A DNA stretch of 64,000 nucleotides, from assembly GCA_965214705.1 (NCBI GenBank), contig OZ243972.1, forward strand, positions 1,856,001 through 1,920,000. The letters run 5' to 3'. The translations under genes and the position numbers were made by a program. Position 1 is the first letter of the stretch; every line of letters begins with the position of its first letter. This document shows positions 1-64,000 of the stretch, one piece after another. The notes beneath the pieces were generated by a model. The model had not been told where the DNA came from and made no database searches. It saw only the letters and a program-made list of their open reading frames with translations. Origin of the DNA: Alphaproteobacteria bacterium. Its GTDB lineage: Bacteria; Pseudomonadota; Alphaproteobacteria; UBA828.

Positions 1-379
1 CGGAGTCCGGCCAGGAAATCCGGTTCGCCGACGGCACGCGGCGGGTGATGAGCATCCGCGACATCGCCGCGTCCGTTCCGGCCAGGGCCGCGCGGGAGCG
101 GATCAGGGACGAGATGTTCGCGAGCGCGGCGCTCGGGGCGATGGCGGGCGCCGGGCTGATCGGGCTCTTCCTTGCCGTCTTCTGGGTCCGGGGCGCGCAG
201 CTGGGCCGCCAGAAGCGCATCCGGGGCGCGGAGATGGTGACGGCCGCCGAGCTGCGCCGGCGGGTGCAGCCGCCGCATCACCGCGCGCTCGCGAGGCTGC
301 CGGGCGGCAAGCGGCTGCGGCCCTACTCGATCGCCGGCATCCCGTACCCGGAGAGGACGGAGACGCAGCACACCATCGT
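1..379 (+). pseudogene. traD: 5' part of TraD/TrwB-type type IV coupling protein, interrupted at attL (gene starts upstream of window)
   Basis: TM segment followed by 'KRIRGAEMV...SIAGIPYPERTETQHTIV'; continues in frame at ~27549 with VSGTTGSGKT (Walker A). Confidence 0.9.
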
Positions 380-495
380 GCGCACCTTCGGTGCTAACGT
401 ACTGATATAGCGTCGCTTCTTTCCTCCTGATTCAGCCGCTGGAGGCGGATTCGATCCCCGATTTCGCCCCGGCTGCAACATGAAGAACGGGAGGA

Positions 496-1626
496 ATGCC
501 AATGGCGACGCTCCGCCTCAACGACCGCCGCGTCGAGTCGCTCAAGCCCCGAAAGTCCACCTACGACGTTCGCGACCGCGACCTCAGGGGCTTCGGCGTA
601 AGGGTGCTGCCCTCGGGCGCCAAGCGGTATTTCGTACATGCTCAGCACGAAGGCCGGCGGATCTGGAAGATCGTCGGCCGCGCCGGGTCCATCGGCGCGG
701 GCGAGGCCCGCGAACGGGCCAGAACCTTGATCGCCGCGATCCGGAATGGAAACGACGACCAAGCCGCTGCACCGCCGGACACCCCGTTCGAGACGGTGGG
801 CGACGAAGTCTTCCGGCGCTACGCCCGAAACTGGAAGCCGTCGACCCTCAGGGTCAACCGGAACTACTACCGAAACCAGATTCTCCCCTGGTTCCAGGGA
901 CGCCCCATCGCCGACATCACCGCCCGCGACGTCAAGCAGTGGTTCACATCCCTTCACGAGACCCCTGTCGCCGCCGACCGCTCGGCTCCCGTTCTCTCGG
1001 TCATCATGCGCCAGGCCGAGGTCTACGGGTATCGGCCGGAAGGGACCAATCCGTGCGTGGGCATCAAACGGTACCGCCGCCAGGGGCGGGAGCGCTTCCT
1101 GACGGCGGCGGAGCTCCGCCGCCTGGGCGCGATGCTGGCCCGCCACGAGGCCGGCCGCCCGCAGGTCGTGGCGATCATTCGGCTGTTGCTGCTCACCGGG
1201 TGCCGCAAGGGCGAGATCATCACGCTGAAGTGGCGCTACTACCGCGAGGGCAACCTGTTCCTGGCGGACAGCAAAGTCGGGCCGCGCTCGGTCTGGCTCT
1301 CGTCCGCCGCGCGCGAGGTTCTCGACAGCGTACCCCGCAGCCCGGTCTGGGTCTTCCCCTCGCCGCAAACTGACGGATGCCTGACCGTGGCCACACTCGA
1401 CCGGGCCTGGCAGCGCATCAGAGCCGAAGCGGACCTGCGCGATGTCCGTCTTCACGATTGCCGGCACACGTACGCCAGCATGGCGCTGGCACAGGGCGAG
1501 ACGGTGCTGACCATCGGCCGGCTGCTCGGACACCGCGATCCAGCAACGACGCTGAAATACACACACATGTCCGACATCATGGTGCACGAAGCCGCCGATA
1601 CCGTCGGCGTCGTCCTCAAGGGCTAG
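496..1626 (+). CDS. Tyrosine recombinase/integrase with N-terminal arm-binding domain (Int1)
   Basis: TGCRKGE, HDCRH, LLGH, TLKY catalytic motifs; N-terminal 'DRDLRGFGVRVLPSGAKRY'. Confidence 0.93.
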   Translation: MPMATLRLNDRRVESLKPRKSTYDVRDRDLRGFGVRVLPSGAKRYFVHAQHEGRRIWKIVGRAGSIGAGEARERARTLIAAIRNGNDDQAAAPPDTPFETVGDEVFRRYARNWKPSTLRVNRNYYRNQILPWFQGRPIADITARDVKQWFTSLHETPVAADRSAPVLSVIMRQAEVYGYRPEGTNPCVGIKRYRRQGRERFLTAAELRRLGAMLARHEAGRPQVVAIIRLLLLTGCRKGEIITLKWRYYREGNLFLADSKVGPRSVWLSSAAREVLDSVPRSPVWVFPSPQTDGCLTVATLDRAWQRIRAEADLRDVRLHDCRHTYASMALAQGETVLTIGRLLGHRDPATTLKYTHMSDIMVHEAADTVGVVLKG

Positions 1627-1628
1627 GC

Positions 1629-2768
1629 ATGGCCGTGAAAAGGCGGCGTCTGACCGACGCCAACATCGCGAAGCTGGCGCCGAAGGCCCGCGAATACACG
1701 GTGTGGGACACGCGGCATGCCGGTCTCGGCGTGCGCATACGTCCGTCGGGGCACCGCAGCTTCGTCTACTGGCGGAAGGGCAAAGGCGGCGCGCGCAGGA
1801 TCACCCTCGGGTCTGCGGCGTTGATGAGCGTCGAGGAGGCGCGCGCCAAGTGCCTCGCCGTCGAGACCGCAGCCCTTGACGGCCAGCCGGAACGCGGAGA
1901 GGTCCCGACGTTCGCGGAGTTCGTCGCCGGGCCGGAGCGAGTCTTCTTCAACCGGGGCAAGCCGTCGACGCGGAAGGAGGCGAACCGGATGATCAACGCG
2001 CGTCTGCTTCCGGCCTTTGGATCGCTGCCGCTGGACCGGATCACCCGCGCCTGCGTGACCCGCTGGTTCGACGAGTTCAGCCGCACCGCGCCGGGCGGAG
2101 CCAATCATGCGTTGAACCTGCTCGGCAAGTTGCTGAACCACGCGATCGATTGCGGACATCTGCGGACGAACCCGGCCCGGAGCGTGAGGCGCAACCCCCG
2201 CCCCAAGCTCACCCGCTTCCTGTCTCGCGAGGAGGTCCGCCGTCTTCATCGTGCGCTCGACCGCCACGCCGTAGCACGGCCATTGTGCGCGCAACAGGCG
2301 GATATCATCCGCCTTCTCTTGCTGACCGGCTGCCGCCGGAGCGAGATCCTGACGCTGCGCTGGCAAGATGTGGAAGAGGACACGCTCAATCTCGGCGATG
2401 CCAAGAGCGGGCCCAGGCGGGTCTTTCTGAATGCGCCGGCCCGCGCGATCCTGAAGCGGCAGCCGCGATCCGCTTGCGCTTACGTCTTTCCTTCCCCGAA
2501 AAATCCCGGACGACCGCGTTCGCACAACCTGGCGCTCTGGCGTTCGGTGCGCAAGGAGGCCGGGATCGAGGATGTGCGCCTGCATGACCTCAGACACACG
2601 TACGCCAGCCACGCCGTGCTGCAAGGCGTCCCGTTGCCCGTCGTCTCACGCCTGCTCGGCCACAGGCGACCAAGCATGACGCTGCGCTATGCCCATGTCG
2701 GCGACCGCGAGACCGAAGCGGCATCGGAACGTATCGGTGCAGCTATCTCGCGAGCATTGGATGGCTGA
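1629..2768 (+). CDS. Second tyrosine recombinase/integrase (Int2), paralog of Int1
   Basis: ATG 1629 just after the Int1 stop; TGCRRSE, HDLRH, LLGH, TLRY motifs. Confidence 0.92.
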   Translation: MAVKRRRLTDANIAKLAPKAREYTVWDTRHAGLGVRIRPSGHRSFVYWRKGKGGARRITLGSAALMSVEEARAKCLAVETAALDGQPERGEVPTFAEFVAGPERVFFNRGKPSTRKEANRMINARLLPAFGSLPLDRITRACVTRWFDEFSRTAPGGANHALNLLGKLLNHAIDCGHLRTNPARSVRRNPRPKLTRFLSREEVRRLHRALDRHAVARPLCAQQADIIRLLLLTGCRRSEILTLRWQDVEEDTLNLGDAKSGPRRVFLNAPARAILKRQPRSACAYVFPSPKNPGRPRSHNLALWRSVRKEAGIEDVRLHDLRHTYASHAVLQGVPLPVVSRLLGHRRPSMTLRYAHVGDRETEAASERIGAAISRALDG

Positions 2769-2850
2769 TTGCCTCACACCCGATCCACTTGCAAACTCCT
2801 GAGCGGATGCTGCAAGTGCTGGGCTCGCGGCCGGCACCGCAGCGGCCGAT

Positions 2851-3108
2851 ATGAAGAAGGTCACGCTCGGTACTGAGGGCGCCTACCCGCCCTTCAATTG
2901 GATCGACGAGAACGGCGACCTCCAGGGCTTCGACCTCGAAATCGGCAACGCGCTCTGCGCGGCGGCGAACCTGGAGTGCACCTGGGCGGTGAGCTACTTC
3001 TTCATCCTGCTCTCGCGCTTCATCGAGCACCGCCTCTCCGGCCACATGCGCGAGCGCCCGGCAAGCAGCAGCTCAATGTGCCGCGGCCGTCCGCTAAACC
3101 GCCATTGA
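2851..3108 (+). pseudogene. Remnant of a polar amino-acid ABC transporter substrate-binding protein, apparently fused to a permease-like tail
   Basis: 'VTLGTEGAYPPFNWIDENGDLQGFDLEIGNALC' is a family-3 SBP N-terminus; only ~45 aa before switching to 'YFFILLSRFIEHRL'. Confidence 0.7.
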
Positions 3109-3190
3109 GTGTTAAATCACAGAAGTGGGAGTTCGCTTTCGACCCGCCCCCCGATATTATGACACAGGAACCGCTGGAGCCCCGGAACCA

Positions 3191-3824
3191 ATGGAATCGT
3201 GGCAACTGCTTGCAGACATCTGGGATAACGATGTCGCCCGGGCATTCTCTATCGCCATTGTCGTCATCCTTGCCCTGAGTCTACTCGGCTTGCGCTCCCT
3301 TGGCGCGTTAGCCGCCTTCTCTCAACACGGCACCACACTCTGCACAACGCTCGGCGTCCTAGGAACATTTACGGGCATCTTTCTAGGCCTTCTGCAATTC
3401 GATGTCGCCGAAATTGATGCCAGCGTGCCGGAACTCTTGGCGGGCCTCAAGATCGCGTTCTCCACCAGTATCGTGGGGTTAGGTGCGGCGGTGCTCCTCC
3501 GAGCCATCCGATCTTTTGTTCCAACTCGTTCCGAAGGCGCTACAGAGACAACGCCAGAAGCCATTCATCAGACGCTACGAGAAATCAACAACTCGATTAC
3601 CCAAGCTTCTAGAAACCAAGCCGAGGCTCTAACCCAGGTCAGAAGCGCAATTTCAGACGATACTGATAGCAGCCTGGTAACGCAGACACAAAAGCTGCGG
3701 ATAGCTGTTGAAGACGGCAATCTCCAACTGATCGAGCAGTTTAAGCAGTTCGCTGAAAGAATGGCGGAAAACAACTCTCGTGCACTAATCGAAGCACTGG
3801 AACAGGTGATCAGGGACTTTAACG
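3191..3824 (+). pseudogene. zorA: ZorA-like MotA/TolQ/ExbB-family membrane protein, truncated by IS
   Basis: 'TTLGVLGTFTGIFLGL..FD..IDASVPELLAGLKIAFSTSIVGL' plus helical tail 'ENNSRALIEALEQVIRDFN'; lower GC; breaks at IS end 3825. Confidence 0.7.
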
Positions 3825-3844
3825 GTAAGTGGGGCAAATTCTGG

Positions 3845-4515
3845 GAGCGCCAGGCTAACTCTGTCGTGGATAGCCGGTGAAAGTCCGGTGAAGGGAAGGA
3901 CTAACGAACCACCCTTGCCTTGAGCCGTGCGTCGGCCTTCGCGAGGAGGCAGGCGAAGCGTCGGTAGAGGTGCGCGTGGGCAGGACATTGAGCACCGAAA
4001 ATGCCGTCATTCGGAGTGCCGAGGCCATCCAGAAGGTCGAAGGCAACACCGGCCGCCCGCTTTCGTGAGGGCCGGCAGGGCTCCGCGGTGTCCAAGACCC
4101 CAGGCACGCGCGTACGTCCACACAGGGGACCTGGGAGGCCTCTTCATCACCCGTGCCTCAGAGTGCGGGTCGTGACGGGAAGGGTGGATGCCCATAGCCG
4201 TCGATGTACGATGGGGAGGAATCTGACTCGGTCGTAGTACCGTTGAAACGGGGGAACAAAGGGGCGTGACAACCTTGGCGGACTTCGTGGAGGAAAGGAC
4301 CGGGGCCAACGGGAGATCGGGGACCTGAAGCATGTGCCGGGCACAGAACCGGGTAAGCATGTCACAGGAGGGTCTCCGAACACGCCGCCGTGCGAGACGT
4401 CGCAAGAGCGACGAGAGTGCGCCGGACGTCTGACCGGAGGCAGGAGCCGGATGCCTTAGCGGGCACGTCCGGATCTGCGCGGGGGGCGCTGGGTAACCAG
4501 CGTCCCTACCGCGAA
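3845..4515 (+). ncRNA. ORF-less group II intron, copy 1 (671 nt)
   Basis: 5' GAGCG; EBS1 ccagaa (4029-4034) complementary to exon ttctgg; DV gagccggatgcc...cacgtccggatc; DVI ending cctaccgcgaa; only RT remnants in DIV. Confidence 0.88.
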
Positions 4516-5186
4516 GAGCGCCAGGCTAACTCTGTCGTGGATAGCCGGTGAAAGTCCGGTGAAGGGAAGGACTAACGAACCACCCTTGCCTTGAGCCGTG
4601 CGTCGGCCTTCGCGAGGAGGCAGGCGAAGCGTCGGTAGAGGTGCGCGTGGGCAGGACATTGAGCACCGAAAATGCCGTCATTCGGAGTGCCGAGGCCATC
4701 CAGAAGGTCGAAGGCAACACCGGCCGCCCGCTTTCGTGAGGGCCGGCAGGGCTCCGCGGTGTCCAAGACCCCAGGCACGCGCGTACGTCCACACAGGGGA
4801 CCTGGGAGGCCTCTTCATCACCCGTGCCTCAGAGTGCGGGTCGTGACGGGAAGGGTGGATGCCCATAGCCGTCGATGTACGATGGGGAGGAATCTGACTC
4901 GGTCGTAGTACCGTTGAAACGGGGGAACAAAGGGGCGTGACAACCTTGGCGGACTTCGTGGAGGAAAGGACCGGGGCCAACGGGAGATCGGGGACCTGAA
5001 GCATGTGCCGGGCACAGAACCGGGTAAGCATGTCACAGGAGGGTCTCCGAACACGCCGCCGTGCGAGACGTCGCAAGAGCGACGAGAGTGCGCCGGACGT
5101 CTGACCGGAGGCAGGAGCCGGATGCCTTAGCGGGCACGTCCGGATCTGCGCGGGGGGCGCTGGGTAACCAGCGTCCCTACCGCGAA
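4516..5186 (+). ncRNA. ORF-less group II intron, copy 2 (apparently identical, head-to-tail)
   Basis: 671-bp direct repeat of 3845-4515 with no spacer. Confidence 0.88.
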
Positions 5187-5451
5187 GGACGGATTGATGC
5201 GCCGTCTCATGTAGACGCTGGTGTGATGGCGCTTGGGGGTACCCGTTACGCCTGGCGCTGACGGTAGTCCTTGGTGATGGGCATCGGGTCACATTCAGCG
5301 TTTCCTGGCCATCGCAATTCCAGTTCCGGGTGCAGCGACCATGGGCCCGGCCATGTGACGCGACCGCGTTACCGATCCGGATCAGGGGGTTGAGCGAGCA
5401 TTTTTCGCTGGACTTCGCGCGCTTTATGGACAGCGTGCGCGCGGAGGGTCC

Positions 5452-7119
5452 ATGGTCGATTCGCTTCAAACCCAGGCTCAGTTGATCGCGGCTCTGCGGG
5501 CGACGATCGCCGCGCAAGCGGAAACGATCCTTGAGTTGCGTGCCGAGAACGAGCGTCTCAAGGAGACGGTCGCCGTGCACACCGAGACAATCGAGATGCT
5601 CAAGGCCGAGATCCGCCAACTCAAGAGACTGCCCGGCAAGCCGGATATCAAACCGGGCGCGGGCGACGGAGACGGCAAGGGCTCGGGCGGCAAGGGCCTG
5701 GAGGGAGGCCGGCGCTCTTCGGGCGCCTCGAAGAAGCGGCGAGGCCGCAAGCGGGGCCGCGAAGAGGCGAAGCGGGTGGTGCTGTCCGTGCCGGACGCGC
5801 CCGAGGGCTCGGTTCACAAGGATTACCAGGACTATCACGCCCAACTGCTGGAACTCGACGTCTGCAACGTCGTCTTTCAGCGCGAGCGCGTGGTGACGCC
5901 GGACGGGCGCATCGTCGTCGCTGAGCTGCCGGACGGCGTGATCGGCGGCTTCAACCTGGAGCTGCATCGCTTTGTGCTGATGCTCTATCACCAGGGCCAG
6001 AGCACGATCCCGCGCATCACTGCCCTGCTCGATGCGATCGGCCTCGACATCTCGGAGCGCCAGGTGCGGCGCATGCTGACCGGGAACAGGGAGCCGTTCG
6101 TCGGCGAGGCGGCGGAGATCCTGAAGGCGGGTCTTGAAGGGGCGGCCTGGATCTCGGTCGACGACACCGGCGCGCGCCATCAAGGCCGCAACGGCTATTG
6201 CATCTCGATCGGCAACGATTGCTTCGGCTGGTTCGGAACGACGGGGTCGAAGAGCCGGCTGAGCTTCCTCGACACGATGTGCGGCGCCCTCGGCGAGTAC
6301 GTGCTGAACGATGAAGCGTTCCGGTACATGGAGAGCCACGGCATGCCGCGTCGGGCGCTTGACGCGTTGAGGGGGCATGCCGGTGGTCGGTTTGACGGGC
6401 CTGACCTGTGGATGGCGTTCCTCGACGGGCTCGGGATCGACGCCCCCAGGGCCCGGCTCCTCGCCACCGAGGGCGCCCGGCTCGGCTGTCTGTTCGCCCA
6501 TGGCCTGCTGCGCGAGGACAGCGCCATCCTGAGCGACGACGCCGGCCAGTTCGACCTCGGCCTGCACCAGTTCCTGTGCTGGATCCATGCCGAACGGCTC
6601 TACCGCACGTTGCCGGTCTGGAGCGACGCGAGCCGTGCGGCCGTCGATGAGGTGCGCGGCGGCATCTGGCGGACCTACCGGCTGCTCGGCGCCTATTGCC
6701 GCCAGCCAAGCCCCCGCAGACGCGCCGTCGTCGAGCGCAGCTTCGCGCGCACCTTCCGGGCCGGCACCGGCTACCGCCTGCTCGACGAGCAGATCGGGCG
6801 CACCCTCGCAAACCGCGACAAGCTGCTCGCCGTGCTCGACCGCCCCGACGTGCCTGCCCACAACAATCAGCGCGAGGGCGACCTTCGCGTCTGTGTCGTC
6901 CGCCGCAAGGTCTCGGGCGGAACCCGCTCGGATCGAGGCCGTGCCTGCCGCGACGCCTTCCTCACCCACATGAAGACCTGTGCCCGCCATGGTATCTCAT
7001 TCTGGAACTACCTCGGTGACCGCCTGGGCATCCCAGGTGCCGAAAGTGTCCCCTGGCTCCCGGACCTCGCGCGCCAGCGACCGACCGCTGGCCCAGTGCT
7101 CGCCCCGCAGGCCATCTGA
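5452..7119 (+). CDS. IS66-family DDE transposase
   Basis: N-terminal coiled coil; ISVDDTG, SDDAGQF, CWIHAER, HNNQREGDLR motifs. Confidence 0.85.
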   Translation: MVDSLQTQAQLIAALRATIAAQAETILELRAENERLKETVAVHTETIEMLKAEIRQLKRLPGKPDIKPGAGDGDGKGSGGKGLEGGRRSSGASKKRRGRKRGREEAKRVVLSVPDAPEGSVHKDYQDYHAQLLELDVCNVVFQRERVVTPDGRIVVAELPDGVIGGFNLELHRFVLMLYHQGQSTIPRITALLDAIGLDISERQVRRMLTGNREPFVGEAAEILKAGLEGAAWISVDDTGARHQGRNGYCISIGNDCFGWFGTTGSKSRLSFLDTMCGALGEYVLNDEAFRYMESHGMPRRALDALRGHAGGRFDGPDLWMAFLDGLGIDAPRARLLATEGARLGCLFAHGLLREDSAILSDDAGQFDLGLHQFLCWIHAERLYRTLPVWSDASRAAVDEVRGGIWRTYRLLGAYCRQPSPRRRAVVERSFARTFRAGTGYRLLDEQIGRTLANRDKLLAVLDRPDVPAHNNQREGDLRVCVVRRKVSGGTRSDRGRACRDAFLTHMKTCARHGISFWNYLGDRLGIPGAESVPWLPDLARQRPTAGPVLAPQAI

Positions 7120-7187
7120 GATCCTGCCCAAACCGGCCCTCAAGGGCGACTATCACGCCGCTTCATCCCAGGATTTGCCCCTCTTAC

Positions 7188-7257
7188 GCTCCAAGTCTTG
7201 ATTGACTGAACATGCGCCAACAACGATCAAGGTCAACGCAAGCATGGGCCACTTCAT
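7188..7257 (-). pseudogene. Lipoprotein 5' fragment cut by the IS right end
   Basis: aggag RBS, then MKWPMLALTLIVVGAC SVNQDLE (lipobox VGAC), ending at the IS boundary. Confidence 0.55.
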
Positions 7258-7646
7258 TGTGTTCTCCTGATTTTATCTACTGCGGAGGTTGCACTCCAAT
7301 CGGGGGCAGGAGTTCTCGCATCCCCGTTAGCTGTGGACAATGGGCTCGCCGGGGTCCGAGATCAACGCCGCCATCCGCCGCGGCCTCGAAGACGAAGGGG
7401 TGCTGCACGGCCCAGAGCTGGGTGTTGTGCGGCGCGAAAGTGCGCCGAACAACACCTCAGGCTTGTGAGACTTTCTTGCCATCGTCGATCCTCCTCTTTC
7501 CATAACCTAAGGCTGGACCAATCTCATGGTGGAGGATCACTCTGCCTTACATTCGAGACTACTACTAATTTTCAATTCCTGGAGATCTATTTCGGTTTGA
7601 GAGTATACAGAAGTATCGCAACTGTAAATCGTGTAAACGTCCTTTG

Positions 7647-7763
7647 CTACGAGATGGTGGAAATCTCTGGGGCCTCACCTTCTCCCACAATCACTAATTT
7701 CGCGGTAAGGGGAACAGTTCTCTGTTGGTTCGTTATATGGAGCATTCCGTCGAAAGTGATGTT
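7647..7763 (-). CDS. 3' exon of small secreted protein interrupted by the group II intron
   Basis: In frame with exon 15451-15278: ...SSIQDG|NITFDGMLHITNQQRTVPLTAKLVIVGEGEAPEISTIS*. Confidence 0.65.
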   Translation of the reverse strand, partial: NITFDGMLHITNQQRTVPLTAKLVIVGEGEAPEISTIS

Positions 7764-7835
7764 TTTGCGGTAGGAACGCCGGTTACCCAGCGCCCCCCGC
7801 ACAGATCCCCGCAGGCCCGTTAGGGCACGAGGCTC

Positions 7836-8021
7836 CTACCTTGAGTGGTTGACGGCAAATCGCTGGTTTGGCCAAGGGTGGCGGATGCTCAGTGGCGGCC
7901 AAAAGGCCCGCGCCAGGGCGCCGACCTTGGCCAGCGTGAAGCGGTCCTTTTGGGATCGGCGCCGCAGCACGCGACGCCATAGCCGCACGAGCCGGAACGT
8001 GAACTGCTTGAGGTACGGGAA
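7836..8021 (-). pseudogene. ltrA: C-terminal fragment of the intron RT/maturase
   Basis: FPYLKQFTFRLVRLWRRVLRRRSQKDR...IRHPWPNQRFAV*; joins YYAVPTS at 13625. Confidence 0.85.
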
Positions 8022-8185
8022 GGTTAAGGGTTGGGCAGGCTCTCTCTCGAGAGCCTGCCCAACCCTTTTGAACGGAGGCGCGGGCCACGAGAGGCGAAGT
8101 TGAGCGTAAGCGTTACGCAGACCCCATGCCGGAATCTGGGTTGACTACGAGGGGGACTTGTTGAGGAGCGCCGTGAGCGCGCGAG

Positions 8186-9901
8186 TCAATTTGTCTCGGG
8201 CTCGAAGTTCCACGGCAGCAGTTCCTGGATTTTGGACTGCGGGTGACCCTTGGCGATCTTCTCGAGCGTGCTCCGCATCCAGGCGTAAGGCTCGACGCCG
8301 TTCATCTTGCAGGTCTCGATCAGCGATGCGATGCGGGCCCAGGCTTGCGCACCCTCGTCGTTGCCGGCGAAGAGCGCATTCTTGGCGGTGAGCTTCAGCG
8401 GGCGGATTCGGTTTTCCACCAGGTTCGAGTCGATCTCGACGCGGCCGTCGTGCAGGAACTCCAGCAGCCCGTCCCACTGGTTGGCGATATAGGTGAGCTT
8501 CTCGCCGAGACGCGAGCGCGGTGAGACCCGCGAGCGCTGTTCGTCGAGCCAGACACCGAAGGCGTTCACGATCGGCGCCGACTCCTCCCAGCGGATCGCC
8601 TGACGCGTCGCCGGCGGCTCGCCCCGGATCTTCTCCTCGATCGCATAGAGCGTCGCGATCCGCTTCAGGCCAGCCAGCGCGATCGGCGAGGCGCTCGAGT
8701 CGTACACCTCTTTCAGCTTGCGCCTGACGTGCGCCCAGCACAGAGCCCGCGTCACGGGGCCGCCGGGCCGGTCCGGCCGCGCCAGGATGTTGTGGCCCGA
8801 GTAGGCGTCGAGCTGCACCGTCCCCGAAAAGCCCTTCAAGAGCCTGGCGCCATACTTGCCGCCGCGACCGGGCTCATAGCGATAGACAACGCCCGGCGGG
8901 TCGGCGCCGCTCCAGTGGCGCTCGTCGCGCACAAGGGTCCACATGTAGCCCGTCTTCGTCTTGCCCCGGCCCGGGTCGAGAACGCGGATCGTGGTCTCGT
9001 CCAGACCCAGGTGATCCGACTTCTTCAGCTCATCCTTCAGGCAAGCGACCACGGGGCGCAGGTGAAACGACGCCTGCCCCACCCACGTCGCCAGCGTCGC
9101 ACGGTGAACCTCGATCCCCGAGCGCTCGTAAATCTGCGACTGACGGTAGAGCGGGCAATGATCGCCGTACTTCGCGATCAGCACCTGCGCCAGAAGAGCC
9201 TCGGTGGGAAGGCCGCCCTCCACCAGAGAGGCGGGCGCCGACGCCTGCACCACCCCGCCGCCCTTGCACTTGTTGCAGGCGTAGCGGGGGCGCACGGTCT
9301 CGATGACGGTGAACTTCGCCGGCTCATAGTCCAGCCGCTCGCTGCGGTCCTCGCCGATCTTCGTCATCTCGCCGCAGCCGCAGGGGCACATGATCGTGTC
9401 CGGCTCGATCACCTCCTCGCGCCGGTCGACCTGGGGCCCGAAGCGCACCCCGCTGCGCGACCCCCGGGAAGAGCGCCGCCGGCGCTTGCCGCCAGCCCCC
9501 TCGTCCTGCTCCTGGTCATCTGCCTCGGGCCGACCGCCGGCTTCAGCGATCGCCGCCCAAAACTCCTCGAACGTAAGCTGGCGCTCGTCCTCGTTGAGCT
9601 TCTCGGAGCGCGGACCGAACAGCGCCTTCCTGAGCTCCTTGTTGAGATGCTCAAGCCGGCTGATCTGCTCCGCGCTGTGCGCGTTCTCGGCCTCCAGCCG
9701 TGCCGCCCGCGCTTCCGCCGTCTGCCTCGCCGCCTCCGCCGCGCCGCGTGCCTGCTCCGCTTCGCATAGGGCTGCTTCGGTCGCACGGCGCGCCGCGCGC
9801 TCCTCGGCAAGCTCCGCCTGCAGGGTCGCCAGCGCCGCCGAAACCACCGCAGGCGACGGCGAACCGGCGCTGCTGAGGGGTGAGGGCGTGACCTTCGGCA
9901 T
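8186..9901 (-). CDS. tnpC: IS66 transposase TnpC
   Basis: LFGPRSEK, zinc finger CPCGC..CNKC, LDETT, CWAHVRR, IDSNLVENRIR. Confidence 0.93.
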   Translation of the reverse strand: MPKVTPSPLSSAGSPSPAVVSAALATLQAELAEERAARRATEAALCEAEQARGAAEAARQTAEARAARLEAENAHSAEQISRLEHLNKELRKALFGPRSEKLNEDERQLTFEEFWAAIAEAGGRPEADDQEQDEGAGGKRRRRSSRGSRSGVRFGPQVDRREEVIEPDTIMCPCGCGEMTKIGEDRSERLDYEPAKFTVIETVRPRYACNKCKGGGVVQASAPASLVEGGLPTEALLAQVLIAKYGDHCPLYRQSQIYERSGIEVHRATLATWVGQASFHLRPVVACLKDELKKSDHLGLDETTIRVLDPGRGKTKTGYMWTLVRDERHWSGADPPGVVYRYEPGRGGKYGARLLKGFSGTVQLDAYSGHNILARPDRPGGPVTRALCWAHVRRKLKEVYDSSASPIALAGLKRIATLYAIEEKIRGEPPATRQAIRWEESAPIVNAFGVWLDEQRSRVSPRSRLGEKLTYIANQWDGLLEFLHDGRVEIDSNLVENRIRPLKLTAKNALFAGNDEGAQAWARIASLIETCKMNGVEPYAWMRSTLEKIAKGHPQSKIQELLPWNFEPETN

Positions 9902-9994
9902 GGCCGATCCCTTAATCCGATTCGCCAATGCGTGACCAGGGAAAAGTGCAGGCGGGACCTCGACAAAAATCTGCGGACCCGCCTGCGTCTCGCC

Positions 9995-10345
9995 TCACTC
10001 CGCCGCCAGCGGGCGGCGAACCGGGCGGGCCTTCACCCGGCGCCAGTCGAGGCCCTCGAAGAGAGCCTCGAACTGGCCCTTCGTAAGGCGAATCACACCG
10101 TCCTCGATCCGGGGCCAGGCGAAGCGGCCTTGCTCCAGACGCTTGTAGGTCATCACCAGACCGGTCCCGTCCCAGGTGAGAAGCTTGAGCCTGTCCCCGC
10201 GGCGCGAGCGGAAGATCACGATCACCCCGGAATAGATATCGAGGTCCAGCTCCCTCGCCGCCGTCGCCGCAAGCGCGTCGTGGCCGCGACGAAAATCAAC
10301 CGGACGCGTCGCCAACACGATGCGAAGCGAGGGCACCGCGATCAT
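9995..10345 (-). CDS. tnpB: IS66 accessory protein TnpB
   Basis: PVDFRRGHDAL...FRSRRGDRLKLLTWDGTG...KRLE. Confidence 0.93.
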   Translation of the reverse strand: MIAVPSLRIVLATRPVDFRRGHDALAATAARELDLDIYSGVIVIFRSRRGDRLKLLTWDGTGLVMTYKRLEQGRFAWPRIEDGVIRLTKGQFEALFEGLDWRRVKARPVRRPLAAE

Positions 10346-10980
10346 GACGACGCACGACCCAGGCCCGAGGCCACAGCCACGATCCGATCGACCGCGCTCT
10401 CCACCGGAAGGCGAACGACGACGCCCAGCGCCTCAATCGCGACCGTCCGCTCGGACGCAGACCCGTCAACTACAACCGGAATATAGGGGGGCGAAGACCC
10501 GGCTCCCTGCCGATCGCCACCAGCGTCACTCGCCGCCTGGCGACGCCAGGTGCGCAGCGTCTTCTCGCTGATGCCGTGACGGCGGGCAACTGCCGATATC
10601 GATGCATCCGGGCGCTCGCTCTCCGCAACAATCCGCGCCTTCACATCAGCCGGCCAAGGCCGGCCACGCCGCTTCCCGGAAGCCGCTGACCGACTGCGCC
10701 ACTGACGAAGAGTTTGTGCGCTGATGCCGTGGCGAGCCGCGACCTCCTTCTGCACAACTCCCGGCCTGTCGCTCTCCGCGACGATCCGTGCCTTCTCCTC
10801 GGCGGACCATGACCGCCGAGTGTGATCAGCCGGAACAGTTGCCGTAGATGGGGCTGCGGCAGATGGGGCGGCCTCTTCAGGCGCTCGCGCCTCGACCGAG
10901 TGACCGCCGAACTCGTGGCCACGCAGAAAATCCAAATCCTTCATCGCGATGCCTCCTCCAAGGCTCCTTGCCAAGGCCAA
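10342..10980 (-). CDS. tnpA: IS66 TnpA with two tandem HTH modules
   Basis: 'W...KARIVAES.RP.....VA.RHGIS..TLR.WR' occurs twice. Confidence 0.85.
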   Translation of the reverse strand: MALARSLGGGIAMKDLDFLRGHEFGGHSVEARAPEEAAPSAAAPSTATVPADHTRRSWSAEEKARIVAESDRPGVVQKEVAARHGISAQTLRQWRSRSAASGKRRGRPWPADVKARIVAESERPDASISAVARRHGISEKTLRTWRRQAASDAGGDRQGAGSSPPYIPVVVDGSASERTVAIEALGVVVRLPVESAVDRIVAVASGLGRASS

Positions 10981-11266
10981 GAGTCAGCCGCGAAATCAGA
11001 TGCGTTGGAAGTATGGGGCCTCGATACCGCTTACAGTTGAGCTATGTGGAAAGTGCGCTGATGTCAGCGTCAGGCGGCATCCACCGGCAGCAGAGTTGCG
11101 CATGAGATCGACGCTCGCGCCGGCCTTTCGGCAGGCATGCGGGCGCACGCTGCGAGGACTGAGCGGGGTGTGAGCCGAGGGCTGTCAGCCCGGCCCAAGC
11201 GGAGACAGGTTCGGTCGTGCGTCGGCGCTTTGGCGCCGTTGCGCGGGGCCGAAGCGAGCGGGCGTC

Positions 11267-12508
11267 TCACGGTTTCCCCCTGTGGGTCGGCGGCACGGCC
11301 GGCGGACCGCGCGTCGAGCGGGGCTCATGGCGGCGGCGGATTTCGCGGACGAGGCGCATGACGCCGCCGCAGTGGGGGCAGGCCACGGGCGCGGTGTCGA
11401 TCACGGTCTCTTCGTCGGGCTCGGCCCGAGCGCCGCCCACGCTTTCCTCGGGGACGGCGCAGCCGAGGGCGCCGAGAGTCTGGCGTGCTCTCTCCAGCGT
11501 GCTGGCGCGGCAGCCGTTGGCGAGAATGCCGAAGTAGCGGATGCGGTGCATGCCGTCCGGCAGGACGTGCATCAGGAAGCGGCGGATGAACTCGTCTGCG
11601 CTCACGGTGGCGATGCCGTAGCGCGGCTTTCTCTGCCCCGGCGCCTTGGGCTTGCGGTGGCGGAAGGAGACCGTCTCGCCGTCGAAGGAGACGATGCGGC
11701 TGTCGGAGATGGCGATCCTGTGCGTGTAGTGCGAGAGGTACCGGAAGACCTGCTCAGGCCCGCGGAAGGGCCGCTTGGCGTAGACCACCCAGTCCCTGGC
11801 CCGGGCGGCGGCAAGCGTGGCGTGGAACTCGCCGGGATTGGCGAGGTGGGCGAGGGTGCCGTGGAACTCCAGGTCCCCCCGGCCGTGGGCGCGGGCGAGC
11901 TCCTTGAGGAAGAGGCGGCGGAACAGGCTGCCGAGGACCTTGACGGGGGCGAGGAAGGTGGTGCTCCCCGTCTTCCACTCGCCGCTGTCTACGTCGAAGC
12001 CCGCGTTGGGCACGACCACGTGCAGGTGCGGGTGGAAGCGGAGCTTCTGATCCCAGGTATGGAGGACCGCGGTGCCGCCGATGCGCATGCCGCCGTGGCG
12101 GGGATCGGCGGCGATGGTGCGCAGGGTCTCGGCGACGGCCCGGAAGAGGATGTCGAACACCACCCTGCGGTTGCAGAAGGCAATGGCGGCAACCTCCTTG
12201 GGCAGGGTGAAGACCACATGGAAGTAGGGCACCGGCAGGATGTCCCCGGCGCGCTCCTCGCTCCAGAGGTTGGCGGCGAGACCCTGGCAGGTGGGGCAGT
12301 GGCGGTTGCGGCAGGAGTTGAAGAGCGGATGCTCGCGCCCGCAGCCCTCGCAGGCGTACATGTGGCCGCCGAGCACGGCGGTGCGGCACGCCTCGATGGC
12401 GCCCATGACCTTGAGCCGGGCGGCGTCGATGCGCCCTTTGTGGCGCTCACGGAAAGCGGCGCCGGCGCGGCGGAGGATCTCCGCCACGCCCGCGCGTTCG
12501 GCCTCCAC
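11267..12508 (-). CDS. IS91-family (HUH/Y2) rolling-circle transposase
   Basis: Zn motif CEGC..SCRNRHCPTC, HVVFTLP, HPHLH, YLSHY. Confidence 0.93.
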   Translation of the reverse strand: MEAERAGVAEILRRAGAAFRERHKGRIDAARLKVMGAIEACRTAVLGGHMYACEGCGREHPLFNSCRNRHCPTCQGLAANLWSEERAGDILPVPYFHVVFTLPKEVAAIAFCNRRVVFDILFRAVAETLRTIAADPRHGGMRIGGTAVLHTWDQKLRFHPHLHVVVPNAGFDVDSGEWKTGSTTFLAPVKVLGSLFRRLFLKELARAHGRGDLEFHGTLAHLANPGEFHATLAAARARDWVVYAKRPFRGPEQVFRYLSHYTHRIAISDSRIVSFDGETVSFRHRKPKAPGQRKPRYGIATVSADEFIRRFLMHVLPDGMHRIRYFGILANGCRASTLERARQTLGALGCAVPEESVGGARAEPDEETVIDTAPVACPHCGGVMRLVREIRRRHEPRSTRGPPAVPPTHRGKP

Positions 12509-12514
12509 GCGCCG

Positions 12515-13393
12515 TCAGTTGCGCAACGCTGCGAAGCCTGAGATCGGGTGGTCGAGGCCCTCGAACATCTTGCCGGTGACGCGGGCGTAGTGACGGGTCG
12601 TGTTCGCGCTTCGATGGCCGAGCATGTCCCGGATCACCTCGATATCGCCGCCGCGCTCGAGGAGATGGGTCGCCGCCGAATGGCGCAGGCAATGGAAGGT
12701 GTAGCTGCGGTCGAGCTCGGCAATGTCGCGCGCCCTCCTGAAGGCGGCCTGCAAGGTCTCCGTTGCGATGGGCCTGTCGAGCGAGACGCCGTAGAAGAGC
12801 CAGCTCGTCGGACGCGGCCAGATGTTCCTGTAGTAGGCGCGCAAGTAGTGGATGACGCTGTCCGGCAACGGTGCCATTCTCTCGGTGCCGCCTTTGCCGG
12901 AGGGGATGTGTAGCAGCTTCTTCTCCGACAGGATGTCGCCGACCTTGATGGCCAAGGTCTCGGAGATGCGGAGCCCGCCGCCATAGCCGGTGACAATGGC
13001 AGCACGGTGGCGGAGGTCGGGCGTCGCAAGGATGAGGTGCTCGACCTCCTGCTCCGACATGTAGCGCGGCAGCTTGCCGGGCTTCTTGCGGGAGCGCAGG
13101 CCGGCGACGTGGTCAGGCCAGCCGAGTGTGTCGATGTAGAGGAAGTTCAGCGCGGCGAAGGAGACGTTGGTCGTGCCCGGACTGAGCCCCTTGTCGATCC
13201 GCCCCAGGTACCACTGGCGCACCTGCTCGGCGTCGAGCTCGTCCGGCGAGGCGTCGTAGTACCTGGCCAGGTTCTTGATCTCGCAGATGTAGGCCTTGGA
13301 CGTGCTCGCGGCCAGATTGGCGATGCGGAGCTGCTCCTCCATGCGCTGGCGAAGAGGGGTGACGGTGTTCGTGTCGCACGCGGTCCCGGTCAT
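12515..13393 (-). CDS. Tyrosine recombinase associated with IS91 transposase
   Basis: TPLRQRM, GLRISE, GKGG, HCLRH, MLGH, HY. Confidence 0.92.
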   Translation of the reverse strand: MTGTACDTNTVTPLRQRMEEQLRIANLAASTSKAYICEIKNLARYYDASPDELDAEQVRQWYLGRIDKGLSPGTTNVSFAALNFLYIDTLGWPDHVAGLRSRKKPGKLPRYMSEQEVEHLILATPDLRHRAAIVTGYGGGLRISETLAIKVGDILSEKKLLHIPSGKGGTERMAPLPDSVIHYLRAYYRNIWPRPTSWLFYGVSLDRPIATETLQAAFRRARDIAELDRSYTFHCLRHSAATHLLERGGDIEVIRDMLGHRSANTTRHYARVTGKMFEGLDHPISGFAALRN

Positions 13394-13624
13394 TATCGAT
13401 CTCCCTGGATCGCGACGGCGCGCCGCCGGACCGATCCGGCGACGGTCCGTCGCAGGGGTCGATGCTAACCACTGGTGATCGGGAGGCTGCTGGGGATCCG
13501 CCACTCGACGGGCGGAGCGCCACTGACGCAACCGGGAAGCGAACGCACAGGGCAAACGGCACCCGCGACGCCTCGGAAATGAATGAACTCTACGCCGCTA
13601 ACTCCGCGTAGCGGCTTCGTTCAA

Positions 13625-14998
13625 GCTGGTTGGGACGGCATAGTATCGAAGCCATCCGTCCACGACCCTCCCAAGCCATTTTGCAACCTCGTACCGGTCA
13701 TGGTGCATCCTTCGGCGCAGTTCGGCCTTGATGCGCTTGAGGGTTCGGTTGACCCGGCTTCGCATCGGTTTCCGGCCCAGACCGGGACGTCCGGTCCTCG
13801 TGGTCCGGCAGTAATGCGTGAACCCGAGGAAGTCGAACGTTTCGGGACGCCGCTCGCCTCGCGCCCGCCGGCGTGCGATCGCCCGCTGGCCAAACTCGAT
13901 GAGCCGCGTCTTGTCCGGGTGGAGGTCGAGCGAGAACAAAGCCAGCCTCGCCTTCAAGTCGCGCAGGAACCGTTCCGCGTCGCTCTTGTGCTCGAAACCG
14001 ACCACAAAATCATCGGCGTAACGCACGATGATCGTGTCGCCGCAGGCCGTCCGCGAACGCCATTTCTGGAACCACAGGTCGAGCACATAGTGGAGGTAGA
14101 CGTTCGCGAGAATCGGCGAAGCCACCGCCCCTTGCGGGGTGCCCACCAGCGTGTCTGACCATGCGCCCTCTTCGATGACGCCCGCGTTGAGCCACTTGGC
14201 GATCAGCCGGAGTGCCCGCCGATCCCCGATGCGATGGCCCAAGAACCGGAGCGTCCAGTTCCTGTCCAGGTTATCGAAGAACCCACGGATGTCGGCGTCA
14301 ACGATCCAGTTGACCCGGCGTCGGTCGATCCCGTACGCCAGAGCATCGAGCGCGTCGTGCGCCCCACGCCCCGGACGGAACCCATAGCTGAACCCGAGGA
14401 AGGCCGGCTCGTAAATTGGCGTCAGGATAATCTCCGTCACCGCCTTCTGGACGATCTTGTCCTCTAGCGCGGCGACGCCGAGCGGTCGTGTCCCGCCGTC
14501 TGGCTTGGGTATCTCTACCCGCCGGACCGGCGGCGCCCGATACGCTCCGGTCTGTACGCGACGGTGAAGGTCGAGCAGCCGCTCTTCCAGCCCCTCCGCG
14601 TACTGAGCCCATGTCATGCCGTCTACCCCCGCTGCGGCGTCCCGCTTCAGCGCGTGGAAGGCCCAGCGCAGCGCGTCCGGCGTGACATGATGCAAGAGCG
14701 CCGTCAGCTTCTCCCGCGGCTTCCTCGTTGCAGTTTGCCGTATCCGCTCGGCGGCCTGGGACACGCTTTCCCGGCTCTGCGTCCGGCGCGTGCTTTCGCG
14801 TCGCGGATTCCTCTCGGTTCCGGCCCTTCGCTTCATCGGCTCCGCCGGACCTCGCGGCCCCTTGTTCGCCGACTTCATCGCTACTATGGCCGAATCAGAT
14901 TGCTTCGACTCGTACATCTTCGATTCGGATATCCTCCTTTCTTCCGCGGCCCCGGTACGACCACCGGGGCAAGTCGAAGCCCTCCCGAGTCCCGGCAC
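13625..14998 (-). pseudogene. ltrA: Group II intron reverse transcriptase/maturase, main part (true start uncertain)
   Basis: IPKPDGGTRPLG, FSYGFRPGR, GTPQG, YADD, FDFLGF; interrupted after YYAVPTS. Confidence 0.93.
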
Positions 14999-15277
14999 AG
15001 GGGTGTACGTGCGTCCATGGATTCCTCAGACAACGCGGAGCCCCGCAGTGCCTCACCAGAGCGGTCCTGCAGGTGTCGCCTTCGGCCGATGAGAAAACCT
15101 CGGCACTCCGGACCATAACATTTTCGATGCTCAATCATCCCGGCCACACGCGCCGCTACCGACGCTTCGACCGCACCCTCACGGATGCCGCCGCACGGCT
15201 CGCGGTGGAAGTAGTGGTTAGCCTTTCCTTCCCGTCGGACTCTCACCGACTCCCCTGCGCCAGTTAGCTCGGCGCTC

Positions 15278-15451
15278 CCCATCTTGGATTGAACTCATTT
15301 CTGTTGCGGTAAGTGTGGAGAATATCGAATTTCCGCCGTGAGAACGAACGGTGTCAACAGTGACGAATTTACCGTCAGCGACTGCATAAGTCGAACTCGC
15401 AACCATGGCGGTTGTCAGCATTCCGAAAGCAATATTGCGGAAGGTTTTCAT
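15278..15451 (-). CDS. 5' exon of small secreted protein (96 aa when spliced)
   Basis: aaaggag RBS; signal peptide MKTFRNIAFGMLTTAMVASSTYAVA. Confidence 0.65.
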
Positions 15452-15978
15452 TGGAAGTTTCTCCTTTCGTGGTTTCAGCGGTGATGTTCTCATTAGCCCG
15501 AATTATTTGTGTCTGGTTTGATTTTGGGGTGGCGGACGTAGCGTAAGCCGTTGCTATCAGGTAGGAATTCGTTGTTCGAGCGTCTTCCTCTCCGCACAAC
15601 GAAAGTGCCACGCCCGCCATGACCAACGATAGCCTTCCCCCCTTTGATGTGCCAAGGCCAGGACCGGGGGCTGGCTTGATGGCCGGAACACCGGGAGCCG
15701 CCGCCATGCGGCCCGCGCCAAGCGAAGGCCCTGCGCCTACATCGACATTGAACGAAGCCGCTACGCGGAGTTAGCGGCGTAGAGTTCATTCATTTCCGAG
15801 GCGTCGCGGGTGCCGTTTGTTCTGTGCGTTCGCTTCCCGGTTGCGTCAGTGGCGCTCCGCCCGTCGGGTGGCGGATCCCCAGCAGCCTCCCGATCACCAG
15901 TGGTTAGCATCGACCCCTGCGACGGACCGTCGCCGGATCGGTCCGGCGGCGCGCCGTCGCGATCCAGGGAGATCGATA

Positions 15979-16857
15979 ATGACCGGGACCGCGTGCGACA
16001 CGAACACCGTCACCCCTCTTCGCCAGCGCATGGAGGAGCAGCTCCGCATCGCCAATCTGGCCGCGAGCACGTCCAAGGCCTACATCTGCGAGATCAAGAA
16101 CCTGGCCAGGTACTACGACGCCTCGCCGGACGAGCTCGACGCCGAGCAGGTGCGCCAGTGGTACCTGGGGCGGATCGACAAGGGGCTCAGTCCGGGCACG
16201 ACCAACGTCTCCTTCGCCGCGCTGAACTTCCTCTACATCGACACACTCGGCTGGCCTGACCATGTCGCCGGCCTGCGCTCCCGCAAGAAGCCCGGCAAGC
16301 TGCCGCGCTACATGTCGGAGCAGGAGGTCGAGCACCTCATCCTTGCGACACCCGACCTCCGCCACCGTGCTGCCATTGTCACCGGCTATGGCGGCGGGCT
16401 CCGCATCTCCGAGACCTTGGCCATCAAGGTCGGCGACATCCTGTCGGAGAAGAAGCTGCTGCACATCCCCTCCGGCAAAGGCGGCACCGAGAGAATGGCA
16501 CCGTTGCCGGACATCGTCATCCACTACTTGCGCGTCTACTACAGGAACATCTGGCCGCGTCCGACGAACTGGCTCTTCTACGGCGTCTCGCTCGACAGGC
16601 CCATCGCAACGGAGACCTTGCAGGCCGCCTTCAGGAGGGCGCGCGACATTGCCGAGCTCGACCGCAGCTACACCTTCCATTGCCTGCGCCATTCGGCGGC
16701 GACCCATCTCCTCGAGCGCGGCGGCGATATCGAGGTGATCCGGGACATGCTCGGCCATCGAAGCGCGAACACGACCCGTCACTACGCCCGCGTCACCGGC
16801 AAGATGTTCGAGGGCCTCGACCACCCGATCTCAGGCTTCGCAGCGTTGCGCAACTGA
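15979..16857 (+). CDS. Tyrosine recombinase (copy B)
   Basis: Near-identical to 12515-13393. Confidence 0.92.
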   Translation: MTGTACDTNTVTPLRQRMEEQLRIANLAASTSKAYICEIKNLARYYDASPDELDAEQVRQWYLGRIDKGLSPGTTNVSFAALNFLYIDTLGWPDHVAGLRSRKKPGKLPRYMSEQEVEHLILATPDLRHRAAIVTGYGGGLRISETLAIKVGDILSEKKLLHIPSGKGGTERMAPLPDIVIHYLRVYYRNIWPRPTNWLFYGVSLDRPIATETLQAAFRRARDIAELDRSYTFHCLRHSAATHLLERGGDIEVIRDMLGHRSANTTRHYARVTGKMFEGLDHPISGFAALRN

Positions 16858-17160
16858 CGGCGCGTGGAGGCCGAACGCGCGGGCGTGGCGGAGATCTTCC
16901 GCCGCGCCGGCGCCGCTTTCCGTGAGCGCCACAAAGGGCGCATCGACGCCGCCCGGCTCAAGGTCATGGGCGCCATCGAGGCGTGCCGCACCGCCGTGCT
17001 CGGCGGCCACATGTACGCCTGCGAGGGCTGCGGGCGCGAGCATCCGCTCTTCAGATACCATGAGCACGGTGGCACCGAATCGATTCTGGCGGTTAGACAA
17101 GCTCGGAGAGAAGGCCAGCACCTTCTCTCCGAGCGGAATCGTCAACAACGGAGTGGACGG

Positions 17161-18357
17161 ATGTCGGATGGTCCAGACACGACCGCGCTGACAGGCGCAA
17201 GTAGTAGCACGATTTATGTCGCGGTGGAGATCAGCCTCAAATCGTGGATCGTTGGCGTGCATTGCCCGGATGCCTCGGGTGGCAGCATCAGCATCCACAC
17301 ACTGGCTGCTGCCGACACGGCGGGACTGTTGGATCTCGTCGGGTCGGTGCGGGAACGGGTGGCGAGGGAGCTCGGCGCCCGTCCTCGGGTGATGCTGACC
17401 TACGAGGCGGGCTACGAGGGGTTCTGGCTTGCCCGCGATATCGAGCGCCGTGACGCGGAGATCGATATCTTCATGAACGATCCGGCGAGCCTGCGGGTGA
17501 ACCGGCGCGCCAAGAAGAAAAAGACCGACCGTATCGACGCGAGGAGGATGGTTCGGGCTCTGAAGGCATGGGACCAAGGCGATTCGGAGGCCATGTCCTG
17601 GGTGCGCGTGCCCGATGTGGACCAGGAGGATGCCAAGCGCCTGCTGCGCGAGAGGGACACGCTGATCAGCGAGCGTACCCGCGTCAACAACCGGATCAAA
17701 GGGCTCTTGCAGTTGCACGGCATCTTCGATCTGGCGCCGCGCAAGCCGGACTTCCTCGAACGCCTCGCGACCGCGCGGACGGGCTATGGGGCGCCGTTGC
17801 CGCCGCGTGCGCGGGCAGAGATTGAGAGGGCGGTGGGGATGCTTCGCCTGGTTGAGGAGCATATCGAGATGATCGAGGCCGAGAAGAGGGCCCTGCTGAA
17901 GGCTGGCCGGAAAGCCCAGGACGCGACCAATCGTGACGGGACGGCGATGATCGCGGCGCTTACGCGCATCCATGGCATCGGCCTCAATGACGCCACACTG
18001 CTGGCTGGCGAGGTGTTCTATCGGGACTTCCGCAATCGCCGGGAGTTGGGCAGCTGGGCCGGGTTGACGTCGGTGCCGTGGGCGAGCGGAGATGTCGACC
18101 ACGATCTTGGCATCAGCAAGGCCGGCCCCTCGCATGTCAGGAAGCACATGATCCAGATGGCTTGGCGCTGGCTGAAGCTGCAACCGGAAAGCGCGATCAC
18201 GAAGTGGTTCCACGCCTACGTCGCCAGGGATGCCGGTGGCGGGAGGGACCGGCGAGCGAGGAAGCGGGCGATCGTGGGGGTCGCGCGCAAGCTGCTGATC
18301 GCGCTGTGGCGCTATGCCACCCAAGGACTGGTGCCTGAGGGCGCCATCGTCTCCTGA
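17161..18357 (+). CDS. IS110-family (DEDD) recombinase
   Basis: IYVAVEIS, YEAGYEGFWL, KTDRIDA, IHGIG, AGLTSVPWASG, ISKAG, ARKLLIALW. Confidence 0.92.
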   Translation: MSDGPDTTALTGASSSTIYVAVEISLKSWIVGVHCPDASGGSISIHTLAAADTAGLLDLVGSVRERVARELGARPRVMLTYEAGYEGFWLARDIERRDAEIDIFMNDPASLRVNRRAKKKKTDRIDARRMVRALKAWDQGDSEAMSWVRVPDVDQEDAKRLLRERDTLISERTRVNNRIKGLLQLHGIFDLAPRKPDFLERLATARTGYGAPLPPRARAEIERAVGMLRLVEEHIEMIEAEKRALLKAGRKAQDATNRDGTAMIAALTRIHGIGLNDATLLAGEVFYRDFRNRRELGSWAGLTSVPWASGDVDHDLGISKAGPSHVRKHMIQMAWRWLKLQPESAITKWFHAYVARDAGGGRDRRARKRAIVGVARKLLIALWRYATQGLVPEGAIVS

Positions 18358-18537
18358 GGGCACCGGCCGAACGAACGGGAAAATACAGGAGGTTCCGACG
18401 TGGTCGGACGCGGCCGCGGAGGATGCCGGGCAAGGCGTGTGACCGGGCAAGAGTTGGGTCGCCGCTTGGCACCGTTCTACAGATGGGTCCCGCCTCCCGG
18501 AACGTCACCACCGCTTGGATGCGGTATTGGGGTCACG

Positions 18538-18865
18538 GAGCCGGCAAGCGCCGGAGTTCCGAACCGGATAAGAGCTGAGCAGCGTGGCGGATCGCTGCGT
18601 GGAAACGACGTTCTGCCTGGACATCGGCCGCGGATTCGAGTGGAGAGATTGCGAATGCCATTGACGTAGATGAAGCCGGGCCTTGCGGAGAGAGCTCATA
18701 AGAGCCGGCAAGCGCCGGAGTTCCGAACCGGATAAGAGCTGAGCAGCGTGGCGGATCGCTGCGTGGAAACGACGTTCTGCCTGGACATCGGCCGCGGATT
18801 CGAGTGGAGAGATTGCGAATGCCATTGACGTAGATGAAGCCGGGCCTTGCGGAGAGAGCTCATAA
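18538..18865 (+). repeat. 164-bp tandem duplication of the IS110 right end
   Basis: 18538-18701 repeated at 18702-18865. Confidence 0.92.
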
Positions 18866-20227
18866 GAACTCCTGCCGCAACCGCCACTGCCCCACCTGCC
18901 AGGGTCTCGCCGCCAACCTCTGGAGCGAGGAGCGCGCCGGGGACATCCTGCCGGTGCCCTACTTCCATGTGGTCTTCACCCTGCCCAAGGAGGTTGCCGC
19001 CATTGCCTTCTGCAACCGCAGGGTGGTGTTCGACATCCTCTTCCGGGCCGTCGCCGAGACCCTGCGCACCATCGCCGCCGATCCCCGCCACGGCGGCATG
19101 CGCATCGGCGGCACCGCGGTCCTCCATACCTGGGATCAGAAGCTCCGCTTCCACCCGCACCTGCACGTGGTCGTGCCCAACGCGGGCTTCGACGTAGACA
19201 GTGGCGAGTGGAAGACGGGGAGCACCACCTTCCTCGCCCCCGTCAAGGTCCTCGGCAGCCTGTTCCGCCGCCTCTTCCTCGAGGAGCTCGCCCGCGCCCA
19301 CGGCCGGGGGGACCTGGAGTTCCACGGCACCCTCGCCCACCTCGCCAATCCCGGCGAGTTCCACGCCACGCTTGCCGCCGCCCGGGCCAGGGACTGGGTG
19401 GTCTACGCCAAGCGGCCCTTCCGCGGGCCTGAGCAGGTCTTCCGGTACCTCTCGCACTACACGCACAGGATCGCCATCTCCGACAGCCGCATCGTCTCCT
19501 TCGACGGCGAGACGGTCTCCTTCCGCCACCGAAAGCCCAAGGCGCCGGGGCAGAGAAAGCCGCGCTACGGCATCGCCACCGTGAGCGCCGACGAGTTCAT
19601 CCGCCGCTTCCTGAGGCACGTCCTGCCGGACGGCATGCACCGCATTCGCTACTTCGGCATCCTCGCCAACGGCTGCCGCGCCAGCACGCTGGAGAGAGCA
19701 CGCCAGGCTCTCGGCGCCCTCGGCTGCGCCGCCCCCGAGGGAAGCGTGGACGGCGCTCGGGCCGAGCCCGACGAAGAGCCCGAGATCGGCACCGCGCCCG
19801 TGGCCTGCCCCCACTGCGGCGGCGTCATGCGCCTCGTCCGCGAAATCCGCCGCCGCCATGAGCCCCGCTCGACGCGCGGCCCGCCGGCGCTGCCGCCGAC
19901 CCACAGGGGGAAACCGTGAGACGCCCGCTCGCTTCGGCCCCGCGCAACGGCGCCAAAGCGCCGACGCACGACCGAACCTGTCTCCGCTTGAGCCGGGCTG
20001 ACAGCCCTCGGCTCACACCCCGCTCAGTCCTCGCAGCGTGCGCCCGCATGCCTGCCGAAAGACCGGCGCGAGCGTCGATTTTATGCGCAACTCTGCTGCC
20101 GGTGGATGCCGCCTGACGCTGACATCAGCGCACTTTCCACATAGCTCAACTTCGCCTCTCGTGGCCCGCGGCTTCGTTCAAAAGGGTTGGGCAGGCTCTC
20201 GAGAGAGAGCCTGCCCAACCCTTAACC

Positions 20228-23200
20228 TTCCCCGGTCCCGGCTCATTCGCAGGGCGGCCTGCTTTTCCTGTTCCTGCGCGACCCTGTTGCGGATCTCCTC
20301 TTCCCGCTCCCGAACTACATCCGGGCCTGCGCCGGCGGCGCCCAGATGGGCGGCGAGTTCGTGTTGCGGCATTTCCTTCCTGATTGCCGCCGCCTCGTCG
20401 AGAACCTCCTTCTCCTTCTGCCCGCAGTCCTGCCGGGCCTGTCGACGCTCCTCGAACGAGTTGGTCGTGACGTCCATCTGCGTCAGAGCGTTCCGCGCGC
20501 GCTCGAACTCCGCGGCCCGTTCGAGGAACGCATGGACCCGATCCCGGTTGAGCGCCCAGCGTTCGTCCCTGGCGAGAAGGCCGTCGACCGTGTCGCGCAG
20601 CCTCTCCGGCAGATGCGGCCTGGCATCGAGCGAGCGGGCGCGCTCCATCAGCGCGGCATAGGCGCGGCTGTCGAAGCCGATCCCGCCCGTCTTCTCCGCC
20701 CACTGCTGCACGACCGAAGACAGCACGTCCGTCTCCCGTGCCTCGACCTCGATCAGCGCGCTGTCGAGGCGGTCCGTTCCCTCGGCCAGCGCCTTGCGCT
20801 CGGCCGGTAAGGCGGCGAGATGGGGCGCATGAGGGGCGTCGTTCGCCAGCATCGCGCGGGCCTCGGCGAGCAGGGGCTCCGCCTGCCGCCGCCAGCCGGT
20901 CAGGGCGACGAGCGTCGCGGGACGCTCGGGGCAGTCCGCCGTCAGCGCGTCAAGCCGTGCGGGCCATTCCCGGATCTGCCGGCAGACCGGTTCGCACCGG
21001 GCGTGATAGTCGAGCCATGAGGCGACAACCTCCTGCGTGCGCGCCGGCAGCGCCGCCTGCGCGGAGAGCGCCTCGGCCCGTGCCATCAGCTCTCCGTAGC
21101 GCGGCACGTGGAACGCCTCGGTCCCGGTCTCGCGCTCCTGCCGGTTTACCTCCTTCGTCAGCCACCCGAATGCCCGGTAGCTGTCTTTCCTTAGCGCATC
21201 GCTGATTTCCTCCGCCGCCTCCCGGACAGCTTCGCGCCCGCCCGGCTCGGCGTCCAGGTAGGGCGCATGGACATCTTCCGGGCGCAGCATGTCCCCGGCC
21301 ATGGCCTCCAGCTTGACCCCTTCCTCGCGCCAGGACTGCCGCGCGGGATGGTCCGGATCGAGCCCGCCGGGCTCGTCCTGCGGCAGGTCCGCCGCCTGCC
21401 ACGCCGCGATACGGCCGGGCAGGGCGCGCACCTCGTCCGCCAGCGCCGTCTGCGCCGTATCGACCTCCCGCCATTCCGCCACCCCGCGCTGCGCCTGCGC
21501 ATCGAGTCCCTCGGCGACCGCGAGCCTTTCGCCAAGCGCCGCTACCTGCCGATAGCCCGGCGCGCAAATCTCCGGGACGACGCTCTCAGCCGCCCGTTCG
21601 CGAAGCGCGTGCCACGCCCGTTCGAACCGCCCGGCATCGTCGAGGAGGCGCGTGCGTTCGAGCATATCGACGGCGTCTTCCAGACCGGCGCGTCCGCCCG
21701 GCATGGCATGGAGGTGTCGGGCCACATCGCGATGCACCACCTCATGGTGTGCCGCCACGCGGTGGGCCGCTTCGCCGTCGGCCTCCACCAGACTCCGGCC
21801 TGCCTGTAGAAGCGCGGCCCCTTCATCGCGCCAGGCAGCATGTTCGGGGAGTTGCTCCACCGGCACTCCTTGCGAGGAGGCCGCCCAGCTGAGCTCCGGC
21901 CAGCGCCGCCAATGGTCCCGGATGCCCTCGACGAGACCGCGTACCTCGCGGTCGTGCGCGAGATGCTCCTCGTGTTTCGCCAGCATGGTGTCGGTGAGGC
22001 GGCGCATGTCCTCCGGCAGGTCCTCGATCTGCGCGAGCGCAGCAGCCTGGGCCATCGTGTCCCTGTAGCCCGGGAGGAGGAACGGAACGGTGTGCGTTGC
22101 CTCGCCCTCCTGCAGAAGCGCCCGCCAGTCCGCAGCCAGCGCCGCGAACTCTTCGGGGTCCACCACGGGGGGCTCGGACAGGTCGATCCCCAGCGCCTCC
22201 AGCGCCCCGTCCTCGCTCCGGTCGTATGCCATGCTCTCGATGAGCGCGTCGCGGTCGTCGGTCAGCAGCAGGAACTCTTCAGAGACCCGGCTGATCTCGA
22301 CATGGAACAGCTCGCGGTCGACCCAGCCGCCCGCGTCCAGCACCGCGATCGCCGCACGCGCCGTCCGGCCCTGCGCAGAATGCACGGTGGAACAGTAGGC
22401 ATGATCGAGATGGCGCAACTGCGGGTCGGCAAGCGCGAGACCGAACTCCCGGCCGCCCTCGCGGAAGAGCACCCGCCTGTAGCCGATCTCCACGATCTCC
22501 GCCTCGCCGCCATTGACCAGGTCCGGCCCCCGGGGATGCCTGCCGCGGCCGGGCGGGGCCTTGCGGTTGCGCGTCCAGCGGATCATATCGCCAGCGCGCA
22601 GCTCGATCCGCTCGGTGTCGCAGACGCTCAGATAGCGCGCCGCATTGCCCGAGGGCCGGAACCGGCGCTCGCCGTCCGCATGGGCCAGCACGACCCTGCC
22701 GTCGTCGTGGCCCATGACGGTGCAGACGTCGTTCGCGCGGCAGCCGAAGACGTCGCGGTGGAACACGACGGTGTCGCCGGGCTCGTAGCTGCGGATATCG
22801 GAAGCCAGCGCACGGGTGAGCCGCCGGTCGACCAGGCGGTCGACGGCCAAGGTGCGGCCCCGCAACACGCCTTCCTCCGCGAGCCCTTCGCGCACCGCCT
22901 CGTTTGCCTGCCGGCGGATTGCGTGCGTGGGGGCGAGGATCAGGGTGTCCGCCCGCTGCTCCGGCGCCAGCGTGAGCCAGCGCCGCGCCGCCTCGATGCC
23001 GAGCTCCTCGCGGGGCGCCTCGCGCACCCGGTTGCCCAGCGCCGCGATCGCCGCGCCCGGCTCCCCCTCCCTGACGCGGCCTACCGTCGCGCGCAGCTCC
23101 GGGTCGCGCTGGCGCAGCACCTCGTCCATGGTCGCCGTCGCCATGCCCGCCTTCTGCAGCAGACGGAAGGGCTGGCCCGCATCCACCGCCCTCAACTGCG

Positions 23201-25043
23201 CGGTGTCGCCCACCAGCGCGACCCGCGCCACGTCCAGATCGCGCGCGATGCGCAGCAGCGCCTCCATGCGCACGGTGTCGATCATCGAGGCCTCGTCCAC
23301 CGCCAGCACCACGCCCCCGTACTCCTCCCGGCCCCGCGCCAGCCGCGCCGGGTCGGAGAGGTCGTTGAAGCGGGTCAGGAAGTGCTGCAGCGTCCGTGAG
23401 GGGATGTCCGCCTCTCTGGCGAGAACCCGTGCGGCGGCGGCCGAGGGCGCAAGGCCCTGTATCGTCCTGTCCCCGAGAAGCGCCTTCACCTCCCTCAGCA
23501 TAGTGGTCTTGCCGCTGCCGGCATGGCCCTGCACGCCGACCGTGAAGTCGTCCGACAGCAGCACCGTGCGGACCGCCTCCCCCTGGCCCTGCGTGAGACG
23601 CGACGCCCCGAGCCGCGCCTCCACGGCATCCGCGCCGGCCAGCGCCATTCCCCGTGAGCGCCCCGCCCGCATCGACGCCAGCACCTGGCGTTCGGCCTTC
23701 ACCGCGCGGTCGGTGACGAAGGCCCGGTCCATGCCCCGGCGTTCCGCCTCGATCAGCTCGCCGCCGGACACGAGCCGCGCGATCGCCGCGTCGACCTGGG
23801 CCAGAGTGTAGCGCCCCGGCGCGTGACCCAGCGCCACCGCCCTGATCTCGGCCTCCGGGACCGCGGTGCGCCTCTCCGCAACATGCGCCACCGCCCGCGC
23901 CACCGCCTCCAGGACTCCGCGCTCCGGTTCCTGCGACAGCTCCGCCGGTGCCGGTGAGCGAGGGGGCGTGGGATTCACCCCCGCCGACGCGGCAACGCCG
24001 TCGCGGGGCTGCCTCGGCAGCGCCGGCAGCGCCGGCGCGCGCTTCAGGCTGCGGATCTCGTTGGGAGGCAGGTCGGGCGCAGGCACGCGCGGCACTCCAA
24101 CCCGCTCGCCGGTCACCGGGTCGAGGGGCCGGGACGGCGTGAGGGCCGTCTTCTCCCGGACCAGACCCAGTGCCCGCGCCCGTTCGCGCCATTCCGGCAC
24201 CAGGTCCGCAAGGCCCTTGTCCTCCTTGCGCCGGCGCGTGTGAAGTGCCGCCATCTGCGTGTGCTTCGCCGTGTAGGACAGGTCCTGGCGCTCCAGGTAC
24301 GCAAGTATCTCGCGGCGCCTGCCCGAGAACGCGTCCAGGAAGGAGCGGTCGTAGCCCGCAAGCTCGAACCCCGGCACCCGTCCCACCAGGCTCGGCGAGA
24401 CGGCCATGCCCAGCGCCTGAAGACGCAGCGCGAGCTCGTTCCGGTAGTACGCCCCGATCAGCTTCTCGCTGCGCCGGATCTTCGTCGGCTCCACGCTCCG
24501 CCATTCCCCGGACGCATTGCGCGTCATGTTGGCCAGCACGCAGTGAGTGTGCAGCTGCGGGTCCTGATCGCGGCTCGCGAGATGCCGGAACCCCGCCACC
24601 ACCATGCCCTCCGCCTTCACCCGGGGACGGCGCCGGGTCGCGGGGTCCCAGCCCCGGGTCTGAAGGAGGTCCGCTTCCACGAAGCCCAGCGTCGCCCGCA
24701 CCGCTTCGTCATGAGCCCGGATCACGCGCCGGTCGCCCATCACCAGCGCCTCCAGCGATACCGACTTGGGCGCCGACAGGGTGATGTCCCAGCCGGGCCG
24801 GTGATCGTGCTCCCCTTCGCGCATCCGGCCGAGACGCAGGTCCGTCCCCGGCACGTATCCCGACAGCACCGATTCGAAGCGCGAGGGACGCACATGGGCC
24901 TTGAGCCCCAGCGCCTTCGCCGCGTCCCCGTACCAGAAGCTGGCCTGGCGGTGCTCGGGATCGTTCTTTGCGTAGTAGCCGTCGCGCTCGTAGTAGGTCA
25001 CCGCCATGGCGGACGAACGAAGCTCCACCACCGTGGCTACCAT
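20228..25043 (-). CDS. MobF (TrwC/TraI-like) relaxase-helicase of the integrated element; last codons displaced to 15737-15749
   Basis: YYERDGYY, DITLSAPKSVS, DPQLHTH, GHAGSGKT, VDEAS, HSAQG. Confidence 0.92.
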
Positions 25044-25085
25044 CGGCTCAGCCCCCGATTACGACCGCGCCGGGACGCCGCCGGA

Positions 25086-25751
25086 TCAACCGGACCATAG
25101 CCATCCGTAGAGGACGTGTATGCGGCTCTCGATCAGCATGCCGAAGACCAGGACGATCAACCATACGAGAACCGTCTTCAGGCCGAACTTCGGGCCGGCC
25201 GTTTGCATGAGGATGTCATAGAGAAGCCCGCGGATCGGACCGGACTGCTGGATGACTTCGGAGCGCGTCGCCGCGAGGCCCTTTTCGATCCTGGCCGCGG
25301 CCTCCCCGATCTCGGCCGCAACCCGGTCCGCGGTGGTTTCCATACCCCGGTCGACGCGGTCTGCTGCCGCTGCCGCCTTCGCCGCCGCTTCCTCGATCCT
25401 GCCGGTTTGTTCTGCGACCGCCGCCGCCGCGTCGTCCTCCCCCGACGCGGCTTCTGCCTGCGCAGCCTCGGCGACACGGGCCACGAGTCCGTCGCCGAAG
25501 GACTCGAGCGCCTCCTGAGTCAGTGGCGCAGGCACTGCCTCAGGCTCCGGCGCTGACCGTTCCGTCGACACCGCTTCTCTCAGACCGGCCACCTGCTCCC
25601 GCAGGTTCCGCACCCCGGTCAGCAGCTCCTCGATCGCGGCCGGATCGATAGTGGGCGCCGGCGGCGAAGCGGGCGGGCCGTCCGCAGGCAGGCTCGCCAG
25701 AAGGTCCGGCCGGCTCGTCCGTCCGCTCTTCCCGTCGCTCTCCGCAGTCAC
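25086..25751 (-). CDS. Hypothetical coiled-coil protein with C-terminal TM helix, just upstream of the relaxase
   Basis: Ala/Glu-rich helix then VLVWLIVLVFGMLI. Confidence 0.65.
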   Translation of the reverse strand: MTAESDGKSGRTSRPDLLASLPADGPPASPPAPTIDPAAIEELLTGVRNLREQVAGLREAVSTERSAPEPEAVPAPLTQEALESFGDGLVARVAEAAQAEAASGEDDAAAAVAEQTGRIEEAAAKAAAAADRVDRGMETTADRVAAEIGEAAARIEKGLAATRSEVIQQSGPIRGLLYDILMQTAGPKFGLKTVLVWLIVLVFGMLIESRIHVLYGWLWSG

Positions 25752-25789
25752 GGCAATTGTCCCTTCTTGCGGTCCACCTCGTGCACCTC

Positions 25790-26040
25790 ATTCATGCCGG
25801 CAGCGCACATGGAGTCCGCCTCACGAAAACCTTTCCCGGCGGGAATCCGTCTCCCCTTCGCAGGCCTGTGGCGTGACCCTTTGCTTCTGCAGTCGCGTCC
25901 CGCTGTCACGCCATTTCTCTCCCCGTTCGGTCGACCTTCGCCCACATCGTTCGTGCCGGCAGCGCACATGGTGAGCGCCTCACAGAAGCCGGTCCTGGCG
26001 GGAATCCGTTTCCCCGGCGGAGGCCTCTGGCGCGACCTCC
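25790..26040. repeat. Imperfect ~90-bp direct repeat
   Basis: tgccggcagcgcacatgg..gcctcac...ggcgggaatccgt..cccc at ~25795 and ~25954. Confidence 0.7.
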
Positions 26041-26516
26041 GGCTTCGCTGCCGGCGGCTCGGTCGGGACCGTGACCGAGGTCACGACCGAGGCTGCAGCG
26101 ATACGTGCCCGCTCCTCGCCCAGCACCGAGGCGAGCGCCAGCCGCAGCTCTTCCGAGCGGCCCGACCCGGCCATCGCAGACGCCCACGCGGCGAACATCA
26201 CCGCGATCCTCTCCTGCATGTCGCGCACAAGGGGACCCGCATCCTCCCCCTCCAGCATCAGCGCGTGAACCTCCCGCAGCGCCTCCAGCTGCTCCCGCTG
26301 CTCGTCCTTTGCCAGCGCCAGCGCGGGCCACTCGTGCCGGGGACCCGCGTCCTCTTCCGATGCGTCCCGCTCCACCAGCCCCAGCAGGTAGCGCGCGATC
26401 GACAGGCCGCGCCGGTCGGCCTTGTTGCGAACGGTCTCCCACTCCGCGTCCGTCGCCGAGATCGAGATGTGCCTGCTCGGCCTGCGCGCCTTCCGCCGAC
26501 GCCGCACCCGTCTCAC
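25980..26516 (-). CDS. RHH/MobC-like accessory protein 3
   Basis: ISISATDAEWETVRNKADRRGLSIARYL; GTGA overlap with upstream gene. Confidence 0.7.
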   Translation of the reverse strand: MRRVRRRRKARRPSRHISISATDAEWETVRNKADRRGLSIARYLLGLVERDASEEDAGPRHEWPALALAKDEQREQLEALREVHALMLEGEDAGPLVRDMQERIAVMFAAWASAMAGSGRSEELRLALASVLGEERARIAAASVVTSVTVPTEPPAAKPEVAPEASAGETDSRQDRLL

Positions 26517-26824
26517 GGCGCACGCTCCCTCGCAAGGACGGAGATCGCGCTCAAAAGGCTCAGCCCGCTGCCCCCCGGAAGCTCGCGCCGGAGAGCCCGC
26601 ACGAATGCCTGCAACTCCCGAACCCCGTCCCGCTGTTCCACCTGTTCCTCTTCCGTGAGCACCAGAGGATGGCGGTCCGGATCGTCGGCGAGCGCGAGAT
26701 CCAGAATATAGCGCGACACGGTCTTCTCCGCCGCCGCCGCGCGCTCCCGGATCATCGCCTGCTCGGCCGGCTTGCAGTGCAGGCTCCGCTGACGCCTGCC
26801 GGGCCGCGCCGCCGACTCCGTCAC
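26513..26824 (-). CDS. RHH/MobC-like accessory protein 2
   Basis: SLHCKPAEQAMIRERAAAAEKTVSRYIL. Confidence 0.7.
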   Translation of the reverse strand: MTESAARPGRRQRSLHCKPAEQAMIRERAAAAEKTVSRYILDLALADDPDRHPLVLTEEEQVEQRDGVRELQAFVRALRRELPGGSGLSLLSAISVLARERAP

Positions 26825-27192
26825 GATCCTTCCTCCTCAGCCGGCACCGCCGCCTTCCAGCGGTTCGCAGCGCCTGGATCGGTGAGCCGGTCCAGCATGC
26901 CCTCCCGATCGATCCATTCGTCCACCGCGTCGCAGGCGTCCTCCCAGGCCGCACCGGCGCCCGCCCCGCGCAGCCGCCTCTCCTCCAGCATGGACATCAC
27001 CAGCATCTCGCGGACCGCCCGGCGCAGAACCTCCGGCGGCAGAGGGTCCCGGTCCAGCGCGCGATGGATCACGAAGCGCGACAGGTCCATGCCGCTCGCC
27101 GCAGCCGCCCGGCCGATGCGTTCCCACTCCGCATCGGTGGCCATGACCGCGCGCTGGCGCCGTCCGCCGGCATCCTCCCTCATGGTGGCCAA
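26821..27192 (-). CDS. RHH/MobC-like accessory protein 1
   Basis: ATDAEWERIGRAAAASGMDLSRFVI. Confidence 0.7.
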   Translation of the reverse strand: MATMREDAGGRRQRAVMATDAEWERIGRAAAASGMDLSRFVIHRALDRDPLPPEVLRRAVREMLVMSMLEERRLRGAGAGAAWEDACDAVDEWIDREGMLDRLTDPGAANRWKAAVPAEEEGS

Positions 27193-27537
27193 CCGCCCGA
27201 CAATACATGCCGCGACCGGGACACGCGTCCCCTAGAGCATGCAGAATATATGACGAAAATCCTATGGCATTCCTCGCGACCGCTAGTATATGCCGCCATT
27301 GTGTCCTCGCAGAGCCGCCCACACTAGTCACAAGACCATACCCGAGCTCTACGCCGATATCCACAACCCACTTCCCCGCGTGCAACTCCTGAGAGACACA
27401 AGATCTGCCATTGTGTTCTCCAACTCCGCCCAATCCGCCCTTGACAAGCATCCTAACCCACTGTAACGTAGTCCACATACGGGAGAAAAGAGCAACCCTG
27501 CGTCAGCCCCGATGCACTGTTAATTCGCCTAGTATAG

Positions 27538-29153
27538 AGCACACCAGCGTCTCGGGCACCACCGGGTCCGGCAAGACGGTGCTGATCTCGGACCTGGTGA
27601 CGCAGATCCGGGCGCGCGGTGAGCGCTGCGTTCTCTACGACAAGATGGGCTCCTACACCCGGTCCTTCTTCGACAAGGACCGGGACGTGCTGCTCAACCC
27701 GCTCGACGCGCGCGCGCCGCGCTGGTCGCCGTTCCTGGAGGCGAGGAACCCGCGCGACTTCGACATGATGGCGGCCGCGCTGATCCCGCAGCAGAAGGAC
27801 ACGGTGGACCCGTTCTGGGTGACGGCGGCGCGCCAGCTCTTCGCCAACGGGGCGGGCGTGCTGCGGGGCAAGGGCGAGACGCGCAACAAGGTCCTGGTCG
27901 ACCACCTGCTCAAGACCGACCTGACGGCCCTGGCCCAGGCCATGGAAGGCACGGTTGCCCAGTCGATCGTCGATCCCGAGAACCCCAAGACCGCGCTCTC
28001 GGTGCGCGCCATGCTGACCGCCAACCTGGGCGCATTGGAGTTCCTGCCCGACGAGGGCAAGCCGTTCTCGATCCGGGAGTGGATATCGGACGAGGAGCGC
28101 GAGGGGTTCCTGTTCCTCACGTCGCGGGGCGACCAGCACGCCAGCCTGCGCGGCCTCATATCCACCTGGCTGGAGATTGCCGTCAACGCGATGCTCTCGC
28201 TCGCCCAGGACGACGGCCGGCGCATCTGGGTGATCCTCGACGAGCTGCCGACGCTGCACCAGGTGCCGTCGCTGCAGCCGGGGCTTGCCGAATCCCGCCA
28301 GTTCGGCGGCTGTTTCGTGCTGGGTGTCCAGGTGGCCTCGGCGCTCCGCGACCTCTACGGCCGCAACGGCGCGGAGACGATCTCGGGGCTCTGCGGAACC
28401 CGTGTCGTGCTGGCGGCGCCGGACCGCGACACCGCGCAATGGTCGGCCGACAGCCTGGGGCGCAGCGAGGTCGAGGAGGTGTCCGAAGGGGTCAGCTACG
28501 GCGCCAACACCATCCGCGACGGGGTGAGCCTGACGCCGCGCCGCGAGCTGCGCGCGCTCGCGCTCCCTTCCGAGATCATGCGGTTGGAAAACCTCGCGGG
28601 CTATCTCAAGTTCCCCGGCCCCTTCCCGGTCGCCTCGATCCGCCTGAAATACGTCGCCCGGCCGAAGGCTGCCGAGCGGTTCGTGCCGCGCGAGGGGGAT
28701 GGCCCGGCGCCCGCCGGGCAGCCGGGCGGTGTCGTGATTCCTCCCGAAACCGGGGATGCAGCGTCCCGCGGGGAGGACGGCATGACGATCCCGGAGCGGG
28801 TGGAAGCAAATCCGTCAGCCGGCGTTGCGCTCCCGGCGCCGGAGGGCGGGCGGACATCCGCCGCGCGCCAGGGTGAGCTCGACCTTCCGCCGCTGCCGGG
28901 AGAGGCCGGGAGCGCGGAAGCGGAGCCCGAGGGACCCGGGAATCGCGGTTCCGGAAAGAAAGACGGCCGGGGCCAACCGCAGGCCGGCGTGGTGACGGCC
29001 GCGGCATCGGAGGCGGACGGGGAAGCTGCGACGGCGGAAGACACGCCGCCGGACGACGGGCTGGAAGCGCAAACCCAGCCGGCCGGGGCGCCCGCGACGG
29101 AGGAGGAAGGCGCGGCGGGGCCGGACGCGGGCCGCGCCTCCGACTGGGCCTGA
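27538..29153 (+). pseudogene. traD: 3' part of TraD/TrwB coupling protein (ATPase domain and acidic tail)
   Basis: GTTGSGKT, LLNPLDAR..RW, DPFW, ILDELPTL, SRQFGG. Confidence 0.93.
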
Positions 29154-29154
29154 C

Positions 29155-32100
29155 ATGCTCTCCATCGGCGCGCTGTCCTCGGCCGCCCAGGGCGCGTCCT
29201 ATTACGAGCGCGACGGCTACTACGCGAAGGACGACCCCGAGCACCGGGAGGCGAGCGGCTGGGCCGGCAAGGGGGCGGAAGAGCTCGGACTGGAGGGTCC
29301 GGTCGACCCCGGCACGTTCAAGGCGGTGCTCGGAGGCAAGGTGCCGGACGGCTCCGGCACCGAGCTCGGCCGGCGCGGCAAGGACGGCGAGATCCTCCAC
29401 CGCCCCGGCCGCGACCTTACCTTCTCGGCCCCGAAATCGGTCTCGCTGGCCGCGCTGGTGGGCGGCGACAGGCGCATCGTCGACGTCCACGACCGCGCCG
29501 TCGCGGCGGCGCTCGACTGGGTGGAGCGGAACGCGGCGGAGACCAGGATGAAGGACCCGGAGACCGGGCGCATGGTGCGCGCCGGCAACCAGAAGATCGT
29601 CGCTGCCACCTTCCGCCACGACACATCCCGCAACCTCGACCCGCAGCTCCACACCCACGCCGTGCTCGCGAACATGGTCAAGGGCGAGGACGGCAAGTGG
29701 CGCTCGATGGCGAACGAGAAGCTCTACGGCTCGAAAATGCTGCTGGGCGCGCTCTACCGGAGCGAACTCGCGCACGGGCTGAAGGACCTTGGTTACGACA
29801 TCGAGAAGACCCATGCCGACGGGCGCTTCGAGATTGCGGGCGTCTCCCGGGAGGCCATCGAGGCGTTCTCGAGCCGTCGCGCCGAGATCGAGGCGGCGAT
29901 GGAAGAGCGCGGGCTGGGTGCTTCGGGCGACAATCCGCGCATCGCGGAGCGGGCCGCGCTGATGACGCGAGCGAAGAAGCGCGACATCGACCGCGACGAA
30001 CTGCGCGGCGTGTGGCAGCGCCAGGCCGCCGATCTCGGCCTCGATGCGGGCGCGCTGGTCGCCGGGGCGGTGGAACGGTCGGTCTCGCCGGAACGGGAAT
30101 GGGCGGTGGAACCGGGCACCGAGCCCGGCGGCCCCCGTGAGCCGGAGGCGCCGGTGCTGCCGGACGTCGAGAATGTACGCGACGGAAGTGCTGCCGCGAC
30201 CCACGCACCGCCGGAAGAGCGAGCGCCTGTCCGGGAAGATGGAGGCGCGCCGGAACGCGCCGCCGCCGCCGACACGGCGCCGGGTTCGCCCGCCGCGAAG
30301 GCCGTTGCCTGGGCGATGGCGCACCTTTCGGAACGCGCGGCGGTGTTCTCGCGGGGCGACCTCTTCACCGCCGCGCTCACCCAGGCGCCGGGCGCGGTCC
30401 TGGTCGGGGACGTGGAACGCGAGGTGGCGGCGCTGGAGAAGGCCGGCGCGCTGCACGCCGTCGACATGCCGGGCGCCGAGAACTCGCTCGCGACGGAGAA
30501 GACCGCCGGCGAGGAGCGCGAGACGGTGGCGCTCATGCAGACGGGCCAGGGCCGGGGGCGCTCGCCGATGCGCGGCTGGCAGGTGCAGGGGCACCTCAAC
30601 AAGGGGCCGCTCACGGCCGGGCAGAAGGAGGCCGTGAAGCTCATCCTCGGCGCGAAGGACCGGACGGTGGGCGTACAGGGCTATGCCGGGACGGGGAAGA
30701 CCACCATGCTCGACCGCGCGCGGACGCTGGCGGAGAAGAAGGGCTGGCGCATGGCGGGCCTCGCGCCATCGGCCTCGGCGGTGCAGACCCTGGCCGCAGA
30801 GGCCGGCATCGAGAGCGAGACGTTGCAGCGCTTCCTCGCGAGGAACGCCGGCGTTGCCGAGGGGCGACTGACGAACAGGGGCGCGAAGGAGATGCGCGCC
30901 GCCTTCGCGAAGACCATCCTCGTGGTGGACGAGGGCTCGCTCGCCTCGACCGTACAGGCGAGAGACCTGCTCCGGATCGCGAACGAGTTCCGCATCCCGC
31001 GCGTGGTGCTGGTGGGCGACGCGAAGCAGCTCGACGCGGTGGACGCCGGCAAGCCCTTCGCCCAGCTCCAGGCCGCCGGGATGAAGACCGCGGTCATGGA
31101 CGAGATCATGCGCCAGCGCGATCCCGAGCTGAAACAGGCGGTCGAGGCGAGCCTCGCCGGCGAGATCGGCAGGGCGTTCGACAAGCTTGGGAACAATGTC
31201 GCGGCGGTGAAAGCGGACAATATCGCCGGCGCGGTGGCCGCGAGATGGCTCGGCCTCTCGAACGAGGCGCGGGAGAACACCGGCGTGATGGCGCCCTCCC
31301 ACGAGCTGCGGCAGGCGATCAACGGGCATATCCGCGAGCGGCTTGCCCGCGAGGGTCGGCTCCACGGTCCCGCCATGCAGGCCGAACGGCTGGTCTCGAA
31401 GGGCTACACCAATGCCGAGAAGTCGCTTGCCGGCAACTATGCGATGGGCGACGTGGTGGCGTTCCATCGGCCGTACAAGCGGATCGGCGTCGAGAAGGGG
31501 GACGAGCGCCGCGTCGCGGGCGTCGATCACAAGGCAGGCGCGGTGATGCTCGATGACGGCAAGGGCGGGAAGGTCGCGTGGAAACCGGAGGAGATCGGCG
31601 GGCGCCGGGGCGGCAGCGAGGTCTACCGGGCCGAGGAAATCGAGCTCCGGGCGGGCGACCGCATTCGCTGGACGCGCAACGACGCCGGCCTCGGGCTGGT
31701 CAACAGCCGCACGGCGGACGTGATCGCGGTGAAGGACGGCCAGGTGACGTTCCGGCTGGAAGATGGGAAGACGCTCGAACTTGGCAAGGGCGACCCGCAG
31801 CTCCGCCATCTCGACCACGCCTGGGCCTCGACCGTGCACGCATTCCAGGGGCGCACGGTGGACAACGTGATCGCCGCGATGGAGGCTCGGCACCCGCATC
31901 TCACCACCCAGAAGAGCTTCTACGTCGAGATCAGCCGCGCCCGGGACCGGGCCGAGCTGGTCACCGACGACGCGGCCGAGCTCCAGGCCCAGCTTCAGGC
32001 CGTGACCGGCGAGCGCATCGCGGCGCTCGAAGGCATCGGCGAGATGAAGCGCGAGGCGGCGGACAGGGCCGCGGACGCGGCCCTGGGCGCGGAGCACGGG

Positions 32101-32232
32101 ACGGATCGCGGAGCGGGGTCGGGCACGGCGAAGGATCGCGGGACAGAGACAGCCCCGTCGAAATCGCCCGCGAAGGAACCCGAAGCGCCGATCCGGGACC
32201 GCGGGAAGGGAGGCATGGACCTTGGATTGTGA
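29155..32232 (+). CDS. trwC: MobF TrwC-like relaxase-helicase of the backbone conjugative element
   Basis: YYERDGYY, DLTFSAPKSVS, DPQLHTH, GYAGTGKT; directly follows the T4CP. Confidence 0.93.
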   Translation: MLSIGALSSAAQGASYYERDGYYAKDDPEHREASGWAGKGAEELGLEGPVDPGTFKAVLGGKVPDGSGTELGRRGKDGEILHRPGRDLTFSAPKSVSLAALVGGDRRIVDVHDRAVAAALDWVERNAAETRMKDPETGRMVRAGNQKIVAATFRHDTSRNLDPQLHTHAVLANMVKGEDGKWRSMANEKLYGSKMLLGALYRSELAHGLKDLGYDIEKTHADGRFEIAGVSREAIEAFSSRRAEIEAAMEERGLGASGDNPRIAERAALMTRAKKRDIDRDELRGVWQRQAADLGLDAGALVAGAVERSVSPEREWAVEPGTEPGGPREPEAPVLPDVENVRDGSAAATHAPPEERAPVREDGGAPERAAAADTAPGSPAAKAVAWAMAHLSERAAVFSRGDLFTAALTQAPGAVLVGDVEREVAALEKAGALHAVDMPGAENSLATEKTAGEERETVALMQTGQGRGRSPMRGWQVQGHLNKGPLTAGQKEAVKLILGAKDRTVGVQGYAGTGKTTMLDRARTLAEKKGWRMAGLAPSASAVQTLAAEAGIESETLQRFLARNAGVAEGRLTNRGAKEMRAAFAKTILVVDEGSLASTVQARDLLRIANEFRIPRVVLVGDAKQLDAVDAGKPFAQLQAAGMKTAVMDEIMRQRDPELKQAVEASLAGEIGRAFDKLGNNVAAVKADNIAGAVAARWLGLSNEARENTGVMAPSHELRQAINGHIRERLAREGRLHGPAMQAERLVSKGYTNAEKSLAGNYAMGDVVAFHRPYKRIGVEKGDERRVAGVDHKAGAVMLDDGKGGKVAWKPEEIGGRRGGSEVYRAEEIELRAGDRIRWTRNDAGLGLVNSRTADVIAVKDGQVTFRLEDGKTLELGKGDPQLRHLDHAWASTVHAFQGRTVDNVIAAMEARHPHLTTQKSFYVEISRARDRAELVTDDAAELQAQLQAVTGERIAALEGIGEMKREAADRAADAALGAEHGTDRGAGSGTAKDRGTETAPSKSPAKEPEAPIRDRGKGGMDLGL

Positions 32233-32719
32233 CGGGATCGACGTACGGCACGGGTCCGGCCACGGGCGTCTGGCCGTGCTGATCGACGCGGAAAACGCCA
32301 GCGCGCGGCATGCGCGGGTCGTGTTCGAGGCCGCCAGGAGGCTCGGCGAGGCCACGGTGCGGCGCATCTACGGCGACTTCTCGGGCGGACGCCTTGCCTC
32401 GTGGAACGCCGCGATCGCCACGTATTCGATCGTGCCGTGCCATCAGCCGGCCCATGTGCGCGGCAAGAACGCTGCCGACATCGCGCTCGCGGTGGACGCG
32501 ATGGACCTGATGTACAGGGAGCGGCTGGACGGTTTCGCGCTGGTGACCAGCGACAGCGACTTCACCCGGCTCGCCCAGCGGCTGCGCGAGGGCGGGCTCG
32601 CGGTCTTCGGGTTCGGGGAATGCAAGACGCCGCGGGCGTTCCGCGCCGCCTGCAACGGCTTCGAGATCCTCGGGAAGGCCCGGAACGGGGCGCGCGAACC
32701 GGGGCAGCAGTTCTTCTAG
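32222..32719 (+). CDS. NYN/LabA (PIN-fold) domain protein
   Basis: LIDAENA, RRIYGD, GKNAADIALAVDAMD, TSDSDF. Confidence 0.85.
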   Translation: MDCDGIDVRHGSGHGRLAVLIDAENASARHARVVFEAARRLGEATVRRIYGDFSGGRLASWNAAIATYSIVPCHQPAHVRGKNAADIALAVDAMDLMYRERLDGFALVTSDSDFTRLAQRLREGGLAVFGFGECKTPRAFRAACNGFEILGKARNGAREPGQQFF

Positions 32720-33125
32720 GAGGCCGCGGAGATGAGTGAAGAGGTCCGCAACGAGGCCGCCGCGGGCGAAAATGCAGCCGAAAAGTCGGGCGACGTCCGC
32801 AAGACGAGGGGCATTCGCTTCTCGGAATCGGAGTGGGAGGAGGTCAAGAAGGCCGCTGCCGCCCATGAAATGCCGGCCGCGGAGTTCGTCCGCGAGCGGA
32901 TTCTCGCTCTCGCGCGGGCGCCGGCGAGCGTCGAAATGGGCGCGGTCGCGGGTTCGATGGCGCCGCTGGTCGAGCGAATGTTCCGCTACGTCTGGTTCCT
33001 GGCGACCGAGAAGCGCGACGCGATGGTCCGCGAAGGGCGCGAGGACGAGGTCGACCGGCTGATCGCGGAGGCCCGCGCCTTCCAGCAATCGCTCCGTAAG
33101 CGCTGCGAGCGCCCCACCCTGCTTT

Positions 33126-34781
33126 TCAGCTTGACGCCGGGTCGAAGTTCCAGGGCAGGAGTTCGTCGATTTTGGATTGGGGGTGGCCGGCGGCGATCTT
33201 CTCCAGCGTGCTCTTGAGCCAGGCGTAGGGCTCGACCCCATTCATCTTGCAGGTCTCGATCAGCGAAGCGATCCGGCCCCAAGAGATAGCGCCTTCGTCG
33301 TGGCCGGCGAACAACGCGTTCTTGGCCGTGAGTTTGATCGGACGGATTCGGTTCTCGACGAAGTTGCTGTCCATCTCGACGCGCCCGTCGTACAGGAACT
33401 CCAGCAACCCCTCCCACTGGTTGGCGATGTAGGTCAGCTTCTCGCCGAGGCGCGAGCGCGGCGAGACCAGCGAGCGCTGCTCGTCGAGCCAGACGCCGAA
33501 GGCGTTCACCAGCGGCGCGGACTCGGTCCATCGAACGAACTGGCGCGTCGCCGGCGGCTCGCCCCGGATCTTATCTTCGATCCTGTAGAGCTGAGCGATG
33601 CGCTCCAGACCGGCCTTGGCGATCGGCGAGGCGTTGCTGTCGAACACCTCCTTGAGGCCGCGCCTGGCGTGGACCCAGCACGCCGCGAGCGTCAGTGCTC
33701 CTCCGGATCGATCCGGCCGGCGCAGCCGGTTGTGGCCGGAATAGCCGTCGACCTGCACCGTTCCCTTGAAGCCCGCGAGCAGCTTCTCGCCATGCTTGCC
33801 GCTGCGGCTGGGCGCATAATCGTACACCACGCCCGGCGGATCGGCCCCGCACCATGCCCGCTCGTCGCGCGCCATCGTCCACATGTAGCCGGTCTTGGTC
33901 TTGCCCCGGCCCGGGTCGAGAACCCGAACCGTGGTCTCGTCCAGGCCGAGGTTGCTCGACGTCTTCAACTCCCCCTTCAGGCAGTCGAACACGGGCCGCA
34001 GGTGGAACGACGCCTTGCCGACCCACTCGGCCAGCGTCGAACGGTGCAGCTCGATGCCCGAGCGGGCGTAGATCTGCGATTGCCGGTACAGCGGGAGGTG
34101 GTCCGCGAACTTCGACACCAGCACGTGGGCGAGCATGCCCTCGGTGGGCAGCCCGCCCTCGATGAGGTGCGCCGGCGCCGGCGCCTGGGTGACGCCTTCC
34201 TCGCAACTGCGGCAGGCGTACTTCGGCCGGATCGTGACGATGACCTGAAGTTGCGCCGGAACGATGTTGAGCCGCTCGGTGCGGTCCTCGCCGATCTTCA
34301 CCATCTCACCGCAGCCGCACGGGCACAGCCTGCTCTCGGGCTCGACAACCTCGTAGGTGCGCGGCAAGTGGGCCGGCAGATGACCGATGTTGCGTTCCGC
34401 AGCGGGGCGCTTCGCGCGCGGCGGCCGCGTCGTGCTCGCCGGGGTCTCTTCCTCGGCCTCGGCAAGCGCGCCTTCGAGCTCCTCGAAGGCGAGCAGGAGC
34501 TGGTCGGGATGGAGCTTCTCGGACTTCTTCCCGAACATCGCCCGGCGCAACTCGTTGAGCAGATGTTCAAGACGCTGGTTCTGCTCGGTGAGCGAGGCGA
34601 CCTTGGCGCGCAGGGTCTCGACCGCCGCTTCCGGGTCTTGCTCCTCGAGACGGCGGTTGCGAGCGCTCAGCGCCGCATTCTCGGCGCGAAGCGCCTCAAG
34701 AGCCGCCTGCTGCGCCTCGAACAGCGCCCGGTAGGGGCGTGCGAGCGCGCCGAGATCGACGTTGCCGGTGCCCGTCTCCAT
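33126..34781 (-). CDS. tnpC: IS66 transposase TnpC
   Basis: MFGKKSEK, CPCGC, LDETT, CWVHARR. Confidence 0.93.
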   Translation of the reverse strand: METGTGNVDLGALARPYRALFEAQQAALEALRAENAALSARNRRLEEQDPEAAVETLRAKVASLTEQNQRLEHLLNELRRAMFGKKSEKLHPDQLLLAFEELEGALAEAEEETPASTTRPPRAKRPAAERNIGHLPAHLPRTYEVVEPESRLCPCGCGEMVKIGEDRTERLNIVPAQLQVIVTIRPKYACRSCEEGVTQAPAPAHLIEGGLPTEGMLAHVLVSKFADHLPLYRQSQIYARSGIELHRSTLAEWVGKASFHLRPVFDCLKGELKTSSNLGLDETTVRVLDPGRGKTKTGYMWTMARDERAWCGADPPGVVYDYAPSRSGKHGEKLLAGFKGTVQVDGYSGHNRLRRPDRSGGALTLAACWVHARRGLKEVFDSNASPIAKAGLERIAQLYRIEDKIRGEPPATRQFVRWTESAPLVNAFGVWLDEQRSLVSPRSRLGEKLTYIANQWEGLLEFLYDGRVEMDSNFVENRIRPIKLTAKNALFAGHDEGAISWGRIASLIETCKMNGVEPYAWLKSTLEKIAAGHPQSKIDELLPWNFDPASS

Positions 34782-34855
34782 CGCAGAATACTATCACGGA
34801 ATCAGCTACTTAGTAAAGAAGAGAGAGCGCAAAAGTGGGCTGTGCCGCCCCTGCA

Positions 34856-35209
34856 TCACGCCGCCGCAAGCGGCTTGCGCGCCCGCCGGCTCCACACCCG
34901 GCGCCAGTCCAGGCCCTCGAACAGCGCCTCGAATTGCGCGCGCGACAGACGCATCGTGCCGTCGCGAACCGTGGGCCAGGCAAAGCGGCTCTCCTCCAGA
35001 CGCTTGTGCGCCAACACCAAGCCCGTGCCGTCCCACCACAGCACCTTGATCCGGTCCGCGCGCTTGCAGCGAAACACCACGACAAGCCCCGAATAGGGGT
35101 CCAGACCGAGATCGCTCGCGACGATCGCAGCAAGCCCGTCGTGCTGCTTCCTGAAATCAACCGGCCGCGTCGCCACCACGATCCGCAGGCCGGAGCCCGG
35201 AACGATCAT
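34856..35209 (-). CDS. tnpB: IS66 TnpB
   Basis: PVDFRKQHDGL, WWDGTG, KRLE. Confidence 0.93.
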   Translation of the reverse strand: MIVPGSGLRIVVATRPVDFRKQHDGLAAIVASDLGLDPYSGLVVVFRCKRADRIKVLWWDGTGLVLAHKRLEESRFAWPTVRDGTMRLSRAQFEALFEGLDWRRVWSRRARKPLAAA

Positions 35210-35724
35210 CGAAGCGCTCGCAACGCCGAGGCGATCGACGTGATGCGCACCGTGCTCACGTCGCCGTCGAGGCGTACCGTCACGCCGCGTGCCTCGATCG
35301 AGACCGAGCCCACATGGGCAGGTGCGGGGGCAGACTCCACCTCAACGGTGGCAAACGGTCCCTCGCTCGGCGCCGCCGGGGGAACCACGAGCTCGCCCTT
35401 GCGAGCCAGCTTGCGCCAGTACGAAAGCCGACGAGGGGGTACCCCGTGGCGCTCGGCCACCTCCTCTACGGTCGTCCCCCGCTCAAAACTCTCTTGAACG
35501 AAGCCGCTACGCGGAGTTAGCGGCGTAGAGTTCATTCATTTCCGAGGCGTCGCGGGTGCCGTTTGTTCTGTGCGTTCGCTTCCCGGTTGCGTCAGTGGCG
35601 CTCCGCCCGTCGGGTGGCGGATCCCCAGCAGCCTCCCGATCACCAGTGGTTAGCATCGACCCCTGCGACGGACCGTCGCCGGATCGGTCCGGCGGCGCGC
35701 CGTCGCGATCCAGGGAGATCGATA

Positions 35725-36603
35725 ATGACCGGGACCGCGTGCGACACGAACACCGTCACCCCTCTTCGCCAGCGCATGGAGGAGCAGCTCCGCATCGCCA
35801 ATCTGGCCGCGAGCACGTCCAAGGCCTACATCTGCGAGATCAAGAACCTGGCCAGGTACTACGACGCCTCGCCGGACGAGCTCGACGCCGAGCAGGTGCG
35901 CCAGTGGTACCTGGGGCGGATCGACAAGGGGCTCAGTCCGGGCACGACCAACGTCTCCTTCGCCGCGCTGAACTTCCTCTACATCGACACACTCGGCTGG
36001 CCTGACCATGTCGCCGGCCTGCGCTCCCGCAAGAAGCCCGGCAAGCTGCCGCGCTACATGTCGGAGCAGGAGGTCGAGCACCTCATCCTTGCGACACCCG
36101 ACCTCCGCCACCGTGCTGCCATTGTCACCGGCTATGGCGGCGGGCTCCGCATCTCCGAGACCTTGGCCATCAAGGTCGGCGACATCCTGTCGGAGAAGAA
36201 GCTGCTGCACATCCCCTCCGGCAAAGGCGGCACCGAGAGAATGGCACCGTTGCCGGACATCGTCATCCACTACTTGCGCGTCTACTACAGGAACATCTGG
36301 CCGCGTCCGACGAACTGGCTCTTCTACGGCGTCTCGCTCGACAGGCCCATCGCAACGGAGACCTTGCAGGCCGCCTTCAGGAGGGCGCGCGACATTGCCG
36401 AGCTCGACCGCAGCTACACCTTCCATTGCCTGCGCCATTCGGCGGCGACCCATCTCCTCGAGCGCGGCGGCGATATCGAGGTGATCCGGGACATGCTCGG
36501 CCATCGAAGCGCGAACACGACCCGTCACTACGCCCGCGTCACCGGCAAGATGTTCGAGGGCCTCGACCACCCGATCTCAGGCTTCGCAGCGTTGCGCAAC
36601 TGA
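35725..36603 (+). CDS. Tyrosine recombinase (copy C)
   Basis: Same protein as copy B. Confidence 0.92.
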   Translation: MTGTACDTNTVTPLRQRMEEQLRIANLAASTSKAYICEIKNLARYYDASPDELDAEQVRQWYLGRIDKGLSPGTTNVSFAALNFLYIDTLGWPDHVAGLRSRKKPGKLPRYMSEQEVEHLILATPDLRHRAAIVTGYGGGLRISETLAIKVGDILSEKKLLHIPSGKGGTERMAPLPDIVIHYLRVYYRNIWPRPTNWLFYGVSLDRPIATETLQAAFRRARDIAELDRSYTFHCLRHSAATHLLERGGDIEVIRDMLGHRSANTTRHYARVTGKMFEGLDHPISGFAALRN

Positions 36604-36609
36604 CGGCGC

Positions 36610-37851
36610 GTGGAGGCCGAACGCGCGGGCGTGGCGGAGATCTTCCGCCGCGCCGGCGCCGCTTTCCGTGAGCGCCACAAAGGGCGCATCGACGCCGCCC
36701 GGCTCAAGGTCATGGGCGCCATCGAGGCGTGCCGCACCGCCGTGCTCGGCGGCCACATGTACGCCTGCGAGGGCTGCGGGCGCGAGCATCCGCTCTTCAA
36801 CTCCTGCCGCAACCGCCACTGCCCCACCTGCCAGGGTCTCGCCGCCAACCTCTGGAGCGAGGAGCGCGCCGGGGACATCCTGCCGGTGCCCTACTTCCAT
36901 GTGGTCTTCACCCTGCCCAAGGAGGTTGCCGCCATTGCCTTCTGCAACCGCAGGGTGGTGTTCGACATCCTCTTCCGGGCCGTCGCCGAGACCCTGCGCA
37001 CCATCGCCGCCGATCCCCGCCACGGCGGCATGCGCATCGGCGGCACCGCGGTCCTCCATACCTGGGATCAGAAGCTCCGCTTCCACCCGCACCTGCACGT
37101 GGTCGTGCCCAACGCGGGCTTCGACGTAGACAGTGGCGAGTGGAAGACGGGGAGCACCACCTTCCTCGCCCCCGTCAAGGTCCTCGGCAGCCTGTTCCGC
37201 CGCCTCTTCCTCAAGGAGCTCGCCCGCGCCCACGGCCGGGGGGACCTGGAGTTCCACGGCACCCTCGCCCACCTCGCCAATCCCGGCGAGTTCCACGCCA
37301 CGCTTGCCGCCGCCCGGGCCAGGGACTGGGTGGTCTACGCCAAGCGGCCCTTCCGCGGGCCTGAGCAGGTCTTCCGGTACCTCTCGCACTACACGCACAG
37401 GATCGCCATCTCCGACAGCCGCATCGTCTCCTTCGACGGCGAGACGGTCTCCTTCCGCCACCGAAAGCCCAAGGCGCCGGGGCAGAGAAAGCCGCGCTAC
37501 GGCATCGCCACCGTGAGCGCCGACGAGTTCATCCGCCGCTTCCTGAGGCACGTCCTGCCGGACGGCATGCACCGCATTCGCTACTTCGGCATCCTCGCCA
37601 ACGGCTGCCGCGCCAGCACGCTGGAGAGAGCACGCCAGGCTCTCGGCGCCCTCGGCTGCGCCGCCCCCGAGGGAAGCGTGGACGGCGCTCGGGCCGAGCC
37701 CGACGAAGAGCCCGAGATCGGCACCGCGCCCGTGGCCTGCCCCCACTGCGGCGGCGTCATGCGCCTCGTCCGCGAAATCCGCCGCCGCCATGAGCCCCGC
37801 TCGACGCGCGGCCCGCCGGCGCTGCCGCCGACCCACAGGGGGAAACCGTGA
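36610..37851 (+). CDS. IS91-family HUH/Y2 transposase (copy C)
   Basis: HPHLH, YLSHY, Zn motifs. Confidence 0.93.
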   Translation: MEAERAGVAEIFRRAGAAFRERHKGRIDAARLKVMGAIEACRTAVLGGHMYACEGCGREHPLFNSCRNRHCPTCQGLAANLWSEERAGDILPVPYFHVVFTLPKEVAAIAFCNRRVVFDILFRAVAETLRTIAADPRHGGMRIGGTAVLHTWDQKLRFHPHLHVVVPNAGFDVDSGEWKTGSTTFLAPVKVLGSLFRRLFLKELARAHGRGDLEFHGTLAHLANPGEFHATLAAARARDWVVYAKRPFRGPEQVFRYLSHYTHRIAISDSRIVSFDGETVSFRHRKPKAPGQRKPRYGIATVSADEFIRRFLRHVLPDGMHRIRYFGILANGCRASTLERARQALGALGCAAPEGSVDGARAEPDEEPEIGTAPVACPHCGGVMRLVREIRRRHEPRSTRGPPALPPTHRGKP

Positions 37852-38536
37852 GACGCCCGCTCGCTTCGGCCCCGCGCAACGGCGCCAAAGCGCCGACGCA
37901 CGACCGAACCTGTCTCCGCTTGAGCCGGGCTGACAGCCCTCGGCTCACACCCCGCTCAGTCCTCGCAGCGTGCGCCCGCATGCCTGCCGAAAGACCGGCG
38001 CGAGCGTCGATTTTATGCGCAACTCTGCTGCCGGTGGATGCCGCCTGACGCTGACATCAGCGCACTTTCCACATAGCTCAACTTCGCCTCTCGTGGCCCG
38101 CGGCTTCGTTCAAAAGGGTTGGGCAGGCTCTCGAGAGAGAGCCTGCCCAACCCTTAACCTTGGACGATCCACGCCTTCTCTTCGTCCGACCACTCTCGCT
38201 GACGCGCGCCGTCCTGCGAACCCTCCGAGGCCTTGCTTGCCTCGTCCTCGTCGCCAACCTCTTCCTTCGCTTGTCGCGGAACCGACCCACGCAGAATATC
38301 GAAACCATCCATCGCATGATCCTCCACAGCCAGAGGATCATCGAACCTCATCACAGAGAAAGCCGTAAGGTGGGGCGCTCGCAGCGCTTACATCGCTCCG
38401 CCGGAACGCCAAGGACTGAGCCCGGCGGGCACCCGCGCGGGCGCATTGGTCCACCGCGCGAACCGATCTCCGACGAACGGCGGGCCTCCAGCGAGAGCTG
38501 CCAGGGCCGTCAGCCGGGCATCCCCTCCGCAATGCG

Positions 38537-38668
38537 CGTGTATCGGTCGTATGCCGGTCGGTGTTCGAAGCGTGTTTCGGCGTATGTCGGTCCGTGTATC
38601 GGTGGACGCATGCGGCGCCTGACGGCGCCCCAGGCATGACAAGCCGCGTGTATCGCACCGATACACGC
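38537..38668. promoter_or_regulatory. Cluster of CGTGTATCG boxes ending in a palindrome; putative protein-binding site
   Basis: Direct copies at 38537, 38571 (variant), 38593, 38647; palindrome gcgtgtatcg-cac-cgatacacgc. Confidence 0.5.
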
Positions 38669-39234
38669 TCGATCCAACAACAGTGAGGCGCCCGCAGGCG
38701 CCGTGAGGCGGACGTGGCGCACGCAGGGCGCCGCAAACGCGCGCAAGCGCCACCAGCATCATCGATGCGTCGGGTGTGAAAACCGAGGCCCGCCCCGGCG
38801 GGTCGAAAGCCTGATTCGCGCTGAACGGGGGATCGGGAAATCGACGCCGGGGAACCCGGCGGAGGGGAGCCGCCGCGGCGTGTGAGCGGACGGCCTCGGC
38901 GTCGCGAGCGAGGGCAGCGGTGCGAAGCACCGTGCCGAGCGGGCCGGCAGCACCGTCGGCAGTCATGCCGGCGGTGCTGCAACGGCGAGTGACGCGACGG
39001 CGGAACGGCGCGGCGACGGCGCCGAAGGCGGGAGCGCGCAGCGGGATGCCGGAGGCGTCCGGAGCGGTGCGAGCGGAAGCGAACGCACCGGCGAACGGCG
39101 AGCGACAGCGAGCCGGAGCACGAGCGCGGCGCGAAGCGCGCGCGAGGTGTCGGCGGTGCCGCGCGACCGATGTGCGAACGGGAAACGGGCCGCGCCGCCG
39201 CCGGAGCGACGACGCGGCCCGCGATGCGCTGCGG

Positions 39235-40341
39235 TCAGGCCGCGATGCGCTGGACCGGGATGCCGAGCTGCCGCGCCTTGTCGACGAGGTTCTCGGTGAT
39301 GCCGGAGCCGGGGAACGCGATGACGCCCTTCGGCAGGAGGTTCAGCAGTTCGTCGTTGCGGCGGAACGGGGCGGCGCGTCCGTGGCGGTCCCAGTCCGGC
39401 TTGCAGACGACCTGGTGGACGCCGTTGCGCTCTGCCCAGCTGGCCGCGATCTTCTCGACGCCGGGGCCGCCGCCATGCACGAGTACCATGTCGGCGTACT
39501 TCTCGCGGGCCTTGTCGAGGCGGGCGATGACGGCGGCCGGGTCGGCAACGTCCTTCCCGCCGGCGATGGCGATGAGCGTGCCGTCGGGGAGGTGCGCGGT
39601 GGTCTTGCGGTCCTTGCGGGCGCGCATGAAGTCGCGGGCGTCGATGGCGGCGGAAGTCAGATGCCCGGTGCGGCTGGCGTGCGAACCGTGGCGCGGACGC
39701 CAGACTTCGCCGGTGCGGGCACGGTAGGCTTCTGCGGCGCAGTCGCGGTAGATCTCCAGCGCGTCGCGGCGGTCGCTCATGTTGTGCGCCTTGTCGGTCA
39801 GCCGCTCCAGCTCGACGGACTTGACCTCGGAGCCGTCCTGCGCGCGCTGAAGGTCGCGAAGCTCGGGCTCCATCCGGTCCAGGGCGCGGTCCAGCCGCTG
39901 GGTCTGGGCGTGGAAGCAGTTGACCAGGCCCCAGATGAGGCTCTCGCGCTCGTCGGCCAGCTTGGTGCCGTCCGCGCACAGCCGTTCGGCGGCAAGGTCG
40001 ACGATCTCGTGCAGGATGCCGGGCAGGTGCGAGTCCTCGAACGCGGCGTGGAGGTCGGGCACGTCCAGCGGGTCGCCGGGATGCAGGTTGGGGTCCTGAT
40101 CGCTGCGCACCTTGTACGCGATGCGCCGGGTGCGCTTCTCGGCGAAGGTCAGCTCGCCATGGGGCCGGGTCTTGATGCGCTCGGGGGCTTCCCACAGGGG
40201 CCGGTTGTCGAACTCGTCCGGGCCGGGGGTCATGCCGAACAGCTCCGCGTGCTCGCAGGCGGTCGCGGTGGCGGACTGCCCGCCGGTCTCCATGGTGTCG
40301 ATATCGAAGGTCATGTCGATCTCCTTTGCGATCGGTTTCAC
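39235..40341 (-). CDS. DUF2493/YspA-like SLOG-domain plasmid protein
   Basis: C-terminal IAIAGG...LVHGG..G....A..WA...PDW.RHGRAAPFRRN...VIAFPGSGIT. Confidence 0.8.
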   Translation of the reverse strand: MKPIAKEIDMTFDIDTMETGGQSATATACEHAELFGMTPGPDEFDNRPLWEAPERIKTRPHGELTFAEKRTRRIAYKVRSDQDPNLHPGDPLDVPDLHAAFEDSHLPGILHEIVDLAAERLCADGTKLADERESLIWGLVNCFHAQTQRLDRALDRMEPELRDLQRAQDGSEVKSVELERLTDKAHNMSDRRDALEIYRDCAAEAYRARTGEVWRPRHGSHASRTGHLTSAAIDARDFMRARKDRKTTAHLPDGTLIAIAGGKDVADPAAVIARLDKAREKYADMVLVHGGGPGVEKIAASWAERNGVHQVVCKPDWDRHGRAAPFRRNDELLNLLPKGVIAFPGSGITENLVDKARQLGIPVQRIAA

Positions 40342-40909
40342 GTCCGGGGCCGATCCCCGATGTGATGTCCTTTTGGGGCACGCGCGCGCACCGCAGCCAC
40401 GCGGGGTTGGTGGAGCTTGGCGGCGGATCGGGGCGATGGTGCGGGCGCAAGGCCCTATCGGAGCTTAGGTTCGCGCTTGCGCGGGCCTTAGCGGAGGTTG
40501 GGTCTGAGCCACGGTCGCCCCGATCCGTTGCCTAGCGGAACCTCCCCGCGCCGCAGCGCAGCGGAGGACCCCGCCGGAGGCGGGGTTGGCGGAGGGAGCA
40601 CGTGTAGAAAAAATGGATACGAGAAAGTGGTTCTATACTGCGATTCGATATGCGATGGTCGTTCGTTAAAAAGTCAGTATATGAGAGGTTTATGCATATG
40701 ACAACTATGGAGTGAGAATTCTGAGTGCTATGGTGTGAGAGGCGTGTCGTGTTGATATCGTGACACTGGGGTGTTGAAAGAGAACGTGTAGAGGTTGTAA
40801 GCTGTGCTATATGGGATGCTGTCGTGATGCTGGATATGATAGGCATACGGTTGAACTACCTTATAGGGCGATATAGTGACGTTTCTTCCATAGGGAGGCG
40901 AACGGGCAG

Positions 40910-41242
40910 ATGGCGGCAAGACAAAAGGGCGAAAAGCGCAAGCAACGCTGGGTCGGTGCGACGGATGCCGAATGGGCTGAAATCAGCGAAGGCGCGCGAG
41001 CGGCAGGTTTGTCGAATTCCGACTACGTCATCCGGCGCCGCCTCGACGACAAGGCGCGGGCCGAACCGACCGATGTCGGTCTGCCCCCGCCGGTGCTGCA
41101 CCGCGCGGTGAAGGCGGTGTTGATCCTCGAGGAACTGCAAAGGCTGCGTCTCGTGAACGATGGCGAGATGGGCGAGGCGGTTTGGCAGAAGGCGGTTGCC
41201 AAGGTGGACGCCTGGATGAAGGGCGAGGGCGGTCTAGGATGA
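40910..41242 (+). CDS. RHH/MobC-like protein 1 (homolog of 26821-27192)
   Basis: ATDAEW...A...GLS.S.YVI.R.LD...LPP.VL.RAV. Confidence 0.7.
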   Translation: MAARQKGEKRKQRWVGATDAEWAEISEGARAAGLSNSDYVIRRRLDDKARAEPTDVGLPPPVLHRAVKAVLILEELQRLRLVNDGEMGEAVWQKAVAKVDAWMKGEGGLG

Positions 41243-41255
41243 AACGGCAGGGGCC

Positions 41256-41579
41256 GTGATCCTCGCGAAGAAGCGCTGCATCTACTGCTCGCCCGAGAGC
41301 TGGGAGAAGATACGGCGTCGGGCGAAGAAGGCGGGCATGAGTATTTCGGCCTTCGTCATTCTGTGCTGTCGCCAGGCGGCGAGCGCGAGCGCTCCTCCAG
41401 AACCGCCCGGTCATCCGCTGGCGCTTTCCGAGGACGCACAGCGTGGTATTTACGAGGAGAGCCGCCTCCTCGCCCGGTCGACGAAAGTCGTCATCGATGT
41501 GCAGGGAGACGGGAAGGTGACTCTGGCGCTGCACGAAGCGATGAGCATTTTGCTGCTCTGCGAAGAAGAGCGGGGGTGA
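41256..41579 (+). CDS. RHH/MobC-like protein 2 (homolog of 26513-26824)
   Basis: IYCSPESWEKIRRRAKKAGMSISAFV...HPLALSE. Confidence 0.7.
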   Translation: MILAKKRCIYCSPESWEKIRRRAKKAGMSISAFVILCCRQAASASAPPEPPGHPLALSEDAQRGIYEESRLLARSTKVVIDVQGDGKVTLALHEAMSILLLCEEERG

Positions 41580-42082
41580 TGAAGAAGCCGCGCGCGCGCA
41601 GGAAGGGGATGGAACACACGATTTCCGCGACCAACGAGGAATGGGACGACGTCCAGTCGGGGGCGGCCCAGGCCCGGAAGTCGGTGTCGGCCTGGGCCGC
41701 CCATTGCGGGCTGACGGTGGACCCCTTGCCGCGGAAGCATCGCCGGCTGGTCCTCGACGAGAAGCAGCAGAGGTCCATCCCGCGGGCCGTGGGCGAGCAT
41801 GCCCGGAGCCTGATTGCGGACATCGACGCGCCGTCGCAGTTTGCGGACGATCTCGGTGCACTGGTGAAGGCGCGGCTCGAGACGATGGTCCGGGAGGGCC
41901 GGTGCGGCGAAGTCGAGGCGATCCTTCGAAAAGTGCTCGGCGACGAGCGGGCGGCAGCCATCGCCGCCGCTCTCGCGGCGAACGCACCGGCGGAGACCGC
42001 ATCGACGAGGACCGCGCAAAAGAAGGCGCCCCGCGAGAAGAAACCCCGCCACAAACCGGGTCAGGGCAAGTTGTTCGGATAG
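41579..42082 (+). CDS. RHH/MobC-like protein 3 (homolog of 25980-26516)
   Basis: TISATNEEWDDV...VLGDERA..IAA. Confidence 0.7.
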   Translation: MKKPRARRKGMEHTISATNEEWDDVQSGAAQARKSVSAWAAHCGLTVDPLPRKHRRLVLDEKQQRSIPRAVGEHARSLIADIDAPSQFADDLGALVKARLETMVREGRCGEVEAILRKVLGDERAAAIAAALAANAPAETASTRTAQKKAPREKKPRHKPGQGKLFG

Positions 42083-42399
42083 CTGTCAGGCTGACAAGGT
42101 GAACACGTGTGGCGGCGCGGAAAGAGGATTATCGGGTTCAACCGGAGGGTGCCTCTGCTCTCGCCTGGATCGGACTCGGAATATGGGGACGCCTCCGGTG
42201 ATGACCGTTGACCGACGGTACAAAGGCCGGGGCCGAGGGGATCCGGCCGGTCGACGAACGGCCGGAGCGCTCGCCGCGCTGCACCGAGCTCGCGCCTGGC
42301 CCGGGCGCTGGAACGGCGTCCTGGCCGCCACCACGGTGGGCGGCGGCCTCTCGCCGCTCCTATAGCTCCAGTGAAGCGGAGGGCATCGGCGGGACAATC

Positions 42400-43767
42400 A
42401 TGGCTCTCGAAGTCGTAAAGGCGTTCAGCCGGGAGCACGTCGGGTGGCTCACCCCTCTCCAGGAATGGGCCCTGCGCGAGGTCAAGGGCGCAACGGTAGA
42501 CGACAGGAAGGCGGAGCCGGCGGCGCGAAGGATCTACGACCCCTTGACCGAGGACATCCGCAACGGGAACTGCTGGATCCTCTGCAATTGCCTTCCCCAT
42601 GAGCCGGAGCAGCCGGTCATCGTGCCCTCCCGGAGACCGTACGGTATCCGTCTCGGCAACCTGCCCGACGCTCCGGTGCCGCATGACAGGAATTGCGTCT
42701 TCCGCCGGCGCGGACACTCGATAGACACCTCCGGGTACATCGTCAATCCGCTGTCGTTCAACCGGCAGGACGTGGCTTTAGGGGGACCCGGCCCGGAGCG
42801 CGAACCCCGGCTCCGGACGGGCCGGAGGGAGCCGACCGTCGCCAACGTGCTCAAGCGCTTCATCCGGGAGGCGCGGCTGCACACACTGGCGGGCGCCGAG
42901 CGGTTCCCGTCTCCAGTGGACTGGCTGGCGGAACTCAAACGCGCCGCGGGCGCGTTCTCCGTTGCGCCGAACGTTCCGGCGTCGGAGGTGCTGTTGACCG
43001 ACCCCGAGAGCTGGCGCTCGGGCGAATTCCGGGAAAGCCTGGATGAGCGCGCGCAGAATTGGCCGAAGGGTTCCCCGCCTTGCGGCTTCCTGTGCTGGGT
43101 CGCGCACGAGGTGGAGGACCACGAGATCAACGGCAAGACCAGGGATGCCGGCCACGTGAGGGTGACCTCTCGCGTGGGCTCTTCGCCCGTCTACGACGAC
43201 AGGGTGGTGGGACCCTATCTCTTCCTGGGCGCGCTGGAACAGTCTGAAGACCGGTCCGGGTGGGAGTGCTGCATGGCCTATGCACATCCCATCGCCGCGC
43301 TGGAATTGCCGATCCCGGTCGACTCGGACTACGAGCGCCAGGCGCTCCTGTCGCTTCCACAACTGGTCCGGGATCTTCAGAGCGACACGAAGCTCGAGGA
43401 GGCGCTCGGCGGGGTCGTCGGGGTCGCGCTCCAGAAGCCGCTCTTCGAGATAGGGGTGCGCGAAGGCCGCTGTCGACCGGACGTTCTTCTCACCGTGACC
43501 CGCCCTGGCGGTCCGGTCCCCCGTGTCCCCGGCGATCCCTTCGACGACAGCGACAAGGTGCGCTACGTCATCGAGGTCATGGGGTTCGGCGACGAGAAAT
43601 ACGAGAAGCAGAAGGAAAAGACCCACCGCTGGATGAGGCGGCTCGGCCGGGTGATCCGCATGGAGGGACGGCAGTTCAGCTCCACTCGCAACAGCCTGGA
43701 GCAGCAGCGTGACAGGATCGCCTTTCGGATCTCAAAGGATCTCATCCGGCGATGGAAAGGAAGCTGA
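42400..43767 (+). CDS. Hypothetical DUF1173-like protein (Cys/His cluster, possible PD-(D/E)XK-like C-terminus)
   Basis: WILCNC...H...C.F; VDSDYER; RPDVLL...IEVMG....Y...K. Confidence 0.55.
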   Translation: MALEVVKAFSREHVGWLTPLQEWALREVKGATVDDRKAEPAARRIYDPLTEDIRNGNCWILCNCLPHEPEQPVIVPSRRPYGIRLGNLPDAPVPHDRNCVFRRRGHSIDTSGYIVNPLSFNRQDVALGGPGPEREPRLRTGRREPTVANVLKRFIREARLHTLAGAERFPSPVDWLAELKRAAGAFSVAPNVPASEVLLTDPESWRSGEFRESLDERAQNWPKGSPPCGFLCWVAHEVEDHEINGKTRDAGHVRVTSRVGSSPVYDDRVVGPYLFLGALEQSEDRSGWECCMAYAHPIAALELPIPVDSDYERQALLSLPQLVRDLQSDTKLEEALGGVVGVALQKPLFEIGVREGRCRPDVLLTVTRPGGPVPRVPGDPFDDSDKVRYVIEVMGFGDEKYEKQKEKTHRWMRRLGRVIRMEGRQFSSTRNSLEQQRDRIAFRISKDLIRRWKGS

Positions 43768-43932
43768 CGGTTCCTGTTCCCGCGGCGGGCCCCCGGCCCC
43801 CTGAAATCGCCGAACCGGCGGCGCGTCGGAGATGCCGTCAGTCGCAGGAACCGCACCGGGCTCCGCGACGGCCTGGAGCGCACATGGTAGGGCACACTAA
43901 CATGCCGGATCGGCTTCCCGGGAATACGACGA

Positions 43933-45143
43933 AAGGCTTATCCCCTTGACCCCGGTTTGACGACATCTTGTGTTTGGGTTGGCAGGGACGAGTTGTTCGT
44001 GTAATGTTCTCGCCATGCCGAGCCGCTGGAAGCACGACCGCCCGATGTCCCGCGCTGCCTTCGAGGCGCGCTTCCCCGATGAAGAGGCCTGCGCCAGACA
44101 CCTCGCGGCAAAGCGTTGGCCCGACGGCTTCGTTTGCCCCGCTTGCGGCCATGACAAGGGTTGGGAGTTGAAGCGTCGCAGGGCGAGTTGGGAATGTGCG
44201 GGCTGCGGCAAGGAGACGTCGGTGACCGCGGGCACGATCATGCATCGCAGCCACCTGCCGCTGAAGACCTGGTTCACCGCCATCCATATGGTGACCAGCC
44301 ATTCGAACGGCATCTCCGCCCTGCAACTCCAGGCCCAGCTCGGGCTCGGCAGCTACAAGAGTGCGTGGCTGCTGCTGCACAAGCTGCGTCGCGCCATGGT
44401 CGATCCCGACCGCAGCCTGCTTGAGGATCTGGTTGAGATCGACGAAGCCTCGTTGCCGCAGCGCACCGCGCAAGACCCGCCCACCGGCGGGCAAGGCCGC
44501 AGCGCGCAAGGCAAGATGCTCATCGCCGGAGCGGTCGAGCTGTCTCCCGAGGGTGAGCCGCGCCGCATCCGCCTCGCGCCGATCGTGGATTACTCCGCGC
44601 TCAGCCTGCACGCCTTCGTTGCCGCCACCTCGGCGCCGGGCGCGCTGGTGATCACCGACGGTTGGAGCGGCTATCCCGGCCTGTCCGGGCACGACCATGA
44701 GGCCAGGATCGTCGGCGACACGCCCGCCCATCTCGTGCTGAAGTGGACCCATCGCGTCTTCTCGAACCTGAAACGCTGGGCGCTCGGCACCTTTCACGGC
44801 CTGCGCCGCGCCCATTTGCGCCGTTACCTCGACGAGTTCGTCTTCCGTAGGAACCGACGCCGCCACACCGACGCCGCCTTCGACACCCTGCTCGGCATCG
44901 GCGCCGGCCTTCAACCCTCCAGCTACCGCGACTTCGTCGAACAACGCGCCTGATCCCACCGGCCGGTTAACACCGTGCCGCAGCCAGCCATTCCGGCTGT
45001 CTCGGAGTCATTATACCGAACTCCGGCACCGCGTGACGGGGCCGGGCAGCGCTCTCGCCAGTCCAAGATATCACGCGTGCGACGCGCGCCGATGCCGGCG
45101 ACGATCAACATCTTGCGTCACCGGAACCAAGGGGAGAAGCCTT
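43933..45143 (+). mobile_element. Complete IS1595-family element
   Basis: IRs aaggcttatccccttg / caaggggagaagcctt; TSD tacgacga (43925-43932, 45144-45151). Confidence 0.9.
44015..44953 (+). CDS. IS1595-family transposase
   Basis: RWPDGFVCPAC zinc ribbon, VEIDE, ITDGW, YLDEFVFR.NRR. Confidence 0.92.
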   Translation: MPSRWKHDRPMSRAAFEARFPDEEACARHLAAKRWPDGFVCPACGHDKGWELKRRRASWECAGCGKETSVTAGTIMHRSHLPLKTWFTAIHMVTSHSNGISALQLQAQLGLGSYKSAWLLLHKLRRAMVDPDRSLLEDLVEIDEASLPQRTAQDPPTGGQGRSAQGKMLIAGAVELSPEGEPRRIRLAPIVDYSALSLHAFVAATSAPGALVITDGWSGYPGLSGHDHEARIVGDTPAHLVLKWTHRVFSNLKRWALGTFHGLRRAHLRRYLDEFVFRRNRRRHTDAAFDTLLGIGAGLQPSSYRDFVEQRA

Positions 45144-45162
45144 TACGACGATACTGAGGCAT

Positions 45163-48100
45163 CTAGAGGCGCATGTGCTTGCCATGGTGCCGTCCATGTT
45201 GCTGGTTCAGTTCGACCCGTCTCTGCTCGAGCTCCATCTCCTGGGCTTGCGTCTTGGACCAGCGCTCTTCCTCGTCATCCCGGAATGCGCGCCATCGCGC
45301 GAACGCGGTGAGTTCGGCCAGCGAAAGGCCGAAATTCCGGCAGGGCTCGTCGTCCGAACGCCAGAGTTCGCGAAGCGTGCAAATGTCCTCCGCTTCGGTC
45401 TTCCCCGCCGTTCTGTCGACCACCTCCAGCTCGACCTGCACGACCGTCGGGCGGCTCAGGCGCGAGCTCTCCGGCGCAGCCGTTTCCAATCGGCCGACCT
45501 CGCTGCACCGCAACCGGTCGCCGCTGGTGAGATCCCGTGAGCAGTCGAGCGGATAGCTGTCCGGGGGTTCGGGCCACTGGCGCGCCCGCTCTGCCTGCCA
45601 GAGCCTCTCGTCGCTCCACTCCGCCCGAAGGACGTCGCAGCCCACGAGCCTCAGCGCGGCCATTCCTGTCACCGGCTCTTCGGCTGTGCGCCCCGTCGCC
45701 GCCGCAACCCATTCGAGCTCCACCACGTCGTTGTGGGCGCATCCGCCGGTCCGTCCGGGCTGGAGCACCACCGCTTCGCGTTGCGGCCCATCGTCCGATA
45801 GCCGCAGCGTTATCCGCTCGCCCGCGAGCAGCGGTTCCTGCCCCCTCCAGGGTCTGGTGAATGCATGTGAGGCGCCGGGGTCACGAAGCCGTGCCAGCTC
45901 CGCGTCCACCATCTCCGCGATCCGGTCCTCCTCCAGCCCTGGAATGGCTTTCCGCTCGCTTGCGTGCCGAAGTCCTTGCTCGATGCGGTCAAGCATATCC
46001 GGGCGGTCTTGCCAGCGCTCCCGGGTGTCCTCGTCCAGTATCCATTGGACGTCTTCCTCGAACCGGAGGCTCCGTTCCTGCCACGCCGGCCATTCCGACA
46101 GCAGGGAGCGGGGAACGTCCTCGCGCGTCGCGCGTTCCTCGAGCCGGCGGTATTGCTCGTCTACCCGGTTCGCTTCCCGGAACAGGCCTTGGAATGTCAT
46201 CCATTCGGCTGACAGGGCGGCATGCTCGTCGATCTCGGCCTGCAGCCGCCGCCGGGCCGCTTCTTCCAGGTCCGGTTCCCTGGCCAGGTGCTCCGCTCGG
46301 GCGATGGCCTTGCCGTACCCCTCGTCACCCACGGGCGAGAAGCCCTGCGCCAGCGCATTGGGCTTCGTTTCCTCGATCCGGTTCATCACCGAGACGAAGC
46401 GGTCGAGCAGACGGTGTCTCTCCATCCGCTCCAGCGCGGCAGTCAGCGTTTCCCTGCCCTTCGGGATCCGGTCGAGATGGGGAGCGTAGGTGTCTTCGTC
46501 CTCCTGGATCTTGCGTCCCGCGGTCAGCAGCTTCGACGAAAAGTCGGTTAGGGACCGGTAGCCGGGCAGGTCGGTGACGAGGAAGTCCGGGGCCTGCCGG
46601 GCGTGCCGCCTGGCTTCTTTCTCCAGGGTGTCCCAGTACTGCCCATGTTGCCCGGCTCCCTGGAGAAAACCGTCGAGGGTGGCGCGCTCCTTGCCGAGCC
46701 GGCGGTCGTAGTCCAGCACCCGCTGCGCCATCTCCCGGGCCTGGTCCGGCAAGCCCTGCCGTTGGCCAAGCGCGCGGGCCTCGTCGACGAACTCTTTCCA
46801 GCCCGGCAGATAGAAGGCGATGACGGTCCCGGCCTTCGCACGCTCCGCCATCGCCAGACGCTCCTGGAATACTCGCGTCCAGGCCAGATCGTGGTCGCCG
46901 AGTCGGTCGAACCGTTCGACGGCGGTCGCGATCTTCCCCGCTTCCTCCTTCAGCCGGTCGAGATGGGGCCGCCACAAGTCCGGATCTTCACGCTTGGACT
47001 CCGGCTCTTTACGCATGGCGCGCCAACTTTCGCCTACCTCTCCGCAACGCGCCAACCAGTCGGCATAGCCTGTAAGTTCGGTGGGCGGGGTGAACTTGGG
47101 CGGGCCAGCCGAGCGGGCGCGGTCCTCCAGCGTCGTCCGCTCGTCCAGAAGCCCGGCCGCAGAGGCATGAAGCGCGACGATTGCCGCCTTCCGTTCTTCG
47201 TCTGCCTTTGCCTGGTCGAGGACCTCCTTGGCCGCTGCCAGTGCCCATGCCGGAAGGGGGGACAGCCTGGCGAGTGTCGTGGCCCGCTCGACGAGATCGT
47301 CATGGCCTTCGGCGTAGAACGAAATCGTGCCGTCCTCCGCGGCCTGCGCCGCCACCTCGCGGCGCCGCGTGTCGAATGCGAGGACCGCGTCGTCGACCGC
47401 CAGGAGGTCGGCCAGCTCCCCGAGGCGCTCGGAGATCGTGCCGCCGGCCTCGCCCGCACGCTCGCCCAGCTCGGCGAGCAGGACCTTGCCGTTCGCCGAC
47501 AGACGCCCCGACATCTCCCGCCACTCCGGGTAGTCTTCCAGCCCGGCAACCGGGCTCTCCGCTGCCGCCCCTTCCAGGTCGCGCCTCCTTGCGTCATGCG
47601 CATCGAGCAGCCCGAGAAACTCCACTGCCGCCCTGTCCCCTTCCCGGCAGGCGTGGTCATAGGCGAGCAGCCCGTCCACGACCTCCCTGGTCGCGGCCGG
47701 CAGGTCCGGATTCCCGGCAAGCTCCCGCGCGCCCTCGATCAGCGCCCCGTAGTCCTCCATCAGAAACACCACCGTGCCCTCGCGCCGCGCCCGCCGTTCC
47801 AGCGCCTCCCATCCCTCGCGCAGCGTCCAGACCGGCTCATCATCCGCCAGCAGCCGGACAATCTCCTCGGGCTCGAGCTCGAGCGGCGCGTCGATCGCCT
47901 CGAGCGCCGTCGGCCGCTCCCCGGTGTTGTCGGCCAGAACCTTCACCAGCTGCTCGGCGTTGTCGGTGAGCACCACCGCCCGGTCCCGCGCCCGGCTGAT
48001 CTCCACGTAGAAGGTGGACTGGTCGGTGAGCGCGCCGTAGCTCGAATCCAGCACCGCGATCACCCCGTCCGCCGTGCTCCCCTGTGCGCCGTGCACGGTC

Positions 48101-50610
48101 GTGCTCCAGGCGTGGTCGATATGCCGCAGCTGCGGATCGTCCAACCGCAGCGACAGCCGCCGTCCGTCCGCCAGCCGGAACCGCACCCGGCCCTTGCCGA
48201 TCCCCTCCACCTCGGCCCGCTCGCCGTTGATGAGGGACCGCTTCCTGTCGTTCCGGGTCCAGCGGATCCGGTCGCCCGCGCGGATCTCGATGGAACGGGT
48301 CTCGTAGACGTCGAGCTTGTAACGGATCGAGGTCGTCGGGCGGATCGAGCGCGGCTTGCCGTCGGGATGCAGCAGCATCACCCGGTCGAAGTCGAACCCG
48401 GTCACCGTCAGAATCTCGTCCTTCTCCAGGCGGTAGTTCTTGAGAGTCTGGCTGAACACCACCAGGTCGCCCTCCCGGTAGTTGCGCCGGTCGCCCTTCT
48501 CGGCCCGCGTCATGCCGAGGCTGACCAGGCGCTCGATGCGGAGCGGCTTCCCCCGCAGCACTCCCTCATCCGCCAGCGCCTCCCGGACGGTCCTGTTGAT
48601 CTCCTCCCTCAACTCGTGGGTCGGCGCGACCAGCAGGGTGTTGTCGCGGGTGGCAGGGTCGAGCGCCAGCCAGGTCCGCCCTGCCATCTCGGCGAGCTCT
48701 TCGAGCGCCACCTCGTGCACGCTGCCGCCCAGCAGCTCCACCGCCTCGCCGGGATCGCCCGCCACAACCGCCTGCACCGCCGCCCGCAGCTCCGGGGTGC
48801 GCTGGCGTTGGATGTCGTGCATCGCCGCCGTCGTCATTCCCGCCCGCTGCAGCAGACGGAACGGCTGGCCCGCCTCCACCGCGCGGAGCTGGCCGATGTC
48901 GCCCACCAGCACCACGCGGGCAACGTCGAGCCTGCCCGCGGCCCGCAGGAGCGAACGCATCTGGTCGGTCGACACCATCGAGGCCTCGTCCAGCACCAGC
49001 ACCGCGCCGCCGAAGCGCTCCTTCAACCTTTCCAGCGCTTCTCCCTGCAAGCCCGCCGCCCGGCACCGCGCCAGGAACCACTGCAGCGTGCGGGCATGCA
49101 TGCCGGTCTCGCGCCCCAGCACCGCGGCCGCCGCAGTCGAGGGCGCTAGTCCGAACACCGGCTTCTCCCCGGCAAGCGCCCGGACCTGGCGCAGCATGGT
49201 CGTCTTGCCGGTCCCGGCCCGGCCCTGCACGCCGACGACCCGGTCGTGCGCCAACAGGATCGTGCGAACCGCCTCCTCCTGTCCCTCGGTGAGCCCGGCG
49301 CCGTCGAGACGGGCCGCAACGTCCTTCTCCCCGGCCAGCGCCTCGCCGGCACCGATCCCCGCCTTCATCATGGCGATCGTCGACCGCTCCGCCTTCAGCG
49401 CGCGGTCGGTGACGAAGGCCCTGTCGGCGCGCCAGAGCTCGGCCGCGACCAGGTGGCCGTCGCGGACCAGCCAGGCGACCGCGTCCCGGATATCCCCGAG
49501 CGAATGCCGGCCCGGCGAATGGCCCAGAGCCAGCGCCTCGAGCGCGTGCTCGGAGAAGACCGATTGCCGCTCCTCAAGCTGCCGCATGCAGCGGCGCACG
49601 ATCGCAAGCGCCGACCGGCCCTCCGGTAGCACGATCGGCTGTCCGGAGCGCGCCACCGCGGGTGCCATGTCGAGGCTCAATTCCCGTGCGCGCTCCCGCC
49701 ATCGCTGCTGCAGCTGCGCCCGCACCGGCTCCGCCTTCCGCTTGCGTGTCGCCAGCGTCGCCACCTGCATCCTGTCCGTGCTGCGGTCCCAGCCCTTCTC
49801 GTCCACATAGGCCAGGATCTCGTGCCGGCGCGTCGAGAACGCTTCCCGCAACTCCCGGCCGTAGCCCGCGAGCTCGAAGCTCGGCAGACGGCCCACCATC
49901 GCCGGCTCGATCGAATAGCCCTTCGCTATCAGCTGCCGCGCCAGCCGGTCGCGGTAGTACGCCCCGATCAGCCGCGCATTGCGGTGCAGCAGCGTCGGCT
50001 CCACGCTCTTCCACCGCCCCTCCCGGTCCCGGGTCATGTTGGCGATCACGGCGTGAGTGTGGAGCTGCGGATCGAGGTTGCGGCTCGCGATGTGGCGGAA
50101 CAGCGCCGCCACCATGCAGGGTGCCTTCACCCGCGGCCGCCTGCCGGTGGCGGGGTCCCAGCCCCGGGTCTCCAGCAGCGAACCCTCGATCCAGTCGAGC
50201 GTCTCGCGCACCGCCGCATCGTGCGCCCGCCTGACCGCCCGGTCGCCCAGCGGGTGCTCCTTCGTCGGCAGAAGCGCCGCCAGCGACACCGACTTGGGAG
50301 CCGAGAAGGTGATGTCGAAGCCCGGACGATGCTCGTGCTGCCCGTCGCGCAGGCGCCCCAGCCGAGTCCTGGTCCCGATCACATGGCCCTGAAGAAGCCT
50401 CTCGAAGGCGCGCGCCCCGACCGGCTTGCCGGGATGCAATCCCAGGACGACCGCGCCCTCGCCATGCCAGGTGCTGGCGTTCCGGTGCTCGGCCCGCTTG
50501 GCCCGAAGGTCCGCCGCGCCCTCGCCCGGCCTCAGATAGTAGCCGGCGTCCTGGCGGAAATATTCCGAGGTGGCAGAGGAAGACGTCAGGTTGCGGACCG
50601 TCGCGACCAT
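45163..50610 (-). CDS. Third MobF relaxase-helicase with long C-terminal extension (1815 aa)
   Basis: YFRQDAGYY, DITFSAPKSVS, DPQLHTH, GRAGTGKT, HGAQG. Confidence 0.92.
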   Translation of the reverse strand: MVATVRNLTSSSATSEYFRQDAGYYLRPGEGAADLRAKRAEHRNASTWHGEGAVVLGLHPGKPVGARAFERLLQGHVIGTRTRLGRLRDGQHEHRPGFDITFSAPKSVSLAALLPTKEHPLGDRAVRRAHDAAVRETLDWIEGSLLETRGWDPATGRRPRVKAPCMVAALFRHIASRNLDPQLHTHAVIANMTRDREGRWKSVEPTLLHRNARLIGAYYRDRLARQLIAKGYSIEPAMVGRLPSFELAGYGRELREAFSTRRHEILAYVDEKGWDRSTDRMQVATLATRKRKAEPVRAQLQQRWRERARELSLDMAPAVARSGQPIVLPEGRSALAIVRRCMRQLEERQSVFSEHALEALALGHSPGRHSLGDIRDAVAWLVRDGHLVAAELWRADRAFVTDRALKAERSTIAMMKAGIGAGEALAGEKDVAARLDGAGLTEGQEEAVRTILLAHDRVVGVQGRAGTGKTTMLRQVRALAGEKPVFGLAPSTAAAAVLGRETGMHARTLQWFLARCRAAGLQGEALERLKERFGGAVLVLDEASMVSTDQMRSLLRAAGRLDVARVVLVGDIGQLRAVEAGQPFRLLQRAGMTTAAMHDIQRQRTPELRAAVQAVVAGDPGEAVELLGGSVHEVALEELAEMAGRTWLALDPATRDNTLLVAPTHELREEINRTVREALADEGVLRGKPLRIERLVSLGMTRAEKGDRRNYREGDLVVFSQTLKNYRLEKDEILTVTGFDFDRVMLLHPDGKPRSIRPTTSIRYKLDVYETRSIEIRAGDRIRWTRNDRKRSLINGERAEVEGIGKGRVRFRLADGRRLSLRLDDPQLRHIDHAWSTTVHGAQGSTADGVIAVLDSSYGALTDQSTFYVEISRARDRAVVLTDNAEQLVKVLADNTGERPTALEAIDAPLELEPEEIVRLLADDEPVWTLREGWEALERRARREGTVVFLMEDYGALIEGARELAGNPDLPAATREVVDGLLAYDHACREGDRAAVEFLGLLDAHDARRRDLEGAAAESPVAGLEDYPEWREMSGRLSANGKVLLAELGERAGEAGGTISERLGELADLLAVDDAVLAFDTRRREVAAQAAEDGTISFYAEGHDDLVERATTLARLSPLPAWALAAAKEVLDQAKADEERKAAIVALHASAAGLLDERTTLEDRARSAGPPKFTPPTELTGYADWLARCGEVGESWRAMRKEPESKREDPDLWRPHLDRLKEEAGKIATAVERFDRLGDHDLAWTRVFQERLAMAERAKAGTVIAFYLPGWKEFVDEARALGQRQGLPDQAREMAQRVLDYDRRLGKERATLDGFLQGAGQHGQYWDTLEKEARRHARQAPDFLVTDLPGYRSLTDFSSKLLTAGRKIQEDEDTYAPHLDRIPKGRETLTAALERMERHRLLDRFVSVMNRIEETKPNALAQGFSPVGDEGYGKAIARAEHLAREPDLEEAARRRLQAEIDEHAALSAEWMTFQGLFREANRVDEQYRRLEERATREDVPRSLLSEWPAWQERSLRFEEDVQWILDEDTRERWQDRPDMLDRIEQGLRHASERKAIPGLEEDRIAEMVDAELARLRDPGASHAFTRPWRGQEPLLAGERITLRLSDDGPQREAVVLQPGRTGGCAHNDVVELEWVAAATGRTAEEPVTGMAALRLVGCDVLRAEWSDERLWQAERARQWPEPPDSYPLDCSRDLTSGDRLRCSEVGRLETAAPESSRLSRPTVVQVELEVVDRTAGKTEAEDICTLRELWRSDDEPCRNFGLSLAELTAFARWRAFRDDEEERWSKTQAQEMELEQRRVELNQQHGRHHGKHMRL

Positions 50611-50684
50611 GACACGCGATCATAAAGGTCTGCGGGTGAAGTCGCGGTCAAAATACGACCATGGTCGTGAGTGGGGCCCTGGGG

Positions 50685-50748
50685 TTGACCCTGGCCGAGG
50701 TTTGGAAGATGCGTCCCGAGGGTGTTAACCCGTGCCGGCATGTCCGGC
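50685..50748 (+). pseudogene. Short tyrosine-integrase remnant
   Basis: TLAEVWKMRPEGVNPCRHVR resembles Int1 QAEVYGYRPEGTNPC. Confidence 0.45.
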
Positions 50749-50763
50749 CTCAGCCTTCGGGTG

Positions 50764-51657
50764 CTACCCGGGTTCAAGCACGGTACTCACATCCGTTCTC
50801 CCAGTGCGAGCCCGGCTCGATGAATACAGTCCGGGCATCGCGTCCGAGTTGCGGATGGTGCCCGTCGCCGCGCCGTCCTCGATGCGCGCGCCCGAGGGGT
50901 TGGACAGCACGAGATCGAAGGTCTCGCCGCCGTCGTCGTGGGCGTCGTCGAGGATGGGCACCCGCACAGTCTTCGAGCGCTGCCCGACGGTGAAGCTGAG
51001 CGTGCCCTCGGTCGCGGTGTAGTCCTCGCCCGCCGTCGCGGTGCCGTCCCGCGTCTCGTAATCGACGGTGATGGTCTTGAGCGCCGCGCGGTCGAGCGAG
51101 ACGGTGAACGCCATGTGCGCGTCCGTGCCCTCGGTCGCCTCGGCGTCCGCGACCGAGATCGCCGCCTGGCCGAGGATCTCGATCGCGAGGCTGTTGGAGA
51201 GCACCTTGGCGCCGCCTTCCGTACAGAGCACGGCAGACTTCCTGCCGGCGCAGGTCCCGCCGCCCCTGAGCTTGAAGGTCACGGCGCCGTGGCCAGAGGG
51301 TTCGACGCGGAAGAACCAGAGGTCGCTCTTTCCCTCGTGGCGCCTGGAGGCCGTCACCTCCGCCCCCGTGGTGCCGCCGGCGGCCAGGTAGACATGGGTG
51401 TAGCTGTTCTCGATCTCCTCGCTGAAGGCTACCCGCACCTCGAAGGGCTGGCCGTCGTGCTCGGCCGGGAAGCCGTGGATGCGGGCGGCGAGCGGCGTGG
51501 CCGCGTCCTCCGACGCCGGTCCCGGCACTGTGAGGGTATACCGGGAGTTCCCTGCCCCCAAACTCCTTTCGGCTTGCGTGCCGTCCCCATCACTCATACG
51601 CTCGTTCTCGCTAACGACCACGGGTGCCCGCTGCGTCGGGCCGCCCGTCGAATACAA
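50764..51657 (-). CDS. Calx-beta domain protein, probably a fragment of a larger surface protein
   Basis: ISVADAEATEG...FTVSL...VDYETRDGTATAGEDY...GTLSF...VPILDD..D.GETF.L.LSNP. Confidence 0.8.
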   Translation of the reverse strand: MYSTGGPTQRAPVVVSENERMSDGDGTQAERSLGAGNSRYTLTVPGPASEDAATPLAARIHGFPAEHDGQPFEVRVAFSEEIENSYTHVYLAAGGTTGAEVTASRRHEGKSDLWFFRVEPSGHGAVTFKLRGGGTCAGRKSAVLCTEGGAKVLSNSLAIEILGQAAISVADAEATEGTDAHMAFTVSLDRAALKTITVDYETRDGTATAGEDYTATEGTLSFTVGQRSKTVRVPILDDAHDDGGETFDLVLSNPSGARIEDGAATGTIRNSDAMPGLYSSSRARTGRTDVSTVLEPG

Positions 51658-51781
51658 CAGCCGATCCCGGTGCGGGGTAGCTCCCCGTACCTAGGTGAAT
51701 AGGCGGGGACCTCACACACCCGTGTGTCGTTAGCAACGGCCCGGCACCCGCCGGGTCGAGCGAACCGACGCGGAGGGTGTC

Positions 51782-52351
51782 ATGAAAATCAGACATATTT
51801 CCATGCTGGCGATCCTGTTGGTCGCCTTGTCGGCGTGCAAAGCCGTCACGCTCGAGGAAGCCACCGTGACCCAGCCCACGTTCGGCATTGAGGCCGAGGA
51901 CTGGGGCGTCCCTGCGACCGACGAGCTCCGTCAGGGTGCCTATCACGCCCCGACACCGGCGACGCACCCGGTGGCCGCGGTCATCAACACACAGGACCTC
52001 CATGCACAGCTCATCGGTCCCAACCCGCCGGTGACGATCAACGTCCTGTCCGGCAAGAACCGGATTGCGTCGATCCCCGGCTCGATCTGGCTGCCTGCCG
52101 CAGGTCAAGGTGGTACGTTCGACGATAATATCCAGACGTACTTGGCGTCGACGCTCGGGAACCTCACCGACGACGATCTCGCGCAACCGATCGCGGTCTA
52201 CTGCTTGGACGCCAACTGCTGGCTGTCCTACAACGCCGCCCTGCGTCTCCACGCGCTCGGCTACGAGAACCTTTACTGGTATCGCGGCGGCATCGCCGCA
52301 TGGACGGCAGCAAATCTCCCCGCCCGAATGACCACGGCGTACAAGCAATAG
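51782..52351 (+). CDS. Rhodanese-like lipoprotein (CxxxCW motif)
   Basis: Lipobox LSAC; IPGSIWL; YCLDANCWLSYNAALR; WYRGGIAAW. Confidence 0.8.
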   Translation: MKIRHISMLAILLVALSACKAVTLEEATVTQPTFGIEAEDWGVPATDELRQGAYHAPTPATHPVAAVINTQDLHAQLIGPNPPVTINVLSGKNRIASIPGSIWLPAAGQGGTFDDNIQTYLASTLGNLTDDDLAQPIAVYCLDANCWLSYNAALRLHALGYENLYWYRGGIAAWTAANLPARMTTAYKQ

Positions 52352-52398
52352 TCGGGTTCACCTGAACTTGCGATCCGAAAGAGACAAGGAGGCATGCC

Positions 52399-52863
52399 AT
52401 GAAGGTTCTTGCAGTACTGGTGACGGCGACCGCCGTGGCAATGGGGTGGTCGACGGCCAATGCAGGGGACGTAGAGATCGAGCCATTTGGATTCGGCTGG
52501 ATAGTCGTGGAAAACCAGCCCTGCCAAGTTTGGAACGGCGACCCCGAATACAAGATTGAAACAGCCGCCTGGACGGGCACCTGTATGGACGGCAAGGCCT
52601 CAGGTGAAGGGGAGTTGAATTTTGACCGAGGCAAGTTCATCGGCAAGGGCATCATGCGGACTGGCAAGATGCACGGGCTTTGGAGAATGAAGTCTTTCAA
52701 CGGTTCTACGGCAGTTGGGGAGTATCACGAAGGTCTTCCTCACGGTCGTATCGCCTCCACCCTTCCGAACGGACAGACCCACGAGTGCGAGTTTGAACAC
52801 GGTGTTGTCGATCTCCTAAGCTGTAAGTTCTACACTGGCCCCCCGTGGTGGGCAACAAAGTAG
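52399..52863 (+). CDS. Secreted MORN-like repeat protein
   Basis: Signal peptide; WTGTCMDGKASGEG, G.MRTGKMHG, GEYHEGLPHG. Confidence 0.65.
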   Translation: MKVLAVLVTATAVAMGWSTANAGDVEIEPFGFGWIVVENQPCQVWNGDPEYKIETAAWTGTCMDGKASGEGELNFDRGKFIGKGIMRTGKMHGLWRMKSFNGSTAVGEYHEGLPHGRIASTLPNGQTHECEFEHGVVDLLSCKFYTGPPWWATK

Positions 52864-52884
52864 GGCAACGAGTCATTGGGGCCC

Positions 52885-53100
52885 GGCTGAATAGTGGTGG
52901 AGAATCAGCCATGCCACACGTGGTCGCCAGGCGAGAATTCAGAGATCACGGTTACTTGGCAAGGCGATTGCGTTAACGGAAAGAACTCCGGCGAAGGGCG
53001 AGAAGCTTGGAGCAGTCCGGTTGGCAAGTGGGTGTACGAAGGCACCATGTGGGCTGGAACACCGCACGGGCGGGGGACTTCTGTGGGACCAGACGGTATC
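52885..53100 (+). pseudogene. Degraded tandem paralog of the MORN-like gene
   Basis: G*IVVENQPC (TGG>TGA) matches GWIVVENQPC; WQGDCVNGK. Confidence 0.6.
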
Positions 53101-53517
53101 TCCGGCCGCCAAAGATCATCGGCACGCCATCGAAAAGCGCCACAGTGCACACGCCTCCCGCTCTCTTGGCATCAAACCGCCCCTTTACGGAAGATCGCCT
53201 TGAATGGAGTGCCAGATTCCAGATAGTGTCCCAACGACATGGCGCCACTCTCCCCGTCCAAGTTGTGGAAAGCCGGACAGGATCAGACAGCGGTCCCGAT
53301 TTCCAGGGTAGTCTGCCTCACTCGGCGGCAAAACCCCGCTCAGCGCCGGATATCTGCAAGCGGCTCAGGCGTCCATCGGGTGCTTCTGCCTCAGACGCTT
53401 CGAAATCGCTAAGGCCGCAGCCTCAGAACGGCACAAATTTTGGAATCAGGACGTTGGGCGCTAGAATGACATACGAATCCGCGGTATCTTGGTGAAAGAC
53501 CATTTGGGTATTCGACC

Positions 53518-54168
53518 ATGAAACAATCAGCCTCACTGCAGCGGTACATCGGTATTTTCCGCATGTCTCCTAGCCAGCTGGAACAACTTGCTGACGAAAT
53601 TACCGCCAGTCAGTCTTTAGATCGGCCGGTACACCTGTCCCAAGTTAATATTCGCACCAGAAACACCCGCGAGAGCTACGATAGTATTGAAGAGTTGCGG
53701 CAACATAGAGTATGGAAAAGGAAAATTGTTGATATCGAGATCACCTTTTCCGAAAACTACGACGCACAATGGAGCGAGCCTAGACGTATTTTTGTAAGCA
53801 GCGGGAAACATTTCAACTACGTCAGTGTTTCAGGCGACGACGTTGACTGGGTTGAAGGAACCATGGACGTAGTTGTAAAGAGAATAAGAAAACACTATGT
53901 ATGGTACCATCTGTTTGCCGGCAACATTGTCAAGTCATTGATTGCTGGAATTCTTGCAAACGTGGTAGGCGGTGCTTTGGCATATTTCGTTATGTCGGAG
54001 TTTATTGTGACTGCTTTTGGATTGGAGCCAACAATGGAGAAGTCTTACCGCTATATCGTTAGCGGACCTGTGATATTCTTCGGCTTTGTGTGCTTTTTCG
54101 CAGCATTCTCTATCTCGGATAAATCTAGAATAGTCGAAGATAATGTTGGCCGAAAGGTAACTACTTAG
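53518..54168 (+). CDS. AT-rich hypothetical protein with two C-terminal TM helices
   Basis: 216-aa ORF in a low-GC patch. Confidence 0.65.
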   Translation: MKQSASLQRYIGIFRMSPSQLEQLADEITASQSLDRPVHLSQVNIRTRNTRESYDSIEELRQHRVWKRKIVDIEITFSENYDAQWSEPRRIFVSSGKHFNYVSVSGDDVDWVEGTMDVVVKRIRKHYVWYHLFAGNIVKSLIAGILANVVGGALAYFVMSEFIVTAFGLEPTMEKSYRYIVSGPVIFFGFVCFFAAFSISDKSRIVEDNVGRKVTT

Positions 54169-54520
54169 GTGCCCCACCAGCTCTGAGTGCGTGCTGCTTT
54201 TGCCGGAGGGACGGACATGCGGTCTGCGCGACCTCCAGGTTCCGGACCAGGAGGTAATCGAGGCTGCCGTGCCGGAGGGGTCGGCCGCGCTGGTTTCGGA
54301 AGATCGGAGCATCCTGCTCGTCGCCGTATTCCTTCAGCCACGCGTCGAGGGCCGCGACCGAGTCCCTGCGCAGCGGGATGCAGCGCTCCTCAAGTCCTTT
54401 GCCGTGACAGCGAAGATGGGCGCCATCACCGATGTGGATATCAACACGCCGCAGGGCGATGATCTCCGAGGCCGGACCGCTGTCCGGTCGGCTCTCTGCG
54501 ATAGCTCGCTGGGCGAGCTG
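54161..54520 (-). pseudogene. Tyrosine recombinase internal fragment
   Basis: SEIIALR..D...LRCHGKG.EER.IPL...IFRNQRG..L. Confidence 0.65.
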
Positions 54521-54700
54521 CGGGCAGCGCGGAAGTCTCTCGGTGCTTGGCGGACACTGCATGTTGGTAGGGTGTAACGTTGACGAGGCGGCGGATGTCC
54601 GAGTGGCCGGTTTCGGAGAAGCGCTAAAGAGCTCGGTGGATGCGGCGGGCCGTCGCGGGATGGAGGGAGAGAATGTTATTTTCGGCGCGTGGGGTCCAGG

Positions 54701-54968
54701 TCAGTCGCCACGTCGTAGTCCGAGCTTATGGCGAATTATGTCATCCGAAATGCAGCGGCCGGCGGCGATGTCGCGATGCCCTTCGTCGATGGCTTTGCGG
54801 TCCTCATCGCTGAGAGGTTCGTCGTCGACGGGAGCGGAATGCATCGCACGGAAGACGGGATCGTCCTGGTTGAGGAGAGAGCGTAAGTAGCATTCGGCTG
54901 CTTCCACCTGGTCTTCGGATAGCTCGTCGACGAGTTCGTGAAGGCGCATCTTGGGTGGTGGATTCATG
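54701..54968 (-). CDS. Small antitoxin-like protein (no adjacent toxin seen)
   Basis: LHELVDEL.E...APVDDEPLSDEDRKAIDEG..DIAAGR.IS. Confidence 0.5.
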
Positions 54969-55248
54969 GAAGTGGATCCGTGGGCTGCGGTCATGGCGAA
55001 CTTCGCCGAAGTTAGGGAGGAACAGGGAGCCCGTCCAGTGTCGTTGGATGGGGGATCGGGTTTTAGTGAAGGGTGAGGAGGATGCCCCTCGGCGCAGGGA
55101 GGAATGCGGCGAGGCATCGGGAAGAGAGTGCGCGAAAGATGCAGGAGGCTCGATGCTATCGCGAACCGCGCCGGGGTGTGAGCCCTGAAACAGGTCAAGA
55201 GGGCGTTCGGGTTCTATCCCGGGTGCTCAGTCAGAAAGGATCACGACC

Positions 55249-55635
55249 ATGGGAGCCACCCACGTCACCGTCACCATTCGCAATCCGGCTGACCCCGACA
55301 ACGTCTGGGAAGGCCTGTTCCTCGTCGATACAGGCGCCATCGATTCCCTCGTCCCAGGCCCGCACCTTGACGCCATCGGCCTGAAGCCCGAGGGCAGGCG
55401 AGTTTACGAACTTGCCGACGGCAACGAGAGCGTCATGGACATCACGACCGCGGAAATCGAGTTCATGGGAGAGATCGTCGGCGGAACGATCCTGTATGGA
55501 GCCCCGGATGCCGAGCCACGCCTCGGCCTTGCCGCCCTGGCATCGGTCGGCATCGAGGTCGATCCCGTGAGCAAGCGCCTCAAGAGGCGCCCAGCCGTCC
55601 GCCTCAAGAGCCCTGGCACTTGTGTCGGGACCTGA
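55249..55635 (+). CDS. Clan AA (retropepsin-like) aspartic protease
   Basis: LVDTGA, ELADG, P.LG..AL...GI.VDP. Confidence 0.85.
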   Translation: MGATHVTVTIRNPADPDNVWEGLFLVDTGAIDSLVPGPHLDAIGLKPEGRRVYELADGNESVMDITTAEIEFMGEIVGGTILYGAPDAEPRLGLAALASVGIEVDPVSKRLKRRPAVRLKSPGTCVGT

Positions 55636-55858
55636 ATACCGTTCCTCTCCGACATCTCCTCACGACTCGCCAGGACGGCACCCTCGTTCCCTCGGCGCCG
55701 GCAAATCCGCGTCAGCGCCCACCCCACATGGCGGCGCTCGACGCGCCCGAGCCCGAGTGAAGCCACCGCGAGGCAAGCCGCGGACAGGGCGAGACCCGGC
55801 TGTATTCCCCATGGCGTGCGCCTCGTAGAAGACGATCACACGTGAGAGAGTCCGTAAG

Positions 55859-57234
55859 CGATGGAGTGGACGCCCCTCCCGGCGGCATCGCGATGTGCCA
55901 TGTTGGCGGTGGTGTCAACGCCAAGAGAGGAAAGGGGCGTCCATGGAACAGGCTACCATGATCGGAATCGATCTGGCGAAGAACAGCTTTCAACTTCACG
56001 GTGCGCGAACCGACGGATCGGTCGCGTTCCGCAAGAAGTTGAGCCGCGGGAAGGTGCTGGAGTTTCTGGACTCGCATCCACGGTGCGCGGTGGCGATGGA
56101 GGCTTGCGCCAGCGCTCATTACTGGGGCCGGGAGATTGGCGCTCTGGGCCACTCGGTGAGGCTGATTCCCCCGCAATATGCCAAGCCTTACGTCAAGCGT
56201 CAGAAGAACGATGCAGCGGATGCCGAGGCGATCTGCGAGGCGGCGGCGCGTCCGACGATGAGTTTCGTTGCGGTCAAGACGGCGGAGCAGCAGGGTCGGG
56301 TAATGCTGTTCCGGACACGCGATCTGTTGGTGCGTCAGCGCACCCAGACGATCAACGCGCTGCGCGGCCATCTCGCGGAGTTCGGCGTCGTTGCGGCCCA
56401 GGGTCGGGTCCATGTCAACCGCCTGGCGACGGCGCTTGAGGATCCTGACTCAGACCTGCCTGATGCGGTCCGCGAGCTGGGCACGCTTCTGCTTGAACAG
56501 ATCGCCGGGTTCAACGCGAAGATCGAGTGCCTGGAGAAGGAAATCCACGCGAGCGCGCGGCAGGATGCAGAAGCACGGCGCCTGATGAGCGTGCCGGGGA
56601 TCGGCCCGATCACCGCGATGGCGATCCAGGCCTTCGCACCGCCGATGGAGACCTTCCGGCGCGGCCGGGACTTCGCCGCCTGGCTCGGCCTGGTGCCGCG
56701 CCAGCACTCGACCGGCGGCAAGCCGCGGCTGGGCAAGATATCGAAGATGGGCCAGCGCGATCTCAGGCGTCTGCTGATCACGGGCGCCATGGCGGTCGTC
56801 CGCTGGGCGGTTCGGCGGGGCCGGACGAGCGACCCGTGGCTCGCCAGGATGCTGATGCGCAAGCCGAGGATGCTGGTCGCCGTGGCGTTGGCCAACCGGA
56901 TGGCGCGCATCGTGTGGGCGCTGATGACGAAGAAGGAGAGTTACCGGGCTCCCGCAGCCGCCTGAGAGAGCGGCAAAGCGGGTAACTGTCGGGGACGCGG
57001 GCAGGTCTGAGGAAAGGCAAGGGCAAACGGTCAATCGAGACGGGATCGGGAAAACCAGCTTCCGGATGCAGAGCTTTCGAGCTCGCGTAAGCGATATGGA
57101 CCCGGTCCGCGCATCTCCATGAGGGCCCGCGGCGTGTGACGTGCCGCATTGAGAGGCCGGACACACGACAGCACCTGACCGCATGCGCTGAGCCGACCGA
57201 AAAAATGCTTGCGTCAAACGGGGCGTCCACACAC
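55859..57234 (+). mobile_element. IS110 family, IS1111-type element (outer ends approximate)
   Basis: Sub-terminal IR gtggacgcccc (55866-55876) / ggggcgtccac (57220-57230); ~250-nt 3' non-coding region. Confidence 0.85.
55943..56965 (+). CDS. IS110/IS1111 recombinase
   Basis: IGIDLAK, MEAC, KNDAADA, VPGIG, GLVPRQHSTGG, ALANRMAR. Confidence 0.93.
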   Translation: MEQATMIGIDLAKNSFQLHGARTDGSVAFRKKLSRGKVLEFLDSHPRCAVAMEACASAHYWGREIGALGHSVRLIPPQYAKPYVKRQKNDAADAEAICEAAARPTMSFVAVKTAEQQGRVMLFRTRDLLVRQRTQTINALRGHLAEFGVVAAQGRVHVNRLATALEDPDSDLPDAVRELGTLLLEQIAGFNAKIECLEKEIHASARQDAEARRLMSVPGIGPITAMAIQAFAPPMETFRRGRDFAAWLGLVPRQHSTGGKPRLGKISKMGQRDLRRLLITGAMAVVRWAVRRGRTSDPWLARMLMRKPRMLVAVALANRMARIVWALMTKKESYRAPAAA

Positions 57235-57469
57235 ATCCGGCGGGGGCCGCCGCCGCGCAGGCCCTGCATCCGGATCGCCAGCTTCACGATATTCGTCAGT
57301 CCTTCATAGCGCACCGGACTTTCCTCTCCCGACCCCGCGGGTTCCGCGCCTCTCACCCTAGCGGGCGACGGCGAGGCGCGGAACCTGCAGAACCCGGCAT
57401 GGCCAAGCATACGGCCGGAAGCCGACAGGCCGGGGCCGGTCCGGCTTGGCGGCGGATCGGTTGGTCGCC

Positions 57470-57873
57470 GTCGTCGGCGGTGGAGCGAGGCGCAGAAGCG
57501 GCAGATCGTGGCGGAGACCCACGAGCCGGGGGTCTCGGTGCCGATGGTGGCGCAGCGCTACAACCTCAACGCCAATCAGATATTCGGGTGGCGGCGTCTG
57601 TTTCGCGAGTCTGAGCGTGCCGGCGTGGCCGGCCGGTTCGTGCCGGTGGTGGTCGAAGCAGCACCAGGGCAGGAGGCGGACGCGGCGACGATGAGCCCAC
57701 CATCGGAGAGTGTCGTCGCGGAGGGCCAGCCTGCGACGGGCCGGATGGAGATCGTGCTTTCGGGCGATCGCCGGGTGATCGTCGATCGGGCGGTCGACGG
57801 GGCGGCGCTGTCACGCGTGATCGCTGTTGCTCGGCGCGCGTGTTGGACGCCGATCGGCGTGGTAAGGTGTTGA
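57470..57873 (+). pseudogene. tnpA: IS66 tnpA remnant
   Basis: RRRRWSEAQKRQIVAETHEPGVSVPMVAQRYNLNANQIFGWR. Confidence 0.75.
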
Positions 57874-57911
57874 TCTGCCTTTATTCCGAGGGTCAATCTA
57901 CGACGCCGAGC

Positions 57912-58140
57912 AACACTACGTCTTCTGCGGCGATCATCTGCTGGCCGCCAAGCTGAGGCGGGCTGACATCGACGCCAGCGCCGGCGCGACAGACGAAGTG
58001 GCGCGTATCGTCGCGCGCATCCGCGCCCGCTGGCCCGCCGTCGAGATCGTGCTGCGCGCGGACTCCGGCTTCGCCCGCGAGGAACTGATGGCCTGGTGCG
58101 AGGAGAACGGGGTGGATTACGTCTTCGGGCTGGCGCGGAA
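57912..58140 (+). pseudogene. IS1380-family transposase fragment
   Basis: YVFCGDHLLAAKLR...LRADSGFAREELMAWCE. Confidence 0.75.
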
Positions 58141-58735
58141 TGTCAACGGCGGCGGGATTATGCGCCAGAGCGGCGGAGTAAAATTGTACCACTGGCACGG
58201 CGGTAGCTTGTCCCCGTAGTCCACGGGAGGGCCCCGCGCGCGGGGCGACGCGCCCTCGGCGCGGTTGGCTTCTTCTCCAGGAGCGACAGATAGTGCAGCG
58301 GGTCGTAGACCACATCGCCGCGCAGGTAGGAGCGCCGGTGGCGGGCGACGATCTCGGCACCGAGCGCGATCTCGACCCGGTCGACATAGCCCTTGACCGC
58401 CACCTTCTTGTGGGCGTGGACCGCCGGCGCCGAGTAGTCCACCAGCCGGTAGCGCACCAGGGCGGTCGACGAGACCTGGCCCGGCACATGCTCGCAGGCC
58501 TCGAAGGGAACCGCCGGCAGATCGCGCAGGGCGTCGAGATCGGCGAGCAGCGCCGCCGCCTTCTCGCCCTGCTCCAGCGTGTCGAGACGCTCCAGGCAGC
58601 GTGCCATCAGCCGCTCGTTCAGGGCATCCAGGTCCCTCACCTTCGGGACCGGCACCATGAACGTGCGCCGCGCTGTCTTCACCAGGGCCTCGACCTTGCC
58701 CTTGTCGTTGCCCTTGCCGGGCCGGCCGAAGCGGT
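58141..58735 (-). pseudogene. istA: IS21-family remnant (istA fragment plus one end)
   Basis: TGTCAACGGCGG end with internal repeats; GNDKGKVE, LVRY...YS, YDPLHYL. Confidence 0.75.
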
Positions 58736-58834
58736 CGCGGAACACCGGCTCGACGGTTTGCCGACGCAGCCTGCAGAGCGCCCGGCCCTCCTCGCTGTCG
58801 AGCTTGTGCGCCATCTCCCGCAGCCACGCGGCCT
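58736..58834 (-). pseudogene. IS1182 transposase C-terminal fragment
   Basis: MAHKLDSEEGRALCRLRRQTVEPVF. Confidence 0.6.
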
Positions 58835-59823
58835 TAGCAGTCTGTCGGACTTTGGGGTGGTGTTCAGTTAGAATTCGGCTATGAGCAGATTCGTGGACTG
58901 CGGTCGGGACCAAGCTTTCTTGCTTCCGCCCGATCTTCGGGATTGGATCCCGGAGGACGATCTGGCGCACTTCGTGATCGAGGCGGTCGAGCGCGTCGAC
59001 ATGGGCGCCTTCAAGGTGAACCGTCGCGGCAGCGGCTCGGCGCAGTATCACCCCCGGATGATGCTGGCGCTGCTGATCTACTGCTATGCCAACGGGATCT
59101 TCTCGAGCCGTCGGATCGAGCGCGCGACCCGTCGCGACATCGGTGTGCGCTTCGTTGCCGCCAACAGGCATCCGGACCATGACACGATCGCGACCTTCCG
59201 GCGCGAGAACCGTGGGGCGATCGCCGAGAGCTTTCTTCAGGTTCTTCTTCTGGCCAAGGAGTTGAAGCTGGTGAAGGTGGGGGTGGTGAGCGTGGACGGC
59301 AGCAAGTTCGATGCCGCTGCGAGCAAGCATCGCTCGGTCAGGTATGACCGGGCGGGGGAGCTGATCGAGCAGTTGCGTCTGGAGATCGCCGATCTGATGG
59401 AGCGTGCCGAGGCGGCGGACGCCGGCGGCGGCGAGGATGCGCAGGCGCTGCCCAGGGAGATTGCGCGCCGCGAGGCCTTGTGTGCGCGCCTGGAGGAGGC
59501 GCGCCGGCGTCTTGAGGCTCAGGCCCGGGCGCGTGCCGAGGCGGAGCGAGCGGCCTACGAGGCCAAGGTATTGGCACGCGCCGGGCGCTTACAACTGCAA
59601 GCGCCTGCACAGGCTGACGTTGTCCCTGGCGTCATGACGGCGTTCCTGGCCCGACGTCTCAATGCAAATGCGTCGACACAGCCCGGCAGTGCCGGAGAAC
59701 GACGTTCCGGCGATCACCCCAATCCCATCCCCGCCGTCACATCCAACCCCAAGCGTGCCACCGGCAGACGACGGCCAGATCACTCATAATCGAAATCCGA
59801 CCCCAAAGTCCGACAGCCTGCTA
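58835..59823 (+). mobile_element. Internally deleted IS1182-family element with both IRs
   Basis: tagcagtctgtcggactttggggt / accccaaagtccgacagcctgcta; ORF 58881 has the DUF772-like N-terminus but loses the DDE core at ~59580. Confidence 0.8.
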
Positions 59824-59848
59824 GCTCAAGTCTTCCCGGTTCAGCGGC

Positions 59849-60363
59849 TCACTCACGCGAGGCATGTTTCGCGTCGGGAAGGAGCAGCAGCAAGGATTGA
59901 ATGATTTCAGCGACGAATTCGGCACGTCCGCTGACCCCGGCCTTGGCGTAGATGGCTGTAGCCTGCAGCCGGGTGGTGTTTTCCTTCACTCCGCGCGCCT
60001 CGGCGATTTCGGCGAAGCGATACCCCTTGATGATCAGCCAGGCGACGTCTTTCTCGCTGCTTGTCATGCGCCACTCGTCCATCAGCTCGGCGATGCTATC
60101 CGCAAGTCCTTGGGAAACCGCCCGGTTCCGTTTCTCCTCCACGTCCAGTCGGGTACGCAGTCGACCCAAGTCGCGCGCACCAAGAAGAAGCGCCATCGAG
60201 ACGCCGAGAAACACGATCAACTCGATAATGAAGTGGGTCGTACCGAGTTCATCGTCGATGACGATGTCCACGATGAGATCGTACAAGAAGAACAATATCG
60301 CGATCGCAAGCGCCCCTAGCGCAAGTAATCGCCGCTGAACGATCTTTCTCGATGAGTCACGCA
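59849..60363 (-). CDS. LuxR-type HTH regulator with two N-terminal TM helices
   Basis: W.MTSSEKDVAWLIIKG...EIAEARGVKENTTR...IYAKAGVSGR. Confidence 0.85.
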
Positions 60364-60664
60364 TTTGACCGGCAATCCCCCATGATGGCGCCACACCGCG
60401 CGTGGACCCTCCACCGACCTCACCTCAAGCGTCCGCGGCTGAAGACTCGACAGCGAGGCCGGTGCGCCGGCGGCGCGCAGCGTTGCCGGGCGAGGTGCAG
60501 GTCCACGACGACGGCACCTTGGTCCATATAGCAGTCCGCCGTGCCCCTAATTATATAACAATCCACATATGCGGGGCGCCCAACCTTACAACAAACCGGT
60601 CTAGCGGCCGTTCCAACAAGCGATTTGACTTGGCGTCCGACCCACATCGAGGGGAACTGTCGTC

Positions 60665-63600
60665 ATGAAGCCGCACGCCGCCTTCCGTCCCGCAAGCCGA
60701 GGGGTGCCCCGCCAGCGCTCCCGGCTGGCGTCAGTCCTGCTCGGCACCGTGATCCCGCTGTCTCTGGTGATGAGCGAGGAGTTCCCGTTTCATTTCGTTC
60801 CGGAAGCTCGTGCCAGCGGAATCGGTGATTACGACGACGGTATTCTCGCCTTCAGCGAAGACGAGGGCGACGAGGGCGACGAGGACGACGGCGACGAGGG
60901 GGATGAGGGGGACGAGAACGACGAGGGCGACGAGGGGGACGAGAATAACGAGGGCGACGAAGGCGACGAAGGGGACGAGAACGACGAGGGCGACGAGGGG
61001 GACGAGAATAATGAGGGCGACGAAGGCGACGAAGGGGACGAGAACGACGAAGGCGACGAGGGCGACGAGGGGGACGAGAACGACGACGGCGATGAGGGCG
61101 ACGAGCACGACGAGGGCGATGAGGGCGACGAGGGCGATGAAGGCGATGAGGGCGACGAGGGGGACGAGCACGACGAGGGCGATGAGGGCGACGAGCACAA
61201 CGAGGGGGATGAAGGGGACGAGAACGACGAAGGGGACGAGGGCGACGAGCGCGACGACGGCGATGAGGGCGACGAACACGACGAGGGGGATGAAGGCGAC
61301 GAGAACGACGAGGGGGACGAGGGCGACGAGGGCGATGAGAACGACGAGAACGATGAGGGGGACGAGGGGGACGAGAACGACGAGGGCGATGAAGGGGACG
61401 AGGGCGACTACAGACGGACCCTGTTGCAGACCACGGCCGAGTGGGAACAGGCACGGCAGCAGGCCGAAACTGCAGTCGAAGAGTCCGAGCAAGCGTTGGC
61501 AGAGGCGAAAGCGGATTTAACAGAAGCACAAGACACTCTGAATGCGACGATCAAATCCTTCATCGCGTCTCTTGCCGGTGCCCCGCCAGGCGAAAATGAC
61601 GGTGCAGCCAGTACAAACTGGTCCGATGTAGTTGATGCTTTCAATAACCAAACCGCCTTGAAGGCCGAACACGAGCGCAAGTTGTCCGAACTCGAAGAGG
61701 CGCAAAACAGACTTGAGCACGCAGCTCTCGTCGTCGAGCAATTGGATAACGATCTGGAGGCCGAGTCAGACCTGTTTGCGATCAGAAACGAGATAACGGA
61801 TTGCCAAACGAGCGCTTGTTCGGCAGACGATTTTCTGACGACCGAGCGGTTTACCGTGTTTCAGCCCAATGTCCTGGAAACGGTTGGCGTGCATTACGCA
61901 TATGCAAGGGGTCTCACGGGAGCCGGTGTGCGGATCGCCATCGAGGACGATATCGTGAACTACACGCTCCCCGAATTCGCGGGGCGAGTCTCGTTCGACG
62001 GTGCCGTGCTCACGCATCCCATAACGGATGGGGACGACTCCTCCTCGGATGCAAGGCGGTGTGAACAGGCCAGCGAAAACACACGCGCGTCTCTCGGTTG
62101 CAAGGTGATTTCGCACGACTCCGAGGACGATTTGCGTGAAACACTGACCGTTCGAGCAGCTATCGCCAGCAACGGTTGGCCGCAAGAGGGAGAGCGGTGG
62201 TTCGTGAGAAACGACCGCTACGAGGAAGGCAGCCTCGCTCGATGGTCGGAAATTCCCCATGCCACAAGCCAGGATCGGCATGGAACCGCCGTTGCCTCGG
62301 TTGCAGCAGGCCGCGATTTCGGTATTGCCCCGGGCGCGACGATCGTGCCCGTCGCCAGAAGATTTGCGCACGACGGGCAGAGCGAGGAGGAGGACGTCTC
62401 TCGCGTCGTCTTGGACATGATCTCGGAGATGTCGTCTTCGGAACGGGCGGCGTTGGACTCCGCAATGGCCGACGGCGTTCTGGACGATTACGCGCATTAC
62501 GACATCATCAACCGCAGCTATGGTATCGGCGTGTTCGATCCCGCTGAGGTTCGGGAAGTCCTGGATGACGAGACGAAATGGTGGGGCGACCATTTGCGCC
62601 AGCTTCTACCCATGACGTGGCGCGCCTTCATGCAAACCGAAACGCACCCCGATGATCGCACGGTGGTGGTATACGCGGCAGGAAACGACTCGGAGGAGTT
62701 CGGAGCCCTGGAAGCGAACATCCCTTACCACGAGCCGCACGTGCGGGGGCATCATCTGTCCGTGATGGCGGTCGACCATGACGGCAGCCATGCGGCCTAC
62801 ACCAACTTCTGTGGGGCGCTTCCCTCCGATTGGGACACGGAGCGCTGGGGACGACACTTCTGTCTGGCGGCGCCGGGAACGGTCAACGCGGCCGGCAATG
62901 TGGGCAGGGGGCACGTCTTTCACGAAATTGAGGGAACGTCATTCGCCGCTCCCGTCGTCAGCGGCGCGATTGCGCTCCTGATGGAGCATTTCCGGGGGCA
63001 GCTTGGAAACAGCGCAATCGTCAAGCGGGTTGTCGATACGGCCGACAACAGCGGGCGCTATGCCCAGCTCGAGATTTACGGCGCCGGGTTGCTCGATCTG
63101 GAAGCGGCGTTGCAGCCTGTGGGGACCACGACGACGGGGACACCGTCGGCGCGTGCACCCGCAATGCGATCTGCGGCAAGCGTGCCGCCCGCCGTAGGAA
63201 ACTTGGGCCGGCGGCTGGCGCTTCAGGGTGTGGAGGTGACGTCCCTCGATAGCCTGGGGGCACCGTTCTGGTCTTCGCCGGCAGCCTACATCAGGCCAAT
63301 AGACAATCCGGTGTCACCGATTCCTGACTTTTCCGAACCGGAAGATGAGAACGGCGGACAACTGCATCTTGGGTTCTCTCCGGAAACGATCGCTGGGCCG
63401 GCGGACGATCGTGGCGTGCGTCTCCTGGCGGGCGCAGACAGGGTCGGTCTGGAGCGAGCGCCCGTGGACGGCTTCAGATGGGGCATTCTCGGAGATGCAG
63501 CGTCTTGGCAGGGGGGCGGTGTTTCCGGCGCCTTCGGCGAAGGGGTCCGGTCGATGACCGCGTGGGTGGGACACGACGCCAGGGTCGAGCTGGACGATGC

Positions 63601-64000
63601 GTGGGCCCTGAGAGCCTCGGCGACGCTGGCCCTGGGCCACGCGTTCCACGAACCCGGAGCAATGCTCTCCATCGACGCTCACACGCTGTCGACATGGGAT
63701 GTCGGCTTCGAGCGTGGAGAGCGCGGTCGAGGCATATGGTCTAGGATCGCGCTGTCGCAGCCCCTTCGCTCCGAATCGGGCGACGCGACGTTCACTTATC
63801 TTGCCGGGCTTGAGGACGGAGCTCCCGCCTACGATAGCGAGACGCTCTCGCTGGCGCCGGCGGGCCGGGAGCTGGAGCTTGCGCTCACGCATGAGGCGCC
63901 GATCGGTCTGGGACGAGGCGCAATCGAGGCGGCGCACGCGTGGGATGCAGGGCACGAGTCCGGTGAGACCCGCTGGCGAATCGGCGTAGCATATCGGCTG
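60665..64000 (+). CDS. Large secreted S8 subtilase with N-terminal acidic repeat and probable C-terminal beta-barrel; no stop within window (absent from ORF track)
   Basis: One frame from ATG 60665: TGAGVRIAIED, HGTAVASVAAG, AAGND, GTSFAAPVVSG; ends ...WRIGVAYRL. Confidence 0.85.
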   Translation, partial: MKPHAAFRPASRGVPRQRSRLASVLLGTVIPLSLVMSEEFPFHFVPEARASGIGDYDDGILAFSEDEGDEGDEDDGDEGDEGDENDEGDEGDENNEGDEGDEGDENDEGDEGDENNEGDEGDEGDENDEGDEGDEGDENDDGDEGDEHDEGDEGDEGDEGDEGDEGDEHDEGDEGDEHNEGDEGDENDEGDEGDERDDGDEGDEHDEGDEGDENDEGDEGDEGDENDENDEGDEGDENDEGDEGDEGDYRRTLLQTTAEWEQARQQAETAVEESEQALAEAKADLTEAQDTLNATIKSFIASLAGAPPGENDGAASTNWSDVVDAFNNQTALKAEHERKLSELEEAQNRLEHAALVVEQLDNDLEAESDLFAIRNEITDCQTSACSADDFLTTERFTVFQPNVLETVGVHYAYARGLTGAGVRIAIEDDIVNYTLPEFAGRVSFDGAVLTHPITDGDDSSSDARRCEQASENTRASLGCKVISHDSEDDLRETLTVRAAIASNGWPQEGERWFVRNDRYEEGSLARWSEIPHATSQDRHGTAVASVAAGRDFGIAPGATIVPVARRFAHDGQSEEEDVSRVVLDMISEMSSSERAALDSAMADGVLDDYAHYDIINRSYGIGVFDPAEVREVLDDETKWWGDHLRQLLPMTWRAFMQTETHPDDRTVVVYAAGNDSEEFGALEANIPYHEPHVRGHHLSVMAVDHDGSHAAYTNFCGALPSDWDTERWGRHFCLAAPGTVNAAGNVGRGHVFHEIEGTSFAAPVVSGAIALLMEHFRGQLGNSAIVKRVVDTADNSGRYAQLEIYGAGLLDLEAALQPVGTTTTGTPSARAPAMRSAASVPPAVGNLGRRLALQGVEVTSLDSLGAPFWSSPAAYIRPIDNPVSPIPDFSEPEDENGGQLHLGFSPETIAGPADDRGVRLLAGADRVGLERAPVDGFRWGILGDAASWQGGGVSGAFGEGVRSMTAWVGHDARVELDDAWALRASATLALGHAFHEPGAMLSIDAHTLSTWDVGFERGERGRGIWSRIALSQPLRSESGDATFTYLAGLEDGAPAYDSETLSLAPAGRELELALTHEAPIGLGRGAIEAAHAWDAGHESGETRWRIGVAYRL
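60860..61408 (+). repeat. 9-bp coding tandem repeat, ~60 units of D-E-(G/N/H)
   Basis: gacgagggc-type units read in frame as DEGDEGDENDEG... Confidence 0.93.

What the first reader, a model, noticed from the sequence alone, without database searches (positions are those of the whole stretch)
367..27550. 27-kb twin-integrase mobilizable element inserted at the Walker A region of a conjugative coupling-protein gene
Seen: traD stops at ETQHTIV (379) and resumes 27 kb later at HTSVSGTTGSGKT, with a 12/13 direct repeat at both junctions, so recombination restores an in-frame T4CP. The element has its own MobF relaxase and RHH genes but no T4CP or mating-pair genes. Established: MobF relaxases need a T4CP, and IMEs targeting ICE conjugation genes such as traG are known in streptococci. 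Inference: while integrated, the element disables the host's coupling protein; excision rebuilds the protein it needs for transfer, which would gate conjugation on its own excision.
Basis: partly seen in the sequence, partly recalled or inferred. Interest (0 to 1): 0.8.

Follow-up and report, generated by a model that had tools for sequence, protein, structure and literature searches.

The report
Mobilizable element splitting a conjugation gene
A 27-kb mobilizable element with two integrase genes really does split a conjugation coupling-protein gene, but it belongs to a multi-copy family that inserts at many sites sharing only a five-base motif, so the hit looks incidental, not a built-in switch.

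Summary
A TraD/TrwB-type coupling-protein gene stops at window 379 and resumes in frame at 27540, with a 12/13 direct repeat at both junctions.

The 27,171-bp insert carries two intact tyrosine integrases, a MobF relaxase and two RHH genes. It has no T4CP or mating-pair genes. Its 17-kb middle is mostly IS debris.

The "targets the Walker A region to gate conjugation" reading is not supported:
- The genome holds 36 left ends of this family.
- The flanks share only ACACC plus a variable 5-nt overlap.
- The interrupted genes include a PKS, transporters, transposases and integrases.
- Six intact T4CP paralogues remain in the genome.

One other genome has a different T4CP codon hit by a 45-kb relative.

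At attR the 5-nt overlap is foreign, as expected for GInt, SE or CTnDOT-like heteroduplex recombination.

Verdict: a real insertion by a new proteobacterial twin-integrase MobF IME family with loose target choice. Interest is moderate.

The parts
1..380 (+). N-terminal part of the TraD/TrwB-type coupling protein (T4CP). The gene starts upstream of the window at G000:C1:1855784, and 199 aa precede the junction.
   Evidence: Orthologues are 83-87% identical with open frames of 570 aa or more.
367..379 (+). attL direct repeat AGCACACCATCGT. ACACC is at 370-374 and the 5-nt overlap ATCGT at 375-379; the overlap is the target's own sequence.
380..495 (+). Conserved left end of the element (G CGCACCTTCGGTGCTAAC...), shared by 36 loci in the genome.
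496..1626 (+). Int1, a 376-aa P4-type tyrosine integrase. The R, H-x-x-R, H and Y catalytic residues are present.
1629..2768 (+). Int2, a 379-aa second tyrosine integrase that abuts Int1. Catalytic residues are present. About 37% identical to Int1.
2769..20224 (.). Variable cargo not shared with sibling elements. It holds an SBP fragment (2851-3105), a ZorA2 fragment (3125-3877), an IS66 fragment (5452-7116), an IS66 copy at 8104-11034 (Tnp 8189-9928, TnpB 9998-10345), IS91-type Y2_Tnp 11270-12508 with integrase 12518-13555, a group II intron RT (13601-14998), a second integrase (15817-16854), an IS110-like gene (16864-18354) and Y2_Tnp 18834-19916.
20181..25043 (-). 1621-aa TrwC/MobF relaxase-helicase of the element.
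   Evidence: Pfam TrwC 255.9 bits. NCBIfam MobF 258.9 bits against a cutoff of 100. Three copies about 90% identical lie elsewhere in the genome.
25089..25751 (-). 221-aa protein of unknown family, conserved in the relaxase module.
   Evidence: no family found.
26516..27192 (-). Two small NikA-like RHH genes (26516-26821 and 26824-27192). Both matches are weak and below Pfam's cutoff.
27236..27545 (+). Conserved right end of the element. It ends ...TATAGAGCACACC, where the family consensus is ...TAAGTGCACACC.
27538..27550 (+). attR direct repeat AGCACACCAGCGT. The overlap AGCGT differs from the target's ATCGT.
   Evidence: The sibling at C3:909021-922929 has AGCGT at both ends.
27540..29153 (+). 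C-terminal part of the T4CP, starting 4 codons before Walker A (GTTGSGKT).
29155..32232 (+). The host element's own 1025-aa TrwC/MobF relaxase, directly downstream of the T4CP.

Best explanation
A 27,171-bp integrative mobilizable element (IME) has integrated inside the traD/trwB-type coupling-protein gene of a chromosomal F-type conjugative element. The IME is built from a conserved two-integrase module at the left, a conserved MobF-relaxase/RHH module at the right, and a variable middle that here is filled with IS elements. It belongs to a multi-copy family, found only within this genus among the genomes searched, that behaves like a tyrosine-recombinase transposon. Both integrases look catalytically competent and probably act together (inferred). 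The recombination site is ACACC followed by a 5-nt overlap that differs from copy to copy, then the element's CGCACCTKCGGTGC. Integration needs ACACC in the target and a similar, not necessarily identical, overlap. Mismatched overlaps leave an imperfect repeat, and the element carries the old overlap to the integrase-distal end. Here the target's ATCGT lies at attL and a foreign AGCGT at attR. The T4CP hit is therefore most likely one incidental insertion among dozens, tolerated because the gene is dispensable to the cell and six paralogous T4CPs remain. Precise excision would restore an in-frame T4CP with Ile or Ser at one position. There is no evidence that this is a selected regulatory device, and whether this copy still excises is unknown.
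For: Shown:
- The split gene and empty sites are documented.
- The core consists of two blocks shared with siblings, at 83% and 90% nucleotide identity, around unrelated cargo.
- 31 Int1-like loci were found, 26 with an adjacent Int2.
- 36 left-end motif hits were found, 34 preceded by ACACC and 2 by ACACG, with unrelated flanks.
- 14 of 15 BLAST-found right ends end in (G)CACACC followed by unrelated sequence.
- For those 14 right ends, the best co-oriented left end differs in the 5-nt overlap by 0 (5 cases), 1 (4 cases) or 2 (3 cases) positions; 2 have no partner.
- Other genes are split precisely with the same 10-nt repeat: PKS ACP|KS, an Int2-like gene, and IS66, IS630 and IS4-type transposases.
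- Target families are diverse.
- In relatives, 20 of 25 left ends found follow ACACC, and the same family sits in Oxidored_FMN, GMC oxidoreductase, LivF-like and other genes.
- Copies 96.7-99.2% identical in Int1 lie at different sites, so the family has moved recently.
- Both integrases carry the R..HxxR..H..Y residues.
- Six intact T4CP paralogues remain.

Inferred: cooperation of the two integrases, the heteroduplex mechanism, and the tolerance argument.
Against: - A second, independent T4CP gene in another genome (G012) is split at a different codon (PRDFD|TMA) by a 45-kb family member with a perfect ACACCATGGC repeat. That makes 2 T4CP hits among about 50 characterised sites, more than the roughly 0.2% of the genome that T4CP genes occupy would predict.
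- Mobile-element genes are strongly over-represented among G000 targets (10 of 19 scanned flanks, plus this one).
- The T-to-G difference at attR could be a later point mutation and not a carried-over overlap.
- The paired-end list was built by requiring at most 1 mismatch, so it is biased. The less biased pairing is.
- No excision product could be looked for, because only assembled contigs of public runs were available.
Confidence: 0.8

Rival explanations
1. The element specifically targets the T4CP gene, so that conjugation by the host ICE and by the element itself is possible only after the element excises and rebuilds the T4CP.
For: Excision within the repeat would be in frame. The element has a MobF relaxase but no T4CP. 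A second T4CP gene is split by a relative in G012. The same hypothesis has been proposed for streptococcal IMEs in traG (PMC5357655 and PMC5704250, passages read).
Against: The two T4CP insertions lie at different codons, and the shared requirement is only ACACC. 35 other left ends in the genome lie elsewhere. Siblings with a 90%-identical relaxase sit in a PKS gene and in an integrase gene. Six of 10 orthologous T4CPs carry the identical site unoccupied. Six intact paralogous T4CPs remain in the cell.
Confidence: 0.07
2. The family prefers other mobile elements as landing sites, either because such DNA is a safe haven or because it is the DNA present during conjugative entry. T4CP genes are then hit as part of that preference. 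The benefit would be hitchhiking inside ICEs, not gating.
For: 10 of 19 scanned G000 flanks are transposase, IstB or integrase genes, and this T4CP adds one more. Insertions are nested within other family members, including at the catalytic-Tyr codon context TAC ACC CAC of an integrase. There are two T4CP hits.
Against: In relatives, only 2 of 11 scanned flanks are mobile-element genes. Purifying selection against insertions in needed genes would give the same pattern in a genome this rich in mobile DNA. I did not measure the mobile-DNA fraction of the genome, so the enrichment is not quantified.
Confidence: 0.25
3. The copy is a fossil. It can no longer excise, and the T4CP and its ICE are permanently inactivated.
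For: The 17.4-kb middle is crowded with at least seven IS, intron or transposase genes. The right-end core reads GAGCACACC instead of the family's GTGCACACC. The nearest Int1 relative is only 85% identical in nucleotides, so no recent sister copy exists.
Against: Both integrase genes, the relaxase and both ends are full length without stops. The two T4CP halves carry no further stops.
Confidence: 0.3
4. The split is an assembly artefact, or the product of homologous recombination between repeated elements, and not an insertion.
For: The genome holds many similar elements, and some flank exchanges between copies are likely; for example, C1:3381546 and C2:610228 have crosswise-matching overlaps.
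Against: Both halves of one gene lie in the same orientation and frame at the two ends of one element, with the family's typical 10-nt repeat. A short-read contig bridges attL with 0 differences.
Confidence: 0.02

Closest known systems
Streptococcal/Firmicute IMEs integrated in traG (VirD4 coupling-protein gene) of Tn5252-superfamily ICEs (Coluzzi 2017, PMC5357655; Guedon 2017, PMC5704250; passages read)
   Same: An IME sits inside the coupling-protein gene of an ICE and disrupts it. Two different sites within the gene are known. The hypothesis that IME excision restores a functional conjugation module is already stated there.
   Different: Those IMEs use serine integrases that are specific for traG. 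Here two tyrosine integrases use dozens of unrelated targets. The host here is a proteobacterial F-type ICE, and the relaxase is MobF, which the 2017 review says no known canonical IME encoded.
GInt genomic islands (Bardaji 2017, PMC5385486; passages read)
   Same: Several tyrosine recombinases sit in tandem at one end. The flanking repeats are 10-11 nt, imperfect, and hybrids of element and target. Excision and integration rewrite the overlap and thereby shift target preference.
   Different: GInts have three integrases plus ginD and no relaxase, and they are largely site-specific. Here homology between siblings ends at the stop of the second integrase, a MobF relaxase module is present, and the sites are many. 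Sequence relatedness to Gin proteins was not tested.
Strand-biased circularizing integrative elements, SE-6945/SE-6283 (Nonaka group, PMC9345347; passages read)
   Same: Two tyrosine recombinases are present. The short overlap from the donor site ends up next to the integrase-distal end (attR) while attL keeps the target's sequence, exactly as in this copy. More than one target per genome is used.
   Different: The SE core is intA-CDS2-intB-CDS4 with 19-bp terminal inverted repeats, T-rich 6-bp overlaps and no relaxase. Here the two integrase genes abut, the fixed motif is ACACC, and a subterminal inverted repeat is only weakly supported.
CTnDOT/NBU-type and Tn916-type tyrosine recombination with non-identical overlap or coupling sequences (PMC2817482, abstract seen in the listing; details recalled)
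   Same: A short conserved motif lies next to a variable overlap of about 5 bp that need not match between partners.
   Different: Those use a single integrase and Bacteroidetes or Firmicutes hosts. In this family overlaps are usually identical or differ by 1-2 positions, so homology seems to matter more.
MTnPi1-3 of Prevotella intermedia, IMEs with a duo of tyrosine integrases, low specificity and 2-6 copies (as described in PMC5704250, passage read)
   Same: These are mobilizable elements with two tyrosine integrases, low integration specificity and several copies per genome.
   Different: They occur in Bacteroidetes and prefer AT-rich sites. No sequence comparison was made here and the original paper was not read.

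Membership tests
Integrative mobilizable element (IME) as defined in PMC5704250 | Own integration/excision module | tested here: met
   Two full-length Phage_integrase proteins with catalytic residues, defined ends and a target repeat.
Integrative mobilizable element (IME) as defined in PMC5704250 | Own relaxase and/or oriT but no complete mating-pair apparatus | tested here: met
   The MobF relaxase scores above NCBIfam's cutoff. No T4CP or T4SS family was found in the scanned insert ORFs, and no T4CP tblastn hit lies inside the insert. The oriT was not located.
Integrative mobilizable element (IME) as defined in PMC5704250 | Excises and is mobilised by a helper conjugative element | not testable with these tools
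   Only contigs of public runs were available.
MobF (TrwC) relaxases | N-terminal TrwC relaxase domain plus SF1B helicase | tested here: met
   Pfam TrwC 255.9 bits and AAA_30 153.4 bits. NCBIfam MobF 258.9 bits against a cutoff of 100.
TraD/TrwB type IV coupling proteins (the split host gene) | TrwB_AAD_bind domain with Walker A and an N-terminal membrane part | tested here: met
   The C-part scores TrwB_AAD_bind 446.7 bits and TraG-D_C 66.5 bits. GTTGSGKT lies directly after the junction. The N-part aligns with orthologues whose open frames are 570 aa or more. NCBIfam TraD_Ftype scores 458 bits against a cutoff of 521 for the C-part alone.
GInt | ginABCD operon: three integrases plus a small fourth gene | tested here: not met
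   Only two integrase genes are present, and sibling homology stops at the end of Int2.
GInt | 10-11 nt imperfect hybrid repeats at both ends | tested here: met
   The repeats are ACACC plus 5 nt, with 0-2 mismatches. The attL overlap comes from the target and the attR overlap is foreign.
Strand-biased circularizing integrative elements (SE) | Four-gene core intA-CDS2-intB-CDS4 | tested here: not met
   Int1 ends at 1626 and Int2 starts at 1623/1629, with no gene between them.
Site-specific traG-targeting IMEs of Firmicutes | Integrase specific for the coupling-protein gene | tested here: not met
   35 of 36 left ends in the genome and 24 of 25 left ends in related loci are not in a T4CP gene.

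The most novel reading that the evidence does not exclude
The twin-integrase elements are a so far undescribed class of proteobacterial MobF IMEs. Their two recombinases form a heteromeric enzyme with a fixed half-site (ACACC) and a 5-nt overlap that is rewritten at each hop, so each copy re-programmes its own next target. They preferentially colonise other mobile elements, including coupling-protein genes. In genomes holding several related ICEs, they would then act as reversible, excision-dependent off-switches on individual ICEs.
Probability: 0.12. Interest if true: 0.7.

Novelty: new variant of a known kind. Interest (0 to 1): 0.4.

Why it matters
The specific claim, an element that gates conjugation by splitting and rebuilding the coupling protein, would have been a striking regulatory device. 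The evidence says it is most likely a by-product of loose target choice, and the idea is already in print for Firmicute IMEs.

What remains of value is the family itself. It is an abundant IME family in a sponge-associated alphaproteobacterial genus, with 36 ends in one genome. It combines two tandem P4-type tyrosine integrases with a MobF relaxase, and it inserts at ACACC plus a variable overlap.

A 2017 review (PMC5704250, passage read) stated that no known canonical IME encoded a MobF relaxase and that none of that category was described in Proteobacteria. I did not check whether this has changed since.

The many natural copies give a ready-made data set on how overlap homology steers target choice by a two-recombinase system. 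They also show how such elements erode resident ICEs.

Tried and rejected
- **Plasmid collection, DNA search.** blastn of the integrase pair found no match. The protein search found only relatives at 41% identity or less. Many of those records have two places per record, and the Shewanella MR-1 megaplasmid has an adjacent pair. I did not follow these up beyond reading the upstream sequence.
- **BIM "bipartite module" of Cupriavidus (PMC3414803, passages read).** It is one recombinase plus an unrelated protein, so it is not this.
- **Subterminal inverted repeat between the two element ends.** It scored 24 against 20.3 +/- 3.8 in shuffles for this copy, and 25 against 18.2 +/- 3.2 for the family consensus. 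This is suggestive only and is not used.
- **Excision or empty-site evidence from public runs.** All runs on offer were assembled contigs. Laying four of them showed one contig bridging attL and no informative loose end at 380. A sponge-metagenome contig (X2) starts at 350 and has only 30 letters left of the junction, below the tool's threshold, so it is not counted. No conclusion on excision or habitat is drawn.
- **Truncated T4CP genes in G008 and G015.** Three were checked as possible further insertions. They are internal deletions without family ends or integrases. The other short open frames lie in fragmented assemblies and were not examined.
- **Regex search for right ends.** It missed most known ends and was replaced.
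- **Longest-ORF choice of flank frames.** It was unreliable in this 67% GC genome and was replaced by GC3-based choice. Of the 51 flanks listed, 30 were sent to Pfam. The other 21 had short or poor ORFs or duplicated a target; 11 of those are from G000.
- **Literature searches for tandem or paired tyrosine integrases and for IMEs in coupling-protein genes.** No description of this family was found. This is not proof that none exists.
- **Supplementary tables.** Those of the GInt, SE and streptococcal IME papers were not available and could bear on the comparisons.
- **The search of earlier findings.** It was closed.

Full report
**1. Observation**

The window is G000:C1:1856001-1920000 of a 7.92-Mb, 67% GC genome in three contigs.

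- Frame 3 of window 3-380 encodes the end of the N-terminal part of a coupling protein (...IAGIPYPERTETQHTIV). The frame then runs ten codons into foreign sequence to a stop at 408-410.
- The gene starts 217 bases upstream of the window (L016:17784-18380).
- At 27540 the reading resumes as HTSVSGTTGSGKT... This 537-aa part matches Pfam TrwB_AAD_bind (446.7 bits) and TraG-D_C. Its best NCBIfam match is TraD_Ftype.
- AGCACACCATCGT (367-379) and AGCACACCAGCGT (27538-27550) are the only matches with up to 1 mismatch in the window. Chance predicts 0.05, and 0 of 100 shuffles gave two.
- Five intact paralogues in the same genome and ten orthologues in other genomes of the genus read HTIVSGTTGSGKT without interruption.
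- A 730-nt contig from public run X17 covers window 1-672 without a difference and so bridges the left junction. That run may be the source of the assembly.

The insert is 27,171 bp (380-27550).

**2. Anatomy of the insert**

- The left end carries two abutting tyrosine-integrase genes, Int1 (496-1626) and Int2 (1629-2768).
  - Each has Arm-DNA-bind_3, SAM-like and catalytic domains.
  - Each has the catalytic Arg, His-x-x-Arg, His and Tyr residues.
- The right end carries, on the minus strand:
  - two small NikA-like RHH genes (weak matches);
  - a 221-aa protein of no family;
  - a 1621-aa relaxase-helicase that passes NCBIfam's MobF cutoff (258.9 bits against 100) and Pfam TrwC.
- Comparison with three sibling elements in the same genome shows that only these two blocks are conserved: window 380-2765 at 66-83% and 20225-27550 at about 89-90% nucleotide identity.
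- The 17.4 kb between them is cargo. Here it consists of a solute-binding-protein fragment, a ZorA2 fragment, one partial and one complete IS66, two IS91-type Y2 transposase/integrase pairs (one interrupted by an IS110-like gene) and a group II intron reverse transcriptase.
- No T4CP or T4SS family appears among the insert's ORFs. tblastn with the T4CP finds nothing inside the insert.

**3. A large family with loose target choice**

- tblastn finds 31 Int1-like loci (at least 55% identity, at least 300 aa) in this genome, 26 with an Int2-like gene directly behind.
- Aligning the DNA upstream of them shows a sharp boundary. All copies share CGCACCT(G/T)CGGTGCTAAC... inwards. Outwards the sequences are unrelated except for ACACC, placed 6 bases before the boundary.
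- A motif scan finds 36 such left ends. 34 follow ACACC and 2 follow ACACG.
- Fifteen right ends found by BLAST align up to ...TA(A/G)GTGCACACC and diverge after it. One of them has a degenerate core.
- The attachment site therefore reads: right end ...GTGCACACC, then five variable bases, then a purine, then CGCACC... of the left end.
- Where both ends could be paired, other genes are split as cleanly as the T4CP, each time with ACACC plus five bases at both ends:
  - a polyketide synthase between ACP and KS (...AAPNTLV | TLVFDYPN...);
  - an Int2-like gene of another family member (...AREYTV | TVWDTR...);
  - IS66, IS630-type and IS4-type transposase genes.
- Pfam scans of 19 further G000 flanks gave:
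  - 10 transposase, IstB or integrase genes;
  - 4 other genes (FAD monooxygenase, PLP decarboxylase, DctM transporter, PKS);
  - 5 without a family.
- 21 of the 51 flanks listed were not scanned.

**4. The overlap**

- For the 14 right ends with a core, the best co-oriented left end within 130 kb has an overlap differing at 0 (5 cases), 1 (4 cases, including this element) or 2 (3 cases) of five positions. Two have no partner. Unrelated 5-mers would differ at about 3.75 positions on average.
- An earlier list of ten pairs required at most 1 mismatch and is therefore biased. In its four one-mismatch pairs the difference lies at overlap position 1 or 2.
- In this element the empty sites show that attL keeps the target's ATCGT, whereas attR has AGCGT.
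- AGCGT is the overlap at both ends of the sibling element in the PKS gene, whose relaxase module is about 89% identical to this one.
- The simplest reading is that the element arrived with AGCGT, recombined with a target differing at one position, and left its old overlap at the integrase-distal junction. A later point mutation cannot be excluded.

**5. Relatives**

- Int1-like genes (E up to 1e-80) occur in 15 of 20 other genomes of the genus. They occur in 0 of 20 genomes of other genera, families and orders searched. The maximum elsewhere is 15 matches per genome, against 36 here.
- A left end was found in 25 of 33 related loci examined, and 20 of those follow ACACC.
- Targets there include:
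  - an Oxidored_FMN gene (same site in three genomes);
  - a GMC oxidoreductase (two genomes);
  - a LivF-like ATPase (read by eye, since Pfam gave no family for the 65-aa piece);
  - cytochrome b561, a glycosyltransferase, a dioxygenase, an IS630-type transposase and an Eco57I-like gene.
- One locus, G012:C16, is a second T4CP gene. It is split about 70 codons downstream of Walker A (...PRDFDTMA | TMAAALIPQQ...) by a 45-kb insert with a perfect ACACCATGGC repeat and the family's ends.
- Among 59 matches to the T4CP N-part in 17 of 21 genomes, these are the only two interruptions by family members that I found. Three other truncated copies that I examined are internal deletions. The remaining short frames lie in fragmented assemblies and were not examined.
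- Within G000, some Int1 genes at different sites are 96.7-99.2% identical, so the family has moved recently. This copy's nearest Int1 is 85% identical.

**6. Host element and paralogues**

- Upstream of the split gene lie TraE, TraK, a TrbI-like TraB, TraV, TraC, an S26 peptidase, TraW, an SSB, TraN, TraH and TraG.
- Downstream lies a 1025-aa MobF relaxase.
- This is an F-type integrative conjugative element or integrated plasmid.
- The genome has six more T4CP genes of this family with long open frames, each near a TrwC-type relaxase.

**7. How it most likely works**

- Shown: the split, the empty site, the ends, the two-block core, the many unrelated targets, and the ACACC-plus-overlap repeat with occasional mismatches.
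- Inferred: Int1 and Int2 act together on an asymmetric site. One half-site (GTGCACACC) is mirrored in targets only by ACACC, and the other half-site (CGCACCTKCGGTGC) has no counterpart in targets.
- Inferred: strand exchange spans the variable bases, tolerates one or two mismatches, and resolves the resulting heteroduplex. The element can therefore carry an old overlap into a new site and adopt a new one. This is as documented for GInts and SEs (passages read) and, from recall, for CTnDOT and Tn916.
- Transfer would use the element's MobF relaxase and a helper's T4CP and F-type pore. Which of the seven T4CPs serves is unknown.
- Integration in this T4CP inactivates one ICE. Precise excision would rebuild the frame with Ile or Ser at the position that is Ile in all 15 intact homologues examined.
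- Nothing shows that this is selected for.

**8. Comparison with what is known**

- IMEs inside the VirD4-type gene of ICEs, and the proposal that their excision restores a functional conjugation module, are in print for Firmicutes. Those involve serine integrases specific for traG (PMC5357655, PMC5704250).
- Low-specificity, multi-copy IMEs with a duo of tyrosine integrases are mentioned for Prevotella (PMC5704250, passage). I did not compare sequences.
- GInts share the imperfect hybrid repeats and the overlap rewriting, but they have three integrases plus ginD.
- SEs share the donor overlap at attR, but they have a four-gene core.
- The same 2017 review states that no known canonical IME encoded a MobF relaxase and that none of that category was described in Proteobacteria.
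- My literature searches found no description of this family. This is not proof of absence, and supplements were closed.

**9. Verdict**

The gating and targeting inference is not supported.
- The element is a member of a new-looking variant of a known kind: a proteobacterial twin-integrase MobF IME with ACACC-plus-overlap targeting.
- Interest is moderate. It rests on the family and its natural record of target choice more than on the T4CP insertion itself.

Noticed in passing
window 11270-13555 (-), 15817-19916 (+), 35563-37848 (+): There are three copies of a two-gene unit: a 346-aa tyrosine integrase directly followed by a 413-aa IS91-type Y2 transposase with a zinc-binding domain. The middle copy is interrupted by an IS110-like gene (16864-18354). 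This looks like a composite IS91-family element that carries its own integrase.
   Followed up: partly
window 13601-14998 (-): A group II intron-type reverse transcriptase (RVT_1, 116.6 bits) lies directly beside one of the IS91-type units.
   Followed up: no
window 3125-3877 (+): A 251-aa fragment matches the type II Zorya protein ZorA2 (NCBIfam 108.9 bits, far below the cutoff, covering positions 16-221 of 550). It sits in a low-GC patch (56%) of the cargo and is probably the remnant of a defence system once carried by the element.
   Followed up: no
window 45166-50610 (-): A second giant MobF relaxase (1815 aa, about 45% identical to the element's relaxase) has 80-89% identical copies elsewhere in the genome. 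No family left end lies in the window next to it. Its element was not delimited.
   Followed up: partly
G000:C1:360460-382339: Two family members are nested. A 15.6-kb element sits inside the Int2 gene of an outer element. Beyond the outer element's right end, a 12-nt unit containing the repeat (CGACACCACCCG) is reiterated in tandem at least five times. This is unexplained; it could be slippage or repeated abortive recombination.
   Followed up: partly
G000:C1:3007578 (locus L054): One family member is inserted in another integrase gene exactly at the catalytic-tyrosine context ...NYTHL (TAC ACC CAC). The family's ACACC target motif is thus encoded by the conserved Y-T-H of its own kind of integrase, which may explain the frequent nesting.
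   Followed up: partly
G012:C16:174358-219540 (loci L020, L091, L094): A 45-kb family member splits another T4CP paralogue at PRDFD|TMA with a perfect 10-nt repeat.
   Followed up: yes
G000:C1:3381546 and G000:C2:610228: Two elements with 99.1% identical Int1 genes lie on different replicons and have crosswise-matching overlaps. The left overlap of one equals the right overlap of the other. This suggests homologous recombination between the copies and hence an exchange between replicons.
   Followed up: no
locus L014 (Shewanella oneidensis MR-1 megaplasmid, NC_004349.1:32496-34993): An overlapping pair of tyrosine integrase genes is about 41% identical to Int1 in its first member. 19 of the 25 listed plasmid hits also have two or more matching places per record, so tandem P4-type integrase pairs may be widespread in Proteobacteria.
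   Followed up: partly
window 32222-32716 (+) and 39238-40341 (-): A NYN-domain protein lies directly after the host relaxase, and a YspA/SLOG-family protein lies further on. Both may be accessory genes of the host conjugative element.
   Followed up: no

What the first reader, a model, noticed from the sequence alone, without database searches (positions are those of the whole stretch)
3845..5186. Perfect head-to-tail tandem of an ORF-less group II intron that appears to regenerate its own target
Seen: two 671-nt copies with no spacer (...ccgcgaa|gagcg...). EBS1 ccagaa pairs the 5' exon ttctgg, candidate EBS2 ttgcc (3915-3919) pairs ggcaa, and candidate EBS3 is C4093, which needs a G after the insertion point. 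In the related RT intron the equivalent base is U and its 3' exon starts with A, a supporting covariation. Inference: because the intron itself starts with G, the exon|intron junction remains a complete IBS2-IBS1-IBS3 site, so new copies can keep inserting at the 5' edge and build a polarised array. Copy 2 lacks its own IBS1 and could splice only after copy 1 is removed. It would need an RT in trans.
Basis: partly seen in the sequence, partly recalled or inferred. Interest (0 to 1): 0.8.

Follow-up and report, generated by a model that had tools for sequence, protein, structure and literature searches.

The report
Self-retargeting tandem group II intron
Two identical copies of a small, protein-less self-splicing intron sit head to tail inside the end of a jumping gene, most likely because the first copy recreated its own landing site; laboratory assays have already shown this behaviour, so this is a natural example and not a new mechanism.

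Summary
Window 3845-4515 and 4516-5186 are identical 671-nt units (0 mismatches), each a complete ORF-less group II intron (RF02005 168 bits; D5-D6 ends exactly at 4515).

The "exons" are not a gene. The pair sits 20 nt inside the left inverted repeat of an IS66-family insertion sequence (3825-7187).

- **EBS1 and EBS3:** EBS3 (C4093) is backed by covariation with the first 3'-exon base in all 12 intron families examined.
- **EBS2:** this is better placed at 4002-4005.
- **Site rule:** all three distinct natural 3' exons start with G, as does the intron, so the filled junction remains a full target. The tandem sits at the only site with perfect IBS1.

The mechanism is already published: retargeted RmInt1 with EBS3 C, RmInt2 in ISRm17 inverted repeats, and EcKTE56.groEL.

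Natural tandems of this class occur elsewhere, including a 3x array and two tandems built from distinct variants. Some have a non-pairing EBS3, so the pair helps but is not obligatory.

No reads of this strain were available. Verdict: a real feature and a new natural member of a known kind, of modest interest.

The parts
3825..3844 (+). Outer 20 nt of the left terminal inverted repeat (IRL) of the IS66-family element. It acts as the intron's 5' exon, with IBS2 GGCA at 3833-3836 and IBS1 TTCTGG at 3839-3844.
   Evidence: The same 20-mer, with 2 differences, ends the element in inverted orientation at 7168-7187. It precedes every copy of the intron that lies in this IS.
3845..4515 (+). Copy 1 of the 671-nt ORF-less group II intron. 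Under the re-homing model this upstream copy is the younger one.
   Evidence: Identical to copy 2. RF02005 match at 3880-4100, 168.1 bits. RF00029 match at 4442-4515. It aligns to an RT-encoding relative over positions 1-524 and 594-671, with the ORF deleted.
4516..5186 (+). Copy 2 of the same intron. It is preceded by the 3' end of copy 1, so it has no IBS1 of its own.
   Evidence: Identical to copy 1. RF02005 match at 4551-4771.
4029..4034 (+). EBS1 CCAGAA, in the terminal loop of the EBS1 hairpin (copy 2: 4700-4705).
   Evidence: The Rfam alignment places it in the hairpin loop. It is perfectly complementary to TTCTGG. The equivalent loops of four other families in the genome pair with their own 5' exons.
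4002..4005 (+). Proposed EBS2 UGCC, in the asymmetric internal loop 5' of the EBS1 arm (copy 2: 4673-4676). It pairs with GGCA at -12 to -9.
Evidence: In 8 of 9 intron families compared, the same loop position holds a 4-6 nt complement of exon positions about -8 to -13.
4093..4093 (+). EBS3 (C), the unpaired base in the basal helix of the EBS1 arm (copy 2: 4764). It pairs with +1 G of the 3' exon and with G1 of a resident intron.
   Evidence: Covariation with the first 3'-exon base in 12 of 12 families.
4444..4475 (+). Domain 5 (copy 2: 5115-5146).
   Evidence: RF00029 alignment. The sequence is identical to D5 of an RT-encoding intron family present in several identical copies in the genome.
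4477..4515 (+). Domain 6 with bulged A4508, 7 nt from the 3' end. The intron ends in ...GCGAA.
   Evidence: RF00029 alignment and MFE fold. The stem differs from the related family by compensatory changes.
5187..7187 (+). Remainder of the IS66-family element. The 3' exon starts GGACGG at 5187. The transposase ORF is at 5452-7119. The right inverted repeat is at 7168-7187.
   Evidence: Pfam DDE_Tnp_IS66, 43.4 bits against a cut-off of 23.1. Four other copies of the element at about 95% identity. Copies A, B and C carry 8-bp target duplications.
7148..7187 (-). Unoccupied copy of the homing site in the right inverted repeat: GTAAGAGGGGCAAATCCTGG|GATGAAG on the minus strand.
   Evidence: The same site is filled with one intron in IS copies A and C.

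Best explanation
Window 3845-5186 holds two identical copies of a 671-nt ORF-less (deleted-ORF) group II intron of the RF02005 structural type. They lie 20 nt inside the left terminal inverted repeat of an IS66-family insertion sequence (3825-7187).

The intron RNA finds its DNA site through three pairings:
- EBS1 (4029-4034) with IBS1 (3839-3844);
- a short EBS2 (4002-4005) with IBS2 (3833-3836);
- EBS3 (C4093) with the first base after the insertion point, which must be G.

The intron itself begins with G. After a first insertion, the junction between inverted-repeat tip and intron therefore still offered IBS2, IBS1 and a Watson-Crick IBS3. A second intron RNP reverse-spliced into that junction and was copied into DNA, giving a precise head-to-tail pair with the newer copy upstream. 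The reverse transcriptase must have come in trans, from one of the RT-encoding introns of the same class in this genome.

In RNA, copy 1 can splice first, joining the 5' exon to G1 of copy 2. This recreates a normal single-intron precursor from which copy 2 can then splice.

**Shown:** the anatomy, the pairings (by covariation), the +1 G site rule, the presence of empty and singly filled sites, and the published precedent.
**Inferred:** that two separate insertions happened at this locus, their order, the RT donor, and splicing.
For: - **Unit precision.** The duplicated unit is exactly the mobile unit. The three solo copies have the same ends, and empty sites exist.
- **EBS3.** The column of C4093 pairs with the first 3'-exon base in 12 of 12 families:
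  - F1 C/G; F2 U/A; F3 A/U; F4 U/A at 6 of 6 different sites; F5 G/C;
  - L031 G/C, L074 G/C, L083 U/G, L052 C/G, L037 C/G;
  - G004 U/A;
  - G061 C/G at 7 of 7 solo sites.
- **3' exon requirement.** The three distinct 3' exons of this intron (GATGAAG at two sites, GGACGGA, GACAGCA) share only +1 G. The intron's own start GAGCGCC fits the same rule.
- **Site quality.** Of 9 ends of this IS in the genome, the tandem sits at the only one with perfect IBS1 (TTCTGG). Two ends hold one copy, three are empty and three hold an old 290-nt fragment.
- **Recent mobility in trans.** There are 5 identical copies at 4 loci and no RT ORF in the unit. An intact 1911-nt relative has a 528-codon open frame, and there are many other RT hits.
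- **Published experiments** (passages read):
  - RmInt2 gave two head-to-tail copies, and it lives in the inverted repeats of ISRm17 (PMC4615759).
  - EcKTE56.groEL gave tandems in 22.4% of delta-ORF integrants and 4.2% of wild-type integrants (PMC12584367).
- **Natural tandems of the same class elsewhere.**
  - A same-genus genome, G004, has 2 x 1911 nt. The two copies carry different alleles: 12 and 7 of the genome's 19 copies carry each allele, so two donors were involved.
  - G192/L083 joins a 724-nt and a 679-nt variant.
  - G061 has a perfect 3 x 750-nt array of an ORF-less intron with EBS3 C.
Against: - No sequencing run of this strain was identified, so the two-copy state rests on the assembly alone.
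- The two copies are identical, as are all five copies in the genome. Nothing at this locus itself shows two separate events.
- Six other filled junctions in the genome have not been re-invaded: two single full copies in right inverted repeats, three 290-nt fragments, and one copy in an IS91-like gene.
- The EBS3-G1 pair is not required in nature. Of 9 genomic tandems, 3 (L031, L141, L074) have EBS3 G opposite G1. Among 43 dereplicated head-to-tail junctions in metagenome contigs, 15 have A or G at that position. Another route, or tolerance of a mismatch, must therefore exist.
- The junction specific to this intron was not found in the metagenome collection (0 hits).
- The trans-acting RT is not identified. 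No RT-encoding intron in the genome is closer than about 68% in domains 1-4, although D5-D6 is 92% identical to one family.
Confidence: 0.7

Rival explanations
1. One retrohoming event produced both copies. Either the reverse transcriptase, on reaching the 5' end of the inserted intron RNA, switched template to the 3' end of a second intron RNA, or it copied a circular intron RNA twice. The result would be a dimeric cDNA.
For: Group II intron RTs are prone to end-to-end template switching (abstract of PMC3683930, seen only in the listing). Intron circles with exact head-to-tail junctions are known (titles and abstracts). Natural tandems occur with EBS3 bases that cannot pair with G1: 3 of 9 genomic cases and 15 of 43 dereplicated metagenome junctions. 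A pairing-independent route would predict this.
Against: The 5' exon-intron junction is precise. That is expected from full reverse splicing of each copy, and not from a cDNA whose end has lost its link to the exon. The published tandems were explained and diagrammed as second integrations. In G004 and G192 the two copies are different variants, which rules out rolling-circle copying of one RNA there. Template switching between two different RNAs remains possible in those cases.
Confidence: 0.12
2. The second copy is an assembly artefact and the strain carries a single intron at this site.
For: No reads of the strain could be checked. The copies are identical. The assembly holds 10 other exact or near-exact tandem duplications with periods of 109-2160 nt, whose reality is equally unchecked.
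Against: The duplicated unit coincides to the base with the mobile unit's termini, which misassembly would not be expected to reproduce. The locus lies 1.86 Mb into a 4.17-Mb contig, not at a contig end. The same arrangement occurs in other assemblies, including one where the two copies differ by an allele shared with other copies. It has also been produced experimentally.
Confidence: 0.08
3. A host process (replication slippage or unequal exchange) duplicated a resident single copy, without any intron activity.
For: The ends share 1 nt of microhomology (G).
Against: One base of homology is negligible. The chance that both breakpoints fall exactly on the intron termini is very small. Tandems of the same class recur at intron termini in unrelated genomes. 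In G004 and G192 the copies derive from different variants.
Confidence: 0.04

Closest known systems
Retargeted RmInt1 (Sinorhizobium meliloti) with EBS3 = C (Garcia-Rodriguez et al. 2014, PMC4075523; one passage read)
   Same: Tandem insertions are attributed explicitly to pairing of the intron's first nucleotide (G) with EBS3 (C). This is the same base pair as C4093-G1 here.
   Different: That was an engineered delta-ORF donor over-expressed from a plasmid. Here the intron is a natural ORF-less intron in a chromosome, of an RNA/RT lineage whose RTs lack the class D C-terminal motif.
RmInt2 in the inverted repeats of ISRm17 (Martinez-Rodriguez et al. 2014, PMC4615759; passages read; its Fig. 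S1 is a supplement I could not open)
   Same: The intron homes into the terminal inverted repeats of an IS, giving two sites per IS on opposite strands. Mobility assays gave two head-to-tail copies, explained by EBS3 pairing with G1.
   Different: RmInt2 encodes its own RT, uses EBS3 U (a wobble with G1), and its tandem was seen in an assay. Here the intron is ORF-less, the pair is Watson-Crick C-G, and the tandem is a resident genomic state.
EcKTE56.groEL subgroup IIB1 intron of E. coli (Mob DNA 2025, PMC12584367; passages read)
   Same: A second copy integrates precisely between the 5' exon and G1 of the first copy. The delta-ORF form does this more often (22.4% against 4.2%). About 3% of intron-containing reads showed two copies.
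   Different: It belongs to a different intron class, targets the groEL stop codon, and uses a U-G wobble.
ORF-less group II introns mobilised in trans and twintrons (Thermosynechococcus, PMC2882425, seen in the search listing only; Dai and Zimmerly 2003, recalled from the reference list)
   Same: These are ORF-less derivatives that spread using RTs of related introns, with introns landing in or next to other introns. This genome also carries nested introns.
   Different: Twintrons are introns inside introns. Here the second copy lies beside the first, at the exon-intron boundary, so each copy stays intact.

Membership tests
Group II intron, Rfam structural type RF02005 (group-II-D1D4-6) | Domain 1 to 4 covariance model match above the gathering score | tested here: met
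   168.1 bits against a cut-off of 49, full model 1-225, in each copy.
Group II intron, Rfam structural type RF02005 (group-II-D1D4-6) | Domain 5 and domain 6 with a bulged branch-point A near the 3' end | tested here: inconclusive
   RF00029 matches over the full model at 4442-4515, but at 32.8 bits, below the 40-bit cut-off (E 1.5e-4). D5 is identical to that of RT-encoding relatives. D6 has compensatory changes and a bulged A4508.
Group II intron, Rfam structural type RF02005 (group-II-D1D4-6) | Canonical termini 5' GUGYG and 3' AY (consensus recalled from general knowledge) | tested here: not met
   The intron starts GAGCG and ends GAA. Relatives in the genome start GAGCG, GAGTG or GTGCG and end GAT, GAC or AAA, so this is a lineage variant. 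Whether splicing is affected is not known.
Group II intron, Rfam structural type RF02005 (group-II-D1D4-6) | EBS1-IBS1 and EBS3-IBS3 pairing with the flanking exons | tested here: met
   EBS1-IBS1 has 6 of 6 pairs. EBS3 covaries with +1 in 12 of 12 families.
ORF-less group II intron mobilised in trans | No RT ORF, but multiple identical copies and RT-encoding relatives in the same genome | tested here: met
   The unit is 671 nt, with the ORF region deleted relative to a 1911-nt relative. There are 5 identical copies at 4 loci. An intact relative has a 528-codon open frame, and there are many further RT hits.
ORF-less group II intron mobilised in trans | Demonstrated mobility dependent on a named RT | not testable with these tools
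   This needs a mobility assay. The donor RT is not identified.
Head-to-tail (tandem) retrohoming through EBS3-G1 pairing | Precise junction of the intron's 3' end with G1 of the next copy, and an intact 5' exon upstream of the first copy | tested here: met
Head-to-tail (tandem) retrohoming through EBS3-G1 pairing | EBS3 complementary to G | tested here: met
   EBS3 is C4093.
Head-to-tail (tandem) retrohoming through EBS3-G1 pairing | Two separate integration events | not testable with these tools
   The copies are identical. The feature is met in relatives: the two copies in the G004 and G192 tandems are different variants.
Bacterial class D introns (RmInt1, RmInt2) | IEP C-terminal motif LX3AX3PXLF[V/A]HW (as quoted in PMC4615759) | tested here: not met
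   The motif was not found in any six-frame translation of the genome. The related RT ends ...PPLSIRHPWPNQRF.... I therefore do not file the intron under class D. Its class in the Zimmerly scheme was not determined.
IS66-family insertion sequence (host element) | IS66-type DDE transposase, terminal inverted repeats and an 8-bp target duplication | tested here: met
   DDE_Tnp_IS66 at 43.4 bits against a cut-off of 23.1. The inverted repeats are 20 nt. Copies A, B and C carry 8-bp duplications, but the window copy does not: CTTTAACG against GCTCCAAG.

The most novel reading that the evidence does not exclude
ORF-less group II introns whose EBS3 pairs with their own first base build polarised tandem arrays in nature by repeated self-retargeting. 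An insertion can even improve its site. In G061 the 3x array sits where the original +1 base is C, a mismatch to EBS3 C. All 7 solo copies sit before G, so the first insertion converted a poor site into an optimal one. Such arrays would then be a route from a retroelement to tandem-repeat DNA in bacteria, concentrated at the sites with the best IBS1 match. Here the array also rides on a transposable IS.
Probability: 0.35. Interest if true: 0.5.

Novelty: new member of a known kind. Interest (0 to 1): 0.3.

Why it matters
It is a clean natural counterpart of an effect so far described in mobility assays, where a group II intron whose EBS3 pairs with its own G1 re-homes at its own 5' edge. The case adds four things.

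- The EBS3 position for the RF02005 structural type is fixed by covariation.
- The intron depends on a trans RT and lives in the inverted repeats of an IS66-family element, which still transposes with intron remnants inside.
- The comparative data show that tandems and a triple array recur in unrelated bacteria.
- The same data show that the EBS3-G1 pair is helpful but not indispensable.

This is useful background for targetron design, for annotating intron arrays that assemblers or annotators may treat as errors, and for thinking about how retroelements seed tandem repeats. It does not open a new mechanism.

Tried and rejected
- **Tandem Repeats Finder:** no rows, because its longest period (500) is shorter than the 671-nt unit. 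Identity was checked by script instead.
- **Reads.**
  - One search listed 16 runs, all kept as contigs. The best hold 0.57-0.66 of the sampled words, and none is evidently this strain.
  - In one search I laid X11, X12, X15 and X3 on 4190-4850, a repeat-free stretch across the head-to-tail junction. None of the listed pieces bridges 4515|4516, and 56 further pieces were not shown.
  - The contigs carry differences from the window. They show the intron start after GTAAGAGGGGCAAATCCTGG (X11, X15) and the intron end before the right-repeat interior (X11, X3). They also show the 290-nt fragment junction (X11, X12, X3). They are therefore other strains.
  - This says nothing for or against the tandem in this strain.
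considered and set aside. It is complementary to GGCAA, but it lies in strands that Rfam pairs, and the equivalent segment is not complementary to the exons in the other families.
- **Strand bias relative to replication,** as expected for endonuclease-less introns: the cumulative GC skew of the three contigs is weak and irregular, so no origin or terminus could be placed.
- **Class D membership:** motif not found.
- **Enrichment of C/U at EBS3 among natural tandems.**
  - I could not build a background. RF02005 was found in only 5 of 151 sampled genomes of the class.
  - The metagenome contigs with a junction may include circular or RNA-derived forms, since many are about one intron long.
  - My first regular expression for EBS3 was off by one for C (discarded). 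The corrected one called 11 of 12 known cases, all correctly, and made no call for the twelfth.
  - Of 123 junction matches in 119 loci, 33 were too short, 11 were not introns, 12 gave no call and 67 were called (U 25, C 17, G 13, A 12).
- **Junction specific to this intron:** 0 hits in metagenome contigs.
- **Genome-contig pattern scan:** most of its 119 rows are chance matches in coding DNA, as expected from the pattern's information content. At least 7 are true intron-intron junctions.
- **Literature.**
  - Searches found the three laboratory reports. They found no description of a natural ORF-less array in an IS inverted repeat.
Full report
**Observation.** Window 3845-4515 and 4516-5186 are identical over all 671 positions. 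The match extends 0 bases to the left and 1 base (G) to the right, and the junction reads ...CTACCGCGAA|GAGCGCCAGG. Each unit matches Rfam RF02005 (group II intron D1-D4 type 6) over the full model at 168.1 bits against a cut-off of 49. The last 74 nt match the D5-D6 model RF00029 end to end and stop exactly at 4515, at 32.8 bits, which is below the 40-bit cut-off. Tandem Repeats Finder missed the pair only because its period limit is 500.

**What the flanks are.**
- The genome has three contigs totalling 7.92 Mb, and the window is C1:1856001-1920000. It holds five identical copies of the unit: the tandem and three solo copies.
- All but one lie just after a 20-mer GTAAG(A/T)GGGGCAAAT(C/T)(C/T)TGG. 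This 20-mer is the tip of the terminal inverted repeat of an IS66-family element.
- In the window the element spans 3825-7187. Its transposase ORF is at 5452-7119 (Pfam DDE_Tnp_IS66, 43.4 bits against a cut-off of 23.1). Its right repeat is at 7168-7187.
- Three other full copies (A, B, C) and one partial copy exist at about 95% identity. A, B and C have 8-bp target duplications; the window copy does not.
- The "exons" are therefore IS ends, not a host gene. The long ORF 3125-3880 merely runs into the element.
- The fifth copy sits in an IS91-like transposase gene at a look-alike site.

**Site inventory.** The scan used the pattern GGGGCA[AG]A[AT][TC][CT]TGG and gave 23 matches.
- Nine matches are ends of this IS:
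  - 1 holds the tandem (IBS1 TTCTGG, the only perfect match to EBS1);
  - 2 right repeats hold one full copy;
  - 3 right repeats are empty, including the window's own at 7148-7187;
  - 3 left repeats hold a 290-nt 5' fragment of the intron (94-96% identical) fused to the IS interior by a shared deletion.
- Of 11 identical IS91-type sites, 1 is filled.
- Empty versus filled copies fix the insertion point between ...TGG and G.

**Recognition elements.**
- *EBS1.* CCAGAA (4029-4034) lies in the hairpin loop of the Rfam structure and pairs 6 of 6 with TTCTGG. The same loop in four other intron families of the genome pairs with their own 5' exons.
- *EBS3.* C4093 is the unpaired base in the basal helix of that arm. 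The base at this column pairs with the first 3'-exon base in every family I could score:
  - F1 C/G; F2 U/A; F3 A/U; F4 U/A at six different sites; F5 G/C;
  - L031 G/C, L074 G/C, L083 U/G, L052 C/G, L037 C/G;
  - G004 U/A;
  - G061 C/G at 7 of 7 solo sites.
The asymmetric internal loop carries a 4-6 nt complement of positions about -8 to -13 in 8 of 9 families. In this intron that is UGCC 4002-4005 against GGCA 3833-3836.
- *3' exon.* The three distinct natural 3' exons (GATGAAG, GGACGGA, GACAGCA) share only +1 G. The intron's own start, GAGCGCC, satisfies the same rule.

**Nature of the intron.** The unit aligns with a 1911-nt RT-encoding relative over positions 1-524 and 594-671, with about 1.3 kb of ORF missing, so it is a deleted-ORF derivative. 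The genome carries 27 RF02005 matches above cut-off. It also has dozens of RT hits, among them an intact relative with a 528-codon open frame, so RT in trans is available. Which RT serves is not known. D1-D4 is at most about 68% identical to any RT-encoding intron here, while D5-D6 is 92% identical to one family. The related RTs lack the class D C-terminal motif quoted in PMC4615759, so I do not call the intron class D. The termini are GAGCG...GAA, not the usual GUGYG...AY, a trait shared with some relatives.

**Mechanism and precedent.** After one insertion, the junction between repeat tip and intron still offers IBS2, IBS1 and a Watson-Crick IBS3 (G1). A second reverse-splicing event there gives exactly the observed structure. 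This has been reported three times (passages read):
- RmInt2, which lives in the inverted repeats of ISRm17 with two sites per IS, gave two head-to-tail copies in a mobility assay (PMC4615759).
- EcKTE56.groEL formed tandems in 22.4% of delta-ORF and 4.2% of wild-type integrants through a U-G wobble (PMC12584367).

**Natural tandems elsewhere.**
Most are chance matches in coding DNA. At least 7 are true intron-intron junctions: L031 (2 x 1916), L074 (2 x 1913), L083 (724 + 679), L043, L052, L037 and L141.
- *L043/G061.* It belongs to a perfect 3 x 750-nt array of an ORF-less intron with EBS3 C. Its 7 solo copies all precede G, while the array precedes C, so the first insertion there improved the site.
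- *G004.* This same-genus genome has 2 x 1911 nt with EBS3 U and one difference between the copies. The upstream allele is carried by 12 of the genome's 19 copies and the downstream allele by 7, so the tandem joins two donor variants.
- *L083/G192.* The upstream 724-nt copy is unique, and the downstream 679-nt form has three further copies.
- These two cases argue for separate insertions and against simple duplication or misassembly in relatives.

**Limits.**
- Three of the nine genomic tandems (L031, L141, L074) have EBS3 G opposite G1.
The 67 junctions I could call carry U 25, C 17, G 13 and A 12. After dereplication, 43 remain: U 17, C 11, A 8 and G 7.
- Many of those contigs are about one intron long and could derive from circular or RNA forms, and I had no background distribution. 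I therefore conclude only that the pair is not obligatory.
- At this locus the copies are identical, six other filled junctions are not re-invaded, and no reads of the strain were available.
- The assembly contains 10 other tandem duplications of unchecked status.

**Verdict.** This is a real, precisely bounded head-to-tail pair of a trans-mobilised ORF-less group II intron in an IS66-family inverted repeat. It is best explained by a second retrohoming into the site that the first copy regenerated (confidence 0.7). It is a new natural member of a known kind. Interest is modest (0.3). The most novel defensible reading is iterative, self-reinforcing array building, as in the 3x array of G061.

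Noticed in passing
window 13598-15277 (-) and 7764-7841 (-): The RT-encoding relative in the window is split. Its 5' part and RT ORF stop at codon 459 of the intact copy, and its D5-D6 end lies about 5.7 kb away (7841-7764). Other ORFs lie in between, so something has inserted into its maturase region.
   Followed up: partly
G000 whole genome, e.g. C2:398565-402499 and C3:92354-96288: The genome is crowded with group II introns: 27 RF02005 matches above cut-off and more than 50 RT tblastn hits. Some are about 3.9-kb copies in which a second, distantly related RT (34% identity) sits inside the first intron, a twintron-like nesting.
   Followed up: partly
G000 C1:424499, C1:1501620, C1:2638740 (IS copies A, B, C): Three IS copies share the same 290-nt intron fragment fused to the IS interior, yet each has its own 8-bp target duplication. 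The IS has therefore transposed with intron sequence lodged 20 nt inside its left inverted repeat.
   Followed up: partly
window 3817-3824 and 7188-7195: The window's IS copy has no target-site duplication (CTTTAACG against GCTCCAAG). Its left repeat also differs at 2 of 20 positions from the right one. This suggests recombination between IS copies or a hybrid element.
   Followed up: no
window 3845-3849, 4513-4515, 4444-4475: The intron termini are unusual (GAGCG...GAA). In D5 the G of the AGC triad appears to face an A. Both features are shared with related families in the genome.
   Followed up: no
G000 C2:515547-516218: There is a perfect 2 x 336-nt tandem whose unit ends with the same sequence that abuts the broken RT ORF at window ~13600. 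This may be another small mobile element that also occurs in tandem.
   Followed up: no
window 18538-18866 (C1:1874538): An exact tandem duplication with a 164-nt period.
   Followed up: no
window 496-1626 and 1377-2768 (+): Two overlapping ORFs both carry phage-integrase and Arm DNA-binding domains just upstream of the IS. The region looks like an island of mobile elements.
   Followed up: no
L202, L251, L256, L266 (metagenome contigs): These contigs have two head-to-tail junctions 641-656 nt apart, meaning arrays of at least three copies of about 650-nt ORF-less introns. In L202 successive copies differ at the EBS3 position (U, then G).
   Followed up: partly
G192 C6:3584740-3585874 and C6:1791894-1792651: Further head-to-tail abutments occur between different intron variants (77-82% identical) in the genome that holds L083. 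Mixed tandems therefore seem common there.
   Followed up: no
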